A stretch of DNA of 64,000 nucleotides from a bacterium (GTDB lineage Bacteria > J088 > JAWLBW01): positions 1 to 64,000 of the forward strand of contig JAWLHK010000013.1 in assembly GCA_041690355.1 (NCBI GenBank). The letters run 5' to 3'. Under the pieces are notes generated by a model. That model was not told the DNA's origin, made no database searches, and saw only the letters and a program-made list of their open reading frames with translations. Shown here one piece after another: positions 1 through 64,000 of the stretch. The translations under genes were made by a program, and so were the position numbers. Every line of letters starts with the position of its first letter. The stretch's first letter is position 1.

Positions 1-94
1 CCGCGCGATCTTCCTCCCGGGCGCCCACTCCCGAGGCCGGGGGTCGGGCAGAACCCGGGGGGGGGGGGAGGGGGAATCGCGGGAAAACTTGTTC

Positions 95-124
95 TTGAAG
101 CCCCCGCCAATCGCGTGGTAAGAT
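95..124 (+). promoter_or_regulatory. Putative sigma70 promoter of rpsB (TTGAAG-18nt-TAAGAT, extended TGn)
   Basis: TTGAAG at 95-100 and TGgTAAGAT at 116-124, ~140 nt upstream of the rpsB start, leaving room for the usual rpsB leader. Confidence 0.55.
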
Positions 125-261
125 CATGGGATTCGTTTTACTACCGCACGCCGGTACGACCCTGCGCCCGGGTCCTTCCCCCAAAAAGGGGGGAGGCGGC
201 ATCAGGGCCCCAGAATCTGGGGAAGTTCGTCCGGCGGAGGCACAACCCGAAAGGAAAAACC

Positions 262-1179
262 ATGGCCCACAAGATTGCCGTCAAGGACCTGCTCGAAGCA
301 GGCGTTCACTTCGGTCACAAGACCGGCCGCGCCAACCCGAAGATGAAGCCTTACATCTACGGCGAACGCAACGGGATTCACATCATCAACCTCGACCAGA
401 CCGCCGATCTCTTCGACGCCGCGTATCAGGTTGCCGTCGACACCGTCGCCAACGGCGAAAGCGTGCTCTTCGTCGCCACGAAGCGCCAGGCGCAGGAGAT
501 CGTCAAGGAAGAGGCCGCGCGCGCCAGTCAGTTCTACGTCACGAATCGCTGGCTCGGCGGCATGCTGACCAACTTCATCACCATCAAGAAGAATCTCGCC
601 CGGCTGCACGACATCGAAAAGATGGAAACCGACGGCCGCCTCGAAGCCTTCACCAAGAAGGAACAGCTCGAGATCTCGCGCGAGAAGGAAAAACTCGTCA
701 AGTATGTCGGCGGCATCCACGACATGAAGCGCCTGCCGGGCGCCATCTTCATCATTGACGTGAAGAAGGAGCACATCGCCTGTTCCGAAGCGCGCCGGCT
801 CAATATTCCGATCGTCGCCGTCGTCGACACGAACTGCGATCCCGACACGGTCGACTACGTCGTCCCCGGCAACGATGACGCCATCCGCGCCATTCGCCTT
901 TTTGCCGGCCGTATTGCCGACGCCTGCCTCGAAGGCGCCGCGATCTTCGAAGAACGCGCCCGGGCCGACAAGGATACCCGCCGCGCCGACGCCGACGAAC
1001 AGGCCGCCGATGAAGGCCGCCGCCGTGATTCGAAGGTGGCCCGCAAAGTCACCCGCCGCGCCAAGGATGCCGCCCCCGATGCGGGCGAAGCCGCCGAGGC
1101 CGCCGAATCCGCGGGTGACAAGCCCGAGGTGGTCGCCGAATCCGCGGGCGAAAAGCCCGAAGTGGCCGCCGGCGAATAA
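262..1179 (+). CDS. rpsB: 30S ribosomal protein S2
   Basis: [20 protein letters not shown] and [10 protein letters not shown] motifs; AGGA SD before ATG 262; acidic C-terminal tail. Confidence 0.98.
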
Positions 1180-1196
1180 CGGCGCACGAATCCAAC

Positions 1197-1222
1197 GGGG
1201 CTTTTCGGAGCCCCCTTTTTTT
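1197..1222 (+). terminator. Intrinsic terminator/attenuator between rpsB and tsf
   Basis: GGGGCT-TTTCGG-AGCCCC stem followed by a T run. Confidence 0.75.
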
Positions 1223-1302
1223 GCCTCCCGCCGAGGGCGAACCGGTTTGCCGGGCGGGAACACGTGGAACCTGAGAACCAGAAGTCTGTGAGGAAGTGAA
1301 TC

Positions 1303-2957
<1,655 letters not shown>

Positions 2958-2980
2958 GCGATACGTGAGGAGAGCTGCTC

Positions 2981-3538
2981 ATGCCCCAGGATGTGCTGAA
3001 CAAAGCCAAAGAGAACATGTCGAAGACGGTCGACGTCTTTGTCGAAGAACTGTCACGCATGCGTACCGGACGGGCGAACACCAGCCTGCTCGAAGCGCTC
3101 ACGGTGGAGTATTACGGGAGTCCGGTGCCGCTCACGCAGGTGGCGACCCTGGCCGTGCCCGAGCCGCGCATGATCACCATCAAGCCCTTCGAGGCCCGGC
3201 TCATCCAGGATATCGAAAAGGCGATCATGCAGAGCGACCTCGGCCTGACGCCGGCGAACGACGGTAAGCTCATTCGCGTGCCGATCCCCCAGCTGACCGA
3301 AGAGCGCCGCAAGGATCTCATCAAGCACGCGAAGAAGGTCGCCGAAGAGGCGCGGGTGGCCGTGCGCAACGTGCGCCGCGACGCCAACGACTCGCTCAAG
3401 AAGAAGCAGAAGGCCGGCGAGATGACCGAAGACGATCTGAAGAAATACGAGAAGCTGGTCCAGGAGCTTACGGATCAGACCATCGGCCGCATCGACAAGA
3501 TCGTCGAGGACAAGGAAAAGGATCTTCTCAAGGTCTGA
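2981..3538 (+). CDS. frr: Ribosome recycling factor
   Basis: RTGRAN, LTEERRKDL, RNVRRDAND; conserved synteny. Confidence 0.98.
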   Translation: MPQDVLNKAKENMSKTVDVFVEELSRMRTGRANTSLLEALTVEYYGSPVPLTQVATLAVPEPRMITIKPFEARLIQDIEKAIMQSDLGLTPANDGKLIRVPIPQLTEERRKDLIKHAKKVAEEARVAVRNVRRDANDSLKKKQKAGEMTEDDLKKYEKLVQELTDQTIGRIDKIVEDKEKDLLKV

Positions 3539-4276
3539 GTGATGCCCCTCGATCCCGCGGCCCTGCCGCAACATGTCGCCATCATCATGGACGGCAACGG
3601 CCGCTGGGCCCAGACGCGCGGACTGCCCCGCATCGAAGGGCACCGCGAGGGGGTCAACCGGGTGCTCGAGATTTCGCGCGCCTGCCGTGACCTGGGCATC
3701 CGCATCCTGACCCTTTACGCCTTCAGCACCGAGAACTGGAAGCGTCCCGGCGACGAGGTCTCGGGGCTCATGGATCTGCTGCGCCTGTTTCTGCGGGAAC
3801 ACCGGGCCGAACTGGTCGAGTCGCGCACGCGCCTGAATCCGATCGGTGACCTCACGAAGATTCCGGCCGCGACACGCGAAGAGCTCGAGCAGACCGTGGC
3901 CGCCACGGCAGACTGCGAAAAGCACATCCTCAACATCGCCCTCAGCTACGGCGGACGGGCCGAGATCGTTCGGGCCGCGCGCAGCCTCGCCGCCGAGGTA
4001 CGGGCCGGCACGCTGGCCGTCGAGCAGATCGACGACGAACAGATCGCGGCCCGGCTCTACACGGTCGGCCAGCCAGACCCGGATCTCATGATCCGCACCT
4101 CGGGCGAGCAGCGCATCAGCAATTACCTGCTCTGGCAGCTCGCCTACAGCGAGTTCATGTTCCCCGACGAGCCCTGGCCCGACTTCACGCGTGAGCGTTT
4201 CGAACGTTGCCTGGCGGCATATGGGCAGCGTGAACGGCGCTTCGGGCTGACGGGCGATCAGGTCAAAGGGCCGTAA
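3539..4276 (+). CDS. uppS: Undecaprenyl diphosphate synthase (isoprenyl transferase)
   Basis: HVAIIMDGNGRWA, YAFSTENWKRP, IRTSGEQRISNYLLWQ. Confidence 0.97.
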   Translation: MMPLDPAALPQHVAIIMDGNGRWAQTRGLPRIEGHREGVNRVLEISRACRDLGIRILTLYAFSTENWKRPGDEVSGLMDLLRLFLREHRAELVESRTRLNPIGDLTKIPAATREELEQTVAATADCEKHILNIALSYGGRAEIVRAARSLAAEVRAGTLAVEQIDDEQIAARLYTVGQPDPDLMIRTSGEQRISNYLLWQLAYSEFMFPDEPWPDFTRERFERCLAAYGQRERRFGLTGDQVKGP

Positions 4277-4490
4277 GGCCTCATTTCCCCCCGCGCGTAC
4301 CGCGTACATCTTCAGGCTGCTGAACGCCTCGCCCCCTTTTTCCCCGAGTCATCACTCCAGGCGAAAGAAGCGGCCGCGCGGGTTGCGGGCACCTTGATCC
4401 CTGAGGCACACTGAACCCTTTCCGGGTCGCGGCGCGCCGTTTCCGTAAGGGGGCTTGCCGCCGCAGCATCCGCCCCTCGAGAGACGGACC

Positions 4491-6968
4491 ATGTTGTTGC
4501 CTCTTGCCCTCGCGTTGTCGCAAGCCTTTGCAGCGCCCGCTACCGCCGCGGCGCCGGCATCTCCCGTCACGGTGACGGCACCGACGGCCGCGACCGCCCC
4601 GACGGCCCCGTTGCACTTCTTCGTTCTGGAAGTGACCCGAACGACGTCGGGAGCGGCCGGGCCCGTCACCGCGGCCGTCGGGATGGCTGTCGAAGCGACC
4701 CGCACGACGCGCCCCGTAACGGCGCCGACCCTGGCGGCGGCAACCACGTCGGCGACGGGCGTCACGGCTGCTACCGTGCAGTACCTCCCGGTTGTCAACT
4801 TTGCCGGCTTTCTCAAGGAGCGCGGCACGCGGCGCCCCATTGCCGATGCCCAGGTCGTCCTGGCCGAACTGGGGATGGCCGCCTTTACTGACCGGCAAGG
4901 CTACTTCGAATTCGAGGACGTTCCCGCCGGCGACTACACGGTGGTCGCGCCGGTAGTCGGCTACGAACGCCTGAAGACGACCGAGTCGATCTCGGAGACC
5001 GAACGCACCGACGTCACCTATTACATCGAGCCGCTCGCCGGGTCACCCCTCGAGGTCATCGTCGAGGTCGACCGCGTGCGCAAAGAGGTCTCCAAGACCG
5101 TGCTCAACCGTGTCGAGGTGAGTCAGGTCGCCGGTACCGGCGGCGACGCGGTCAAGGTCATCACAACCCTCCCCGGGGTCGCCACGTCGAACGAACTCGG
5201 CACCGATCTGCTCGTGCGCGGGTCGGGCCCCTTCGACAACCGCATCGAGATCGATCGCATCCAGGTTCCCTTCGTTTACCACTTCGGCGGCCTGCGCTCG
5301 GTGCTGCACGAAGACCTGATCGACGGCGTCGACTTCCAGGCCGGCGGCTTCAGCGCCAATTTCGGCCGCGCCACGGGCGGGGTGCTTCTCGCGCGCACGC
5401 GGCCGGGCACGACCGAACAGTACCGCGGCGCCGTCGACGTCAACACCCTGCTCAGCGAGGCGTACGTCGAAGGTCCGATCGGTGAGAAGGGCTCCTTTCT
5501 CGCCGCCGGCCGCCGCAGCTACATCGACGTCATCGTCGGACCCGTCGTCGAGGAACTCGTTCCGCCCGAGGAGTTGACCTTCAACGTCTTTCCCCAGTTC
5601 TACGATTACCAGCTGCGCTTCGACTACCGCCTGACGACCGACGCCACGGTGAACGCCTTCGTGTTCGGGGCCGACGACGTCCTGCAGCTCCTGGTCGGGC
5701 GCGTCGACCCGCGCGATCCGGGCGTCACCGGTTCGTTCTACGTGCACCCCTACTTCCACGTCCAGTCGGTGGGCTACACGCAGAAGTGGGGCCGCATCAC
5801 CAACAAGACCAACGTGTATTACCTGACGCAGGGGCAGGACATCCGCATCGGAAGCGACGGCGGCTTTCTCGCCATCCTGCTGCAGGCGCCCGGTCTGAAC
5901 AACGACACCAGCGTGCCCCTCGGCGAACGGCAGACGATCAACTTCGGGACCCAGCTGCGCTTCGACCGGGCCACCTTTCGCAGCCGCTTCCCGCGGCCGC
6001 CCCGCCCGGGCGAGTCAGACTTCACGTTCACCGACGCCGAGCTCGTCGATTACGAACGCGTCATCAACGGCGGCCAGGTCGGATTCTACGTCGACGACGT
6101 CGTGCAGGTGACCGACTCGTGGATGCTCGTGCCGGGCGTGCGCTTCGATTACTACAAACAGGATCGCGGCTACTTCTACGCCGACCCGCGCATATCGACG
6201 CGCTGGTCGGTACGTGAAAGCACGACGCTGAAGGCGGCCGTGGGGCGCTACTCCGACTTTCCTTCGGAGCAGCAGCTCGATGGGGAATTCGGGAATACCC
6301 TGCTTGAACCCTTCCACGGCATTCACTATGTGGCCGGCGTTGAACACCAGCTCACCGACAGCGACTTCGTCGACATCCAGGCCTATTACAAGACGCTCGA
6401 GGGGCTTGTCTACCAGAATCCGCTCGCCGGGGGGCAGTACCAGAACGTCCTTGACGGCAAGGGCTACGGATTCGAGATCTTCTACCGCCACTACCTGACG
6501 TCGCGGCTGTTCGGATGGGCCTCCTATGCCTACGCCCGCAGTTTCCGTCGCTACCCGCAGACGGGCCGGTGGGAGCCGTCGTCCTACGATCAGCCGCATA
6601 TCGTGAACCTCGTCGCCAACTACAAGCTGTCGAACCGCTGGACGGTCGGCTCGCGCTGGCGCTACAACTCGGGCGAGCCCTACACGCCGCTGGTGGATCG
6701 GATTTTCGTCGCCGACAAAGGCTTCTACATTCCGGTATCGGGCGAGCGCAACAGCCTGCGCCGCCCGGCCCAGCACCGGATGGACGCGCGCGTGAGCTAC
6801 GGCTATCCGTTCAATACGTGGACGCTCGAAACCTATCTCGAAGTGCTGAACCTCTACGGCTACGAGAATGTGGCCGATTACAGCAACAATTACGACTACA
6901 CCGAGCGCGAGGCCTTCTCGCTGCTCCCCGTGCCGGTTCCCGTCCTCGGCATCCGTGCGGAGTTCTGA
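4491..6968 (+). CDS. TonB-dependent receptor with N-terminal Ala/Thr/Pro-rich linker and carboxypeptidase-regulatory-like domain
   Basis: Signal peptide, plug motifs (LPGV..LLVRG, GGFSANFGRATGG), barrel strands, C-terminal GIRAEF. Confidence 0.9.
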   Translation: MLLPLALALSQAFAAPATAAAPASPVTVTAPTAATAPTAPLHFFVLEVTRTTSGAAGPVTAAVGMAVEATRTTRPVTAPTLAAATTSATGVTAATVQYLPVVNFAGFLKERGTRRPIADAQVVLAELGMAAFTDRQGYFEFEDVPAGDYTVVAPVVGYERLKTTESISETERTDVTYYIEPLAGSPLEVIVEVDRVRKEVSKTVLNRVEVSQVAGTGGDAVKVITTLPGVATSNELGTDLLVRGSGPFDNRIEIDRIQVPFVYHFGGLRSVLHEDLIDGVDFQAGGFSANFGRATGGVLLARTRPGTTEQYRGAVDVNTLLSEAYVEGPIGEKGSFLAAGRRSYIDVIVGPVVEELVPPEELTFNVFPQFYDYQLRFDYRLTTDATVNAFVFGADDVLQLLVGRVDPRDPGVTGSFYVHPYFHVQSVGYTQKWGRITNKTNVYYLTQGQDIRIGSDGGFLAILLQAPGLNNDTSVPLGERQTINFGTQLRFDRATFRSRFPRPPRPGESDFTFTDAELVDYERVINGGQVGFYVDDVVQVTDSWMLVPGVRFDYYKQDRGYFYADPRISTRWSVRESTTLKAAVGRYSDFPSEQQLDGEFGNTLLEPFHGIHYVAGVEHQLTDSDFVDIQAYYKTLEGLVYQNPLAGGQYQNVLDGKGYGFEIFYRHYLTSRLFGWASYAYARSFRRYPQTGRWEPSSYDQPHIVNLVANYKLSNRWTVGSRWRYNSGEPYTPLVDRIFVADKGFYIPVSGERNSLRRPAQHRMDARVSYGYPFNTWTLETYLEVLNLYGYENVADYSNNYDYTEREAFSLLPVPVPVLGIRAEF

Positions 6969-6969
6969 C

Positions 6970-8181
6970 ATGAAATCGCTTCGTTCCACACTCGCCTTCG
7001 CCATGCTCGCCACCCTGGCGGCCTGCGGCGGACAATCCGACGATCGCAGCGAAACCATCGTCAAGGCGAAGATTCTCGCCGTTCGCGCCGCAAGCCCCGA
7101 ACTTCACCCGGGCGGAGTAACGCGGGTCGACGTGCTCGTCGGCGCCCCGGATGCCGTGACCGTGACCGCGTTTACCATTCCGATCGCCCAGGAGATGATC
7201 GGTGATTACGCAGACGGCAATGCCGATTTCCGCAACGCGGGCGTGGCGTGGAATTTCGTGACGGCCTCGACCGTCGTGTGCCCGCCCATCGCGGCGCCGC
7301 TGCTTCCGCGGTGCATGCCCGTCGACGGCGTGTCTGCCGCCGCCGAGACTCCTGGCGTGGCGAGCACGTGGTATCAGGCCCCCGTCACTCCCGGCACCTA
7401 CACGATCGCGGCCTTCGTCAAGAATGGCGTGCCGGCGTCGTTGAAACCCGCGCAGCTGCAGGCCGAACTCACGGCGTCGCTGAAGACCCTCAAAGGGATC
7501 GTCGTGCGCGCGGCCGGCGAGCCCTTGAACCGCAATCCGGTGCCCCGCGGGCTCACGGTCGAGAAACGCTGGCGTCTGAACGATCCGGAACGCAATCCAT
7601 ACGACCGCACGCCCCTCGAGGCAGGGGGGCTCGACGGCCGTGATGGAGAACTGCTCCGCATCAAGGCGAATTTCGACGATGAAGACATGGAGCGGGTGAG
7701 CGCCTACTGGTTCATCACGGCCGGGTCGATCCAGGGCTACGGGCGCACGGACATGGACTACCGCCCGCCCGCGAAGCCGGGAATCGTGAGCCTGATTGCC
7801 GTGCTTCTCGATCGCACCGGCGGCAACAACTGGTGGATTCAGGACTTCGCCGTCGGGCTCGACGAGCTGAAACCCGAAGCGCCGGCGCCGGAGGCCCTGC
7901 TCGTCGAGAGCGAAGGGCGCCTGTTCTGGCTCGGGTTTGCCGCCGGCGACACCGTGGCCACCGACGTTGCGGCGGGGCTGGCGGCGGGACCGGTCGTGGT
8001 CGAAGCCGAAGTCGTGGCTTCACCGGCATACCGTCTCGGATGGCGGCTCGGCGACATGGCCTACGCGGGCGCGCTCACCGAGGGAACCGCGGGCACCCTC
8101 ACGGCGGCGCAGATTTCAGAGTCGGTACCGACGGGACGGGTTGCGGTGCGCCTCGACCGCCTCGTCAAGCGCCTCCCCTGA
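6970..8181 (+). CDS. Lipoprotein partner of the TonB-dependent receptor (Ig-like, unknown function)
   Basis: Lipobox LAAC at MKSLRSTLAFAMLATLAACGG; starts 1 nt after the receptor stop. Confidence 0.75.
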   Translation: MKSLRSTLAFAMLATLAACGGQSDDRSETIVKAKILAVRAASPELHPGGVTRVDVLVGAPDAVTVTAFTIPIAQEMIGDYADGNADFRNAGVAWNFVTASTVVCPPIAAPLLPRCMPVDGVSAAAETPGVASTWYQAPVTPGTYTIAAFVKNGVPASLKPAQLQAELTASLKTLKGIVVRAAGEPLNRNPVPRGLTVEKRWRLNDPERNPYDRTPLEAGGLDGRDGELLRIKANFDDEDMERVSAYWFITAGSIQGYGRTDMDYRPPAKPGIVSLIAVLLDRTGGNNWWIQDFAVGLDELKPEAPAPEALLVESEGRLFWLGFAAGDTVATDVAAGLAAGPVVVEAEVVASPAYRLGWRLGDMAYAGALTEGTAGTLTAAQISESVPTGRVAVRLDRLVKRLP

Positions 8182-8256
8182 CCGTTCGGCCTCGGGCCGG
8201 AAACCGACAGAGGCTTCTGAAGACCATCGCGGAAGGCTGTCGACTGAAGACTGTCT

Positions 8257-8463
8257 TCAGGGTTTGCGCAGCGCGACGACCACGGCCCCGGCCGAATCGG
8301 CGACGACGATGTCGCCGACCTTGCTGTGAGCCGGGATGGCGTCGGAGCCGAGGCGGATCGTGTAGATCAGCTCGGGGTCGTCGAGGTAGGTGATGCCCAG
8401 GGTGAACCATGGCTCCCCATGGTGCAGAAACATCTCCATCCGCTGAATGATCGCTTTTCGCAT
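8257..8463 (-). CDS. Small hypothetical protein (68 aa, beta-rich)
   Basis: ATG with GGAAA upstream; protein-like composition and GC3 bias; fills an otherwise empty gap. Confidence 0.6.
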   Translation of the reverse strand: MRKAIIQRMEMFLHHGEPWFTLGITYLDDPELIYTIRLGSDAIPAHSKVGDIVVADSAGAVVVALRKP

Positions 8464-8596
8464 CGGTTTCCAAGGGTAGCACAGACGGCGTCAGGATTCA
8501 TGCGTTCGCTTCCGGGACGGTTTGGATGGGGGCGGAGGGGCATCCGCAAAGGCGCCTGCGTTACAATGGTTTCCTTGCCTCACCCCGCCAGGGCCT

Positions 8597-11149
8597 ATGC
8601 GTTTTTTTCTTCGCGTCATCTCGTTTCGCCACCTGCGTCTTCACCCCCTGCGCACCGCGCTCACGCTGGTGGGCATTCTGCTCGGCGTGGCCATGGGGGT
8701 CGGGGTCGGGCTGCTCAATGAGAGTACGCTTGCTTCGTTCAATGAAATGGTCGAGGGGCTGGCCGGCAAGAGCGATCTGACCATTTCGGTCGGCGGCCGA
8801 GCCGGGATGCCCGATGCCACCCTCGATCAGGTGGCGGGGATCGAGGGGGTCAAGGCCGCCACGGCCAGCCTGCGCGTCTCAGGGTATCTTACCGATCGCC
8901 CGACAGAGCAGATTCTGCTGCTGGGCATCGATGCGCTGGCCGACCCCGAGTTCCGTACCTTCAAGGTCTCGAGCAAACCCGATTTCGATCCGCTCGCCTT
9001 TCTGAACACGCCCGATTCCATCCTGGTGCCGCAGAGCCTGGCGGCCCGCAGCGGCCTGGCAGAAGGGGACCGGCTACGCGTGACGACGCAAGGGGGCATT
9101 CTCGAGTTCACGGTTCGCGCGGTCGTCGACGAAGAGGGGGCCGCCAAGGTCTACAGCGGCAATGTCGTCATCCTCGACGTTTTCGCGGCGCAGGACCTGC
9201 TCGGGCGCACCGGCACGGTCGACCAGGTCGACGTCATCGCCGAACCGGGGGTTGCGCCCGAGGCGCTTCAGGAGCGGCTGAAAGCGGCTCTGGGTCCCGC
9301 CTATCTGGTGGAACGGCCGGGACGCAACGTGCAGGCCGAGAAGATGGTCGAGGGACTGCGCAAGACGACCGACATGCTCGGCATCCTCGCCCTGTTCGTC
9401 GGCATGTTTCTCATCTACAACACGTTCAACACGGCGGTCGCCCAGCGCCGGCGTGAAATCGGCATTCTGCGCGCGCTGGGGACTCCGCGCGCCCATATCG
9501 TCGGCATCTTTCTGGGCGAGGCGGCCGTTATCGGACTCGTCGGCTCGGCGCTCGGCGTGCTCTGCGGCGTCGGGCTCGCGCGCATGCTCATCGAACAGTA
9601 CGCCGAGACGGTCAGCAGTTTCTATTTCAAGGTACACCCCGAGGTGGTGGTCTTCAGCGGAACGCTCTTTGCTCGCTCGGTGGCCCTCGGTGTGGCCAGC
9701 GCCGTTCTTTCGGCGATTCTGCCGGCGCGCAAGGCCGCCTCGATCTCGCCGCTCGAGGCCCTGAGCGGTGTGAGCCTCGAAGCCGAACGCCAGCGCGGGT
9801 TCAAGTGGGCGTTCGCCGGCGGCATTCTGCTTCTTGCCGCCGAAACGGCCATCCTGCTGCGTTCGTGGGAAGAAACCAGCGTCGAAATCGGCGTCATCTC
9901 TGCGCTCGTGAGCTTCGGCGCGCTGGCGCTGCTGAGTCCGCTGCTCATCTCGCTGACGACCGCCCTGCTGCGGCCGCTGAACCGGAGCGTGCTGGGGCTC
10001 GAAGCCCGCATGGGCGGCGACAACCTCATGCGCTCGCCGGCACGAACCTCGGTGACGGTGGCGGCGCTCATGATCGGCATCACGCTTGCCGTGGCCATGG
10101 GCGGCACCTTCGCCAGCCTCTCGGCGAGCCTCGACGAGTGGATTACCGAGGGAATCACGGCCGATCTCACGGTGCGCGGTTCGGTGGCGCTCCCGGGCGC
10201 GAATTCCGTCGAGCTGCCCGGCGACCTGGCCGACGAGTTGCGGCGTGTGCCCGGCGTCGAAGACGTGAGCACTTTCCGCATCGTGCCGATTCCGTTTCGC
10301 GACGGTGTCATTCACGCCTACGGCGTCGACGTCGCCCCGATCCTCAAGCACTCGAGTTCGCGGTGGACCGAGGGGCGCCGCGATCGCGACGGCGAGCTGC
10401 TCCGCCAGCCGGGCCACGTGCTCATCTCCGAGAATCTGGCGAGCCGCTACAACCTGCACCGCGGCGACGAGATGGCGTTGCAGGGGCCCTTCGGCGCGCG
10501 CACGTTCAAGGTCGTCGGCGTGCACATCGACTACACGAGCGATCTCGGCTCGGTCGGTTTCAACCGCGAAGATTTTCTCTCGTTTTTCCGCGACCCGCAT
10601 GTCGACAGCGTCGACCTCTGGCTCGCCGAAGGGGTCGATCCGGTAGAGACCCGCGAGACGCTCAAGAAGATGTTTCCCCAGAAGCAGCTCTTCGTGCAGA
10701 CGAACGGCGAGTTCCGCGGCGAAATCGAGCGGGCGGTGGCCCAGATCTTCGGCATGGTCGACGTCATCCAGCTGCTGGTCATCATCATCGCGGTCGTGGG
10801 CATCCTGAATACACTGCTGATCAACATCATCGACCGCACGCGCGAGCTCGGCATCCTGCGCGCCATGGGATTCACGCGCGACCAGCTCGGCCGGGTCATC
10901 GTCTGGGAGGCGGCGTTCATGGGGCTCATCGCCGGCGTGCTCGGCGCCCTGTCGGGGAGCGCATTTTCAATGTCCATCGTGCATCTCATCAACCGCCAGC
11001 TGGTCGGTTGGAGCACCGCATTCGTGTTTCCGACCGACAGCGTGTGGAAAGGGTTTGTGGTCGCGGTCCTGAGCGCGCTGATGGCGTCGTGGTGGCCGGC
11101 GCGCAAGGTCGGCCGCCTCAATATCGTCGAAGCCATGGAGTACGAATGA
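8597..11149 (+). CDS. ABC transporter permease, duplicated MacB-PCD/FtsX-type
   Basis: LRTALTLVGILLGVA; two RRREIGILRALG / RTRELGILRAMG motifs; two periplasmic domains. Confidence 0.92.
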   Translation: MRFFLRVISFRHLRLHPLRTALTLVGILLGVAMGVGVGLLNESTLASFNEMVEGLAGKSDLTISVGGRAGMPDATLDQVAGIEGVKAATASLRVSGYLTDRPTEQILLLGIDALADPEFRTFKVSSKPDFDPLAFLNTPDSILVPQSLAARSGLAEGDRLRVTTQGGILEFTVRAVVDEEGAAKVYSGNVVILDVFAAQDLLGRTGTVDQVDVIAEPGVAPEALQERLKAALGPAYLVERPGRNVQAEKMVEGLRKTTDMLGILALFVGMFLIYNTFNTAVAQRRREIGILRALGTPRAHIVGIFLGEAAVIGLVGSALGVLCGVGLARMLIEQYAETVSSFYFKVHPEVVVFSGTLFARSVALGVASAVLSAILPARKAASISPLEALSGVSLEAERQRGFKWAFAGGILLLAAETAILLRSWEETSVEIGVISALVSFGALALLSPLLISLTTALLRPLNRSVLGLEARMGGDNLMRSPARTSVTVAALMIGITLAVAMGGTFASLSASLDEWITEGITADLTVRGSVALPGANSVELPGDLADELRRVPGVEDVSTFRIVPIPFRDGVIHAYGVDVAPILKHSSSRWTEGRRDRDGELLRQPGHVLISENLASRYNLHRGDEMALQGPFGARTFKVVGVHIDYTSDLGSVGFNREDFLSFFRDPHVDSVDLWLAEGVDPVETRETLKKMFPQKQLFVQTNGEFRGEIERAVAQIFGMVDVIQLLVIIIAVVGILNTLLINIIDRTRELGILRAMGFTRDQLGRVIVWEAAFMGLIAGVLGALSGSAFSMSIVHLINRQLVGWSTAFVFPTDSVWKGFVVAVLSALMASWWPARKVGRLNIVEAMEYE

Positions 11150-11601
11150 TGTCTCGACTTGTTCTTCTGTCTGCCTTACTTCTTCTCCCGCTCGCCTTTG
11201 CGTGCCAGACCGAACCCAAAGAGGGGCTCGACACGGCGCTGCGCAAACTGGATCAGGTGCGGGGCAAGGTGCAGCTCGGCGAAACGCAGGGGGTGACGTT
11301 CGGTCCGTATCCGCATGCCGATTGGCTGGTTCTGGTGCCCGAGAACGCCTCGCCCGGGGCCTTCGAGGTCGAGCCCGCGTTCCGGCGCGAGGCGGGCGAC
11401 GAGGTCGTGCGGGCGCTGTCGGGGCGAAACGCGCCGATGATGGCCCTGGTGCGCAAGGGAAAGATCGTCGAAGAGGCGCCGCTCATGGAGCCCTATGCCG
11501 TACCGAAACTGCTCGCCCGTCGCGCCGAGGTCGTCGGGGGCGTGCGTTTCGTCCGGCTCGTGAACAATTACCGGCCCTACCAGATACGCCAGATCGATTA
11601 G
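11146..11601 (+). CDS. Putative lipoprotein
   Basis: MMSRLVLLSALLLLPLAFAC lipobox-like; ATGA overlap with the permease stop. Confidence 0.7.
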   Translation: MMSRLVLLSALLLLPLAFACQTEPKEGLDTALRKLDQVRGKVQLGETQGVTFGPYPHADWLVLVPENASPGAFEVEPAFRREAGDEVVRALSGRNAPMMALVRKGKIVEEAPLMEPYAVPKLLARRAEVVGGVRFVRLVNNYRPYQIRQID

Positions 11602-11620
11602 GCGCCGGAGCGGATTCAAG

Positions 11621-11658
11621 AAAAGAGCCGGCGCGGGCGGGGAGCCCGTGCCGGCTTC
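11621..11658. terminator. Hairpin terminator between convergent genes
   Basis: GAGCCGGCGCGGGC...GCCCGTGCCGGCTT inverted repeat with an A run on the left. Confidence 0.6.
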
Positions 11659-11679
11659 ATTGTCTCGAACGTTGCCGGC

Positions 11680-12417
11680 TCAGAAGACGGCGCCGACCGT
11701 CAGCCCGACGTTCCACTGATTGCCGTCGGGGAAGTTGTCGTCGAGGGCCGTCGTGAGGATGCGATACCCGCCACGGGCGCCCAGCGAGAAGTTGTTCGTC
11801 GGCATCCAGGTGACGCCGGCCGCCAGGGGCACGCCGATGGTTTCGTTCGCATCGCTCGACACATCGGCCCCGCCCGAACCGTCAAAGCGGTAGTAGTTCA
11901 CGCCCGCGGCCAGAAACGGGTCGATCTGGATGTCGCCCTGGCCGATGACCTCCATGAGGTTGAGGCGCAGCAGCGCTTCACCGGCCGAGCTGATCAGTTC
12001 GCCATCCTGACCGAGGGCAACGTTACCGATGGTGACGTCGGCCAGGGAGTTGGCGGCCCCGAAGTAGCTGACTTCGACACCCACCGGGCTGTTCATCCCC
12101 CAGATGCCGCGCAGCTCCCAGTTGCCGCCGACGTCGAGTTCGTCGTCGATGTCGCCGGTAAAGCTGTTGACGCCGCCGCCGAGTTCGACGGCGAAATTGT
12201 TGGTCTGAACCGGCTCGGGCTGCGGCCGCGGGATGACCGCTTCGTCGACCTCGACGTCGCCCTCAGCTTCGAGGCCGGGCTCTTCGAGGATGACTTCAGA
12301 CTCTTCCTCTTCCGTAAACCAGCCTTCGTCACCCTGGGTCTGCGACCACGCCGGCGTCGCTGCGGCCAACACCAGCGCCAGCAGGAATGTAAAGCCAATA
12401 CCGAGGATTCTGGACAT
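11680..12417 (-). CDS. Outer-membrane beta-barrel protein (8-stranded OmpA/PorT-like) with acidic N-terminus
   Basis: Signal peptide, alternating strands, C-terminal VGAVF; AAGGAGG SD. Confidence 0.85.
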   Translation of the reverse strand: MSRILGIGFTFLLALVLAAATPAWSQTQGDEGWFTEEEESEVILEEPGLEAEGDVEVDEAVIPRPQPEPVQTNNFAVELGGGVNSFTGDIDDELDVGGNWELRGIWGMNSPVGVEVSYFGAANSLADVTIGNVALGQDGELISSAGEALLRLNLMEVIGQGDIQIDPFLAAGVNYYRFDGSGGADVSSDANETIGVPLAAGVTWMPTNNFSLGARGGYRILTTALDDNFPDGNQWNVGLTVGAVF

Positions 12418-12708
12418 TGCGTCCTCCTTTTTCAGTGCACGAGAATTCCACGGCGGTATCCCGAACGCACCGCAGGGCCCGCATGGAGCCATGCAGGAAG
12501 CGCGGGTTCCGCTGTGTTCATTTCGCGTGCCGCGTGGCGATCTGCCAAGGGCACCCGATGAGGGAGAGGCCCCTCGCCCGGAAATGTGCAGAAAGGGGGA
12601 GGGGCCGGGCGGAAAGGGTCGTACGAAAGATCTTGCAGGTATCCGCTCCGGGCGGATATCATTTGTCTTTTGAGCGTTCCGTATTACGGATTGCTCGGGA
12701 GGGGAGAC

Positions 12709-13266
12709 ATGCGAGTTTTCTGGGTGGCGAGCCTGCTCGCGGCGCTCGTTCTATCGGCGGCGCCCGGGCTGTCCGGTGCCGATGCAGAGGGGCCGCAACT
12801 ATCCCCATCGCATCAGGCGAAGCTTCTTCTGGTTGCGCTCTCCTTCTTCCGCGACATGCCGTCCGAGGGGGCGAACCTGAACGTCCTCGTACTCGGGTCG
12901 TGCCCGCTGGCCGACGCCCTGGCTGAAATGGACGGCAAGGCGCTCAACGGCAGGTCGCTGCGCATGGAGAGCCTGCGCGAGCGCTCCAGTGAGTCGGCGC
13001 TGCGCAAGCGGTTCGCCGAGCGCCCCTATGCGGCTGTCGTCGATTGCAGCCGGCGTACCGATCACGCGAAGGCCGTGGCGGCTGCCGCTTCCGTACACAA
13101 GGTACTCCACATCACCGGCGATTCGGCTACGGTCGAGGCGGGTGCGGCCCTGGGCACCGAGGTACGTAACGGGCGTCCGGGCCTGGTGCTCAATCTCACC
13201 ACCGTTCGCACGCTCGGCATTTCCTTTGACGGCCGCCTCGCGGGCGCCGCCAGAATTCTTCAGTAA
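12709..13266 (+). CDS. YfiR/HmsC-like (DUF4154) periplasmic protein
   Basis: Signal peptide; C-terminal GRPGLVLNL..V...GISFDGRLAGAARILQ matches the YfiR pattern; adjacent to a TonB receptor. Confidence 0.7.
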   Translation: MRVFWVASLLAALVLSAAPGLSGADAEGPQLSPSHQAKLLLVALSFFRDMPSEGANLNVLVLGSCPLADALAEMDGKALNGRSLRMESLRERSSESALRKRFAERPYAAVVDCSRRTDHAKAVAAAASVHKVLHITGDSATVEAGAALGTEVRNGRPGLVLNLTTVRTLGISFDGRLAGAARILQ

Positions 13267-13276
13267 GGAATCTCCC

Positions 13277-15397
13277 GTGCTTTCACCCGCATTTCTGATT
13301 CTCGCATTCGCCGCGTCGGTGACTTCGCCCGCGCCTCTCGCGATGACTGAAGGTGTGTCGTCGCCTGTTTCCGTAACCGCAGAAGCCGCGGCAGCCCCCG
13401 TGACCGGCGCATCGGGAGGCGCCGTGGGCGACTTCGGCGACATCACAGGCGGCAGCAGCCTCGAAGACCTGCTCCGTTTTTCCTTGCACGAGGAGAAGAA
13501 CGTCTCTGTGCAGGCTGCCAGCAAGTACGGCCAGTCGGTGCGGCGTACGCCCGCGAGCGTGCTCGTCATTTCGCGGGACGAAATCGTGCGGCACAAGTAC
13601 CGGAGCATTCCCGAAGCGTTGCAGGCGGTGCCCGGCTTCTTCGTCTACAACGACACGCTCTACGATTTCGTGAACGTGCGGGGCATGGGGCTGCCCGGCG
13701 ACTTCAACACGCGCGTCCTGCTGCTGCTCAATGGCCACACGCTCAACGTGAGCGCCGGGCCCGGGGGCGCCAACCTGCACGACTTTCACCTCGACATTCA
13801 GTCGGTCGAGCGTATCGAAGTCATACGCGGACCCGGCAGCGTGGTCTACGGAACCGGCGCGTTCTTCGCCGTCATCAACGTGATCACCGTCGCGCCGGAC
13901 TCTGAAAGCACGAACTATCTGTCGGCAGGCGCCGGCGGGCCCGACGCCATCGGTGAGGCCAGTCTTGCCAACGGCGGCCGGAGCGGCGAGTGGTGGTGGC
14001 AGTTTCTCTCGCGCGGTTATGCCGACAACGGCATTGAAAGGTACTTTGCGGCGTACGATCGCGCCGCGCCCGGCGCCGACGCGCGGGCGACCCGCGACGG
14101 GACGAGCCGGGAGGATCGCGATCGCGCCACCGGTGTCTACGGCCGTCTCGGCTGGCGCGAGTTCACGCTGTCGGTCTACGGCGCCTCGCGCACGAAGCAG
14201 GAGCCGACGGCGCAGTTCGAAACCGATTTTCCGGCGACGGCCAACTACGCCGCCGATCACCGTGGCTTCGGCGAATTGACCTATCAGAAGCAGTGGGAAA
14301 CCTTTCGCCTCATCGGCCGCGCCTTCGGTGACTACGGCAACTGGCAGGACCATCTGCTCTATGATGGCGGCATCTATCGTGACATGATTGAGGATCGCAA
14401 GGGCGGTACCGAGCTGCGCGGCGTGCTGCAGACCGAGCGTCATGAATTTCTCCTGGGGGTCGAGGCGAACCGGCACGCGGTCTTCATGCCTTCGGGCGAT
14501 CTCGAGCCGTACCGGCTGCAGGTCGCCGATCCGAATCGCATCTGGTTCACGACCGCGAGCGTCTACGCACAGGAGAGCTGGCAGCCGGTGAACCCGCTCC
14601 TCTTCGTCGCGGGGGGGCAGTTGAACACGAACAACCTCTACGACCCGTTCCTCGCGCCGCGGGCGGGCATCCACGTTTTCCCCACCGAGACGCAGACGAT
14701 CAAGCTTCTGTACAGCACGGGTATCCGTCAGCCGACGGCCTTCGAGCGCTTCTTCGCCGATCAGGATTTCTTCATCGCCAATGCGGCCCTGACGCCCGAG
14801 TTCATCCAGACGGGAGAGCTTTCGTACGAGTTCTATCCGGTCGAGAATCTGCGCACGTACCTCGGCGGATTTCTGAACCGTTATGACGACGTCATCACGG
14901 CCATCAACGTGCCCCGTCCCATCGCCGACGACCCCGAGCACACGGTCAATCAGTTCGTGAACCAGGGCTCCATCCGTTCGTACGGAACCGAGGTGCATCT
15001 CGAGGCCCGGCTGCCGGGCGCGTGGACCGCCTTCGGCGGCGTGACCTGGCAGCGCGCAAAGGACACCCTCACCGGGTTGACGCCCGATGCGAGCCCGGCC
15101 TGGCTCGGGAATCTGCGTGCCGCAGGACCGGTGGGCGAAACCCTTCTGCTGGGCGTGGACGCCAACTACGTGGGCAGCCGGCGCCTGACCTCGGGCGTGG
15201 GGGCCGCGAACCCCTACTGGCTGGTGAATGCCGCCCTCTCGACGAAGCGGTTCGACAGCGGCTTCCAGGCGTCGGTGCGGGTACGCAACCTGCTCGACGT
15301 CGACTACGAAGAGCTGGTCTCGAGCGACCACGCGCCGCTGGTCACGGTCGCTCAGCGCCCGCTGACGGCGGTCATGCGCGTCGATTATCACTACTGA
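13277..15397 (+). CDS. TonB-dependent receptor
   Basis: ASKY.Q....TPASVLVISRDEI and ERIEVIRGPGSVVYG plug motifs; C-terminal aromatic residue. Confidence 0.92.
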   Translation: MLSPAFLILAFAASVTSPAPLAMTEGVSSPVSVTAEAAAAPVTGASGGAVGDFGDITGGSSLEDLLRFSLHEEKNVSVQAASKYGQSVRRTPASVLVISRDEIVRHKYRSIPEALQAVPGFFVYNDTLYDFVNVRGMGLPGDFNTRVLLLLNGHTLNVSAGPGGANLHDFHLDIQSVERIEVIRGPGSVVYGTGAFFAVINVITVAPDSESTNYLSAGAGGPDAIGEASLANGGRSGEWWWQFLSRGYADNGIERYFAAYDRAAPGADARATRDGTSREDRDRATGVYGRLGWREFTLSVYGASRTKQEPTAQFETDFPATANYAADHRGFGELTYQKQWETFRLIGRAFGDYGNWQDHLLYDGGIYRDMIEDRKGGTELRGVLQTERHEFLLGVEANRHAVFMPSGDLEPYRLQVADPNRIWFTTASVYAQESWQPVNPLLFVAGGQLNTNNLYDPFLAPRAGIHVFPTETQTIKLLYSTGIRQPTAFERFFADQDFFIANAALTPEFIQTGELSYEFYPVENLRTYLGGFLNRYDDVITAINVPRPIADDPEHTVNQFVNQGSIRSYGTEVHLEARLPGAWTAFGGVTWQRAKDTLTGLTPDASPAWLGNLRAAGPVGETLLLGVDANYVGSRRLTSGVGAANPYWLVNAALSTKRFDSGFQASVRVRNLLDVDYEELVSSDHAPLVTVAQRPLTAVMRVDYHY

Positions 15398-15436
15398 GCA
15401 CGCACGCACTGCAGGCAGGAGCGGGGCGGGCGTAGA

Positions 15437-15545
15437 GTAGACTACCGGAAGATCATCAAGATCGACGCTGGAGGATATTCGAGCCTGCCTGGCGTTCGCT
15501 GCCGACCGCGTACGAAAAATGGTTTCGATACCACCTTCGGCTTGA
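15437..15545 (+). pseudogene. Internally deleted DUF433-family antitoxin remnant
   Basis: (V)DYRKIIKID, then a frameshift to TLEDIRACLAFAADRVRKMVSIPPSA*: both termini of a DUF433 protein with the middle missing. Confidence 0.7.
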
Positions 15546-15598
15546 AGCTTCCCTTCGACCACAACCTCTCGCCTCGCCTTTGCCGGCTCCTGCGATAG
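15542..15598 (+). pseudogene. Truncated DUF5615 PIN-like toxin remnant
   Basis: TTG start overlapping the antitoxin stop; MKLPFDHNLSPRLCRLLR* resembles the MKLLFDxNLSP N-terminus. Confidence 0.7.
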
Positions 15599-15610
15599 GA
15601 AGCGGACCGT

Positions 15611-17269
15611 TCACCCTGCCGCTGCCATGCGGGCGGCCGCCTTCTCGGCCTCCCGCCGCGTCCGCGCATGCTTGAGAATCGTCGGTATCAGGTTCCGCCG
15701 GAGGACGGCCGAGGCCGAGAGTACGCCGCCGAAGAGCGCGCCGCCGACGCCGCAGGTTACGATGTCCTGGCCGGTCAGGTAGAGCCCCTTCACGGGTGAC
15801 TCGGCGCGCAGGAAGCGCTGGCGGAACCGTTCGGGCGTGTGCTCGATGCCGTAGATTTCGCCGTGCCCGTAGTTGCAGAAGTTCTGGGTCGTGAGCGGCG
15901 AGCTCAGCTCATAGACGTCGACCTTGCCGCGGATTTGCGGCACGTGGCGGTAGAGCTCTTCGAGCAGGCGCTGGGCGAACTTCTCCTTGAACGCTTCGTA
16001 GTCTTCGCCGCGCTTTTTCCAACGCGAACCCTCCCACTTCGTCCACCACTCGTACGGCGTGATGGTGATGACGTCGATCGTCGAACGTCCGGGATGACGG
16101 TTCTCGAAATCCGGATCCTTGGCCGACGGAAACGAGACGTAAACGACGGGGAAGGGGGCGTCCGGATCCGATCGCTGGGCGGCCAGGTTCCGCTCCGGAT
16201 TCTCGTTCGGATAGATCCAGAGGTTGTTCTTCGGCAGGTCCAGGCTCTCGGTCGACTCCTTGAGGCCGATGTACAGGCACATGTGCGCGGCCGAGGCGCG
16301 GATCGGCTTCATCTTGCGAACCAGACCGCGGCGTTCGGCGACCGGGCGGGGCAGCAGCCGGTTATAGGTCACGTCGACGCCGGCGCCGCTGATGATGACC
16401 GGCGCGCGCAGAACGGCGTCATCGGCGGCCATGCGCACGCCCACGGCGCGGCCATTCTCGATCACGATCTCCTTCACGTCCGCATTGATGAGCACCTTGC
16501 CGCCCGCCTGCTGAATCAGCGGAATGATCGTCTCGGCAATTCGTCCCGAGCCGCCGATCGGATAGTATCCGCCCTCGAAGTAGTGGTTGGCCACCATGGC
16601 GTGAATCATGAAGCTCGCCTCGCCCGGCGCCAGCCCGTAATCCCCGTGCTGCGCCGTGAGCACGGCGATAAGCTTCTGGTCGCTCGTGAGCTCCTCGAGA
16701 ACCTCGCGCACGGTGCGGTTCGAGTATTGGAGGAATTTGCGGCGCAGCAGCGGGCCGGCTACGGCGGCGATGGCGCGCGGCAGCGCTTTCGCGGCGTGAA
16801 AGGGGAGGCTCGTTTTCAAGGCCGCGTCGACCAGCTCGAAGTAGCGGTCGATGGCCTTCTCTTCGCCGGGGAACCGTTGCATCAGCATGGCGCGCAGGTT
16901 CTTACGGCCCTTGGGGAAGGGGAAATGTTCATCGCCAAGGATGACCCGGTCGTAAACCTCTCCCATATCGGCCCATTCGAGCTTGCCGTCGGTCACCTCG
17001 TCGAAGACGGCCCGCAGGACGCTCCCCCGCTTCACGTCGCCGATGTAATGGACACCGACGTCCCATTCGTAGCCCGGCCGGTGAAAGATGTGCGTGAAGC
17101 CGCCGACGGTGTAGTGCCGTTCGAGTACGAGTACTTTATTCCCCGCTTCTTTCGCGAGAAGAGCGGCGGCCGTCAGGCTTCCGATGCCCGACCCGATGAC
17201 GATGACGTCGTAAGTATCGGTGACCGGGCGCCGCTTGTACGGTTCGGCAATGGGCGGGGTGGCCTGCAT
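15611..17269 (-). CDS. Phytoene desaturase / retinol saturase-like FAD-dependent oxidoreductase
   Basis: GSGIGS Rossmann motif, LERHYTVGGFTHIF, WDVGVHYIG, GLYLTGQD. Confidence 0.9.
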   Translation of the reverse strand: MQATPPIAEPYKRRPVTDTYDVIVIGSGIGSLTAAALLAKEAGNKVLVLERHYTVGGFTHIFHRPGYEWDVGVHYIGDVKRGSVLRAVFDEVTDGKLEWADMGEVYDRVILGDEHFPFPKGRKNLRAMLMQRFPGEEKAIDRYFELVDAALKTSLPFHAAKALPRAIAAVAGPLLRRKFLQYSNRTVREVLEELTSDQKLIAVLTAQHGDYGLAPGEASFMIHAMVANHYFEGGYYPIGGSGRIAETIIPLIQQAGGKVLINADVKEIVIENGRAVGVRMAADDAVLRAPVIISGAGVDVTYNRLLPRPVAERRGLVRKMKPIRASAAHMCLYIGLKESTESLDLPKNNLWIYPNENPERNLAAQRSDPDAPFPVVYVSFPSAKDPDFENRHPGRSTIDVITITPYEWWTKWEGSRWKKRGEDYEAFKEKFAQRLLEELYRHVPQIRGKVDVYELSSPLTTQNFCNYGHGEIYGIEHTPERFRQRFLRAESPVKGLYLTGQDIVTCGVGGALFGGVLSASAVLRRNLIPTILKHARTRREAEKAAARMAAAG

Positions 17270-17270
17270 G

Positions 17271-17891
17271 TCATTTCTCCTTGTCTACGGCGTATACAGC
17301 CGGCTGATTGCGAGTGGGTTTCGCGCCGAACGCGGTGATGAACCGGCCGACGGAGCGGAAGTAGAGGGATTCGAACGCGGGGCGGTCGACCTGGAGTTTT
17401 CCCGCGAGAAACAGCGAGACGAGCCCGTGCACCTGGGCCCAGATGCTGAGCGCCGCGTCTTCGGGATCGTCCGTTTTCAGGAGGCGCTCGTCGGCGCATT
17501 CACGGATGCGGTCGACGAGAAAGCGAAAGGTGGCCGCATCCTGCCAGCCGGGGCCGGCCGCATGGAGCGCGGGCGAGGAATCGAGAAAGATCAGGGCGTA
17601 ATCGCGCGGGTGATCGAGCGCGAACTCGAGGTAGGCCCTCCCCGAGGCGAGAAGGCGCTCCCAGGGGCCGGGCTCTGAAAGCGAGCGCTGGAGATATTCG
17701 AAGAAGATGCGATGCCCTTCGCCGCAGACGGCGCGCACGAGGGCGTCACGGTTGGCGTAGTGGCGGTAGATGGCCATCGGCGTGATGCCCGATCGCGCGG
17801 CGACGGTGCGCATCGTGACGGCGTCGATCCCCTCGGTGAGAAAGATCGCGCGGGCGTCGGTCAGGATGCGGGCGCCGGTTTCAGTTCGCAT
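17271..17891 (-). CDS. TetR/AcrR family regulator (WHG-type C-terminus)
   Basis: HTH TMRTVAARSGITPMAIYRHY; C-terminal WAQVHG. Confidence 0.93.
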   Translation of the reverse strand: MRTETGARILTDARAIFLTEGIDAVTMRTVAARSGITPMAIYRHYANRDALVRAVCGEGHRIFFEYLQRSLSEPGPWERLLASGRAYLEFALDHPRDYALIFLDSSPALHAAGPGWQDAATFRFLVDRIRECADERLLKTDDPEDAALSIWAQVHGLVSLFLAGKLQVDRPAFESLYFRSVGRFITAFGAKPTRNQPAVYAVDKEK

Positions 17892-17928
17892 GTATACACT
17901 GTATACTGCGAGCCCCGCTCGTTGTCAA
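17891..17928 (-). promoter_or_regulatory. TetR promoter with overlapping palindromic operator
   Basis: TTGACA at 17928-17923; palindrome GTATAC-N3-GTATAC (17892-17906) overlaps the -10 and abuts the ATG. Confidence 0.75.
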
Positions 17929-17946
17929 GGGGGAGACTGCCGATTT

Positions 17947-19431
17947 TTATCCGCCCAGAATCCGTTCCACCAGCAGCACGCTCATCACCGTTACGGCTGC
18001 CGTGGCCATCAGGTTCAGCCAGAATCCGGCGCGCGCCATGGCCTCGCCGGGTACATGCCCGCTGCCGTAGACGATGGCGTTCGGCGGGGTCGCCACCGGG
18101 AGCATGAAGGCGCAGCTGGCCGACACCGCCACGGCCGTCATGGCCAGCAGCGGCTGAAGTCCCAGGGTCGGCGCAATGGCGGCCACAATCGGCAGCAGGG
18201 CCGCCGTCGTCGCCGTGTTGCTCGTCAGTTCGGTCAGAAAGATGACGAAGAGAACGAGGGCGGCGAGGATGACGAGCGGCGGGAGCCCGCTGAGACCCCC
18301 CACCTGGGCCCCGAGGTATTCGGCCACCCCGTTGGCGCGCACGGCTGCCGCCAGGCTGAGGCCGCCGCCGAAGAGAAGCAGGATGCCCCAGGGAAGCCGC
18401 ACGGCCGTGCTCCAGTCCATGGTGAACGTTCGCGCACGCGCATCGACCGGGATGAGAAAGAGCAGCAGGGCCGCGCTCACGGCGATACCGGTGTCGTCGA
18501 GGCCGCCGAGCGGAGGCCAGCGATTGAGCAGCGGCCGGAGAATCCACGCGAGCGCCGTGAGTACGAAGACGAAGAAGGTCACCCGCTCGCCACGGTTGGG
18601 CGACCCGAGGCCGGCGTACATCGCGCGCGCAAAGGCGGGTTCGAGCGGTATGCGCAGGGCATGGAGCGGAAAAAGGAAGCGCGTCAACAGCCCCCAGGCG
18701 AGCGGCAGCAGTACGGCCACCAGGGGAATGCCGTAGAGCATCCACTGTGCAAAACCGATGCGGATGCCCATCTGGCGTTCCGCATAAGATGCGAGAAACA
18801 GATTCGGCGGCGTGCCGATGAGGGTGCCGAGTCCGCCGATGGAGGCCGCCCAGGCGATGCCGAGCATGAGCGCCAGGGCGAAATGGCGCTGGTCGTCGCC
18901 ATGCATGCCGGCGGCCTTTTCCCGGAGCAGGCCGATCACGCTCACGGCGATGGGGAGCATGATGATCGTGGTCGCCGTGTTCGAGACCCACATGCTGAGC
19001 ACGGCCGTGACGAGCATGAAGACGGCGATGATCCCCGCGGCCCGCGTGCCCGCCATGCGCAACGCAAAGAGGGCGATGCGCGTGTGCAGCCCCCAGCGCT
19101 CCATCGAGAGGGCGAGCACGAATCCGCCGAGAAAGAGAAAAATCGTCTCGTGTCCGTAGGGGGCGGCGGCGGCGCCGATGCCCGCGATGCCGAGGGGCGG
19201 AAAAATCGCGAGGGGGAGCAGCGCCGTCGCGTAGACCGGTATCGCCTCGGTCATCCACCAGACGGCCATCCAGACCCCGACCGCGGCGGTGGCGCGTCCG
19301 GCAGCCGTGAAGGGGACGGTGTCTCCGGCCGGATCGACGAAGGCGGCCGGAAGAGCGGCCCAGGCCAGTACGGCGAGCACGGGCCCGAGGGGTAGTCCCA
19401 GCCAGCTGACGAAGGAGCGGTCGAAGCGCAT
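17947..19431 (-). CDS. SLC13/DASS family sodium:dicarboxylate/sulfate symporter
   Basis: SMWVSNTAT, GTLIGTPPN, ELTSNTAT, FMLPVATPPNAIV. Confidence 0.95.
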   Translation of the reverse strand: MRFDRSFVSWLGLPLGPVLAVLAWAALPAAFVDPAGDTVPFTAAGRATAAVGVWMAVWWMTEAIPVYATALLPLAIFPPLGIAGIGAAAAPYGHETIFLFLGGFVLALSMERWGLHTRIALFALRMAGTRAAGIIAVFMLVTAVLSMWVSNTATTIIMLPIAVSVIGLLREKAAGMHGDDQRHFALALMLGIAWAASIGGLGTLIGTPPNLFLASYAERQMGIRIGFAQWMLYGIPLVAVLLPLAWGLLTRFLFPLHALRIPLEPAFARAMYAGLGSPNRGERVTFFVFVLTALAWILRPLLNRWPPLGGLDDTGIAVSAALLLFLIPVDARARTFTMDWSTAVRLPWGILLLFGGGLSLAAAVRANGVAEYLGAQVGGLSGLPPLVILAALVLFVIFLTELTSNTATTAALLPIVAAIAPTLGLQPLLAMTAVAVSASCAFMLPVATPPNAIVYGSGHVPGEAMARAGFWLNLMATAAVTVMSVLLVERILGG

Positions 19432-19544
19432 GCCTTCATTCAATCGGCCATCCGGCCGGAAGGCAAGCCGGGGGGCCTGGCGGCCGACTCCCGGTTCGGC
19501 CTGCGGAGCCCGGGTTCAACCGGCTCCGCAGGTGCGAGGCTCCG

Positions 19545-20045
19545 TCAGCGAACCGCGGCGATCGCGGCGTCGTAATCCGGTTCCTGCGTGATCTCGGGAA
19601 CCTGTTCGCTGTAGACGACCTTGTCGTTCGCGTCAAGCACGACGACGGCGCGCGAGAGCAGCCCGGCCAGTGGGCCGTCGGTCATTTCGGCCCCGTAGGT
19701 GCTGCCGAAGTTGCGGTCGCGCATTTCGGAAAGGGGGATGACGTGCGAAACGTTTTCGGCCGTGCAGAAGCGCTTCATGGCGAACGGAAGGTCGCGGCTG
19801 ATCGTCAGGATGACGGTGTCGGCGAGCTTGCCCGTCTCCTGCTCGAAACGGCGGGCCGAGGCGGCGCAGACGCCCGTGTCGAGGCTGGGCACGATGTTGA
19901 GAATCTTCTTCTTGCCTGCGTAGTCGGCCAGCGAGACCTCTTTGAGGTCGCCGCCGGTGAGCTTGAAGTCGGGCGCCTGCGCGCCGACGGCGGGAAGCGA
20001 ACCCTTCGTGTGAATCGGATTGCCCTTGAACTTGATCTCGGCCAT
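19545..20045 (-). CDS. tpx: Thiol peroxidase (atypical 2-Cys peroxiredoxin)
   Basis: VPSLDTGVC, DLPFAMKRFC, EPDYDAAI. Confidence 0.96.
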   Translation of the reverse strand: MAEIKFKGNPIHTKGSLPAVGAQAPDFKLTGGDLKEVSLADYAGKKKILNIVPSLDTGVCAASARRFEQETGKLADTVILTISRDLPFAMKRFCTAENVSHVIPLSEMRDRNFGSTYGAEMTDGPLAGLLSRAVVVLDANDKVVYSEQVPEITQEPDYDAAIAAVR

Positions 20046-20231
20046 GCGGAACTCCGTTGACGTTGAAGAGGATTGGGAATGTTTTCGCGCGCCGCGAGGG
20101 CGCAGGAGTGAACCTATCATGCTAGCATGCCGGCCGGCAGAGCGATCGGTTTGCGGGCCCTCTTTCTTTTGGTGTGACTACCCTTGCACACCAGATCAGT
20201 CGTGATTACAGTGCAGGGAGAGGAGTCAGCC

Positions 20232-21092
20232 ATGCACCCGATACTCAAGACCATCGCCGTCGCCGCCGTCGTCGCGGTTCCCCTTTACGCGTATTCCGCC
20301 GAGCAGGCCGCGAAGGCGCCTCCCAAGGCCTCACCGGCCGGCGCCCCGAAGGCTCCGTTCAATCCGCCCGACCCCGACACCATACCCGAGGGGCCTGTGG
20401 GTGAGGCCATCACGCTCGGGCGCAAGATTCTCACGAATACGCAGCGGTATGCGAAAGATCATGTGGGCAACGGTCTGAACTGCACGAGCTGCCATCTCAA
20501 CGAAGGGCGCACGCAGTGGTCGGCCCCGTGGGTCGGCCTCTGGGGAGTCTTTCCCGAATACCGTTCGCGCAACGCCCGCGTGAACGTGCTTCAGGAAAGG
20601 GTCAACGATTGCTTCGAACGCAGCATGAACGGCAAGGCGCTCGATCCGGTGAGCAAGGAAATGACCGCCATTCTCGCCTACATGCATTGGCTCTCGCAGG
20701 GGGTTCCGACCGGCATGGACGTCGAGGGTCGCGGCTTCAAGCGCATTCAGGCGCCGAAGAAGCCCGACCTGGCGCGCGGCAAGAAAGTATACGCAGACAA
20801 GTGCGCGAGCTGTCATGGCGCCGACGGTCAGGGGATGACCATGCCTGACGGGGCGTACATGTTCCCCGCGCTCTGGGGCCCGAAATCGTTCAACATCGGC
20901 GCCGGCATGGCCCGTCTCGATACCGCTGCCGCCTTCGTTGCTTCGAGCATGCCGCTGGGGCAGGGGGGTACGCTCACCGCGCAGGAGGCCTACGACGTCG
21001 CCCTGTATTTCACGACGCAGCCGCGCCCCGACTACGCGAAGAAGTCGGCCGACTGGCCCAAGGGGGGTAAGCCTCGCGACGCGCGGTACTGA
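20232..21092 (+). CDS. tsdA: TsdA-type diheme cytochrome c (thiosulfate dehydrogenase/tetrathionate reductase)
   Basis: Two CxxCH (CTSCH, CASCH); RVNDCFERSMNG catalytic Cys; PALWG..SFN.GAGM; C-terminal PRP. Confidence 0.85.
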   Translation: MHPILKTIAVAAVVAVPLYAYSAEQAAKAPPKASPAGAPKAPFNPPDPDTIPEGPVGEAITLGRKILTNTQRYAKDHVGNGLNCTSCHLNEGRTQWSAPWVGLWGVFPEYRSRNARVNVLQERVNDCFERSMNGKALDPVSKEMTAILAYMHWLSQGVPTGMDVEGRGFKRIQAPKKPDLARGKKVYADKCASCHGADGQGMTMPDGAYMFPALWGPKSFNIGAGMARLDTAAAFVASSMPLGQGGTLTAQEAYDVALYFTTQPRPDYAKKSADWPKGGKPRDARY

Positions 21093-21096
21093 AGCC

Positions 21097-22365
21097 ATGC
21101 CGTCGCGTTATCCGCACCTTTCAGCCTTTGCAGCCGCTTTACTGCTTCTCCTTCTCGCGGCGGGCGAGAGCCGCGCCGCCAACTGGATTGCCGTTCAGGG
21201 GGCCGATCCGGCCACGCAACCGACGCATCGCCTGCGCGGATTCATTCAGACGGGCTACCAGCAGAACTTCGGCGAGCCGGTCGAAGGGTTGACCGGGCTC
21301 GCGCAGTTCAACGGGCAGCAGGCGATCTTCAACGTGGTCGGCCCCGAGGATGCGACGCGGACGTTTTTCCTGCGCCGCGCCCGCCTTTCGGCGCAGGGCC
21401 TGGCCACGATTCAGCCCGCGCCGATCGGGTATCGGCTGCAGGCCGAGTTCGCGCCGAACATCCTGACGCGCACGTCGGCCGTCGTGCTCACCGACGCCTT
21501 TCTGCACGCGCGAATCCTGCCGGGCCTGCGCGTGAAGCTCGGACAGTTCAAGCTGCCCACCCTGGACGAAGGGCTCGAGGGAAATCCGTACGTCGGCGAT
21601 TTCATCCACTACACCGGCGCGGCCCTGCTTCTGAACGAAAATCCCATCCGCCGCAATCCGGCGACGGCGATCAACGAATTTTCCGGCGGAGGTTTCGGTT
21701 TCCGTGACGTGGGCGTCCAGGTCTACGACTGGCATCGCATCGACCGATGGGAGGGAACCTACGCGGTCGCGTTGAGCAACGGCCGCATGGGGCTCGACGA
21801 CAACAATGCCAAGGACGTCAGCACGCGCGTGCAGCTGGCCTACGTATTCGACGGAAAAACGCAGGCCCTGGAGCGTGACGACGCCATGCTCTTTGCCTGG
21901 TATCTCGCCGGGCGCCGTCCCTTCGCTGCGGGAGAGTATCCGCGCATCCGCAAAGGGGTCGGCGCGCAGTGGGACGTGAAGCCGTTTCGTGTGCGGGCCG
22001 AGTACGTGCTCGCGCAGGGGATGATCGAGACGGGACTCGCGCCGCCGTTCGTGGGCGGGAGCCCCGGGCTTGTCGCCGATGGCACGGCGCGCGCCTGGTA
22101 CGTGGAGGGCGGGTGGCGGTTTCTGCCGCGCTGGGAGGCGAATGCGCGTTATGACGTTTACGATCGGATTCCCGACGATTTCCCGCAACGCCGCATTTTC
22201 CGCACGGCTACCCTGGGAACTCAGTTCGTGTGGAGCCCCCTCCTGCGCGTTCTCTTGAATTACGACATCCGCCGCCTCGAGGCGCCGGGGGGCAATGCCG
22301 ACGCGCAGATCCTCGCCGACGCCATGGCCGACCGGGCCACGCTGCAGGCGGTCATCGGCTGGTGA
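21097..22365 (+). CDS. Porin (OprO/OprP-like beta-barrel)
   Basis: Signal peptide; FLRRARL, LTDAF, KLGQFKLP, RDVG motifs; terminal W. Confidence 0.8.
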   Translation: MPSRYPHLSAFAAALLLLLLAAGESRAANWIAVQGADPATQPTHRLRGFIQTGYQQNFGEPVEGLTGLAQFNGQQAIFNVVGPEDATRTFFLRRARLSAQGLATIQPAPIGYRLQAEFAPNILTRTSAVVLTDAFLHARILPGLRVKLGQFKLPTLDEGLEGNPYVGDFIHYTGAALLLNENPIRRNPATAINEFSGGGFGFRDVGVQVYDWHRIDRWEGTYAVALSNGRMGLDDNNAKDVSTRVQLAYVFDGKTQALERDDAMLFAWYLAGRRPFAAGEYPRIRKGVGAQWDVKPFRVRAEYVLAQGMIETGLAPPFVGGSPGLVADGTARAWYVEGGWRFLPRWEANARYDVYDRIPDDFPQRRIFRTATLGTQFVWSPLLRVLLNYDIRRLEAPGGNADAQILADAMADRATLQAVIGW

Positions 22366-22413
22366 AGGCGCAGGCGCGAGCGGTACGCGAAGGCGAGCCG
22401 GTACGGCCGGAGG

Positions 22414-23817
22414 CTATCCGCCGACAATCCGCGCGGCCCCTTCGAGACTGAGCGCCGCGATGGTGATCTGCGGATTGACGCCGAGGGCTTCGGGAAAGGC
22501 GCTCGCGTCGAGCACCCAGAGGTTCTGCTGCCCCTTCACGCGGCCCTCGCCATCGGTCACCGTTCCCCGGTTCGCGCCGCCGAACGGGTGGGCGGTGTAG
22601 AGGTACTGCATGCCCGGGGCCACCGTCAGGCCCTCGGGCGGCGCGGCCAGCCACCCGGTTCCCCGATGGGAAATCAGGGTGCGCCTCGCGCCGGCCGCCA
22701 GGTACATTTCGACGGACCGCCGGTAATAATCGAGCGTTCTCGCGACGTCGGATTCCACGAGCGGATAGTCGATGACGGCATTCCCCGCACCCGAAAGGCG
22801 CACGCGTCCGCGCCCCGCCGAGCGGAGCAGCATGACGGCCCCGGCCAGGTGGCGGTAGCGGCGCAGGATCTCTTCATGCAGTTCCCCCTGCACCTGCGGC
22901 TGCACCGAAAACGACATCGCCTGATTTGAAACCCCTTCGATGAGGTAGCCCGGGCCGCGCCGGCCGTAGACGTCGGCGAACTCGAGTACGCCGTAGGCCA
23001 TGGGGATGCCGTTGTGGGCGTCGACCGGATCGTCGAAGTCTCCCCAGGTCAGCGTCTGGAGGTGAAACTGAAGCCCTTCGCCGGCCGCGATGCCGCTGCG
23101 CAGAAGGATGGCCGGCGTCTGCACGACCCCCGCGGCGAGCACGACGATATCGGCCCGGAATGTATCATCACGCGCGATCACGCGCCAGCCGCCGCCGTCT
23201 TTTTCAACGCGCTCGACCTCGGTATCGGAAAAGACGCGCGCCCCGGCCTCTTCGGCTGCGGGGATGTAGGTGAGATTCATGGACTGCTTGGCGTTGTACG
23301 AGCAGCCGAAGTGGCGGAAACCGCATTGGACGCAGTTCGGACTGTTGTGCCGCAGCCGCTCGCCCGCCCAGCCGAGCCGGGCGGCCCCCAACCCCACAAG
23401 GTAGTTGGCGCGGTTGATCTGTTCGCGCGTCATCTGCGTGACGCCGAGCGCGGCTTCGACTTCGTCGGCATGCCGGTTCAACGCGGCCCAGTCGATGGCC
23501 GAGCCGTAGGCCGACCACCGGTCCACCATCTCCTCGGGCGGGCGGAAACAGAGGGCGTCGTTGATGACCGTCGATCCGCCGACGACGCGCCCCTGCAGCA
23601 CGGTCACGCTGCCGTCTTCGGTCGCCTGCAGGCCGCTTCCCGCATACAGGGCCGGCACCATGTCGCGCTCGATCTGCGTGAAGTCGCGCGCGGTCATGCG
23701 CGGACCCGCTTCGAGCACGGCAACCCCGTCGCCCCAGGCCTTCGCGAGCACGGCCGCAGCGGGCGCCCCGCCGGCGCCGGAGCCGATGACGACCGCTTTG
23801 AATCGATGTTCTGCCAT
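22414..23817 (-). CDS. GMC family oxidoreductase
   Basis: GSGAGG, GRVVGGSTVIN, DASAFPEALGVNPQITI. Confidence 0.92.
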   Translation of the reverse strand: MAEHRFKAVVIGSGAGGAPAAAVLAKAWGDGVAVLEAGPRMTARDFTQIERDMVPALYAGSGLQATEDGSVTVLQGRVVGGSTVINDALCFRPPEEMVDRWSAYGSAIDWAALNRHADEVEAALGVTQMTREQINRANYLVGLGAARLGWAGERLRHNSPNCVQCGFRHFGCSYNAKQSMNLTYIPAAEEAGARVFSDTEVERVEKDGGGWRVIARDDTFRADIVVLAAGVVQTPAILLRSGIAAGEGLQFHLQTLTWGDFDDPVDAHNGIPMAYGVLEFADVYGRRGPGYLIEGVSNQAMSFSVQPQVQGELHEEILRRYRHLAGAVMLLRSAGRGRVRLSGAGNAVIDYPLVESDVARTLDYYRRSVEMYLAAGARRTLISHRGTGWLAAPPEGLTVAPGMQYLYTAHPFGGANRGTVTDGEGRVKGQQNLWVLDASAFPEALGVNPQITIAALSLEGAARIVGG

Positions 23818-23821
23818 GGCT

Positions 23822-24424
23822 TCAGGGAACCTTTTCGTCCCAGGTGAAGAGGGCCGTCTGCCCCGGAGCGCGTCCCGGATGCGCTTCGCCGGGAATCGTC
23901 GGACCCGGATAGCCCATCACGGCCCATCCGGCCGGTGTGCTGGAAAAGGATGAGGCCGTGGCCGCGTGCAGAAAGCCCCAGATACTGCGGCGCAGGCCGA
24001 TGCGGCTCGTGCGCCAGGCTTCGGCGTGCGCCGCCTGGGCCTCGGGCGACAGGCGGCTGAAGCGGGTGAGCCCCCAGGTGGCATGCTCGAAGAGATGCAG
24101 CGAGACGCCGAGCAGGCGCCGCTGCTCGGCGGTCATGCGCATGAGCATGGCGTCGACGTCGTGCGCCGGATCCCAGGCGCCGGCTTCAATTGCCTGCCTG
24201 CCTGCGGGACCGACGATGGCGGCTGCCGCGGCGGCGACCACGCGCGCCTGCCGGTTCGAAAGGTAATGCAGGGGAACGAGCGCCACGTCGGGCTCGTCGC
24301 TGAGCAGGGTGGGAACGGCTTTGGCCGCGCCGTAGCCGAGCAGCGCCAATGCGCTCAGCTTCAGAAAGTCGCGCCTGCGCAGCCGGTGTGCCGGCGGCGG
24401 TGGGGGGAGGGTGGGCTCGTGCAT
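23822..24424 (-). CDS. Tat-exported gluconate-2-dehydrogenase subunit-3-like partner of the GMC enzyme
   Basis: RRRDFLK twin-arginine motif; RFSRLS and C-terminal MGYPGP. Confidence 0.75.
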   Translation of the reverse strand: MHEPTLPPPPPAHRLRRRDFLKLSALALLGYGAAKAVPTLLSDEPDVALVPLHYLSNRQARVVAAAAAAIVGPAGRQAIEAGAWDPAHDVDAMLMRMTAEQRRLLGVSLHLFEHATWGLTRFSRLSPEAQAAHAEAWRTSRIGLRRSIWGFLHAATASSFSSTPAGWAVMGYPGPTIPGEAHPGRAPGQTALFTWDEKVP

Positions 24425-24504
24425 GCGAATTCAATTATCCTTGGTCGGGGCCGTGGATGGCAAGCAACACCGTGCACCGGGCGCCGATGGGGTACCATCT
24501 AGGG

Positions 24505-25689
24505 ATGCCGGCACTGCGCTTCGGAATCCTTGCGATCGGGTTACTCACCGCAGCACTGTTTGCGCCGCTGCGTGCGATGGCCGCTCCGATCACGGACGCA
24601 GCCTCTGCTCCGCTTTCCTTCACGCAAGCCGTCATTCCCACCGCGACGCCGGTAACGACGGAGTCGCAGTCGACGGTCACCCAGGAACCTCCCGGATACG
24701 GCCTGCTCCCGGCTGCGGCCGCCGTATTTCCCGGCATTCTCGTGCACGGAACCGGCCATCTCGTCGCGGGCGACAGTGAAGGCGGTCTTGCGCTGCTGCG
24801 TTGGGAGGGGCTGGGGGCAGCCCTGTTCTTCGGCGGCGTGATTCCGCTGGGTCTCAGCGGAGCCTCGCGACAGGTGGTGCGTCCGCTCTATTATCTGTCC
24901 ATCGCCGGCGCAACGCTGTTCGCCGTCACCTGGTTCGCCGACGTCTACGGCGCGGCCACGGGAGGCCGTCCGCAGGCGGCGCCGCTCGGCATGCGCCCCA
25001 TCTGGGGGAGTGAAGCCGGGTATGTCTGGATCGACGACCCGCAGTTCGAGTACGACAGCTTCTTCCGCGTCGCCGCGCCGCTGCACATCGGCCGCCTGGG
25101 GCTCGCGCCGGAGGCCTGGATCAGCCTCGCCACTCCGCATGACATGATCCGCGTCGAGGCCACCTGGCGCATCTCGGGTCCGCTCTCCAGCACGCTTCTC
25201 CGGGACGAGACCTCGCTCGACGCCGTCCTTGCGGTCAGCCGGTGGAATTTCAGTCCCGAAGGGTTCCGCGTGTGGACGACCGATCTCGCGCTGCGCGGCC
25301 GCTACGACATGTTCCGCCTCAACCGGTCGCTGGCCGGTTCCTTCGCCGAAGGGGAACTGGGCTGGGGGCTCGAGAGCTTCACCTACGATGTTCCGCACCG
25401 GTCGCTCGAGGGCGATACGGCCGCGCTCCTTCTGGCCCGCATCGGCTACGGTGTGCGGTTCGGTACGCCTCCGGTAGGCCACGGCGAGGCCGTGCTGTAC
25501 TACGATCACCGGCATGACGACTGGCTCGGCGGCTCGGGCTTTGGCGGACTGGGTGACGGGGTGCTCGGCCATTGGGGAATCGAAGGGCGCTGGTTCTTCA
25601 CGGAGCACTGGGGGATCGCCGCCGAAGTCGGCCAGGGGGCAGCCTGGATGACGCGCGCCGATCTTGTCTACCGCGGGGGGATGCCGTGA
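24505..25689 (+). CDS. Hypothetical outer-membrane protein (TM helices plus beta-barrel-like C-terminus)
   Basis: Signal peptide, PG..HG.GH motif, aromatic-rich strands; GTGA overlap with the next gene. Confidence 0.65.
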   Translation: MPALRFGILAIGLLTAALFAPLRAMAAPITDAASAPLSFTQAVIPTATPVTTESQSTVTQEPPGYGLLPAAAAVFPGILVHGTGHLVAGDSEGGLALLRWEGLGAALFFGGVIPLGLSGASRQVVRPLYYLSIAGATLFAVTWFADVYGAATGGRPQAAPLGMRPIWGSEAGYVWIDDPQFEYDSFFRVAAPLHIGRLGLAPEAWISLATPHDMIRVEATWRISGPLSSTLLRDETSLDAVLAVSRWNFSPEGFRVWTTDLALRGRYDMFRLNRSLAGSFAEGELGWGLESFTYDVPHRSLEGDTAALLLARIGYGVRFGTPPVGHGEAVLYYDHRHDDWLGGSGFGGLGDGVLGHWGIEGRWFFTEHWGIAAEVGQGAAWMTRADLVYRGGMP

Positions 25690-26804
25690 ACGCGCATCGG
25701 CATGGGTGGAAACGGAAAGCGGCGGCCTTCGTGCTCGCCCTGTTGGCGGCATGCGTCATCGAACCGGCCGAAGAGCGCGCGCTGCTCGACGACGTGGTCG
25801 GCCGGGGGAGCGCCGGCGGCGTCCGGTTCCGCGTCGAGGGGGGCCTTGCGGGCATCCGGAACCTCTCCCCGGGACAGATTGAACTCTGGTTGCAGGCGCC
25901 CGCGGTGCGCATCGCCGTCGAGGCGGCCCCCGGCGCCGTCACGGCCTGGACGATCACGGCCCGCAATGCGGTGACCGACGCCGCGCTGGTTTTCGCCGGG
26001 AACGCTTCGGGAAGCGTGCGCGCGCTCGGAGCGGGGGCGACGGCGAACACCCTGCGCTGGCAAACGGAACTTCCGTCCGGCGCATCGTCGCTCCTGCTGG
26101 GGCCGCCCGACGTCGGTTCACGATCGCCGTGGACCTTCGCGGTGCTCAGCGACGTACAGGAAGCGATCGGCGACGTCGGCGATATCTGGGCGCGCATGGC
26201 CGAGGACCCGGAGATCCGCTTCGTGGTCTCTACGGGCGACCTGACGGAACAGGGGGAACGCGAGGAGCTGCTCGCGTTTCAGGCGTCGATGGCGGCGCTG
26301 CCGGTTCCGCTCTATTCCACGGTGGGCAACCATGAGCTGGGCGTGCCGCCCGACGCCTGGCATGCGCTGTTCGGTCCGTTCAACTTTCAGTTCCTGTACC
26401 GCGACGTCGCGTTCACGTTTGTCGATTCGGCGAGCGCGACGGTCGACCCTCGGGTCTACGATCGCCTCGATCGGTGGCTGCAGGGCGCGCGAGAGCGGTA
26501 TCACGTCTTCGTGACCCACGAGCCGATTCTCGATCCGGTCGGCGAGCGCAACGGCGGTTTCCGCAGCCGCAAGGAGGCGGGCAAGCTGCTGCGCATGCTG
26601 GCCGTGAATCAGGTAGACTTGCTCTTCTTCGGGCACATCCACTCGTTCTATGCCTATTCGCTCGGCGGAACCGAGACGTACATCTCCGGCGGCGGCGGGG
26701 CCATCCCCGAGCGGCTTGACGGCATCGGCCGCCACTACCTGCGCGTCACCGTCGACCCGGTGCGCGAGGAGGCCATCGTGTCCGTCGTGCGTGTGGACCC
26801 GTAG
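25686..26804 (+). CDS. Metallophosphoesterase lipoprotein
   Basis: Lipobox LAAC; SDVQ, GDL, GNHE, H, GHIH calcineurin-like motifs. Confidence 0.9.
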   Translation: MNAHRHGWKRKAAAFVLALLAACVIEPAEERALLDDVVGRGSAGGVRFRVEGGLAGIRNLSPGQIELWLQAPAVRIAVEAAPGAVTAWTITARNAVTDAALVFAGNASGSVRALGAGATANTLRWQTELPSGASSLLLGPPDVGSRSPWTFAVLSDVQEAIGDVGDIWARMAEDPEIRFVVSTGDLTEQGEREELLAFQASMAALPVPLYSTVGNHELGVPPDAWHALFGPFNFQFLYRDVAFTFVDSASATVDPRVYDRLDRWLQGARERYHVFVTHEPILDPVGERNGGFRSRKEAGKLLRMLAVNQVDLLFFGHIHSFYAYSLGGTETYISGGGGAIPERLDGIGRHYLRVTVDPVREEAIVSVVRVDP

Positions 26805-26908
26805 CGGAAGCGCGAAGCGCTGACTTCGCTTCGCGGATGCCCAATTCCCGATGCCCTGCGAGGGCATCCATCATGAGGCTCTTGGGTGTTCTCAAGTCCT
26901 TGCCGCCA

Positions 26909-26980
26909 AATCGTCAATCGTCAATTGTAGATTGTCAATTTGCCTGATTCGTCACTCCTCACTCGTAACTCGTCACTTGA
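26909..26980. repeat. Degenerate heptamer tandem tracts (AATCGTC)n + (CACTCGT)n
   Basis: aatcgtc aatcgtc aattgta gattgtc; gattcgt cactcct cactcgt aactcgt cacttga. Confidence 0.85.
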
Positions 26981-26981
26981 G

Positions 26982-27575
26982 TCAGGGGCGTGCCTCTTCG
27001 CCGGCCTGTGCCTGCGCCGGCTCGGCCGCCTCGGCCTGCCGCACGCACTGGACTTCGGCTTGAATCTTGACGGCGTTGGCCACCAGTACGCCGCCGGTCT
27101 CGATGACCTGGTTCCAGCGCAGCCCCCAGTCGCGCCGATCGATCTCGCCCGCGGCCGAGAAGCCGACACGTTCGTTGCCCCAGGGGTCGGTACCACGGCC
27201 GTCGAAGCTGGCGTCGAGCTCGACCTCAATGGTCGTGGTGCAGATCGTGAGGTCGCCGATCACGCGGAACCGGTCTCCCTCTTTCTTCATGGCGCCATTC
27301 ACCTGCCGGCTTCGGAAGCGGATTTTCGGGTGCTTCTCGACGTTGAAGAAGTCGGCCGAGCGCAGGTGGTTGTCGCGGTCGGCGACGCCGGTGTCGATGC
27401 TGGCGACGTCGATCTCGGCCGTCACGTACGAGTTGTCGGGAATTTCGTCGTCGGTGAGCACCTCGACGGTGAAATCGCGGAAGCGGCCGCGCACGGTCGT
27501 GATCATCATGTGCTTGACCGAGAATTCGATGCTGGAATGCGTGGGGTCGGCCACCCACCTCGTTTTCTTCGCCAT
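26982..27575 (-). CDS. yceI: YceI family polyisoprenoid-binding protein
   Basis: DPTHSSIEFSVKHMM, RDNHLRSADFF, DPWG. Confidence 0.95.
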   Translation of the reverse strand: MAKKTRWVADPTHSSIEFSVKHMMITTVRGRFRDFTVEVLTDDEIPDNSYVTAEIDVASIDTGVADRDNHLRSADFFNVEKHPKIRFRSRQVNGAMKKEGDRFRVIGDLTICTTTIEVELDASFDGRGTDPWGNERVGFSAAGEIDRRDWGLRWNQVIETGGVLVANAVKIQAEVQCVRQAEAAEPAQAQAGEEARP

Positions 27576-27695
27576 GCTTTCCTCCGGTGTCGAGTCGGTT
27601 CCGGCTGCAGTGGCGAGTATGACACGAATGCGGCCGGGCGAAATCTGCGACGGCGCAATTCGATTGCGCCCGTGAGGTGCAGGGGTGGCGGGGGG

Positions 27696-28037
27696 CTACT
27701 TCTTCAGTCCTGCAAACGGCTTCCAGGTCGACGGGGCCGCCGCTTCGCGGATCTCTGTGCTGCCGTGCGCCGCCTGCTCTTCGAACCGCTGGTGTTCGTT
27801 GTCATGGCAGTAGACGCAGAGGTTCTCCCAGTTGCTGCCGTCGGGCGGGTTGTTGTCGTGGTTGTGGTCTTTGTGATGCACCGTGAGCAGGTGCAGATTG
27901 GCGCGCGTGAACTCCTTGCCGCACCGGGCGCAGACCCAGGGGTGGATTTTCAAGGACTGTTCGCGATAGCCTTTTTCGCGTTCGGCTCGGCTGCGGCGTG
28001 CCGACGCGACCAGTTTTTCCCAGGGTTCCTCTGCCAT
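27696..28037 (-). CDS. yajD: YajD family HNH nuclease
   Basis: YREQSLKIHPWVCARC...TVHHKDHNHDNNPPDGSNWENLCVYCHDNEH. Confidence 0.95.
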   Translation of the reverse strand: MAEEPWEKLVASARRSRAEREKGYREQSLKIHPWVCARCGKEFTRANLHLLTVHHKDHNHDNNPPDGSNWENLCVYCHDNEHQRFEEQAAHGSTEIREAAAPSTWKPFAGLKK

Positions 28038-28082
28038 GAAGACAGGGTATCGCAGAACCGCATGGCGGTCACGTGCCGCCGA

Positions 28083-28197
28083 AAGCGACAAGCGCCGAGG
28101 ACCAAGCGCCAAGCAAAGGCGAACGAAGGGTACAACGGCGAGCGTCCGGTTCGTGTTTCGCCGGTTACCGTCTACGGACTACGGATTTCCGGCTACC
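28083..28197. repeat. Two heptamer tracts (AAGCGCC)n and (GACTACG/GGCTACC)n
   Basis: aagcgac aagcgcc gaggacc aagcgcc at 28083; ggttacc gtctacg gactacg gatttcc ggctacc at 28163. Confidence 0.65.
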
Positions 28198-28771
28198 GCT
28201 TGGGCGGCGGAGTCACCTTCGGCGCCGGAACCCGGTTTTCGAGGGGAGGAATGCTGCGGAGATAAGCGAAGATGGCCTTCAGGTCTTCTTCCGTCGCTTT
28301 GCCCAGGTTGAACCAGGGCATCGGGGGCAGAATCGGACGCCCCTGGCCCATGTGCTTGCCCGTGCGCATGGCCTCGACGAATTCCTTCTCCGTCCATCCG
28401 CCGAGGCCCGTCTTGTGCGGCGTCAGGTTGGCGGCATAGGAAATCCCCCATGGCCCCGCAAAGGCCGTCATGCTCCCCGTGGCCGCCCAGGACCAGGGTC
28501 CCTCGGGGATCCCCTTGGGCGCAGTCAGTTCGCCATTCTGGTGGCCTGAAAGCATCCGGCTCCCGTCCGGTTCGGGTCCCTTGCTCCCCATCTTCCACGG
28601 GGTGTGACAATCGCCGCAGCCGCCGACCGTGACCAGGTATTCGCCCCGTTTCACGGCGTCTCCCTCGGCCGCGAAGGCCCAGGGGGTTTGCGCCTGCGGG
28701 AGTACGCCGGCCACCATGAGCAATACGATACCCAGCCAGACGACTGCAAAGGGCACGAGTCTGCGGACCAT
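28193..28771 (-). CDS. Exported monoheme cytochrome c
   Basis: RGEYLV..GCGDCHTP; ANLTP; PPMPW distal Met; N-terminal signal. Confidence 0.9.
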   Translation of the reverse strand: MVRRLVPFAVVWLGIVLLMVAGVLPQAQTPWAFAAEGDAVKRGEYLVTVGGCGDCHTPWKMGSKGPEPDGSRMLSGHQNGELTAPKGIPEGPWSWAATGSMTAFAGPWGISYAANLTPHKTGLGGWTEKEFVEAMRTGKHMGQGRPILPPMPWFNLGKATEEDLKAIFAYLRSIPPLENRVPAPKVTPPPKR

Positions 28772-28872
28772 GTCTCATTCTCCGTCGAAGAAATATCCGC
28801 CTATCTTACGGCGAGACAGATCGGCAGGGGAAGGGGGTCGCAGAGCCGAGCGTAATTTTCTACAATGCCTCC

Positions 28873-29529
28873 ATGGCTTATCATCTCTCTCCACAAGAAG
28901 TGCGCGTGCTCGGTTGCCTCATCGAGAAGGAACTGACGACGCCCGACGCCTATCCGCTCAGCCTCAACGCGCTGACCACCGCCTGCAACCAGAAATCGAG
29001 CCGCGAGCCGGTCGTCGAGTACGACGAAGAGACCGTGCAGACGGCGGTCGACACCCTGCGCGACAAGGGGTTTGCGCGGCTGGCGACGGCCGGCGACGCG
29101 CGGGTGCGCAAATATCGCGAAAGCCTGGGCCCCGATCGCCAGCTCGTGCCGCGCGAGCTCGGTCTGCTCAGCCTGCTGCTGCTGCGGGGCTCGCAGACGC
29201 CGGGCGAGCTCAAGAGCCGTTCGGGGCGGATGTACGAATTCGCCGATCTGGAGGAGGTAGAACGCACGCTGGCCGATCTGACGGAACGCGGATTCGTTCT
29301 GAAGCTTGCGCGTCAGCCCGGGTCGCGGGAAGCACGATGGGCGCACCTGTTCGGCGAAGAGCCGACGGCCGAGACGGTGCCCACCCCCGCGCAGGCGGCG
29401 CGCTCGGTGATACCCGACGCCAGCGTCGATCACGGACGCATCGCCGCACTCGAAGTCGAGCTCGATGGGCTGCGCAAGGAAATCGAGGCGTTGCGCGAGG
29501 CCTTCGAAGAGTTCCGCCGGCAGTTCTGA
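28873..29529 (+). CDS. yceH: YceH / DUF480 family protein
   Basis: RVLGCLIEKE.TTPD.YPLSLNAL..ACNQKSSREP; RG.QTPGEL. Confidence 0.93.
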   Translation: MAYHLSPQEVRVLGCLIEKELTTPDAYPLSLNALTTACNQKSSREPVVEYDEETVQTAVDTLRDKGFARLATAGDARVRKYRESLGPDRQLVPRELGLLSLLLLRGSQTPGELKSRSGRMYEFADLEEVERTLADLTERGFVLKLARQPGSREARWAHLFGEEPTAETVPTPAQAARSVIPDASVDHGRIAALEVELDGLRKEIEALREAFEEFRRQF

Positions 29530-29539
29530 ACAGGTCGGT

Positions 29540-30565
29540 TCAGGGCGGGGGGAGCGGCTGGTAGCGCGGATCCGTTCCGTTGATTTCTGCCCAGAGGTCC
29601 GACAGCTTCAGAGAGCGGTCAGAAGTTCTGTCGACCCATTCGGTGGGCACCTGCCGATCGGGGTGAAAGCGGATGCCCCAGATCGGGTCGAAAGCGTCGG
29701 TGCGCAGGGAGTAGCGGACGTCGCCCATGACCGAGGGGTCGTCCAGGGCGCGTGCCACCCATCCGGAAGAGAACCAGCGGAAGCGCTCGAAGTCCCGCAT
29801 GGTGCGTTCGCGGTTGCGCACCCACGGCGGGAGCTCTTTCCCGGTCAACAGGGGAACGCTGCTCCCCTCGGACCACTGCGCACTGCCGAACCAGGGTATG
29901 CGGATGCGGTCGACATACAGTCTTCCGTCGGCTTCGTACAGCGAACGCCACACCCACTGGTTGGCCAGCGTGGGAAAGACTTCGCCCCGAACGCGCGGCG
30001 GATGGTTGCGCGTCAGGGCAATCTGCTCCTGCGCGGCAAGCGCGCGATCGCGCTGCACGGCACCGAGTGCGAGATAGAGCAGGGCGAAGGCGAGGGCCGC
30101 GAGAACGGGTCCACGCACGTTTCGCACGACCGACCAGACGAGCCCGATCAGGAGCGCGAGCGTGAAGACCGGATCGACGATGGAGACGGTGTCCCAGGCC
30201 ACCCGGACGTTCGAGAAGGGCCAGAGCAGCTGGGTGCCGTAGGTCGTGCAGGCGTCGAGCAGCCCGTGCGTGGCGTAGCCGACCGTAGTGGCGCCGACGA
30301 CCGCTTTCCACTGCTTCCGGTATCCCCGGCGAACGAAGAACGGCAGGGCGACCAGCAGACCGCCGATGGGGATGAAGGCGAGGCTGTGCGTGAAGTGCCT
30401 GTGGTACTCGATGGCGAGCAGCGGGTCGGTCTCGCTACGGATGAGCACGTCGAGATCGGCCGCCATGCCGCCGGCCGCGCCGAGCAGCCAGGCCGCGTTC
30501 AGTTTCTTCCCGAAGATCGGTTGCGCCGCCGCGGCGCCGAGCAGTCCCTGCGTGACGGGATCCAC
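29540..30565 (-). CDS. Membrane-bound metal-dependent hydrolase (YdjM/DUF457-like)
   Basis: MDPVTQGLLG, DLD, HRHFTHS, HGLLDACTTYG. Confidence 0.9.
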   Translation of the reverse strand: MDPVTQGLLGAAAAQPIFGKKLNAAWLLGAAGGMAADLDVLIRSETDPLLAIEYHRHFTHSLAFIPIGGLLVALPFFVRRGYRKQWKAVVGATTVGYATHGLLDACTTYGTQLLWPFSNVRVAWDTVSIVDPVFTLALLIGLVWSVVRNVRGPVLAALAFALLYLALGAVQRDRALAAQEQIALTRNHPPRVRGEVFPTLANQWVWRSLYEADGRLYVDRIRIPWFGSAQWSEGSSVPLLTGKELPPWVRNRERTMRDFERFRWFSSGWVARALDDPSVMGDVRYSLRTDAFDPIWGIRFHPDRQVPTEWVDRTSDRSLKLSDLWAEINGTDPRYQPLPPP

Positions 30566-30652
30566 GGATTCACTCCAGATGCGGTAGGCGGAACCCCCCC
30601 TGGCGGGCGCTCCGTGGCGATCACTGTAACACAGAGCAGGGGCCGAACCGGC

Positions 30653-31321
30653 TCAGGCGGTCTTCTTTGCGATCCAGACGGTGTGGCGTCCGCCGCGGGT
30701 CTTTCTGGCGCGGGGATGCAACTGTTCCACCGACCACGGCAGGGCGCGCAGACGGCGATCGAAGGCGTCGTCGACGGCCACCGACCAGACCCCGAGGATT
30801 CCGCCCGGACGCAAGGCGGCGTACAGTTTGCGGAGCCCGGGCGCGCCATAGAGTTTTTCGTTGTCCGGATGGGTCAGCGCGCCGGGCCCATTGTCGACAT
30901 CGAGCAGGATGGCATCCCAGGTCGCGGGTGTGAACTGCAGCGCGACGTCGCCTTCGGCCACCGTGACTCGCGGATCCGCCAGCGGATTCCCCGCCAGGTG
31001 AGCGAGCGGTCCCCGGTTCCACGTGACCACGGCGGGCACCAGTTCGGCCACGGTCACCTGCGCTTCGTGACCGAGGCGCGCAAGGGCGGCGGCCAGCGTG
31101 TATCCCATGCCGAGACCGCCGATGAGTACGCGCGGGTTCCGCGTTTCCGCACGACGGGTGAGCGCCTCTTCGGCCAGCGCGTCTTCGGAGCCGTGCAGGC
31201 CGCTGTTCATCAGCTCATGGCCGTCGACCGTGATCGAATATTCCGTGCCCCGGCGCTGCAAACGCAGTTCGCTGGCGCTGCCGGGCACCGGTGCGCGATC
31301 GAGAAGTTCCCAGGGGATCAT
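30653..31321 (-). CDS. Spermidine synthase-like SAM-dependent methyltransferase
   Basis: LMNS..HGSE, IGGLGMGYT, LLDVDNGP. Confidence 0.88.
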   Translation of the reverse strand: MIPWELLDRAPVPGSASELRLQRRGTEYSITVDGHELMNSGLHGSEDALAEEALTRRAETRNPRVLIGGLGMGYTLAAALARLGHEAQVTVAELVPAVVTWNRGPLAHLAGNPLADPRVTVAEGDVALQFTPATWDAILLDVDNGPGALTHPDNEKLYGAPGLRKLYAALRPGGILGVWSVAVDDAFDRRLRALPWSVEQLHPRARKTRGGRHTVWIAKKTA

Positions 31322-31328
31322 GCTTTGC

Positions 31329-31994
31329 TTACCAGGGGAGCACGTCGCCGTTCGAGTGCCAGAAGGTACCCGAATTCTCGAGGTTCAGCCCATCGATGCG
31401 GGCGGCGAGGCGTTCGGCAGCCGTGTCGGCCGAGATGTCGCCCGAACCGCCCACCATGTCGGTCTGCACGAAGCCGGGGTGCAGGATGGCGACCGGAATT
31501 CCGCGCGGCTGCAGGTCATGCGCCAGCGAGACGGCCGCCATGTTGAGGGCGGCCTTGGACATCCGGTACCCGTAGCGGGAGCCGGACGTGTTGTCGGCGA
31601 TGGAGCCCATGCGGCTCGTGACGAAAGCGAGTTTCGATCCCTGATGAAGATTCCGCAGCAGGGCATGGGTGACGAGCAGCGGCCCGAGCGCGTTCACCGC
31701 GAACTGCTCGCGGATGGATTCCACGTTCATCTCGTCGAGGGATTCGCGACGCAGAATACCGGCGTTGTTGATCAAGAGGTCGATCTGCGTATCTCCCAGG
31801 GCCTTCGCGAGCGCGGCTGCGCCCGACTCGGTTCCGACGTCGATCCCTTCGATAACCTGCGCGGCGACGGCCTGTAATTCGGGCGAGGACTTCCGGCACG
31901 CGCCGATGACGCGATCGCCGCGTTTGGCGTAGAGGCGGGCGAGGGCGAGGCCGATACCGCGGTTGGCTCCGGTGATGACGACGGTCTGGGGCAT
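31329..31994 (-). CDS. Short-chain dehydrogenase, CsgA/C-factor-like
   Basis: TGANRGIG, NNAG, SRMGSI.DN.SG..YGYRMSKAALN, HPG.V.TDM. Confidence 0.92.
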   Translation of the reverse strand: MPQTVVITGANRGIGLALARLYAKRGDRVIGACRKSSPELQAVAAQVIEGIDVGTESGAAALAKALGDTQIDLLINNAGILRRESLDEMNVESIREQFAVNALGPLLVTHALLRNLHQGSKLAFVTSRMGSIADNTSGSRYGYRMSKAALNMAAVSLAHDLQPRGIPVAILHPGFVQTDMVGGSGDISADTAAERLAARIDGLNLENSGTFWHSNGDVLPW

Positions 31995-32112
31995 GGGGCG
32001 ATCCTCCGGGTCACGAGGGGAAACCGGTATTGTACCGCGTCGGCGGCGGGTGGGGTGGTCCGGGGGGACGGATCCTCTCCGCGCATCCGTGCATCCGTGT
32101 GTCCGCGGGGGG

Positions 32113-32345
32113 ACATTCCGTGGACGCAGGTGTTCCCCGGGTCCCATTTCCGTGGGTGGGCCATTTGGCCCGGGGCCGGTCGGCGGGTGCACCATGTGGC
32201 CCGGGGCCCTGCCCCGGGCTGTAAGCCCGGCGGACCTTCAGCCCGCCCGGATCCGCGCCGCGAACGGGTGTGGCCTCGCGGTACCACCGAAAAACGAAAA
32301 CGGAAAACAAAAAATGGAAAAACGAAAAGCGAAAAACGGAAAAAC
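32113..32345 (+). repeat. Composite repeat element copy A (33-bp units + REP-like palindrome + A-rich heptamers)
   Basis: GTGCACCATGTGGCCCGGGGCCCTGCCCCGGGCTGTAAGCCCGGCGGACCTTCAGCCCGCCCGGATC at 32187-32253, then (GAAAAAC)-like x8 at 32289-32345. Confidence 0.85.
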
Positions 32346-32350
32346 CGCCG

Positions 32351-32725
32351 TCACGAGGTCCCTTCGGCCTTGGGCGCCTCCTGCCACGGCCACCGCCCGT
32401 TGATCTCGACCTCGAGGGTGAAACTGAGAAACGTTCGGATGGCCACGATGATAGCGAGCACGCCTACGTTGCGGAACGTGAAATCGACGGCTACCGTGCG
32501 GATGATGTCGGCCGCGACCAGGAATTCGAGGCCAAGCAGGATGCCGTGGGCGAGCCGGTGGCGAAAGGTGCGCGTCAGATCGCGGGTGTCGGGGCTCCCC
32601 CGGATCAGGTGCAGCGCAGCCGCCCCCGTGGCGAACAGGGCCACGCCCGCGATGACGCCGATCCCGAGGAACTCGAGTCCGCTCGCGGCCAGACGGGCGG
32701 CGGTTTCTACGGCGGTCTCGAACAT
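32351..32725 (-). CDS. DUF1622 family small membrane protein
   Basis: ILLGLEFLVAADIIRTV...IRTFLSFTLEVEI.GRWPWQ. Confidence 0.93.
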   Translation of the reverse strand: MFETAVETAARLAASGLEFLGIGVIAGVALFATGAAALHLIRGSPDTRDLTRTFRHRLAHGILLGLEFLVAADIIRTVAVDFTFRNVGVLAIIVAIRTFLSFTLEVEINGRWPWQEAPKAEGTS

Positions 32726-32878
32726 GCCGCCGAGGGGGGATGTGCGGGCGTTTTCGCGTGGGGGGCCACGAAGGTCATCGGCCCCATCCTACGTGACTAC
32801 GCCGCACAACGGAAGGTATCTCCGACATCGATCTGTGCACCATGGTGCGTGCATGTGGTGCGGGGACCGATATGGGCC

Positions 32879-33267
32879 CATTGCGCGCGTGCACGTGTTC
32901 CTCGGCCCGATTCCGTGGGTGCACGGTTCCCGACGTATCGGTTCGTGCACCATGTGCCCCGGGGCGCGGTTCCATGGGTGCGCGATGTGGCCCGGGGCCC
33001 GTGTTTCCACGTGTGATCCGTGTGGTGTGAACCATATGGCCCGGGGCGCGTTTCCACGTGTGAACCATGTGGCCCGGGGCCGTTTCCAGGTGTGAACCAT
33101 ATGGCCCGGGGTGTGGTTTCCGGGGGTGCACGATGTGGCCCGGGGCCCTGCCCCGGGCTGAAGGCCTGGCGGACCTTCAGCCCGCCAGGATCATCCTCCC
33201 GAAAAAGCCGTGCGCCGCAGGTACCGACGAAAAACGAAACGAAAAACGAATTACCAAAACGGAAAAC
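32879..33267 (+). repeat. Composite repeat element copy B with about six tandem 32-35-bp units
   Basis: Units GTG(A/C)AC(C/G)AT(G/A)TGGCCCGGGGCGCGTTTCCACGT from 32945; same terminal palindrome at 33126-33192; GAAAAAC tract at 33229-33267. Confidence 0.9.
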
Positions 33268-33276
33268 CCGGACCCC

Positions 33277-34278
33277 TCATTTTCCGAGCTGTTTCCGACC
33301 CTCCTCGAGGTCGACCTCCTGATACCCGTCGCGGCTGTATTTGCAGGCGAGCTCCGGGCGCGCCAGCATGTCGGCCGCATGACGTTTGTCGATCGCGTCG
33401 GTCGCGCGGATGTCCTCGATGTCAAAATCTCCGGCCACAACGCGGCGGAAGAGAGCCTGGCCCTCGGCAATCGCCTTCGCATTGTCCTTCGCGTGGCCCA
33501 GGCAGACGAGCGAGACGGCCAGCTCCTTCTGCATTTCGAGACGGTATGGTTGCGCCGCGACCGCCTTGCGCATCATGGCCACCGACTTTTCCTTGTCGCC
33601 CCGGGTGCCGATGGCCATCTTCACGAGCCACAGGTCGGGGACGAGCCGGTAGAAAATCGCGAGCGCCAGATAGACGCCGGGCAGCAGCGGATCGCCCCAC
33701 ACGTGGGCATCCTTGGGGTCGAGCGCGATGGCGCGCGTCCACGCCTCCTCCACGTCTGAGGCAGACATCATGCTCGACAGCAGCCCCTTGGTCGTTCCGA
33801 GACGTCCGACGCCGACACCCTTGTAGTGCCAGCATCCGGCCTCTTCTGGCGCGAACGTAAGACACTTGTCGGTCAAGGCAATCATTTCTTCGTACAGAGG
33901 GATGCGGGCCGCCTTGTCTTCGGACGGCGTCAGCTCGCCCTGCGAATACGAGGCCATGGCGTGCTTCCACAGCGCCCGGGCGCTTTTCGGATCCTTGCGC
34001 TGCGCAATGCCGTACAGGCCGCGTGCCTTCTTCAGCGCCGTCAGGTAATCTTCGGTTTTTCCCTGCACGGGGGCCCGGGGTCCGAGAATGCCCCAGGCCG
34101 TGAGCCAGTCGGCCGCCGTTATGAGCTCCTCGGCCGTCAACGCTTCGGCCTCGGCATCGGTCAGCGCCAGCGCGCGCACGAGCGGATGCGCCTCTTCGGC
34201 AGCGGCTTCGAGCGGAACCGTCATCGTAACGAACGCTACGAGAAAGACGGCGAAAACAAAGTTGAAGATGCGAATCAT
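33277..34278 (-). CDS. Exported TPR-like helical protein (TRAP TatT-like)
   Basis: Signal peptide; helical repeats; ALAIFYRLVP...GDKEKS pattern. Confidence 0.65.
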   Translation of the reverse strand: MIRIFNFVFAVFLVAFVTMTVPLEAAAEEAHPLVRALALTDAEAEALTAEELITAADWLTAWGILGPRAPVQGKTEDYLTALKKARGLYGIAQRKDPKSARALWKHAMASYSQGELTPSEDKAARIPLYEEMIALTDKCLTFAPEEAGCWHYKGVGVGRLGTTKGLLSSMMSASDVEEAWTRAIALDPKDAHVWGDPLLPGVYLALAIFYRLVPDLWLVKMAIGTRGDKEKSVAMMRKAVAAQPYRLEMQKELAVSLVCLGHAKDNAKAIAEGQALFRRVVAGDFDIEDIRATDAIDKRHAADMLARPELACKYSRDGYQEVDLEEGRKQLGK

Positions 34279-34415
34279 GCGATCGGCCTCGAAAAGGGTT
34301 GGGGGTACGCTACCACAGCGGCGGGGCGGATGAAAAGACGAACACGCCGCAATCCTCGGCATGCCGGGCCTCCGCCGGTTTCGCCCGGCGCACCGAAAAC
34401 GGGTAGGATCACCGA

Positions 34416-34871
34416 ATGCAGACGCTTCTCGATACACCGCATTCGCTGTTCAGCTACGCGCCCCTTTTCCGCACACTCCGGGCGCCGACCCTTTCGGACC
34501 TCACGGGAGACTTCGAGGCCGCGCTGGTGGGGCCCGCCTGGTTCTGCGCCGTGTCGCGCGTGAGCCTGCGCTTCGGCGGACTGCCCGACTGGTTCGGGAA
34601 GCGCTTTGACGGCGCGGGGCGGGGGATCAATCTGCTCGGGACCGAAGGAGCGCTTCGCGAAGCGCTTCCGATGCGGGTGAGCGTCGTTCCCTCGCTACTC
34701 GATGGTAACCCCGTGGCCGCCGTCCGCTACGCCGCGGATGCTCCGTTCCCCTGGCGGTACGTCGTGGATGAACTGCGCGTGGCCGACGAGCGCACGCTGC
34801 TCGGGATGACCTTGCTCGACCTGCCCGTCGCGCGCCGCTTCGCGCTCCCCTTTCTTCTGCGGCGTCCGTGA
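34416..34871 (+). CDS. Hypothetical protein coupled to cholesterol oxidase
   Basis: W.GKRF...G.N and DELR motifs; GTGA overlap with the downstream oxidase. Confidence 0.7.
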   Translation: MQTLLDTPHSLFSYAPLFRTLRAPTLSDLTGDFEAALVGPAWFCAVSRVSLRFGGLPDWFGKRFDGAGRGINLLGTEGALREALPMRVSVVPSLLDGNPVAAVRYAADAPFPWRYVVDELRVADERTLLGMTLLDLPVARRFALPFLLRRP

Positions 34872-36454
34872 GCGGATTCGACTGCGATTATCTGGTCATC
34901 GGCAGCGGCTTCGGCGGCAGCGTCGCGGCGCTGCGTCTCGCCGAGAAAGGCTACCGCGTTCTGGTGCTCGAACAGGGGCGCCGCGTGGGGGGCGAGGATT
35001 TCGCCGCCGCCGACCGATCCCTGCGCGAGCTGTTCTGGATGCCTGCGCTCGGCATGCGCGGGTTCTTCACGCAGCACGTGTTCCGCCACGTCGGCATCGT
35101 GGGTGGCGTGGGGGTCGGCGGGGGGAGCCTCGTGTATGCCGCCGTCCTGCTGAAGCCGAAGGATGCGTTCTTCACGGATCCCGTCTGGAGCGGTCTCGGC
35201 GTCGACTGGAAGGCGGAACTGGAGCCGCACTACGAAACGGCGGTGCGGATGCTCGGACGCGCGCCCAACCCGTTCTTCGGCGAGCAGGATCGGCATCTGC
35301 AGGCGGCCGCGCAGCGCGTCGGGGCCGGCGACACGTTCGGTCGCGTGGTCAACGGCATCTACTTCGGCGGAGACGGCGTCGGTCTGGGCGAAACCGTCGC
35401 GGACCCTTTCTTCGGCGGACGCGGACCTGCGCGCACGGCGTGCAACGGGTGCGGAACCTGTCTGACCGGATGCCGCTACGGCGCGAAGAACAGCCTCGAC
35501 AAGAACTACTTGCATCTGGCCGAAGCGCTCGGCGCCGAGATCCGCTCCGAATCGAAAGCGGTGAGCCTGGAGCCGATCCCGGGGGGCGGGTATGCCGTTG
35601 AAACGGTTCACCCCTGGCGCGCCGGTGAGTCCCGCACATTCCGCGCGAAACATGTCGTGCTCGCGGCCGGCGTGCTCGGGACGCTCGAACTGCTTCTGCG
35701 CTGCCGCGACGAGCTGGGCACGCTGCCCGCGCTGTCGCGTCACCTGGGCACGATGGTGCGCACGAACAGCGAAGCGATCGTCGGCATTCTCGCGCCCGCG
35801 GACAGCCCCGACCTGTCGGCCGGAGGGACGGCCATCACGACCGATTTCTATCCGAATCCGCAGACGCACATCACGCAGAACCGGTTTCCCGTCGGCTACA
35901 CCTATATGCGCGGATACTTCGGACCGCTGGTCGACGATTCGGTCCCCTGGCGGCGCGCAGTGCGGGTCGTCGGCGCGATCCTGGCGCGGCCGCTCCGCTC
36001 GCTGGCTTCGTGGACCGCACGCCGCTGGCATGAGCGCATGACGGTGCTCACGGTCATGCAGCATGCGGAAAACGCGCTCCGGTTTCGGTGGGGTCGCAGC
36101 CTGTGGAGCGGTTTCCGCAAAGGGCTCCAGTCGGCGCTCTGGCAGGGGGCGCCGTCACCCACGTATCTTCCGGAAGCGAACGCGGCTTCGCGGGCCCTGG
36201 CCGAAGCGACGGGGGGAATTCCGCTCAATCTGATGACCGAAAGCGTTCTCGGGCTTTCGACCACGGCGCACATTCTGGGAGGCTGCCGTATGGGGCGGAA
36301 CGCCGAGGAGGGGGTCATCGGCGCGAACCATGAAGTACATGGTTACCCGGGTCTGTACGTGGTCGACGGCGCGGCCGTGTCGGCCAACGTCGGCGTCAAT
36401 CCGAGCCTGACGATCACGGCGCTGGCCGAGCGCGCGATGAACCTGATCAAGTGA
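34868..36454 (+). CDS. Cholesterol oxidase-like GMC oxidoreductase (ChoD type)
   Basis: GSGFGGSVAALRLAEKGY, CNGCGTCLTGCRYGAKNSLDKNYL, TAHILGG, GVNPSLTITALAERAM. Confidence 0.92.
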   Translation: MSGFDCDYLVIGSGFGGSVAALRLAEKGYRVLVLEQGRRVGGEDFAAADRSLRELFWMPALGMRGFFTQHVFRHVGIVGGVGVGGGSLVYAAVLLKPKDAFFTDPVWSGLGVDWKAELEPHYETAVRMLGRAPNPFFGEQDRHLQAAAQRVGAGDTFGRVVNGIYFGGDGVGLGETVADPFFGGRGPARTACNGCGTCLTGCRYGAKNSLDKNYLHLAEALGAEIRSESKAVSLEPIPGGGYAVETVHPWRAGESRTFRAKHVVLAAGVLGTLELLLRCRDELGTLPALSRHLGTMVRTNSEAIVGILAPADSPDLSAGGTAITTDFYPNPQTHITQNRFPVGYTYMRGYFGPLVDDSVPWRRAVRVVGAILARPLRSLASWTARRWHERMTVLTVMQHAENALRFRWGRSLWSGFRKGLQSALWQGAPSPTYLPEANAASRALAEATGGIPLNLMTESVLGLSTTAHILGGCRMGRNAEEGVIGANHEVHGYPGLYVVDGAAVSANVGVNPSLTITALAERAMNLIK

Positions 36455-36594
36455 CGAGTTACGAGTGACGAGTGCCGAGTTTCCGACAAGGACACAGATC
36501 ACCACGGCCTTGTTGATTGGCGCTCAGCGCTCGGCGCTGTTCCCAGTGACGATTTACGAGCTGCCAGCTACCCGTTACGCAATACGAGTATCCG
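36451..36594. repeat. Three-module heptamer tract (GTGACGA)n-(CGGCGCT)n-(GTTACGA-like)n
   Basis: gtgacga gttacga gtgacga gtgccga; tggcgct cagcgct cggcgct; gtgacga tttacga gctgcca gctaccc gttacgc aatacga. Confidence 0.85.
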
Positions 36595-36597
36595 TCC

Positions 36598-37407
36598 CTA
36601 CGGCTGGATCGCCGGCCCGCCGGAAGAGGAGCGACTCAGGATTTCCTGAGCGCGCTTCACGTGAGGCCGCTGCATGAGCTGCTTCCACGGGGGAAGCGAG
36701 CGCCAGGTCATGAACAGGGCGCCCTGCGGCGTCGGGCGCAGAAACGGATCGGTCTCGGCGCCGCGCCAGTAGCCGCTGGCCAGATGGCGGCTCACATCCC
36801 GGCGCTCGATCTCCTGCTGAAACGCGACGACATCGGTGACGGTCGTGTTGCGGCCGGCATACGGATCCGCGGCGACACGGGCCTGGTGCAGCGCCCACAT
36901 CTCCTCGATCGGCCGCATGGCCGGAAGCGTGACGGCGTCGTCGTCGGCCCGCGGCGGAAAAGGCTGGTGCACCGTCGTGCACGCCGTATGGATCCAGTTC
37001 CCCTGGGTTCGGCTCCGCGAAAAAAGGAGCCCCTCGCCGACCTGCACGCCGTTCTGTTCGGCAACGAAGACCATCGACAGGTCCGTCGTCTGTGGATGCT
37101 GGAGCAGGGCCACCGTCATCTGTTGGGGCAGGACGTCTTCGAGCGGTTTCACCCGGCCGACCTCGGCAAACCCGAGATCCTTCAGTCCGGTGACCATTTC
37201 TTCGAGGCGCTGCTGCGCGGCAGGAAGTTCGCCATAACCGGGGACGACGGCGCGCAGCGGAATGCCGACCGGATACTTCTGGGTGAAGTAAATGACGAAC
37301 GGCATGAACCAGTAGGGGAGCAGCACCGCGAGCGCTGCCGACGCGTACCACGGAATCGGCAGCGCGAAGAGGCCTGCGGTCACCGCCAGTGTCAGAATCA
37401 GGACCAT
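36598..37407 (-). CDS. Hypothetical membrane-anchored protein
   Basis: Two N-terminal TM segments then a soluble domain; coding-like GC3. Confidence 0.7.
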   Translation of the reverse strand: MVLILTLAVTAGLFALPIPWYASAALAVLLPYWFMPFVIYFTQKYPVGIPLRAVVPGYGELPAAQQRLEEMVTGLKDLGFAEVGRVKPLEDVLPQQMTVALLQHPQTTDLSMVFVAEQNGVQVGEGLLFSRSRTQGNWIHTACTTVHQPFPPRADDDAVTLPAMRPIEEMWALHQARVAADPYAGRNTTVTDVVAFQQEIERRDVSRHLASGYWRGAETDPFLRPTPQGALFMTWRSLPPWKQLMQRPHVKRAQEILSRSSSGGPAIQP

Positions 37408-37520
37408 GAATCCCACCCTCGAGCGGAGAAGAACCGGACCGCTATTTATACCATGGTATCCGGCGGTCGGTCATGCACGCGGCATTTTCTACTTCTACAA
37501 TGTATCGGGAGGACTCCAAG

Positions 37521-37772
37521 ATGGACAGGGTTCCATATTCGAAGGCTCGTCAGAATCTGGCCACAGTGATAGACAGGGCCTGTCGCAATCACGAGCCCGT
37601 AATTATCACCCGAAATCAGAAGTCGGTCGTATTGATGTCTCTCGAAGACTATAACGCGCTGGAAGAAACAGCTTACCTTTTGCGAAGCCCCAGGAATGCA
37701 CTCCGACTTCTACATGCTATCAAGCAACTCGAGACAGGAATGGGCAGTGAGGGTACCGGCGAAGAAGAATGA
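37521..37772 (+). CDS. yefM: Phd/YefM family antitoxin
   Basis: YSKARQNLA..ID......PVIITR....VVLMSLEDYNALEETAYLLRSPRNA.RL; GGAGG SD; lower GC than flanks. Confidence 0.93.
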   Translation: MDRVPYSKARQNLATVIDRACRNHEPVIITRNQKSVVLMSLEDYNALEETAYLLRSPRNALRLLHAIKQLETGMGSEGTGEEE

Positions 37773-37800
37773 AGGCTGTTCGCTGAAGCAGCGTGCGGTG
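37769..37800 (+). pseudogene. Possible yoeB/Txe toxin 5' stub
   Basis: ATGA overlap with yefM; ATG AAG g CTG TTC GCT GAA GCA GCG reads MK-LFAEAA after a 1-nt shift, like YoeB MKLxFxExAW. Confidence 0.45.
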
Positions 37801-37802
37801 CT

Positions 37803-38231
37803 TCAGGCCTCAGCGCTGTCCGAAAACCCCGGGTTCCACGCGACTTCCCAGAGGTGCCCGTCGGGATCCTGGAAGTAACCCGCGTATCCGCCCCAGAAGG
37901 TCTCGGCGGCGGGCTTGGCGATCGTTGCGCCGGCGGCGGCCGCCTGGGCCATCACTGCTTCGACCTCTTCGCGCGAACCCACGTTGTGCGCGAGCACGAA
38001 CTCGGTGGCGCTGCGCGGCCCGGGTGCAATTCCACTGTCGTGCGCAAGGCTTGTCCGCGGCCACAGGGCGAGCTTCAGACCGTGCTGCAATTCGAAGAAC
38101 GCCACCGCCCCGTGCTCGAATTCCGTCCCGACAATCCCTTGCGTGGGAAGACCCAGTCCATCACGGTAGAAGGCGACGGCCCGGTCCAGGTCGTCGACAC
38201 CGAGCGTGATGAGGGTGACGTGCGGGTTCAT
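37803..38231 (-). CDS. VOC/glyoxalase family protein
   Basis: ITLGVDDLDRAVAFY.DGLG; TFWGGYAGYFQDPDGHLWEVAWNP. Confidence 0.95.
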   Translation of the reverse strand: MNPHVTLITLGVDDLDRAVAFYRDGLGLPTQGIVGTEFEHGAVAFFELQHGLKLALWPRTSLAHDSGIAPGPRSATEFVLAHNVGSREEVEAVMAQAAAAGATIAKPAAETFWGGYAGYFQDPDGHLWEVAWNPGFSDSAEA

Positions 38232-39190
38232 TCGTCGACCGGCTCGTGTTCCAGGCGGAGTCCGTCGAGGATCCGGGGGAACACGTCGCGCGCCGCGCCG
38301 TCGCCGAGAAGCAGACCGCCATGGCCGTACTCCTTGCGGTCGCCGTAGAGGCGCGTGAAGGAGTGGTAGATCTTCGTTCGCGTGCCCGCCTTGCGGTAAA
38401 GTGGGTGCGCCTGCCACGGGGGGACGAGCGCGTCGGCCGCGCCGGTCAGCACCGTGAGCGGAACGTCAATGCCGGCCACACGACGTCGCAGCTTCTCGCC
38501 CCAGTTGCCCGCGCGCAGGGCCGTGCCGATTTCGGTCAGCATGCGCGGGCCCACCGGTTCGAGCTGCGCCTCGAGCCAGCGCGGGTCCACCGGCTCGACG
38601 CCGTAGTTCCACAGCAGGTCCCCGAGAAGAGGCCGGTCGGTTTTCACGCGGATGTACGCTGCGGCCTCGCGCGGATGGTGCGCGCGCGACCACGTCTTGT
38701 CCGCGAACGCGCGCACCGGTTCCATCGGCGTCCCCAGTTCCACCGGAACGGCGACGAAGACGAAGCGGGCAACGCGCTCCGCCAGATCGGCGTGGAGCAC
38801 GGGAATGCCGCCCAGGCTGAATGTGACCACCGATACCGGCTTTCCTTCGCGCCCCAGATGACGCGCTGCGCGCTCGACCCAGGGCGCCAGTTCGGCCAGG
38901 GTCGCCTCCTGCGGCAGCGAGTTCCAGTCGAGCACGGTGACGTCGTAGCCTTCGCCCTGGAGCCAGGGCGCCAGGCCGCCGAAGCCGGGAACGTCGAAGA
39001 TGCCCGCCGAAACGCCTGGCGGCCCCACGAGCAGCACCGGGTCGCCGGCAGCGGGATAGCGCACGAGGCCGACCGCGGACTCCTCGGCGTGAAGCGAGGC
39101 GCGCAAGGGGCCGGTGGTTGCATCGCGAACGGGCGCGCCAGCGCAGGCGACCAGGAAGACGAAGAGCGGAATCAGGGCAAGCCGTCTCAT
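38228..39190 (-). CDS. Alpha/beta hydrolase lipoprotein (divergent paralog)
   Basis: Lipobox LVAC; nucleophile elbow TFSLG; C-terminal YGH. Confidence 0.8.
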   Translation of the reverse strand: MRRLALIPLFVFLVACAGAPVRDATTGPLRASLHAEESAVGLVRYPAAGDPVLLVGPPGVSAGIFDVPGFGGLAPWLQGEGYDVTVLDWNSLPQEATLAELAPWVERAARHLGREGKPVSVVTFSLGGIPVLHADLAERVARFVFVAVPVELGTPMEPVRAFADKTWSRAHHPREAAAYIRVKTDRPLLGDLLWNYGVEPVDPRWLEAQLEPVGPRMLTEIGTALRAGNWGEKLRRRVAGIDVPLTVLTGAADALVPPWQAHPLYRKAGTRTKIYHSFTRLYGDRKEYGHGGLLLGDGAARDVFPRILDGLRLEHEPVDE

Positions 39191-40251
39191 CAGTCCACGC
39201 TCCGCAGCCAGCGTTCGAGTTCGGGGTAGACGTCGCGGTGCGCGTCATTGCCCAGCTGCAGGTCGACGTGGCCGTAGTCGCCGTGATAGCCGTTGGCGCG
39301 CGAGAACACGATGACCTCCTTGCGCTCCGAGGCTGCCGCTTCCCAGGCGGGCATCACGTTGGCGACCGAGGCGAGATTGTCGAGCGCGCCGACGGCGACG
39401 AGAAACGGAGCCTGCAGGCGGCGCAGGCCGGCGACGTAATCGACGGATCCGTCGAGGCTCGTGAACCCCTGGCGCTGGAACGGTTTGGCGAGCTGGCGCA
39501 GCACGCCGCCGCGGATGTTACCGGTCGTGTTGTAGACGAGCTTCTGCACGGTTTCGCGGTCGAGATTGTCGAAATTCCACGTAATGCGTTCGAAGCGCGT
39601 ATCGAAGACGCCGACCAAGGGGGCGGCGGCGGGGACGAAGGCGTCTTCCCAGATCGTGAAGAGGCGGGGGCTCAGCCACCCGGCCTGACCCTGCGCCCAC
39701 TCCAGATAATCGGCATAGCCTTCGAACGTCACCGGCGCGCCGAGGCCAACGAGCGACTTCAGGCGGGCGTCGCCGAAGGTCGAGACGTAGCCGTACATCA
39801 CCATGCCGCCCATCGAGTGGCCGATCCAGTGCACCTGCGGAGTGCCGGTGCGCCGCGCGACTTCGTCGAGAATGGCGGGAATGTCCTGCGTGACGTAATC
39901 GTCGAAATCGAAGTCGGACAGCAGCGCGGGCGCCTTGCTCAAACCGACCCCGCGCAGATCGACGCTCCATACGTCCCAGCCGCGCGCCGCGAGGTAGCGG
40001 GGAAAAGATCGCTGCTCGTCGAGCGACCACATGCGCGCGTTGGCGCTGATGCCATGGCAGAGCACGATCGGCGTGTTGCGGGGCACGGTTCCCGGGCCCG
40101 GGCGGTAATGGTGCAGGGCGATCTGCCAGCCGTCGGGCGTCGTGGCGTAGACGACTTCATCACGAAGGGGCGCCGTCTTGAGCAGCGGATTCCACAGGCA
40201 GGCCTGCAACAGGAGAAACGGAAGAAGCAGGGCGGCGAACCGGACAGACAT
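39190..40251 (-). CDS. Alpha/beta hydrolase (lipase/esterase-like) lipoprotein
   Basis: Lipobox-like LQAC; LCHG, GHSMGG, DYGHVDL. Confidence 0.92.
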   Translation of the reverse strand: MSVRFAALLLPFLLLQACLWNPLLKTAPLRDEVVYATTPDGWQIALHHYRPGPGTVPRNTPIVLCHGISANARMWSLDEQRSFPRYLAARGWDVWSVDLRGVGLSKAPALLSDFDFDDYVTQDIPAILDEVARRTGTPQVHWIGHSMGGMVMYGYVSTFGDARLKSLVGLGAPVTFEGYADYLEWAQGQAGWLSPRLFTIWEDAFVPAAAPLVGVFDTRFERITWNFDNLDRETVQKLVYNTTGNIRGGVLRQLAKPFQRQGFTSLDGSVDYVAGLRRLQAPFLVAVGALDNLASVANVMPAWEAAASERKEVIVFSRANGYHGDYGHVDLQLGNDAHRDVYPELERWLRSVD

Positions 40252-40255
40252 GGGG

Positions 40256-40795
40256 TTACTCCTTGCGCAGCGCTGCGATGGCCGCCCGCACGTCGGCGCT
40301 GTTCTTGTGGCGCAGCAGGCCGAAGACGCGGCGCAGATCGCCCGGGGTGCCGATGCCGTGGGCGCGGGCGATCTTGAGAACCTTCCAGCCCCCTTTGAGC
40401 ACGATTTTCCAGTAGCCGTGGCGAAAGAGCTGGCCTACGCCGGCGATGACCCTGAGTTCGACCAGCCGCGACTCGTCGAGCAGAAAACAGCACTCGTAGA
40501 GCCGCGTGGCGAAGTCGCCGATTGTGGCGTCGTCGAGCTCCGTCATGTACGCGATGGCCCCCTCGGAAAAGACGAAGTCGAGGTCGGGGTTCGGCGGCTC
40601 GCCGGGCTCGAGCACCGAGCGCCCGCCGCGGCGAATCAGGCTCCAGACCTGATCATCGCCCGCGAACCGCAGGCGCGAGCAGACTCCGTCGGGCAGGGGG
40701 CGGGCGGCCTCGACCCAGGCCGGGTGATCGGCGAAGAAGGCGATCAGTTTCTCTTTGGCTTCCCGGGATACGGTCATGGTGTCGATGGTTGACAT
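40256..40795 (-). CDS. SCP2 sterol-carrier-like protein
   Basis: GEP..PDLDFVFSE pattern; first gene of the hydrolase operon; start chosen from a TATCAT box upstream. Confidence 0.55.
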   Translation of the reverse strand: MSTIDTMTVSREAKEKLIAFFADHPAWVEAARPLPDGVCSRLRFAGDDQVWSLIRRGGRSVLEPGEPPNPDLDFVFSEGAIAYMTELDDATIGDFATRLYECCFLLDESRLVELRVIAGVGQLFRHGYWKIVLKGGWKVLKIARAHGIGTPGDLRRVFGLLRHKNSADVRAAIAALRKE

Positions 40796-40869
40796 GGACG
40801 GATATGATACCCCCGTTTCGCGGGCGGTATCCACTTTCCCCCCGGAGCGTTCTTGAGTACAGTGAAGGA

Positions 40870-41385
40870 ATGCGCGCGCTCGCCGTGGGGGTTCTGGGGT
40901 TGGCGCTGGCCGGGTGCAGCATGCACGAGGGGGTCTACCGCATCGATCCGCGCTGGCCCCCGAATGTCATGCGCGTGCGCGTGGCCGGCGTGCTCGAGCG
41001 CGACGGGCGCTATTTCGTCGATGTCTATCCGGGCGATCCTCCTTCGGCCGAACTGTTCGGCGGTGGGCTGGAGGCCGACGAAACGCCGCGCGAGGCGCTT
41101 CGGCGGGAGTGGCGCGAAGAACTCGGCGTCGACATCGAAGTGGGGCCTCTGCTCATGGTCGTGCACCGCTCGTTTCTGCTCCGGGGCGTGCGGGTGAGTC
41201 AGGTCGAGCTGGTGTTTCGCATCGAGCGCGTGCGCAGGGTCGCTTCCTGGTCCCGCGAAGCAGACCATCGGCCTGCCTGGCTCGATCTGGACAGTCTGCG
41301 CGCGCTGCAGGCCCGTCCGGAGGCCTTGTTCGCCGCGTTGCCGCTCGACGGCGCAGATGTTTATCGGGAGGAGAGTTTACCGTGA
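40870..41385 (+). CDS. NUDIX hydrolase with lipoprotein signal peptide
   Basis: Nudix box GGLEADETPREALRREWREELG; N-terminal MRALAVGVLGLALAGC. Confidence 0.88.
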   Translation: MRALAVGVLGLALAGCSMHEGVYRIDPRWPPNVMRVRVAGVLERDGRYFVDVYPGDPPSAELFGGGLEADETPREALRREWREELGVDIEVGPLLMVVHRSFLLRGVRVSQVELVFRIERVRRVASWSREADHRPAWLDLDSLRALQARPEALFAALPLDGADVYREESLP

Positions 41386-41873
41386 CCGCATTGGAAGATT
41401 TCGATCTCGAAGGCCTCGTCCGGGCCTTCTCGGATTACCGGCGCGACAAGTTTGAATACGTGCTCGACATTGAGACCGGGCGTGTGCACTTCATTCCCCT
41501 CGGCGTACTGCGCGAGGCCGAAGAAGGGCGCCTGCAGACGGCGGGCATGTCGCCGCAGGATGCCGAAAAGGCCGAGGTCGCGCGCCGCTTCATCGACGAT
41601 CTGAGCGGCCGGTACGAGCTGGTTCCCTTCGTTGAAGAGGAATCGATTGCCGAGTGGGAGCGTGAGTTTCTCGCCGAGCACGGCGCCACGGAGCTCACGG
41701 CAGAGCTCAAGCTCGAGTGGGAGCAGTACCGCATCACGCTTCTTCAGGATGAGATTCAGTTCTGGCTTGACGAAACGGGGATTCTCGAAGAAGGCGAAGA
41801 GAGCTGGCTCGACGAAGACCTGACCGACGACGCCATGAACGACGAGGACTACGGCGAGGATACCGAATCCTGA
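41382..41873 (+). CDS. UPF0158-like acidic protein
   Basis: DLEGLV.AF...EYVLD.ETG.V; RYELVP; W..Y...WL pattern. Confidence 0.7.
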   Translation: MTALEDFDLEGLVRAFSDYRRDKFEYVLDIETGRVHFIPLGVLREAEEGRLQTAGMSPQDAEKAEVARRFIDDLSGRYELVPFVEEESIAEWEREFLAEHGATELTAELKLEWEQYRITLLQDEIQFWLDETGILEEGEESWLDEDLTDDAMNDEDYGEDTES

Positions 41874-41881
41874 AAATGCCG

Positions 41882-41905
41882 GCCACGAAGGGATTTCTTC
41901 ATGGC
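41882..41905 (-). terminator. Hairpin terminator at the 3' end of the putative ncRNA
   Basis: Minus strand GCCAUGAAG/CUUCGUGGC stem (G-U pair), then ...auuuu. Confidence 0.5.
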
Positions 41906-41909
41906 TTCT

Positions 41910-42104
41910 CCGCTCGCCCTGAGGAGCCGGGCTTGAGAATCCTGCTGCTCCGGAGATACCTGGACCCCAGGGGTATCCGCGCCGGCATCTCGAAGGGTCA
42001 GCGGAACATGAGTACCCTCTTCAAGAGCTGAGCGTTCACCGATTCAGGTGTCGCGAGCAGGAGTTAAAAGGTATGGCCCTTCGACGAGCTCTCAGGCCGA
42101 ACGG
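41910..42104 (-). ncRNA. Rod-shaped ~195-nt structured RNA, 6S RNA-like
   Basis: Closing stem CCGUUCGGCCUGAGAGC / GCUCCUCAGGGCGAGCGG, central bubble, inner stem UCCUGCUCGC/GCAGCAGGA; no ORF. Confidence 0.55.
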
Positions 42105-42147
42105 TCACGCGCTAAACCTGTTTTGGACACGACTGGTCTGCCATCTG

Positions 42148-42861
42148 TCATTCTGAGCGGGTTTTGCGCTCGCTGATCCACTGCACCTGGTGCCAGATGC
42201 CGCGCAGGACCTGGACGTCCTTGCGCGTGAGCCCGTTGCGCGTGAACATCTGCCGCAGCAGCACGCGGACGTGTTTTCCCTGTCCCGGATGCAGAAAATC
42301 GATAGCCTCCAGGGCCGACTCCATCTGCGCAATCATCGGCTCGACCACCTCGCGCGGCGCCAGCTCGGGCGGCCGCTCGTACGGCCGGCTCGTCAACGCG
42401 CGGCGGAACTCCCAGGCGGTGACCCCCACGGCGTGGGAGAGGTTGAGCGACGTATAATCGACCGTCGGGATGGTGACCACCCGTTCGCACGCAAGAAGCT
42501 CCTCGTCGCTCAGACCGGATTTCTCGTTGCCGAAGAGAATGGCCGCCCGCGACCACTGCGCCGCCGTGAACGTCGGCGCGGCCTGGTCGATCGGCTCCAG
42601 GCGCCAGCGTTTGCGTTTCAGGGCCGTTGTGCCGATGACGAAGCTGCGGTCGGCCAGGGCCGCTTCGAGCGTGTCGAAGAACTGGAGTCGGTCGACCTCG
42701 GCTTCGCAGCCGGCCGCCATGCGCCGGGCCTCGTCGGGGGCGAAGCGGTACATGTCGACGATTCGCGGAGGCGCGAACCCGAAGTTGCGCAGGGCGCGCA
42801 CGGCCATGCCGACGTTGCCGGAGTTACGGGGCCGCACGAGAACGAACTGTACATCAGCCAT
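42148..42861 (-). CDS. trmJ: tRNA (C32/U32-2'-O)-methyltransferase, SPOUT TrmJ/LasT family
   Basis: FVLVRP..SGNVG.AVRA..NFG; FGNEKSGL; SLNLSHAV. Confidence 0.9.
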   Translation of the reverse strand: MADVQFVLVRPRNSGNVGMAVRALRNFGFAPPRIVDMYRFAPDEARRMAAGCEAEVDRLQFFDTLEAALADRSFVIGTTALKRKRWRLEPIDQAAPTFTAAQWSRAAILFGNEKSGLSDEELLACERVVTIPTVDYTSLNLSHAVGVTAWEFRRALTSRPYERPPELAPREVVEPMIAQMESALEAIDFLHPGQGKHVRVLLRQMFTRNGLTRKDVQVLRGIWHQVQWISERKTRSE

Positions 42862-42870
42862 CAGAAAGAA

Positions 42871-43033
42871 TTTGCGAGTGACGTGTGACGAGTGACGAAT
42901 TACGAGTGACGAGTGAGAACCCTCGGCTGCCGCAGGGGCACGTAGGTGGCGCTCGGCGCCTGGCGCTTCAGAACAACCGGGGGACCTGCGACTGAATCCT
43001 GGGGACCGGCGACTGAGGACTGACGATTACTGA
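42871..43033. repeat. Three-module heptamer tract (GTGACGA)n-(TGGCGCT)n-(CTGAGGA-like)n
   Basis: gtgacgt gtgacga gtgacga attacga gtgacga; tggcgct cggcgcc tggcgct; ctgggga ccggcga ctgagga ctgacga. Confidence 0.85.
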
Positions 43034-43113
43034 CCGGCGCCCCCCGGACATCCCGTGCACCGTGTCTCGGGCACGGTATAATATAGCCGGCCGAACGTCA
43101 ACTCGACTCCCAC

Positions 43114-44295
43114 ATGCCGACCCCCTTCGCACGCAACTTTCCGCCGTCTCTGGCCCGCCTGTTGACCTCGGGCCGGGGGCTCACGGCCGCCGTCGTGCTG
43201 GCGACGCTGTTCCTTTTCATCCTGGGGCAGCTCTTCGTGCTCTCGGCCAGCCGGCCCCACGACTCTTCGCACTACGGTGACGCCCTCTATTCCATGCGCA
43301 TCCACTTCGCGCAGGGGATGATCGCGCTGGTGCTCGTCGGACTGTCGTCGCTGCTGCAGGTCGATCGCCTGCGCAGATGGGGTCCCTGGCTTGCCCTCCC
43401 GGCGTTTGCCTTCGCGCTCCTCCCCTTCGTTCCCGGATTCGGCATCCGCTCCGGCGGGGCCCTGCGCGACGCGTCGCTGTGGGGCTTCGTCTGGCAACCG
43501 GGGCCGATTCTCGTCGTCGCCCTGCTCGTCTGGACGGCGGCGATATTCTCCCGCCGCCCGCTCGGCCGCCTGCGCCGGTACGGCGCGATGTTGCTCGTCT
43601 CGGCGGCCATGCTCATCGCCGTGCTGCAACCTGATTTCTCGCTCATTGCGCTGCTGCTGGTGCCCGTTGCCGCGCAGGCCTGGCGGGCGGGCATCCGCGG
43701 CAAGCGGGCAGTACGGCTCGTTCTGCTGCTGACGGGGCTCGTCGTGCTGCTCGGCGTGCTGCACCCCTACATCGGCCGGCGCGTCGGCGGCTGGCTCGAT
43801 CCGAGCGGTACCCGCTACGACGCGGGCCGCGACTACGTCCTGCTCGAGAAGGGGACCCATGCGGGCGGCTGGACCGGCGTCGGCTACGGTCGCGGCCAAC
43901 ACGTGGTGCGTACGCGCAATGCAAAAGACGATTATCTGTTCGCGCACCTGATTGAAGAGACGGGGCTCCTGCGCGCCTTTCCGGTGCTGCTGCTGTACCT
44001 CCCCGTGCTGCTCGTCGGCATCCGCATCGGGTGGGTGGCGCGCAACCGGTTCGTCGCGCTCCTCGGCATCGGCCTGGCGGGATTCATTCTGACGGCCGTG
44101 GGCGTCCACGTCGCGGTCAACCTGCGGCTCATGCCGGTGACGGCGATTCACCTGCCGTTTCTGAGCTTCGGCGGATCGACGCTCGTGGCGACCGCGTTGG
44201 CGCTGGGCCTGCTGCTCTCGGCGAATCGAACGGTGGCGCAGACGTCGCCCGAAGGTCCCGAAGAGGACACGGGAAACCACGTCGCCCTGCGCTGA
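43114..44295 (+). CDS. Divergent SEDS family protein (FtsW/RodA/SpoVE)
   Basis: QPDF, GWLDP, GGWTGVGYG.G, DYLFAHLIEE.G, LPFLSFGGS. Confidence 0.88.
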   Translation: MPTPFARNFPPSLARLLTSGRGLTAAVVLATLFLFILGQLFVLSASRPHDSSHYGDALYSMRIHFAQGMIALVLVGLSSLLQVDRLRRWGPWLALPAFAFALLPFVPGFGIRSGGALRDASLWGFVWQPGPILVVALLVWTAAIFSRRPLGRLRRYGAMLLVSAAMLIAVLQPDFSLIALLLVPVAAQAWRAGIRGKRAVRLVLLLTGLVVLLGVLHPYIGRRVGGWLDPSGTRYDAGRDYVLLEKGTHAGGWTGVGYGRGQHVVRTRNAKDDYLFAHLIEETGLLRAFPVLLLYLPVLLVGIRIGWVARNRFVALLGIGLAGFILTAVGVHVAVNLRLMPVTAIHLPFLSFGGSTLVATALALGLLLSANRTVAQTSPEGPEEDTGNHVALR

Positions 44296-44297
44296 CC

Positions 44298-47200
44298 TCA
44301 AGCGCGGCGGGAGGCGCGCTTCCCCAGAATCCGCACAGCCGACAGAGCAAGCAGCAACAGGAGCGCGGGCATTTCGGCCGTCGCGCTGCGGCATCCGGCG
44401 CGCACAGTCGGCGGGGCGGCACGGGGCGCGAAGGTCATCCCGTGTGCGCCGTCGCGGGCGGCGGTCCGTGCATACTGCGGCCACTGCGCGTCGGCCATGC
44501 GCCCCTTCGTCTGCCAGGCGAAGATCTGGCCGTTGCGCGTGGCCTGCACGAGCGTCGCCCGGCCGTCGCCGTCCAGATCGGCGAGCACCGGGGTCGCGAT
44601 GAGCCACGAACCGGTGAATTTCGGCCAGCCGGCAGAGTCCTTGCCGTCGGCGCGATAGGCGTGCACGTAGTAACCGGAGCTGCCCGCGATCACCTCGGGG
44701 CGCCCGTCGCCGTCGACGTCGCCGATCAGGGGATTGGTCACCATGGCCCAGCCTTCGATGCGGCGCGGGTAGTAGGGGAGAAACTTTCCGTCGGCGCTCC
44801 AGCCGGTGACCAGATGGTCGACCTCGGGAACCCGCCCGTCGGCCATTTTTTCGGCCAGCGTGTTCGCGACCAGCTCGCCGAGACCCATGCCGGCGGCGAA
44901 GATTTCGGGAACTCCGTCGCCGTCGATATCGCCGACCGAAGCGAGCGAATTCGTCCACCCGGCGAGCAGCGGCTCGTCGGTGTTGTTGCCCCGCGCGAAT
45001 TCGGCCTGATTCCTGGCCAGCAGGCGCACGTCGGACGTCCCCGACCAGATTGCGCCGATGCCGCCGAAGCCGCCGGCGATGATCTCCAGTGCGCCGTCAC
45101 CATCGAGATCGACGACCGTGACGCCGCCTGAAATCCCTTCGCCCAGAATGGGGAGTCCGAAAGGGGCCACGATGGTCGGCATGGCCCGGTTCCCCACGAA
45201 CGGTCCGCCGGGGGCCGCATTTCCGCGGCCGTCGACGGCATAGAGATAGCCGATGACGCCCCGGCGAATCTCGTTCGTGCCGATGACGATGTCGACCTGG
45301 CCGTCGCCGTTCACATCGCCCACCGCCGGCGCGCTCGCGGCCGGCTTCGGCCGCTCGGCCCCCGACGCCGCGTCGTCCTGCGTCCACTCGTCGCTCAGGT
45401 GCACGGGGAAGCCGGGGCGCGGGCGGCCGTCGGCATTCCACACGTACAACTGCTGGTCCTGCGCGCCGGCGATGACTTCAAGCGTGCCGTCGTCATCGAG
45501 ATCGGCGAGTACGGCGGGGCCATAGAGGCGCGCGCGGGTCTTTTCTTCTCCGGGGTACCGCGAGAGGCCCGTACGCGCCGGGGCAGTCCAGAATGCCGTA
45601 CCATCGGCGCGAAGGGCGTGCACTTCGCCGAGCAGGCCGGGGACGACGACTTCGGTTCTCCCGTCGCCATCCAGATCGCCGGCCGCGGGGGCGCCGAGAA
45701 TCGGCATGCCGCGGGGCAGGTCGCGCAGCTCGGCCGGAAGTCCCGCGCCGTCGAACGCCGGCAGCGCATAGGACCAGCGTACCGAACCGTCGCCATTCAG
45801 GGCGCGTACGATACCGGCGCTGTCGGCGGCGACGATCTCGTCCTTGCCGTCGCCGTCCAGATCGACGGCGAGCAGCGAGCCCTCGAAGCTCGAATCGAAG
45901 TCGAGCGGAAATCCAGGCCGCGTGTCGGGATCGCGATGCACGAAAAAGGTGAGGCGATCCTCCCCTTCCAGACCGGTGGTCTGGTCGGTGACGACGAGGC
46001 GTACCGTGATGGAATGACTCTGCGGATTCCCGATTTCCGAGAGCGGGTCGACTTGTGGCGGCGGGAGAAGCTTCGCTGTTTCGACGACCGCCCCCGGAAG
46101 ATCGCCGTCGAGCGCCGTGGCCGACCTCCCGTCGGCAATCCGGTTCCACGTGGCGGGGGGAATTCCCGATCCCCACTCGGCACGCCAGGCGAGCGCATGG
46201 CCGTTGCGTCCGGCGACGCGGCCGCGCAGGGTCAACGTGGGGGTGCGCACCGGGTCGACGACGTGGAACCAGGCGGGGAACTCCAGATCTGCGACGGGGG
46301 GGATTTTCCCCTCCACGACGGCGCGCACGGCGGCGGCCGCGTCGATGCGGCCGTAGCCCGTGAAGGGATCCCAGCCGGGGACAGCCCCCCACTTGGTTCC
46401 CCGAATGTCGGTCGCGGTCATCCGGAGCACCTGGAAGACCTCGTCGGCGCCCAGCGGGGTACCGTGCCGGCGCGCCGCCGCGTGAACGAGCGCGGCGGTG
46501 GCCGCCAGGTGAGGGGTCGCGCTGCTGGTGCCCCCTTCGCGGCGCGTTCCGGTGCGATCTTCGAACGGGCGCATCGTCCACGTATCGGTCGGCGCGGCGA
46601 ACATGAGATGGGCGCCGTAGTCGGTCGTGTTGTTCTTCTCGGTGTACATGCCTTCGCGCGAGGCGGCTTCGATGACCGAGCCCACGGCGTAGACGGAATC
46701 GATGACGGCGGGAAATTCGTGATGGTAGTGGCTCTCGTTTCCGCTGGCGGCGGCGCTCACGACCCCCCGGTCGCGGGCGTAGCGGAAGGCGGCTTCGAGA
46801 AACGCAGAACGGCCGGTGGCCCCCAGGCTCATGTTGATGCTGTCGGCGCCGTGATCGGCGCAGTAGACGGCGGCCCGCGCCAGGGTGTCGTTCGTGTGCA
46901 GAATCGAATCGCCGACGCGCACGGGCAGAAGGCGCGCTTCGGGGGCGATGCCGGCCAGCCCGACGCCGTTGTCGGCCTCGGCGACGAGAATGCCGGCGCG
47001 TCCGCTGCCGTGGCCGTTCTGCCAGAGATCGTAGGCGTCGTCGTCGTCATCGTCGAAGTCCCAGCCGGCCAGATTGTCGACGAAGCCGTCGCCGTCGTCG
47101 TCGATGCCGTTGCGGAAGTGGAGAAGCAGATCGGCCACCGTAAGCAACGCCGGATCGAGCACGAACGTGTTGCCGGCAATGTCTGTGGTCGCCGCATCAA

Positions 47201-47483
47201 AGTCTTCGAGCCCGAGAACGCCGTCGGCGCCCGCGGTGATCCAGGCGGGGAACTCGGTGGGATTCAGGGCGATGCGGTTGCGCACCTCCTCGTGCAGGTA
47301 ATCGATGCCGTCATCGAGTACGCAGATGACGGCGCCGTGGCCGCGGGTTACCGCCCAGGCGCCGACGGCGTCGATGCCGACGGCGTGCAGGTTCGTCTGT
47401 TCCGCAAAGAGGGGATCGTTGGTGGCAAGCGCCGGCGCGGCGGCCGATACGCCGAGAAACAGGAGGGCTGGGAGGATACGCAT
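44298..47483 (-). CDS. Secreted S8 subtilase with FG-GAP repeats and a C-terminal GC-TM-basic sorting tail
   Basis: Catalytic LDDG / GHGS / GTSSATPH; many DLDGDG repeats; tail AGCRS...LLLLLAL..RASRRA. Confidence 0.92.
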   Translation of the reverse strand: MRILPALLFLGVSAAAPALATNDPLFAEQTNLHAVGIDAVGAWAVTRGHGAVICVLDDGIDYLHEEVRNRIALNPTEFPAWITAGADGVLGLEDFDAATTDIAGNTFVLDPALLTVADLLLHFRNGIDDDGDGFVDNLAGWDFDDDDDDAYDLWQNGHGSGRAGILVAEADNGVGLAGIAPEARLLPVRVGDSILHTNDTLARAAVYCADHGADSINMSLGATGRSAFLEAAFRYARDRGVVSAAASGNESHYHHEFPAVIDSVYAVGSVIEAASREGMYTEKNNTTDYGAHLMFAAPTDTWTMRPFEDRTGTRREGGTSSATPHLAATAALVHAAARRHGTPLGADEVFQVLRMTATDIRGTKWGAVPGWDPFTGYGRIDAAAAVRAVVEGKIPPVADLEFPAWFHVVDPVRTPTLTLRGRVAGRNGHALAWRAEWGSGIPPATWNRIADGRSATALDGDLPGAVVETAKLLPPPQVDPLSEIGNPQSHSITVRLVVTDQTTGLEGEDRLTFFVHRDPDTRPGFPLDFDSSFEGSLLAVDLDGDGKDEIVAADSAGIVRALNGDGSVRWSYALPAFDGAGLPAELRDLPRGMPILGAPAAGDLDGDGRTEVVVPGLLGEVHALRADGTAFWTAPARTGLSRYPGEEKTRARLYGPAVLADLDDDGTLEVIAGAQDQQLYVWNADGRPRPGFPVHLSDEWTQDDAASGAERPKPAASAPAVGDVNGDGQVDIVIGTNEIRRGVIGYLYAVDGRGNAAPGGPFVGNRAMPTIVAPFGLPILGEGISGGVTVVDLDGDGALEIIAGGFGGIGAIWSGTSDVRLLARNQAEFARGNNTDEPLLAGWTNSLASVGDIDGDGVPEIFAAGMGLGELVANTLAEKMADGRVPEVDHLVTGWSADGKFLPYYPRRIEGWAMVTNPLIGDVDGDGRPEVIAGSSGYYVHAYRADGKDSAGWPKFTGSWLIATPVLADLDGDGRATLVQATRNGQIFAWQTKGRMADAQWPQYARTAARDGAHGMTFAPRAAPPTVRAGCRSATAEMPALLLLLALSAVRILGKRASRRA

Positions 47484-47563
47484 GGAAGATACTCTACCCC
47501 GGCGCCCCCCGATCTCCAAGCCGCCCGGGAGGGGGCCCTGTTCCCCGCCTTGTTCTTGCTTCC

Positions 47564-47591
47564 TCAGGAATTAGGAATCAGGAATCAGGCA
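47564..47591. repeat. Heptamer tract (TCAGGAA)4
   Basis: tcaggaa ttaggaa tcaggaa tcaggca. Confidence 0.75.
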
Positions 47592-47623
47592 TGCCGCGAA
47601 GCGGCTTGCGGTAAACTGAGCGC

Positions 47624-48559
47624 ATGGCTTCACTCATTGCGACCGTCACGCTCAATCCGGCGCTCGACCGCCTGCTCGAGGTGGATCGGCTTTCGGCCGA
47701 CGACGCCAACCGCGTCCGCAACGAAGCGCACTATGCCGCGGGAAAGGGGATCGACGCCTCACGCGTCATCCACGAAATGGGGGGCGACACGGTGGCCTAT
47801 GGCATGGTCGGCGGGATGAGCGGCGCCGAAATCGAAGCCCGGCTCCGGGAAGCGGGGGTCCCGAGCGATTTCGTCATGGTCGCGGGGAATACGCGCACGA
47901 ACCTGCTGCTCAAGGACAAGGAAGCCGGTCACCAGTTTCTCATCAACGCGGCGGGTCCCCCGGTCACACCGGAACAATTCGAGGCGCTGCTGACAAAACT
48001 GGAGCGCAAGCGGGGGCGTTTCGGCGCCGTCATCGCTTCGGGCAGTATTCCCGCCGGACTTCCGAAGGATGCCTACCGGACCATCGTGGAGCGGCTTGCG
48101 GACGTGCGGGTGTTCGTCGATGCCGACGGCGACGCCCTGGCCGAGGCGGTGAAGGCGAAGCCGTGGGCGATCAAGCCGAACCGGCATGAAGCTTCGCGCC
48201 TGCTGGGGCGAACCGTCGAGACCGAAGACGAAGCGCTCGCCGCCGTACGCGATCTGGCGGCGCTCGGGATGGAACACGTGCTGCTGTCCATGGGCAGAGC
48301 CGGGGCGCTGCTGGCGACCGGCGGGCGCATCTGGCGGGGCCGTTCTCCCGAGGTTACGGCCATCAGCGCCGTCGGAGCGGGGGATACGATGGTCGCGCTC
48401 TATACGTTGCGCACCGTCGAAGGCGAGCCGCCCGAAGAAGCTTTCCGCTGGGCCCTGGCCGGCGGAGCGGCGACGGCCATGACCCCGGGGACGGAACTCT
48501 GCCACCGGGCCGATGTGGAGCGGCTCGTGAGAGAAACTACGGTTTCGCAGGTGGCGTAA
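47624..48559 (+). CDS. 1-phosphofructokinase family (PfkB) hexose kinase
   Basis: TVTLNPALD, GKGI, KPNRHE, SAVGAGD. Confidence 0.93.
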   Translation: MASLIATVTLNPALDRLLEVDRLSADDANRVRNEAHYAAGKGIDASRVIHEMGGDTVAYGMVGGMSGAEIEARLREAGVPSDFVMVAGNTRTNLLLKDKEAGHQFLINAAGPPVTPEQFEALLTKLERKRGRFGAVIASGSIPAGLPKDAYRTIVERLADVRVFVDADGDALAEAVKAKPWAIKPNRHEASRLLGRTVETEDEALAAVRDLAALGMEHVLLSMGRAGALLATGGRIWRGRSPEVTAISAVGAGDTMVALYTLRTVEGEPPEEAFRWALAGGAATAMTPGTELCHRADVERLVRETTVSQVA

Positions 48560-49577
48560 GCTTCCAGCCGCCGGTGTCGCCGTTGCCGGTGACGACCGCG
48601 GCCAGGCGCAGGGCTTCTGCCCGCTCGGGCTCGGGGGCCAGTTCGACGGCCGCGCGAGCCTCGTCGACATCCTGGTCCCGCCAGGCGCGCGCCATGGCGA
48701 CCACCCAGCGCGCCCCCGAGTTGCGCCCCACGATGCCGCGCGTGAACAGCTCGTTGAGCACCCCTTCGGCCTTGCGGATGTTCTCGTCGACCTCTCCCTG
48801 GCCGGTATGCGTGCGCACCAGCGCGAGTCGCGCGCGCGCGAACGGTTCGAGCAGGTTGCTCCCTTCGCCGACCGCTTTCACGTACAGTTCATCGGCGCGG
48901 GGCAGATCGCCGCGGTAGAAGGCCACCGTGCCGAGACCGTACAGACCGAGCGGGCGCTGATCTTTCTGGCGCACGCCCAGCAGCTTCTTGAAGGATTCCT
49001 CGGCGCCGTCCAGGTCACCCTGTTGCAGGCGGGTCCACCCCTGTAGGTAGAGTGCCGAGGGGTTGATGGCGTCCTGGGCCAGGGCCGCCTCGATCATGCT
49101 TCCGGCGCGCTCGGCGTCGCCCAGGCGCATCCAGGCGTGCGCAAACTGGCTGCAGAGCATCGCCTTCATGGGGCCCGGCATGCGCGTCTTCTCCATGAGC
49201 ATTTCGCCTTCGGCAAGCACGGTGCGCGCGTCACCCTTGAGGTCCGGGTGCAGGGCCGTGTCTGCGAAAAGCTGATAGGCCGCGAGGATGGCGGCCGGCA
49301 TCTTGGTCTTCGTAAGGGCCTGGCGCAACGGCTCGAGGGCGTCGTCGGGGCGCCCCATCTTGAGATAAACGCGACCCAAGGCGGCCCAGGCCATCCCCCG
49401 GCCGATGGGGTTGATTCCGGTGGCCGCCTTGGTAAAGCGGCGCACCGACTCCTCATACCGCCCCTTCTGCTGGGCCAGGTCGCCGCGGGCGTAGAGGTAC
49501 ATGGCGTGGGCGTAGATGCCCGTCAGGATGGTCAGCGGAACGCCGACGACGAAAAAAAGGATGCTGAACAGATCCAC
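48537..49577 (-). CDS. Membrane-anchored TPR protein
   Basis: N-terminal TM; repeated A...LG..Y...G TPR consensus. Confidence 0.85.
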   Translation of the reverse strand: MDLFSILFFVVGVPLTILTGIYAHAMYLYARGDLAQQKGRYEESVRRFTKAATGINPIGRGMAWAALGRVYLKMGRPDDALEPLRQALTKTKMPAAILAAYQLFADTALHPDLKGDARTVLAEGEMLMEKTRMPGPMKAMLCSQFAHAWMRLGDAERAGSMIEAALAQDAINPSALYLQGWTRLQQGDLDGAEESFKKLLGVRQKDQRPLGLYGLGTVAFYRGDLPRADELYVKAVGEGSNLLEPFARARLALVRTHTGQGEVDENIRKAEGVLNELFTRGIVGRNSGARWVVAMARAWRDQDVDEARAAVELAPEPERAEALRLAAVVTGNGDTGGWKLTPPAKP

Positions 49578-49650
49578 GGTAACCCGGAGCAGAGGAGAAA
49601 ACGATCACGGTAATCGGATGCGCCGGTCATTGCAAGCCGGGGCCGCTCAG

Positions 49651-49694
49651 AAAAAAAGACGGCAGATGCGATCCGGAGATCGATCCGCCGTCTT
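49651..49694 (-). terminator. Strong intrinsic terminator
   Basis: AAGACGGCGGAT-CGATC...GATCG-C-ATCTGCCGTCTT stem followed by a T run on the minus strand. Confidence 0.85.
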
Positions 49695-49822
49695 CAGAAA
49701 AGGGCGCTCAGGTCACAACCCGATATGGCATGTGCGAGCGACGGGCAGTCAGGTGCCGTCGCCGCACGGTAACGCTGGAAACAGCCTCTCGGAAGTGCGC
49801 ACCCGCGTCGGCAGTCAGTCAT
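49694..49822 (-). CDS. Putative 42-aa Cys-rich peptide
   Basis: MTDCRRGCALPRGCFQRYRAATAPDCPSLAHAISGCDLSALF; ATG overlaps the upstream stop; stop abuts the terminator. Confidence 0.35.
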   Translation of the reverse strand: MTDCRRGCALPRGCFQRYRAATAPDCPSLAHAISGCDLSALF

Positions 49823-50018
49823 GCCCGGCGTCGCGCGCGACCTGCGGCTCAGCCATGGCCGTGACCAGCAGGTTGCGAATGAGGCGCGATACGGGAATGT
49901 TCAGGCTTTGAGCCTTCTGACGCAGGGCATGGTCCAGGGCGGGGGGAATGCGCGCGTGGAGCACGCAGTCCTTGCGCCCGTCGGCCAGCCCCTGCAGCTG
50001 CTCGGGGTACGGAGTCAT
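49815..50018 (-). CDS. Ribbon-helix-helix DNA-binding protein
   Basis: VLHARIPPALDHALRQKAQSLNIPVSRLIRNLL fits the RHH pattern. Confidence 0.75.
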   Translation of the reverse strand: MTPYPEQLQGLADGRKDCVLHARIPPALDHALRQKAQSLNIPVSRLIRNLLVTAMAEPQVARDAGHD

Positions 50019-50021
50019 GAC

Positions 50022-50294
50022 TCAGGCTCCGATGAACTTCTTGACCCACGTCTCGGCCTGCTCGCGCACGGCCAGAGCGTCGCGGCGGGCCACGGCGGCC
50101 AGGTTCTCGCCCCGTTCGCGAAGTTCCAGCGCGCTGTCGACGGTCGTCGTCACGAAGGAGACGACCGGCTCGCGCAGGTCTTCGACGGCATTGTGAACGA
50201 CGGGGCGCAGGCCTTCGACGAAGGCTTCGGCGCGATCAAAAGCGGTAACGACGCGGTCCCGCAGACCCTGTTCGATGGCGGCATACGTAATCAT
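50022..50294 (-). CDS. Small amphipathic helical protein (phasin/apolipoprotein-like)
   Basis: GAGGAAA SD; alternating hydrophobic/charged helices; own promoter. Confidence 0.7.
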   Translation of the reverse strand: MITYAAIEQGLRDRVVTAFDRAEAFVEGLRPVVHNAVEDLREPVVSFVTTTVDSALELRERGENLAAVARRDALAVREQAETWVKKFIGA

Positions 50295-50363
50295 GGTTTC
50301 TTTCCTCTCGTTTCGGTTCGTTCAAAAAGTGAAAAGCAGGTCAACGCTTACTGAGTTGTCCAC

Positions 50364-50392
50364 ACTTTATCGCGGATGACGCGGCGTGTCAA
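50364..50392 (-). promoter_or_regulatory. Sigma70 promoter TTGACA-17-TAAAGT
   Basis: Near-consensus boxes with a 17-nt spacer upstream of the 50294 gene. Confidence 0.75.
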
Positions 50393-50580
50393 GAGAAAAA
50401 GATCGCCAATGATTTATGCCCACTTTGGCAAGGCTCTTCTGCGGGGGTGGCCCTTGTGACACGCCTTGGATGTTGCCCAGTATGGATCGGTCCCCCCGGG
50501 AATGCAAGGGGTATCACGGAATGCGCAGCCCAGAAAATGTGGTACGCCATCCCGCGCGTCAAAAACGCCAGTTGAGAGAA

Positions 50581-50731
50581 TTGACGATTGACGATCTACA
50601 ATTGACGATTTCCTGCATGGGGCTCGCGCAGTTCTCGTCGCCGATGAGTGGCGTGCGACTTCTTGGACAAGGACCGCGAGTCCGTCGAACGCACGCTCAA
50701 TCGTCAATCGTAAATTGTCAGTTGTAAATTC
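50581..50731. repeat. Inverted heptamer tracts (TTGACGA)n ... (TCAATCG)n around an ~88-bp spacer
   Basis: ttgacga ttgacga tctacaa ttgacga / tcaatcg tcaatcg taaattg tcagttg. Confidence 0.85.
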
Positions 50732-50734
50732 TGT

Positions 50735-52138
50735 TCACTCTTCCCAGACCGGCTGGCCGCCGTAGGCGTCGGGGGGGGCGTAGTCGCTGAAGCGCGTGTA
50801 CTGGCCCAGGAAGGTGAGGGGGATCATGTCGCTCGGGCCGTTACGGTTCTTGGCCACAATCAGCTCCGCCTTGTTCGGTTCGAAGTCGGATTTGCCTTCC
50901 TTCTTCGCGTAGACCTCATGGCGGTAGATGAACATGATCATGTCGGCGTCCTGCTCGATGGCGCCCGATTCGCGCAGGTCAGACATCATGGGGCGCTTGT
51001 CGGGGCGCGCCTCGAGGCCGCGGTTGAGCTGCGAGAGGGCGATGACCGGAACCTTGAGGTCCTTGGCCATCATCTTCAGTCCGCGTGAAATTTCGGAGAT
51101 CTCCTGCTCGCGCCGCTCCGAACGCTTGCTGCCGTTCATGAGCTGCAGGTAATCGATGACTACCAGGTCGAGCTTGCCCTCGGCGGCCTGGCGGCGGCAT
51201 TTGCCGATGACATAGCGGATGTCGATGCCGCCGTGGTCGTCGAAGTAGAGCGGGGCCGAAGACAGATTCGTGGCCGCGCGCGTCAGCTTCTCCCATTTGT
51301 TGGCCGGCATCGTGCCGCGCCGCAGCTCGCTCATGTCGATTTCGGCCAGCGAGCAGAGCAGACGCGTGACCAGCTCTTCTTTGCCCATTTCGAGCGAGAA
51401 GAAGGCGACCGATTTGCGATCGTAGATGGCGGCGTGGGCGGCCATGTTGAGCACCAGCGATGTCTTGCCCATGGCCGGGCGCGCCGCGACGACGATCAGA
51501 TTTCCGGGCTGGAAACCGGACGTCAGCTTGTCGAGCTCGGTGAACCCGGTGGCGAGACCGGTGATGGCCCCTTTGCTTTCGAAGAGCTGGTTGAGGCGCC
51601 CGATGGCGTCGGGGAGGACGAGCTCGACCGGTGTGAGCCGCTTCTGTACGTTCCCCTGCGCAATGCCGAGAATCGTCCGCTCGGCCACGTTCAGAATTTC
51701 GTCGGGCTTCTCTTCGGCCGCATAGGCCATGCTCGCGATTTCGGTCGAGATGCCGATCAGTTTTCGCAGCGTGCTCTTTTCGGCGACGATGTGGGCGTAA
51801 TATTCCGTGTTGGCCGCGGTGGGAACCACTTCGGTCAGTTCGACCAGAAACGCGCGGCCCCCGACGCTGTCGAGCACCCCTTTGGACTGCAGCAGGTTGC
51901 TGAGCGTGAGCAGGTCGACCGGTTCGCGGCGGTCGTAAAGCTCGCGCGTGGCCTCGAAAATCAGCCGGTGCGCATCGCGGTAGAAATCTTCGGGCTGTAC
52001 GGCGTCGAAAATCTTCTCGAGGATGTTATTGTCGAGCAGCACGCCGCCCAGCAGCGATTTCTCGGCGTCAAGGTTCTGCGGGGGAATGCGGTCGGCGACG
52101 TCTGCCTTGACCGGGCGTATCGGGCGCGTCTGATTCAT
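50735..52138 (-). CDS. dnaB: Replicative DNA helicase
   Basis: PPQNLDAE, AARPAMGKT, DYLQL, LSQLNR, SDLRESGAIEQDAD; no intein. Confidence 0.98.
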   Translation of the reverse strand: MNQTRPIRPVKADVADRIPPQNLDAEKSLLGGVLLDNNILEKIFDAVQPEDFYRDAHRLIFEATRELYDRREPVDLLTLSNLLQSKGVLDSVGGRAFLVELTEVVPTAANTEYYAHIVAEKSTLRKLIGISTEIASMAYAAEEKPDEILNVAERTILGIAQGNVQKRLTPVELVLPDAIGRLNQLFESKGAITGLATGFTELDKLTSGFQPGNLIVVAARPAMGKTSLVLNMAAHAAIYDRKSVAFFSLEMGKEELVTRLLCSLAEIDMSELRRGTMPANKWEKLTRAATNLSSAPLYFDDHGGIDIRYVIGKCRRQAAEGKLDLVVIDYLQLMNGSKRSERREQEISEISRGLKMMAKDLKVPVIALSQLNRGLEARPDKRPMMSDLRESGAIEQDADMIMFIYRHEVYAKKEGKSDFEPNKAELIVAKNRNGPSDMIPLTFLGQYTRFSDYAPPDAYGGQPVWEE

Positions 52139-52252
52139 GAGGAGAACACCGTAGCAGCGGCCGCCTGTGGGGGGAAAGGAGAAAATTCGGCGATCGGGAT
52201 TCGGGCACGGAAACCCCGATGGGCACAGGCGCTGAAGCGCTCAGGCGTGTCG

Positions 52253-52282
52253 CCGTGCACAGCGTCGCACAGGTTATCCACA
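52253..52282 (+). promoter_or_regulatory. DnaA box TTATCCACA with two phased degenerate boxes
   Basis: Perfect box at 52274-52282; CACA-ending 9-mers at 52253 and 52263; upstream of dnaB. Confidence 0.6.
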
Positions 52283-52405
52283 GTTTACCGGCGGGGCCGC
52301 CGGTCCGCCATGCGGAGGGGCCGGATTCAGGGCCGGCGATGGGGTGTGTGCAGGGCACCGGGGCGCGTTCTGGGCACCGCGGCGACGGTTTGGTACCATG
52401 GCCCC

Positions 52406-53071
52406 GTGCGCCTCGATCTACACGTCCACCTGTCTCCCTACAGCAACTCCAGCGACTTCACGCTGGAGGAGTACGTGCGCCTGATCGACGAGCAGCGAAT
52501 TCCCGTGGCCACGGTCACCGACTACGGCACGGTGGCCGCCTGCGATGCCCTCGAGCGGCAGGTGGGGGGCGTCATCGTCGTCTACGGCGTCGAGCTGCAG
52601 ACGCACGAGGGCTCGTTTCTCGTCTACAGCAGCGATCGCAAGTTTCTCGCCAAGATCCCCCCGCGCATCCGCACCCTCACCGAGCTCCCCCGCGACGGCC
52701 GCACGGCGGTCGTCTGGGCGCATCCGCGCATGCCGTGGAGCAACGGCTGGCGCGCGCCGTTTCCCAATCAGCCCCTCACGAAGTTCATCTTTGAGCACGT
52801 CGACGCGGTCGAATTCTACAACGGCGCCATGCTCGCCATGGGCCGGCGCGGGAGCGTCGAACCGAACTATCATGCGGAACTGCGCGCCCAGGTCGAGCGC
52901 TGGAAGGTGGCGGCCGTCGGCGGCAGCGCCTGCCAGACCGCCGATGGATTTCTTTCGGCCTGGACGACCTTTCCTCGCATCCGCAACACGCAGGACTTCG
53001 TCACGGCCATCAAGGATCGCGCCGTACGCCCCGGCGCGCAGCTGGGCAAAGGGCTGCTGACGGTGGTCTGA
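52406..53071 (+). CDS. PHP domain protein (degenerate metal ligands)
   Basis: DLHVH, TD(Y), GVE, WAHP, EFYNG, GGS(AC). Confidence 0.85.
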   Translation: MRLDLHVHLSPYSNSSDFTLEEYVRLIDEQRIPVATVTDYGTVAACDALERQVGGVIVVYGVELQTHEGSFLVYSSDRKFLAKIPPRIRTLTELPRDGRTAVVWAHPRMPWSNGWRAPFPNQPLTKFIFEHVDAVEFYNGAMLAMGRRGSVEPNYHAELRAQVERWKVAAVGGSACQTADGFLSAWTTFPRIRNTQDFVTAIKDRAVRPGAQLGKGLLTVV

Positions 53072-53072
53072 G

Positions 53073-53675
53073 ATGCATGTGTACGGACTCACCGGCGGAA
53101 TCGGCACCGGCAAGAGCACCGTTGCCCGGATGCTCGCCGAAAAAGGGGCGGCCGTCATTGACGCCGATCGCATTGCGCGCGAAGTCGTCGAACCGGGCAC
53201 CCCCGGGCTGGCGGCCATCCGCGAGGCCTTCGGTCCCGGCGTGCTCACGCCTGAGGGAACCCTCGACCGCACGCGACTCGGCGAAATCGTGTTTGCCGAT
53301 CCGCAACGGCGCCGCACCCTCGAACAGATCACCCACCCGCGCATCATGCAGCGCTTTGGCGAGCGCATCGGCGAAGCGGCTGCTTCCGGCGCCGCGGTCG
53401 TCGTGCTTGACGTTCCGCTGCTTTACGAAACCGGAAATCTGGTGGGGGCCGTGGAGAAGATCATCGTCGTCTATGCCCCCGCAGAATGCCAGCTTGAACG
53501 CGTGCGCGAACGCGACGGGCTCGCCGACGAGCAGATTCGCGGGCGCATGGCGGCCCAGCTCGACATCGAGGAAAAGCGCCGCCGCGCCGACTTCCTGATC
53601 GAGAATACGGGAACCCTTGAAGACCTGCGTGCGCGCGTCGACGCGCTCTGGGCGCAGCTCGTCAGAAACGGCTGA
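53073..53675 (+). CDS. coaE: Dephospho-CoA kinase
   Basis: GLTGGIGTGKSTV, IDAD.IAR, THPRI, DVPLLYE. Confidence 0.97.
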   Translation: MHVYGLTGGIGTGKSTVARMLAEKGAAVIDADRIAREVVEPGTPGLAAIREAFGPGVLTPEGTLDRTRLGEIVFADPQRRRTLEQITHPRIMQRFGERIGEAAASGAAVVVLDVPLLYETGNLVGAVEKIIVVYAPAECQLERVRERDGLADEQIRGRMAAQLDIEEKRRRADFLIENTGTLEDLRARVDALWAQLVRNG

Positions 53676-54615
53676 CGTCGTCGAGGTAGCGCTGCAGCAG
53701 CGCCTTCTTGCGCGGCGTCATGACGACCGAGCGGATGTCTTCGAGCTCGAACCGGGTTTCGCCGTCGTACTCGGCCAGCATGCCGTGCAGGTAGTCGCGA
53801 AAACCGAGTTCCCGGTTGATCAGCAGCAGCTTGACCCGCACCCGATTTCCCTCGACGCGCACCGCAAGCGGCTTCATCAGATGGGCGTCGTCGAGCGAAA
53901 CGGTCTCCTTCATGGCCGCCGCCGCCTCGGCGGGAGAGATCCGGCCGAGCGAAACGGGAGTTACATCGGCCCAGTCAACCGAGAACCGATCGGTATCTGC
54001 GGTCCGGCACTTGCGGAAGGCCAGGTAGAAGAGCTCCTTGCCCATCTCGCGCCATTTGCGCTCATAGCGCGTCTCGAGTCCGGTCCAGCCCCGGTCGTTC
54101 AGCCAGCGCCGGTCATATCCGTTCTGGAGGATCGACGAGGCGCTAAGGGCGCGGTACGCCTCGTCGGCATATTCTTCGACGTCGGTGCCGAGGTACAGGT
54201 AGCCCTCGGGAACGAGTTTTTCCTCGAGCAGGCCCGTGAATCGGGCGTCGAACAGGCGGCGCTTTTCATGGCTCGCCTTGGGCCACGGGTCGGGAAAGTT
54301 GACGTAGACCGCCTGCAGCGACTCGGCATCGAAAAGCTCGAGCAGCGTAAGCTTCGCCTCGCGCACCATGAAGCGCACGTTCGTCAGCCCTTCGCGTTCG
54401 GCCTTGCGGGCCGCCTTGCGCAGGAACTGGCCGGCGATGTCGAGGCCGACGAAATTCTCTTCGGGCGAACGCCGGGCCAGGCCCAGAAGAAACTCGCCCC
54501 CGCCGACGCCGATCTCGAGGTTGAGCGGATGGTGGTTGCCGAAAATGCCGGCCCAGCCGCCGGCTTCGACGACTTCGCCCGGACTGACCAGGTTATGAAG
54601 GGTTTTCTGTGCCAT
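53662..54615 (-). CDS. trmB: tRNA (guanine-N7)-methyltransferase with C-terminal extension
   Basis: LEIGVGGG, NFPDPWPK..HEKRRL, TD..EY, TRYERK. Confidence 0.93.
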   Translation of the reverse strand: MAQKTLHNLVSPGEVVEAGGWAGIFGNHHPLNLEIGVGGGEFLLGLARRSPEENFVGLDIAGQFLRKAARKAEREGLTNVRFMVREAKLTLLELFDAESLQAVYVNFPDPWPKASHEKRRLFDARFTGLLEEKLVPEGYLYLGTDVEEYADEAYRALSASSILQNGYDRRWLNDRGWTGLETRYERKWREMGKELFYLAFRKCRTADTDRFSVDWADVTPVSLGRISPAEAAAAMKETVSLDDAHLMKPLAVRVEGNRVRVKLLLINRELGFRDYLHGMLAEYDGETRFELEDIRSVVMTPRKKALLQRYLDDVSRF

Positions 54616-54741
54616 GAAAATCAGAACAAAAGTCCTCTATTCTACCATTTCGCATCCTTGTTTCGCCGCTCCGGCGCTTGGTAGAATCTTGCAGTCGCGA
54701 TCAGAAGGCTGTCGCTGCCCGCATCGCGAGGCGTATCTACC

Positions 54742-55251
54742 ATGCCCCGTTTTTTTTCCCGCCGCCGTTTTGTTCGCCTGTCTGCCGAGTCGCTTGCGTT
54801 GCTGACGGTTGTCAGCCAGGCGGGCGCGTGCGCGTCGGCCCCCGAGACGCCCGCCCGGGTCTTCTCGCCCGAAGAACGAACCGCGCTGTTGGCCCTGGCG
54901 GATACGATCGTTCCCCCCACGGCGCGCATGCCCCTCGCCGTGGGCGACACGAGCCTGATTGCCCGCATCGAGCAGTTTCTGGCCGGAGCCGACCCGCTCG
55001 TGCGCGACCAGTTTCGTTACCTGATTCACTTCTTCGAGCGCTACCCGCAGCTCTTTTCGCTGCGTTTCACGCGCTTCAGCCGGCTGGGGCCCGTCGCGCG
55101 CGCCGAGGTGCTCGCCGGGTTCGCCGAGAGCCGCTTCTACGCCCGGCGCATGGCCTTCGTGGCCTTGAAGTCGGTCGTCTGCAATCACTACTTTGCGGAT
55201 CCCGAAGTCCAGGCGCTGCTTGGATTTCGGCCCGTCTGCGTGTTTTCCTGA
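54742..55251 (+). CDS. Gluconate-2-dehydrogenase subunit-3-like partner protein
   Basis: SRRRFV Tat-like N-terminus; LADTIVP, RFSRL, YF.DP..Q.LLGF. Confidence 0.8.
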   Translation: MPRFFSRRRFVRLSAESLALLTVVSQAGACASAPETPARVFSPEERTALLALADTIVPPTARMPLAVGDTSLIARIEQFLAGADPLVRDQFRYLIHFFERYPQLFSLRFTRFSRLGPVARAEVLAGFAESRFYARRMAFVALKSVVCNHYFADPEVQALLGFRPVCVFS

Positions 55252-56777
55252 TGCCGATTTTTCAAGCCGCCGATATCCGCGATGATCTGGACCTGAGCGC
55301 CGATGCCGTCGTCGTCGGCAGCGGCGCGGGCGGGGCCGTCATCGCCCACGAACTGGCGCGCCTTGGCCATGACGTCATCCTGCTCGAGCAGGGGGCGTAC
55401 CACCCGACATCCAGCTTTCGCTCTGACCCGCAGTGGTCATTCGAGAACCTCTACGCGCAGCGAGGGGTCACGACGGCGCTCGGACTGCCCCCGGTTCTCA
55501 TCCCGCACGGGGAATGTGTCGGGGGAACCACGGTCATCAATTCGGGTACCGTGTTCCGTGTCCCCGGGCGCATCCTTTCGCGCTGGCAGGCCGAGCACGG
55601 GGCCGAGGGCATTTCTTCATCCGCGCTGGCGCCGTTCTACGATGTCATCGAAGAGCGTATCGGCGCCACCCCCGCGGCCTGGCCGGCGCTCGGCGAACTG
55701 AACCGGGTCATCGAGCGCGGCGTGCAGAAGCTGGGGCTTCGCGGCGGCCCGCTCGTGCGAAACGCCCCCCACTGCGTCGGCTGCGGCGCATGCGTCTTCG
55801 GGTGCCCCTCGGGCGCCAAGCAGAGCATGCTCGTCACCTTCATCCCCGCAGCCGATCAGCTTGGCGTGCGCCTCTACAGCGAGGCCGTCGTCGACCGGGT
55901 GCTCACCGCCGGGAGCGAGGCCACGGGCGTCGCCGGGCGCATCGTCGAGCGCGCGAGCGGCACAGAACGGGCGCGGTTCACCGTGCGCGCCCGCGTGGTC
56001 GTTCTCGCCGCCGGCGCCTTCGGCACGCCCTTGTTGCTCGAAGACAACGACCTCTGCGGGACGAGCGGCGCACGCGGGCGGCATCTGCACATTCATCCGG
56101 CCGGCGGCGCGCTCGCCCGCATGCCTGAGACGGTGGCTGGATGGCGCGCGATTCCGCAGGGCTACATGGTCGAAGACTGGGCCGACGAGGGAATTCTGCT
56201 CGAGGGCGGCTTCGGCCCGCCCGGGGTCGTCGGGCTCATGGTGCCCGGGTTCGGCGGCGCCTACCAGGAGCGCATGCGCGATTACGACCGGCTGGCGGCC
56301 TTCGGGCTCATGGTCGAGGATCGCGACAGCGTGGGGAGCGTGACGCGGCTGGCCGGGCGTCCGCTGATCCGCTATGCCCTCGGCCGCGACGATACGCGCC
56401 GGCTCGTCTTCGGGTGGAAGCAGGTCCTGCGCATCCTCTTTGCGGCCGGCGCGGTCGAGGCGTACCCGGCGATCCAGGGGTTCGACGTCCTTCACGGACC
56501 GGGCGAGATCGATCGCATCGACGAACATGCCGTCGCCGGCCGTGACCTGACGCTGTCGGCCTATCACCCGATGGGCACGTGCCGCATCGGCGCCAATCCG
56601 CGCACGGGCGTCGTCGACGCCAACCTCGAAGCCTGGGACGTGCGCCGCCTCTTCGTCGCCGACGCCAGCATATTCCCCACTGCGCTGGGAGTCAACCCCC
56701 AGGCGACCATCATGGCGTTCGCGGCCCGCGCCGCCGACTACCTGCACCGTAATCGCGACCGCTACTTTCCGGCCTAG
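55251..56777 (+). CDS. GMC family oxidoreductase
   Basis: GSGAGG, GGTTVINSG, CVGCGACVFGC, HPMGTCR, DASIFPTALGVNPQATIMA. Confidence 0.93.
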   Translation: MPIFQAADIRDDLDLSADAVVVGSGAGGAVIAHELARLGHDVILLEQGAYHPTSSFRSDPQWSFENLYAQRGVTTALGLPPVLIPHGECVGGTTVINSGTVFRVPGRILSRWQAEHGAEGISSSALAPFYDVIEERIGATPAAWPALGELNRVIERGVQKLGLRGGPLVRNAPHCVGCGACVFGCPSGAKQSMLVTFIPAADQLGVRLYSEAVVDRVLTAGSEATGVAGRIVERASGTERARFTVRARVVVLAAGAFGTPLLLEDNDLCGTSGARGRHLHIHPAGGALARMPETVAGWRAIPQGYMVEDWADEGILLEGGFGPPGVVGLMVPGFGGAYQERMRDYDRLAAFGLMVEDRDSVGSVTRLAGRPLIRYALGRDDTRRLVFGWKQVLRILFAAGAVEAYPAIQGFDVLHGPGEIDRIDEHAVAGRDLTLSAYHPMGTCRIGANPRTGVVDANLEAWDVRRLFVADASIFPTALGVNPQATIMAFAARAADYLHRNRDRYFPA

Positions 56778-56798
56778 TCTTCCTTCTCCGGACCTTCC

Positions 56799-59700
56799 AT
56801 GCCATCCTCGATCGCCTCGCTCCCCGTCGTCGCCCGTCTGCGCGCCCTGCTTCCTGAAGCGCGGGTCGACGAGCTGATTGCGAAGGTGCCACTCTTCGCC
56901 GCCGACGCCGAGTCGGCGCTCACCAACGGCGAACGCTGGATTGAAGCCTATGCGGCCGAGCAGGGGGCGCTGCCCGAGATCGAACCCGAGCTCGACTGGC
57001 TGCTCCCCGTCTGGGCGAGCGGTTCGTTTCTCCCCCGCCTGCTCGTACGCCGGCCGTGGCTCTTCGATACCTTTCGCGCGTCGCCCTACGGCACGGCGCA
57101 CAAGCCCATCGACGTATTTCTCGAGGAACTGCTGACCCGCACGGCGCCGTTCGAAGACCCGGCGCATCTGCTGGCCGCCCTGCGGCACTACAAGTACGAA
57201 CAGGTCTTTCACATCGGCGCCCGCGATCTTGCCGGCCGCATCAGCCTGCGCGACGTGACCTACGAACTCTCGTCGCTCGCGGCCGCTTCCTGCGAGGCTG
57301 CCTGCCGGTTCTACCGGCGCAGGCTCGCCGAGGAGTTCGGCGATCCGGTCGATGCCGCCGGAAAGCCGGTGGGCTTCGTCGTACTGGCCATGGGCAAGTT
57401 CGGCGGGTGGGAGCTCAACTTCAGCTCCGACATCGATCCCATCTTCCTCTTCGGCGAAGAGGGCGAAACCCCGGGCGGTTCGGCGGGCTCGGTCACCCAC
57501 GGGGAATTCTTCACCAAGCTCGGCTCGCGCATCGCCGCCGCGCTGAACGACGTGACCGACGAGGGGTTCGTGTTCCGCGTCGATCTGCGGCTGCGCCCCG
57601 AGGGTAACCAGGGGCCGCTCGTGAATACGACGGCCGCGGCCGAACAGTACTACATGACGTTCGGGCAGACCTGGGAGCGCGCCGCGTTGCTCAAGGCGCG
57701 GCCGGTGGCGGGCGATCTCGCGCTCGGCCAGGACTTTCTCGACAACCTCGCCCCTTTCGTCTATCGCCGCTTTCTCGACTACAGCACCGTCGAAGACATC
57801 AAGCTCATGAAGCAGAAGATTGACGTGAACCTGGCGCGCACCGTGCGCGGCGCCTGGGACGTCAAGCTGGGCAAGGGGGGCATCCGCGAGATTGAGTTCA
57901 TCGTCCAGACGCAGCAGCTCATTCACGCCGGCAAGCAGAAGGCGCTGCGCACGCGTTCGACCGTCGAAGGGCTGCGGCGTCTCGAAGAGTTGAGCCTGAT
58001 CGACCCCGTCGATGCGCAGGCCCTCTCCGAAGCCTATGATTATCTGCGGCGGGTCGAACACCGGCTGCAGATTGAGGGAGAGCGCCAGACGCAGCGGTTC
58101 GCCGACGACGCCGCATCGCATCTGCGCATGGCCCGGCTCATGGGGCACCGTCATGCTGACCCCACTGCGGCGATCGGCGCCTTCGATGCCGAGCTCGAAC
58201 GCCACCGCGAGGCCATCGGAGGCATTTTCCGGCGCATCTTTACGGCCGCGGGTGAAGAGATTCAGCAGGGGGTCAACCCGACGATTCTCGCCGTTACCGA
58301 AGGAGAAGGTGACGAAGAGGCGCGGCTGACGGCCCTCGCCGAGCTCGGATTCGCGCAGCCGGCGGCGTCGCTCGAGGTCATGCGCCGGCTGGTCACGTCG
58401 ACCCAGACCCGCCGCCTCGACGGCAAGGTGCGCCGCTACCTCGATCTCGTGCTCCCCGCGTTCCTGAGCGAGTGCGCGTCGGCCCCCGACCCCGATCTCG
58501 CCCTGCACCACCTCGAAGACTTCATGCTGCGCGTCGGCGGTTTCCGCGCCTACCACTCCCTGCTCGCCGAGAACCCGGCTACGCTGCGCCTGCTCGTGCG
58601 GCTGTTCGGCACGAGCACTTTTCTCTCGCGCTTCTTCATCCGCCATCCCGAACTGCTCGACCAGCTCGTGCTCGCCAGCTACACGACGCCGCTCAAGGAC
58701 GGAAAAACCCTGGCGCTCGAGCTCGACACCCTGCTCGCCGAGGTCGACCCGGCCGATGAAGAGGGGCTGCTCGACGTGCTCCGGCGTTTCAAGAACACCG
58801 AAGTTCTGCGCATCGCCATGAACGATCTCGACGGCCAGCTCGACCTCATCGAGGTCACGACCCAGCTCGGCGATCTGGCCGACGTGGTGCTTCGGGCGGC
58901 GCTCCGCATCGCGCAGACGCTGCTCGAGCACCGCTACGGCGCGGCGCCCGAAGGCGAGTTCGTGACGCTCGGGATGGGCAAGTTCGGCGGGCTCGAGATG
59001 AACTACAGCTCCGATCTCGATCTGATCTTCATCTACCAGGATGCGGGCACGGCGGCGCAGCCGGGGGACCGCAGCCTGGGGGCCAACGAGTACTTCTCGA
59101 AGCTGGCGCAGCGCGTGATTTCGGTGCTCACCCTGGCGACCCGCGAAGGGATCGCGTACCCGATCGATACACGCCTGCGCCCGTCGGGCAAAGCCGGACC
59201 GCTCGTGACCTCGCTCGAAAGTTTCGAGTCCTACCATGCCACTCGGGCCGCCGTCTGGGAGCGCCAGGCGCTCATCAAGGCCCGCCCGGTGACGGCCGGA
59301 GAGCAGGTCGACCAGCGCATCCGCGACCTGATCGAACATTCCGTCTACGAACGCCCGTTCGGCAGAGCCGAGGTGCAGGAGATCCTGCGCATGCGCCAGC
59401 GGATGGAGGTCGAGATCGATCCGGAGTCTCCCCGTTACTTCAACATCAAGACCGGCCGCGGCGGAATCGTCGATATCGAGTTTTTCGTCCAGCTCATGCA
59501 GCTGCAGCACGGCGGCGAATATCACTCGCTGCGCACGCAGAACACCTTTGTGGCGCTGAGCGAACTGGTCGAACTCAATCTGATCACGCCGGGCGACTAC
59601 GGCGTCCTGCGTGAAGGCTTTCTCTTTCTGCGGCGGCTCGAGAACCGGATGCGCATTCTGCAGGACAATGCGCGCAGCACCCTGTCGCGCACGCCGGAAG

Positions 59701-59843
59701 AGGCCGAGAAGCTCGCCCTTTCCATGGGCTTCGCGCGCGGGGCTTCGCGGGGCGACGCGGGGGTCGCGCTGCTCAGGGAATACGAGGCGGTCCGTGACCG
59801 TGTTCGTGAGGTTTTCCTGAAATATTTTGAACTCTTAGGGTGA
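56799..59843 (+). CDS. glnE: Bifunctional glutamine synthetase adenylyltransferase/adenylyl-removing enzyme
   Basis: Two MGKFGG.E(L/M)N(F/Y)SSD(I/L)D domains; RLRP; GGIREIEF / GGIVDIEF. Confidence 0.97.
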   Translation: MPSSIASLPVVARLRALLPEARVDELIAKVPLFAADAESALTNGERWIEAYAAEQGALPEIEPELDWLLPVWASGSFLPRLLVRRPWLFDTFRASPYGTAHKPIDVFLEELLTRTAPFEDPAHLLAALRHYKYEQVFHIGARDLAGRISLRDVTYELSSLAAASCEAACRFYRRRLAEEFGDPVDAAGKPVGFVVLAMGKFGGWELNFSSDIDPIFLFGEEGETPGGSAGSVTHGEFFTKLGSRIAAALNDVTDEGFVFRVDLRLRPEGNQGPLVNTTAAAEQYYMTFGQTWERAALLKARPVAGDLALGQDFLDNLAPFVYRRFLDYSTVEDIKLMKQKIDVNLARTVRGAWDVKLGKGGIREIEFIVQTQQLIHAGKQKALRTRSTVEGLRRLEELSLIDPVDAQALSEAYDYLRRVEHRLQIEGERQTQRFADDAASHLRMARLMGHRHADPTAAIGAFDAELERHREAIGGIFRRIFTAAGEEIQQGVNPTILAVTEGEGDEEARLTALAELGFAQPAASLEVMRRLVTSTQTRRLDGKVRRYLDLVLPAFLSECASAPDPDLALHHLEDFMLRVGGFRAYHSLLAENPATLRLLVRLFGTSTFLSRFFIRHPELLDQLVLASYTTPLKDGKTLALELDTLLAEVDPADEEGLLDVLRRFKNTEVLRIAMNDLDGQLDLIEVTTQLGDLADVVLRAALRIAQTLLEHRYGAAPEGEFVTLGMGKFGGLEMNYSSDLDLIFIYQDAGTAAQPGDRSLGANEYFSKLAQRVISVLTLATREGIAYPIDTRLRPSGKAGPLVTSLESFESYHATRAAVWERQALIKARPVTAGEQVDQRIRDLIEHSVYERPFGRAEVQEILRMRQRMEVEIDPESPRYFNIKTGRGGIVDIEFFVQLMQLQHGGEYHSLRTQNTFVALSELVELNLITPGDYGVLREGFLFLRRLENRMRILQDNARSTLSRTPEEAEKLALSMGFARGASRGDAGVALLREYEAVRDRVREVFLKYFELLG

Positions 59844-59855
59844 GATCGCTATAAT
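59827..59855 (+). promoter_or_regulatory. Sigma70 promoter TTGAAC-17-TATAAT
   Basis: Near-consensus promoter overlapping the glnE stop, upstream of the J-domain gene. Confidence 0.7.
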
Positions 59856-59892
59856 GAGCTGACCGAGTTGGGAGCTGTCAGCCAAACCGCCC

Positions 59893-61500
59893 ATGGGATA
59901 CCGTACACCTGCGACGACACCGCTGCCCGAGAGCGGAAGCTTTGAAGAATTCGGCTTCAGCGAGCTCGTCCTGCGTGCCGCGCGCGAACGCAAAACGGCC
60001 CTGCTCGAGGTGCGCGGCGATTCGACGCAGAAAACCTTTCAGTTCCGCAACGGCCTGATCTGCGGCTCACGTTCGAGCGCCGCCACGGAGAGTCTCGCTC
60101 GCGCGGTCGTCATGCGCGGTAAGGTGACCCGCGAGGTCGTCGAGGCGCTCGGGGTCAACCTGCTCGACGACGAAAAGGTCGGCGCCGCCCTGCTGCAGAA
60201 GGGGCTGATTGCCCCCGATGCGCTCGAAGAGGTGCTGCGCTACCAGATCATGCTGCGCATTGCCGACGTCTTCGCCCGCGCTTCGTGGACCTTCGCCTGG
60301 AAAGGGCCGGGCGAGCTGCCTCCCCGGGTCGGTGTCAATCAGTACCAGATTTTCTCAGAAGGGGTCGCCCGCCGCGTCTCCCGTGAACAGATGGCCGCCG
60401 AGGTGACCGAGCTAAGAGACCGCGCCGCGCTCGTGAGCCCCGAGTCGCCGTTGCCGCTCGACGCCTCGACGCTGCCGGCCCGCGCCAGACAGCTCTTGCA
60501 GGCGATGAACGGCCGGCTGACGTTCGGCGACCTTGCCGCGCTGGGGCTCGACCGCGTCGCTCCCGATCAGCGCCCCGAGGGAGAATACCGGTCGTGGGTC
60601 TATCTGCTGGCCTTCGTTGAAGGCGGTTTCGCCGATGCCGGCGACGCGCCGCAAGTCAGGGCCCCCGCAGCCGCCGCTGCGACCCCCGCCCCAGAAAGCG
60701 GTGCTGAAACCGGCACGATTACGGTCTTTTCGGGCGGCACGGCGGTCGAGTACCAGGAAATCGAGGATCCGGCGTTCACGCGGCGCTTCGAAGAAATGCG
60801 CCAGCAGGATCATTTTCAGCTGCTCGGGCTCGAGCGCAACGCGACCGACGCGCAGGTCAAGAAGGCCTACTTCAAGCTGGCCAAAGAGTTCCACCCCGAC
60901 AAGGTTTACAACCATAGTGAGCGCACGGTCAAGAAATACTCCGACAAGCTCTTTGCGCTCATCAACCGGGCGTACGAGGAGCTGAAATCGGCCGAAACGC
61001 GCGCGAGCTACGCGGCGCGGCTCGATGAGCTGGCCCAGGGGATCGACATCGAGAAAGAGGCGGCCGACCTGCTGCAGTCCGAATCGGAATTCCAGAAGGG
61101 GGTCGTGCTTTTTCGCAAGCGCGACTACAACGGAGCCCTGGCGCACCTCGAAGAGGCCCTGCGGCTCAACCCCCGCGAAGCCGACCATCACATCTATCTT
61201 GGCTGGATCCTCTTTCAGAAGAGTTATCCCGCCGACGATGCGGGGGCGAAGCGAGCCATCGACCACATCAACAAGGGGCTCGAGATTCAACCCCGGTCAG
61301 TCGTGGGGCACCTGTTTCTTGCCAACGCGACCAAGGTCTCTGGCGACGTCGACCGGGCCGAGCTGCTGTTTCGCAAGGTCCTGCAGCTGCAGCCGGGCCA
61401 CGTCGACGCTCAACGCGAGCTGCGCCTCATCGAGCAGCGCAAGGCCAAGGGCGATGCCGAGCCGCCCAAGAAAATCATCAACAAGCTTTTCAAGCAGTAG
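59893..61500 (+). CDS. DUF4388-like N-domain + DnaJ J-domain + TPR protein
   Basis: HFQLLG...KKAYFKLAKEFHPD J-domain; C-terminal TPRs. Confidence 0.9.
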   Translation: MGYRTPATTPLPESGSFEEFGFSELVLRAARERKTALLEVRGDSTQKTFQFRNGLICGSRSSAATESLARAVVMRGKVTREVVEALGVNLLDDEKVGAALLQKGLIAPDALEEVLRYQIMLRIADVFARASWTFAWKGPGELPPRVGVNQYQIFSEGVARRVSREQMAAEVTELRDRAALVSPESPLPLDASTLPARARQLLQAMNGRLTFGDLAALGLDRVAPDQRPEGEYRSWVYLLAFVEGGFADAGDAPQVRAPAAAAATPAPESGAETGTITVFSGGTAVEYQEIEDPAFTRRFEEMRQQDHFQLLGLERNATDAQVKKAYFKLAKEFHPDKVYNHSERTVKKYSDKLFALINRAYEELKSAETRASYAARLDELAQGIDIEKEAADLLQSESEFQKGVVLFRKRDYNGALAHLEEALRLNPREADHHIYLGWILFQKSYPADDAGAKRAIDHINKGLEIQPRSVVGHLFLANATKVSGDVDRAELLFRKVLQLQPGHVDAQRELRLIEQRKAKGDAEPPKKIINKLFKQ

Positions 61501-61506
61501 CCGACC

Positions 61507-62442
61507 ATGGAAAAGACGAAGTATATCTGGCTGGACGGCCATCGCGTGCTGTGGGAAGAGGCGCAGGTTCACGTCCTGACTCACACGCTGCACTATGGTC
61601 TGGGGGTCTTCGAAGGCATCCGCTGCTACGAGACGGCCGACGGCCGCTCGGCCGTGTTCCGCCTCGAAGAGCACATCCGGCGCCTGTACGAGTCGGCGCA
61701 CATCATGCAGCTGGCGATTCCGTTCGAGCCGCGGGTGCTCATCGATGAAACCGTGGCCCTGCTGCAGGCGAACCAGCTTCGCGGCGGCTATCTGCGCCAT
61801 CTCGTCTTCGTCGGCGACGGCATGATGGGACTGCATCCGGGCCGCAATCCGATTCGCGTCGCCATCGCGGCATGGCCGTGGGGGGCCTACCTGGGCGCCG
61901 AAGGGATGGAGAAGGGGATCCGCGTCAAGGTCTCGAGCTTCATCCGCCACCACGTCAACGCCAACATGACCCGCGCGAAGACGGTCGGCTCCTATGTGAA
62001 CTCCATTCTCGCCAAGCGCGAGGCGGTCGCGCTCGGCTATGACGAAGCGCTCATGCTCGACGCCGAGGGCTTCGTGGCCGAGGCGAGCGGCGAGAACATC
62101 TTTCTCGTCAAGAACGGCGTCATCAAAACGAGCCCGCTCACGTCGGTGCTCAAGGGCATCACGCGCGATTGCGTGCTGACCATCGCCGAAGAGCTGGGCT
62201 ACCGGGTCATCGAAGAGCGTTTCACGCGCGACGACCTCTACGTCGCCGACGAGGCCTTCTTCACGGGAACCGCCGCCGAGATCACGCCGATTCGCGAAGT
62301 CGACGACCGCAGAATCGGCTCCGGCGGGCGCGGGCCCGTGACGAAAGCCGTCCAGGAGCGGTACTTCGCCATCGTCAAGGGCGAAGAGCCACGGCACCAC
62401 AACTGGCTGACCTTCGTGCCGCCCGAGCCGGTCCGGTCCTGA
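61507..62442 (+). CDS. ilvE: Branched-chain amino acid aminotransferase
   Basis: LHYGLGVFEGIR, EASGENIF, GITR, TGTAAEITP. Confidence 0.97.
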   Translation: MEKTKYIWLDGHRVLWEEAQVHVLTHTLHYGLGVFEGIRCYETADGRSAVFRLEEHIRRLYESAHIMQLAIPFEPRVLIDETVALLQANQLRGGYLRHLVFVGDGMMGLHPGRNPIRVAIAAWPWGAYLGAEGMEKGIRVKVSSFIRHHVNANMTRAKTVGSYVNSILAKREAVALGYDEALMLDAEGFVAEASGENIFLVKNGVIKTSPLTSVLKGITRDCVLTIAEELGYRVIEERFTRDDLYVADEAFFTGTAAEITPIREVDDRRIGSGGRGPVTKAVQERYFAIVKGEEPRHHNWLTFVPPEPVRS

Positions 62443-63155
62443 TGGCCGGCCGCTCGTACGACGCCTTTTCCATTCTCTATCGTCAGGCCGGATTTCAGCA
62501 GTTTGCCGATCGCATCGGCCGGCGCATCGCCTCGCAGTGGAAGCGCACGGTACCCGCAGGCTCGCGCGTGCTCGACCTCGGCTGCGGTACCGGCGGCGCG
62601 GTTCCCGCTCTGCGGGACGCCGGATTCCGCGTCGTGGGTGTCGATTTGAGTCTAGGCATGCTGCGCGCCTATCCGGCCCTCGCCATCCAGGCCGATATCC
62701 GGAAGTTGCCGCTGCTGGGACCCTTCGGGGCGGCGCTCGCCTTGTACGACACCGTCAACCATCTCCCGCCCGGGTCGCTGCCCGAGTTCTTCGCCGAGGT
62801 TGCCCGCGTTCTGCCGGCGGGGGCCCCCTTCGCCTTCGACGTGAATACGCTGGAGGGCTCGACGATGTGGGTCGACGACAGCTACGAAGTCCGGCGGCGG
62901 GATGCGCGGCTCACGGTCACGTCGCGCTTCGATGCCGAAACCCGGCGGCTCGAAAACCACGTGCGCGGTTGGGTGCAGAATCCGGGCGGGCGCGAGACGA
63001 TCGAAGAGACGATCGTCGAGTGGTATCATCCCGAAGAGCCGCTGCTCGCCCTGGCACAAGCAGCCGGATTCACCCTGGTCGACGAGGATCCGCTCTTCAT
63101 GGACGACGAGCGCCCCGAAACGCCCAGCAAATGGCTGTTCCGCCTGATCCGCTGA
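62442..63155 (+). CDS. Class I SAM-dependent methyltransferase
   Basis: VLDLGCGTG, GVDLS..ML, DTVNHL, FDVNT. Confidence 0.9.
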   Translation: MAGRSYDAFSILYRQAGFQQFADRIGRRIASQWKRTVPAGSRVLDLGCGTGGAVPALRDAGFRVVGVDLSLGMLRAYPALAIQADIRKLPLLGPFGAALALYDTVNHLPPGSLPEFFAEVARVLPAGAPFAFDVNTLEGSTMWVDDSYEVRRRDARLTVTSRFDAETRRLENHVRGWVQNPGGRETIEETIVEWYHPEEPLLALAQAAGFTLVDEDPLFMDDERPETPSKWLFRLIR

Positions 63156-63158
63156 GGG

Positions 63159-64000
63159 TCAGAACGCGTACCCGTGCAGCACGAAGTAGGGGGCGAGACC
63201 GTTGCGCTCGGCCGCCGGTGACACGGGGAGGGCAGCGCCGATGCCGAGCGACAGCGGGAAGAGGTAGCCGATCGTCAGATCGACGATGAACTCGCCGCCG
63301 ACCGCGGCGCGCCAGACCGGGCTGTCGATCCAGGCGCTCCCCCCTTCGGCATACAGGGCCCCGTGGAGCTGATCGACGAGGAGCGGAAATGTTCCCCAGG
63401 CCGGGATGCCGCGTTTGAGGAAGAGCAGGGGAAAGCGGTATTCGAGGCTCGCCTTGGCCACGCGGCTCCCCTGCTGGAGGCTCGTGGTTGCGAATCCGCG
63501 AAGGGGAATTCCCTCGGCTGTGCCGAGCGAACTCTGCTCTTCGAGCCCCCCCAGGCGAAAGGGGCCTCCGAAGCGGGCGTTCGACGCGATGCCGCCGACC
63601 CCCTGCACGGCGAGAACCTGACGGGCCGGGAGACTCCAGTAGTAACGCAGGTCGGCGACGGCGCTGTGATTCGTATAGGTCGCCCCGAGCCAGGGCGCGA
63701 TGGCCCGGCCGGTGAGCGAAAAGCGGGCGCCGTCTTCGATGCTGATGCTGTTCGTGTAGTGGCGCGCCGAACCAAAGGTGAACTGCAGGGCCGCGCCGGC
63801 GCTGCGCCGGCTGAGGCGGATGCCGTCGCCGGCGATCATGCCGATTTCCCGCTCATGCACCAGACTGTACTCTGCCGTGAGTCCGGCGGCCGAGCGCAGG
63901 CCGGGAAAGGGAAAGAGAACGCTCGCGGCGGCCCCTTGAGCCCGCACTCCCGTCTCGGCATCGGGTTCGGCTCCGGCGTGCAACGTGTCGAGGCGCGGGG
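63159..64000 (-). CDS. BamA/TamA (Omp85)-type surface-antigen barrel, C-terminal part (gene runs off the window)
   Basis: LRGF motif, EYRFPL, terminal GYAF; frame open to the window edge. Confidence 0.8.
   Translation of the reverse strand, partial: PRLDTLHAGAEPDAETGVRAQGAAASVLFPFPGLRSAAGLTAEYSLVHEREIGMIAGDGIRLSRRSAGAALQFTFGSARHYTNSISIEDGARFSLTGRAIAPWLGATYTNHSAVADLRYYWSLPARQVLAVQGVGGIASNARFGGPFRLGGLEEQSSLGTAEGIPLRGFATTSLQQGSRVAKASLEYRFPLLFLKRGIPAWGTFPLLVDQLHGALYAEGGSAWIDSPVWRAAVGGEFIVDLTIGYLFPLSLGIGAALPVSPAAERNGLAPYFVLHGYAF

Follow-up and report, generated by a model that had tools for sequence, protein, structure and literature searches.

Why do degenerate 7-bp tandem repeats gather at gene ends between positions 26909 and 50731 of the window, the 64,000-nt stretch of bacterial DNA analysed here? 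A preliminary description took them for a candidate undescribed gene-capture or recombination signal. The question joins two older ones, namely why heptamers are over-represented in bacteria and what role the widespread PF05635 proteins play. Our best explanation, to which we give a probability of about 60%, is that the tracts are the terminal arms of cassettes of the 23S rRNA intervening sequence (IVS) type and of gene-less derivatives of such cassettes, whose ring-bound ends would have been copied as non-autonomous elements.

Period-7 tracts in the window

All eight intervals originally listed contain period-7 sequence, with lag-7 identities of 17/23 to 20/23, 31/42 and 18/21 in the tract cores, compared with 6752/25993 (26%) in the left 26 kb. 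The reported long-range matches were confirmed: the 22-mer at 36447, which occurs four times in the genome, is the reverse complement of 26959-26980 (22/22), and 23 of 24 positions agree between the sequence at 26916 and the reverse complement of 50587-50610. The intervals are not all single tracts, since 28083-28197, 36451-36594, 42871-43033 and 50581-50731 consist of 30-50-nt arms and non-periodic spacers, and 26909-26980 holds a stack of two. The features are:

26896..26904, minus strand: inner motif, GGCAAGGAC when read from that strand, lying inward of the stacked arms
26909..26940, minus strand: family A arm of TTGACGA-type units, pointing left into the spacer
26949..26980, minus strand: family B arm of GTGACGA-type units, outer end 1 nt from the yceI stop
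26982..27554, minus strand: YceI-like gene (PF04264 and gene call), its stop adjoining the composite arm
28083..28114, plus strand: short family D arm (AAGCGCC; 18/25), not reaching the threshold of the genome scan; a YajD-type HNH gene lies downstream
28160..28197, minus strand: weak degenerate period-7 run (20/31), with the cytochrome c stop in its register
32180..32345, plus strand: local direct repeat, copy 1, with palindromes and an A-rich GAAAAAC run; adjoins a DUF1622 gene
33119..33267, plus strand: local direct repeat, copy 2, matching at 86% over 85 nt; a 32-33-bp tandem array lies before it
36447..36480, plus strand: family B arm giving the cholesterol oxidase (GMC oxidoreductase) stop, 36452-36454
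36481..36594, no strand assigned: composite of CAAG motifs face-to-face with a short spacer in between, a family D arm in the opposed direction (about 36519-36538) and degenerate units
42871..42919, plus strand: family A/B arm at the divergent spoU-ftsW junction
42948..43033, no strand assigned: family D arm in the opposed direction at 42948-42968, then a weak run at 43004-43033
47552..47591, minus strand: family C arm between the subtilase gene and pfkB, with TTCCTGA units (minus) at 47564-47591 and the inner CAAG motif at 47552-47563
50581..50730, no strand assigned: empty two-armed element 4 nt from the dnaB stop, with inverted family A arms at 50581-50610 and 50697-50730 and an 86-nt spacer

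These tracts lie between protein genes, none in 23S rRNA, and the copies are gene-less: no PF05635/TIGR02436 ORF was found in the window, and Rfam gave no match across 26000-52000. Of the two stop codons said to be supplied by tracts, that of cholesterol oxidase lies within a strong arm; that of cytochrome c (28193-28195) falls only inside the weak register, and its unit has no three-copy match anywhere in the genome. The GAAAAAC tracts at 32289 and 33229 were not borne out as members of the main families. They end a separate local direct repeat placed around the DUF1622 gene, and are set apart because just one other strict GAAAAAC triple is present genome-wide. Copies of the composite at 36481..36594 are present on contigs C11, C21 and C35 and align with it at 73-77% over about 125 nt. 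The spoU-ftsW junction is kept, with no arm, in G001, the distant relative used below for synteny. It is true that the left 26 kb lacks tracts, but this is unremarkable given that the genome has 37 arm-free stretches of at least 26 kb and that the region holds nine spacers of at least 60 bp. The window is an ordinary sample of a genome-wide family.

Genome-wide population of arms

The genome-wide scan proposed as a check gave a strong excess, with 699 period-7 and 102 period-8 segments. At the control periods 5, 10, 11 and 13 there were 6, 15, 16 and 20 segments, and chance is excluded by the difference between 699 and these 6-20. Only 21 of the 699 period-7 tracts are intragenic. Arms have four units in 396 of 694 cases and three to five in 623, and ten unit groups account for 663 of the 699 tracts. 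The sense-strand polarity after stops is strong (53:2, 44:4, 25:1 and 15:0 for the four commonest units) and is reversed before starts, and adjacent arms are face-to-face in 156 cases versus 11 back-to-back. Mostly intergenic period-7 excess, about four units, sense orientation after stops, antisense orientation before starts and inverted pairs, all of them seen here, are the marks of heptanucleotide long simple sequence repeats (SSRs) of the STRR/GGGAATC type. The STRR repeats of cyanobacteria are heptamers of a similar kind.

Stops lie no more than 10 nt from the outer arm end in 188 of 367 cases (75 expected), and starts in 23 of 340 (53 expected). An inner CAAG motif, common to different unit families, is found on the inner side of 194 of the 699 tracts, with 24 in other placements and a background of 73 in 20000 spacer windows. 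As a universal motif it was rejected, being present in 1 of 131 G001 tracts; the inner motif of G001 is another word. Single arms make up 310 of the 510 clusters. Spacer cores are shared in 30 of 87 cases versus 0 after shuffling, but this is weak proof that whole composites move, since the cores are mostly a second, nested palindromic repeat. Arms shape gene ends, in that they rewrite protein C-termini and fill 449 of the 2120 spacers of at least 60 bp.

PF05635 genes and the repeat period

The suggested association with four-helix-bundle genes was upheld. All ten PF05635 genes above the cut-off in the genome have arms: seven lie in inverted same-family pairs, one in a direct pair, and two are single-armed. 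The two intact proteins are encoded at C20:48707-49075, with family A heptamer arms, and at C23:56136-56531, with octamer arms. The seven thus have the IVS-type arrangement of a PF05635/TIGR02436 ORF inside inverted repeats; their location is not the 23S rRNA, the neighbours of the cassette genes being called protein genes. The unit families bracketing PF05635 genes also occur as gene-less arms, which outnumber the genes by about 80 to 1. For families B and D (220 of the 801 arms, several of them in the window) the assembly has no cognate four-helix gene, and no four-helix remnants were found for either. In a co-occurrence comparison of G000 (the present genome) to G004, G001 had five PF05635 matches and 131 + 37 tracts in 1.86 Mb, and G002-G004 had neither matches nor tracts in 313 kb. 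In a set of 186 PF05635 genes with 134 arm pairs, 77 pairs are inverted and seven direct.

The repeat period tracks the protein clade and not the host. In the WRKRRY-motif clade of PF05635 there are 57 genes with period 8, three with period 7, one with period 9 and 21 uncalled, and period 8 spans 15 named phyla; the other 104 genes include 63 with period 7 and 12 with period 8. A third clade, from metagenomes (n=80), has 69 period-7 genes, none with period 8 and 11 uncalled, and six of its genes carry the family A unit of the window. The present genome and G006 each have both clades, and both periods, in one host, so that several protein clades with different arms provide internal controls. 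The clade-period link is added here to a known repeat class; a search of mostly open-access main texts listed no paper on this link or on any connection of genome-wide heptamer repeats with PF05635 cassettes. The 7-versus-8 split permits a swap experiment, a direct test of why bacteria carry such repeats.

The link amounts to one independent phylogenetic contrast, and because it is a single contrast on the tree, plain co-inheritance accounts for it no less well than protein binding does. The PF05635 trees (quick and FastTree, 105 columns) were poorly resolved. A unit motif predicted in advance for the third clade failed (11/69 vs 14/55, P=0.26); a pattern drawn post hoc separates 59/69 from 9/55, and fits only two of the six clade members of the earlier sample.

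Origin and spread of the arms

To call the signal undescribed was an overstatement, as the repeat class and its placement rule appear in the relevant sections of two papers (PMC4692102, PMC4679880). The Xanthomonas GGGAATC and Nostoc GGGGA(C/T)T heptamers (Rehm et al. 2015, PMC4692102) are, like the present arms, intergenic runs of about four units, frequently in convergent inverted pairs, sense within 50 bp of stops, antisense before starts and not at unstable loci. Unlike them, the present repeats comprise at least ten unit families plus octamers, mixed within elements and sharing an inner motif, and the units are mostly not G-quadruplex-forming; in the sections of that paper drawn on here, no cassette or partner gene is proposed. 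The Beggiatoaceae TAACTGA repeats and heptanucleotide long SSRs (MacGregor 2015, PMC4679880) are likewise short intergenic heptamer runs, hundreds per genome, that overlap stop codons, are sporadically distributed and have a mechanism given as unknown. TAACTGA runs lie just before starts, whereas the arms here avoid starts; the term 'helix bundle' does not occur in that paper. In the 23S rRNA IVS (Warrier et al. 2016, PMC4990558), a four-helix-bundle S23p (PF05635/TIGR02436) ORF lies in terminal inverted repeats that include tandem heptamers; in Coxiella these precede the S23p ORF, and the family folds as a homopentamer. The cassettes here differ in their position at protein-gene junctions and in the large excess of gene-less arms. 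The Avd protein of diversity-generating retroelements (DGRs) is a homologous homopentameric nucleic-acid-binding barrel (PMC5758913); in contrast to the DGR arrangement, Avd scores here are below cut-off and no reverse transcriptase is adjacent.

In the IVS-type reading, a cassette would consist of an inverted arm, a four-helix-bundle gene and a second inverted arm, and the far commoner gene-less derivatives would be empty two-armed elements, solo arms and stacked mosaics. The odds are about even that a homopentameric four-helix-bundle ring binds the roughly four repeats of an arm, so that the protein acts as a ruler for unit length; such binding is disfavoured by the studied homologue Avd, whose nucleic-acid binding shows no detectable sequence specificity (PMC5758913). 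Slightly short of even are the odds that copies of ring-bound ends reach new sites at the DNA level in a REP/REPIN-like manner, whether made by an enzyme acting in trans or by host recombination through short homology to the unit. In the REP/REPIN/BIME systems, repeats bracket a cognate gene, that of the RAYT transposase. Those systems share with the present one many short intergenic inverted-repeat elements, mosaics and a bracketed cognate gene, but here the repeats are tandem heptamers rather than palindromes and the gene they enclose does not encode a transposase. Arms already in place, like other palindromic repeats, would be favoured targets, which would produce the mosaics, and the host-specific inner motif may be the signature of a host-side factor. 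Survival beside stops would reflect targeting or tolerance, as an arm there may replace the last codons and could not disturb promoters. The broader proposal, that bacterial heptamer and octamer repeats are recognition arms of undescribed transposase-free mobile cassettes in which a pentameric Avd-like ring binds about four units and, depending on the protein clade, sets 7 or 8 nt, and a host-lineage factor marked by the inner motif copies hundreds of arms to gene ends, is tentative and on balance doubtful.

What stands of the preliminary description is that the tracts are footprints of a spreading element that clusters where genes end and is associated with four-helix-bundle genes. Its strong reading, in which integron-like capture or recombination sites mark gene additions, is very improbable. 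Arms do bracket cassette genes, the genes at 26-38 kb of the window are dispersed over eight G001 contigs, and the subtilase gene, which G001 lacks at its ftsW-pfkB junction, has an arm on one flank; its other flank has none, however, an enclosed length of 250-3000 bp is seen in only 33 facing pairs, mostly of mixed families, and Xanthomonas repeats mark more stable loci in the portion of PMC4692102 that treats them. Synteny was compared with G001, one distant same-family relative of which 1.86 Mb, about 41%, was sampled, and no enrichment at breaks was seen: of 57 junctions with a tract, 44 retain their gene order, as do 176 of 222 without one (P=0.72), and a one-sided test gave 44/126 vs 189/457 (P=0.22). 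Nor are tract-adjacent genes more lineage-specific, with G001 orthologues for 210/722 vs 541/1996 (P=0.31). At 220 junctions conserved with G001, arms are present only in the present genome at 39, only in G001 at 12 and in both at five; arms are lineage-specific additions that arose independently in each lineage at otherwise stable junctions. This turnover also weighs against host regulatory RNA, in which arms at 3' ends would serve termination, stability or RNase III processing and four-helix genes would ride along. Such a role would suit the fixed polarity, the closeness to stop codons, the long hairpin fold of 50581-50730 (z=-4.84), the RNase III cut at the first heptamer of the Coxiella IVS stem (a detail of PMC4990558) and the position of Xanthomonas repeats at conserved, mostly transcribed loci (as given in part of PMC4692102). 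Single-arm clusters are unable to form a stem, however, the fold of the mixed-family element at 36440-36600 does not improve on that of shuffled sequences (z=-1.48), and both the origin of the arms and the period-clade match are left unexplained; we regard this explanation as unlikely, with a modest chance of being right.

A reverse transcriptase that writes the repeats, or RNA-mediated spread with an Avd-like cofactor, is improbable. Avd is a required partner of DGR reverse transcriptases (in the part of PMC5758913 concerned), the Avd model gives weak scores to PF05635 proteins, polarity follows transcription and target duplication is absent; but the Avd scores are 34 and 21 against a cut-off of 80, and near-start arms are oriented like the ends of two-armed DNA elements. 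The sole reverse transcriptase found is DRT-like and below every cut-off, only its matched 165-aa part having been scored, and has no adjoining arm or four-helix gene. If a 7-nt footprint of the polymerase favoured slippage (Mrazek et al. 2007, summarised in PMC4679880), the tracts could be microsatellites that arose independently, which would fit the degenerate, variable units, the varying copy number and a heptamer excess general in bacteria. As an origin, slippage is refuted by the few unit families, fixed polarity, shared non-periodic inner motif and narrow copy number with its sharp mode at four units; the facing pairs and the tie of period 8 to a protein clade also stand against it. It may have changed the number of units after insertion.

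As for MITE- or IS-derived elements, 144 two-armed clusters showed no clear or fixed-length excess of target-site duplications: direct matches of at least 5 nt were found in 29 vs about 19 shuffled, and of at least 6 nt in six vs about five, with outer arm ends uncertain by about one unit. A mobilising enzyme was looked for and not found: no arms lie within 600 bp of the IS200-like gene, the six GIY-YIG hits or the reverse transcriptase, and single distant arms occur at three of five DUF559 loci. A suggested RAYT association failed, the one Y1 gene of the genome being IS200-like and without arms; no autonomous transposase with the same ends was found among the Y1, GIY-YIG and reverse transcriptase genes. 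From 38 flank-pair matches inside the genome, few informative paralogue pairs were obtained for empty sites, and no empty site was seen at strain level. At C5:87347, compared with C5:85051, an arm has been added 6 nt before the stop, at a 6-nt match to the unit, and between C4:31174 and C4:32548 the arms have been swapped at one junction.

Systematic C-terminal truncation by arms was not found (pooled P=0.52): among 18 genes with an arm over the stop, five are shorter than the G001 orthologue, two the same and 11 longer. Cholesterol oxidase is nevertheless a clear single case of an altered C-terminus, ending in LIK here and in LIPPKDEVE in G001.

Arms in the window and across the genome

Period-7 sequence is present in all eight intervals flagged between 26909 and 50731 of the window, and the two long-range identities reported between tracts both hold (22/22 and 23/24). 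The majority of the intervals are composites of 30-50-nt arms plus spacers, an arm being a run of about four tandem units. Of the two genes whose stop codons the preliminary description assigned to tracts, cholesterol oxidase has its stop in a strong arm, and cytochrome c only in a weak register (20/31). The GAAAAAC runs had been counted as family members, which they are not; both are part of a distinct local repeat, in direct orientation, that surrounds a DUF1622 gene:

Window 32123-33267: DUF1622 gene (32351-32725) flanked on both sides by direct repeats that consist of 32-33-bp units, GC-rich palindromes and an A-rich run

This palindrome occurs again at C18:19903 (C-numbers are contigs of the genome under study) and resembles the flanks of the IS200-like gene.

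Positions 1-64000 of contig C13 make up the window; in the 4.64-Mb assembly (42 contigs), genes were called with our own codon model, giving 3937 genes, 86% coding, with approximate start positions. A scan for maximal segments gave 699 period-7 and 102 period-8 segments, the control periods 5, 10, 11 and 13 yielding 6, 15, 16 and 20, respectively. Only 21 of the 699 period-7 segments lie within called genes. Four units were counted in 396 of 694 arms and three to five in 623, the scan threshold trimming the short end of this distribution. The 801 arms fall into 510 clusters, of which 310 hold a single arm; adjacent arms are face-to-face in 156 cases and back-to-back in 11, often with mixed families. 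Spacers occupied by arms lie next to each other more often than expected (137 adjacent pairs, against 93), and in 112 of 418 cases neighbouring clusters have a family in common, against 87 by chance (p=0.001), which suggests some local spread. A second repeat, palindromic and REP-like, occurs in 129 strict copies; for 101 of these an arm is no more than 300 bp away, and the repeat is often nested within arm spacers or in tandem arrays. Example sites are:

C18:119-522: REP-like palindromic repeat
C5:187171-187690: REP-like palindromic repeat

Four-helix-bundle genes between arms

The association with four-helix-bundle genes that the preliminary description proposed to check is borne out. The genome has ten PF05635 genes above cut-off, plus one weak match, and each of the ten has an arm no more than a few hundred bases away. 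Seven lie between inverted arms of the same family (E twice, F, H, A, J and the octamer X), one lies between direct C (TTCCTGA) arms, and two have one arm each. One gene is damaged by a frameshift and one by an internal stop. These loci, and that of a GxxExxY gene, are:

C26:16397-16630 and locus L028: frameshifted four-helix gene
C5:67558-81174 and C2:371993: three near-identical four-helix cassettes with family E arms, and another whose gene holds an internal stop, around a 6.4-kb ORF
C11:140035-141120: GxxExxY gene, then a tandem array of ~80-bp units, each with an octamer run

In the same-family relative, the orthologue of the frameshifted gene is intact, with similar inverted heptamer arms. 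The cassettes on C5 and C2 suggest recent duplication. For GxxExxY genes the proposed association was seen in one of two, flanked on both sides by octamer runs in direct orientation; the octamer type of the array also flanks four-helix genes in Acidobacteriota. Arm copies in the window are empty or solo, the PF05635, GxxExxY, IS200-like, GIY-YIG and reverse transcriptase genes all lying outside it. No cognate gene or remnant for families B (GTGACGA-type) and D (AAGCGCC) was found in the assembly. In another genome, G021, PF05635 is matched in part 19 times, with several of the matches forming close pairs on opposite strands.

Repeat period and protein clade

Octamer-flanked proteins of the genome under study and its relative have in common a WRKRRY-type motif. 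When they served as queries to fetch 80 loci by sequence alone, 67 of 156 flanks had period 8 and 5 had period 7. Around the 28 best Pfam matches, 30 and 4 of 54 flanks had periods 7 and 8, compared to 6 and 3 of 233 control windows. We pooled 186 PF05635 genes, dropping duplicate L243 and matches below 35 bits or 60 columns. The WRKRRY-motif clade had 57 period-8, 3 period-7, 1 period-9 and 21 uncalled genes, and its period-8 members come from 15 named phyla; among the remaining 104 genes, 63 had period 7 and 12 had period 8. Arm pairs (n=134) were inverted in 77 cases and direct in 7. A third clade includes the gene flanked by the window's family A (TTGACGA-type). Its 80 metagenome loci, which resemble the query closely and some of which may be related to one another, had 69 period-7, no period-8 and 11 uncalled, with 47 of 58 pairs inverted. 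For period, the protein tree offers one independent contrast only. The data thus show gene and arms to be inherited together as a single unit over long times, its period more durable than its sequence; they are no proof that unit length is gauged by the protein. A unit motif guessed in advance for the third clade failed; a pattern found post hoc separates the clades (59/69 vs 9/55), yet fits only 2 of 6 earlier third-clade members.

The tracts are real, and are a variant of a repeat class already known but unexplained. Rehm et al. (PMC4692102) describe repeats that agree with those found here in their size of four units, the rule of placement, the inverted pairs and the stability of their loci. 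MacGregor (PMC4679880) deals with heptamer runs, their mechanism unexplained, and also summarises Mrazek et al. 2007; Warrier et al. (PMC4990558) present one 23S rRNA intervening sequence (IVS) with heptamers ahead of its S23p ORF, and PMC5758913 describes the homologue Avd. A literature search of partial coverage found no report of a genome-wide heptamer-PF05635 link or a clade-period rule. The addition here is a protein-linked period, which is testable.

Gene order and the origin of the arms

Arm architecture and placement, lineage-specific gain and the gene link are shown. We favour, at a probability of about 0.6, the reading that the tracts are the ends of IVS-type four-helix-bundle cassettes plus non-autonomous debris. 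Arms would be copied into spacers at the DNA level, via a trans factor or host recombination, and a pentameric ring may act as the end-binding adaptor.

The preliminary description had read the tracts as a candidate gene-capture or recombination signal. The only same-family genome compared (DnaB identity 67%) was covered over 1.86 Mb, about 41%, in its longest contigs; there, the 131 period-7 and 37 period-8 tracts are built for the most part of other units and are flanked by another word, the CAAG motif occurring in 1 of 131. Three other genomes (G002-G004), two of them only 84% complete, had no tracts in 313 kb and no PF05635 matches. Gene order relative to this 41% is preserved at 44 of 57 junctions with tracts vs 176 of 222 others (P=0.72), and in a one-sided comparison at 44/126 vs 189/457 (P=0.22), so tracts are not enriched at synteny breaks. 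No fixed target duplication was found among 144 two-armed clusters. One gene of the window bears on capture:

Window 44298-47483: subtilase with FG-GAP repeats, between ftsW and pfkB

In the relative ftsW and pfkB are adjacent, without the subtilase; in the window it has an arm on one side only. Gene capture is not supported, and we consider it highly improbable. Independent slippage seems less probable still: ten unit groups account for 663 of the 699 period-7 tracts and, viewed in the after-stop orientation, a non-periodic inner motif, ~GGCAAGGAC, is common to unit families. Its strict form is on the inner side in 194 of 699 tracts, with 24 other placements and a background of 73 in 20000 spacer windows; it was not found in family H.

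A stop codon is found no more than 10 nt from the outer end of an arm in 188 of 367 cases, where 75 would be expected, and a start codon in 23 of 340, where 53 would be; orientation past stop codons, per unit group, is 53:2, 44:4, 25:1 and 15:0, and is opposite ahead of starts. The dnaB stop is followed by an arm in both genomes, with differing units. Among 220 kept junctions, arms are in the genome under study alone at 39, in the relative alone at 12 and in both at 5; the spoU-ftsW junction of the window is conserved in the relative without an arm, and cholesterol oxidase ends LIK* here and LIPPKDEVE* there. In one paralogue pair of the genome an arm was gained 6 nt ahead of the stop, where a short stretch matches the unit; in another an arm was swapped for a different one at one junction. 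A host function of the arms at the RNA level is unlikely, though less so than the other alternatives. Writing of the arms by a reverse transcriptase is improbable. Neither the IS200-like gene nor any of the six GIY-YIG matches nor the genome's single DRT-like reverse transcriptase has an arm within 600 bp:

C18:61429-61923 (L025): reverse transcriptase; the part scored is most like the Drt3b/Drt4 models but does not reach cut-offs

It is a possible defence gene.
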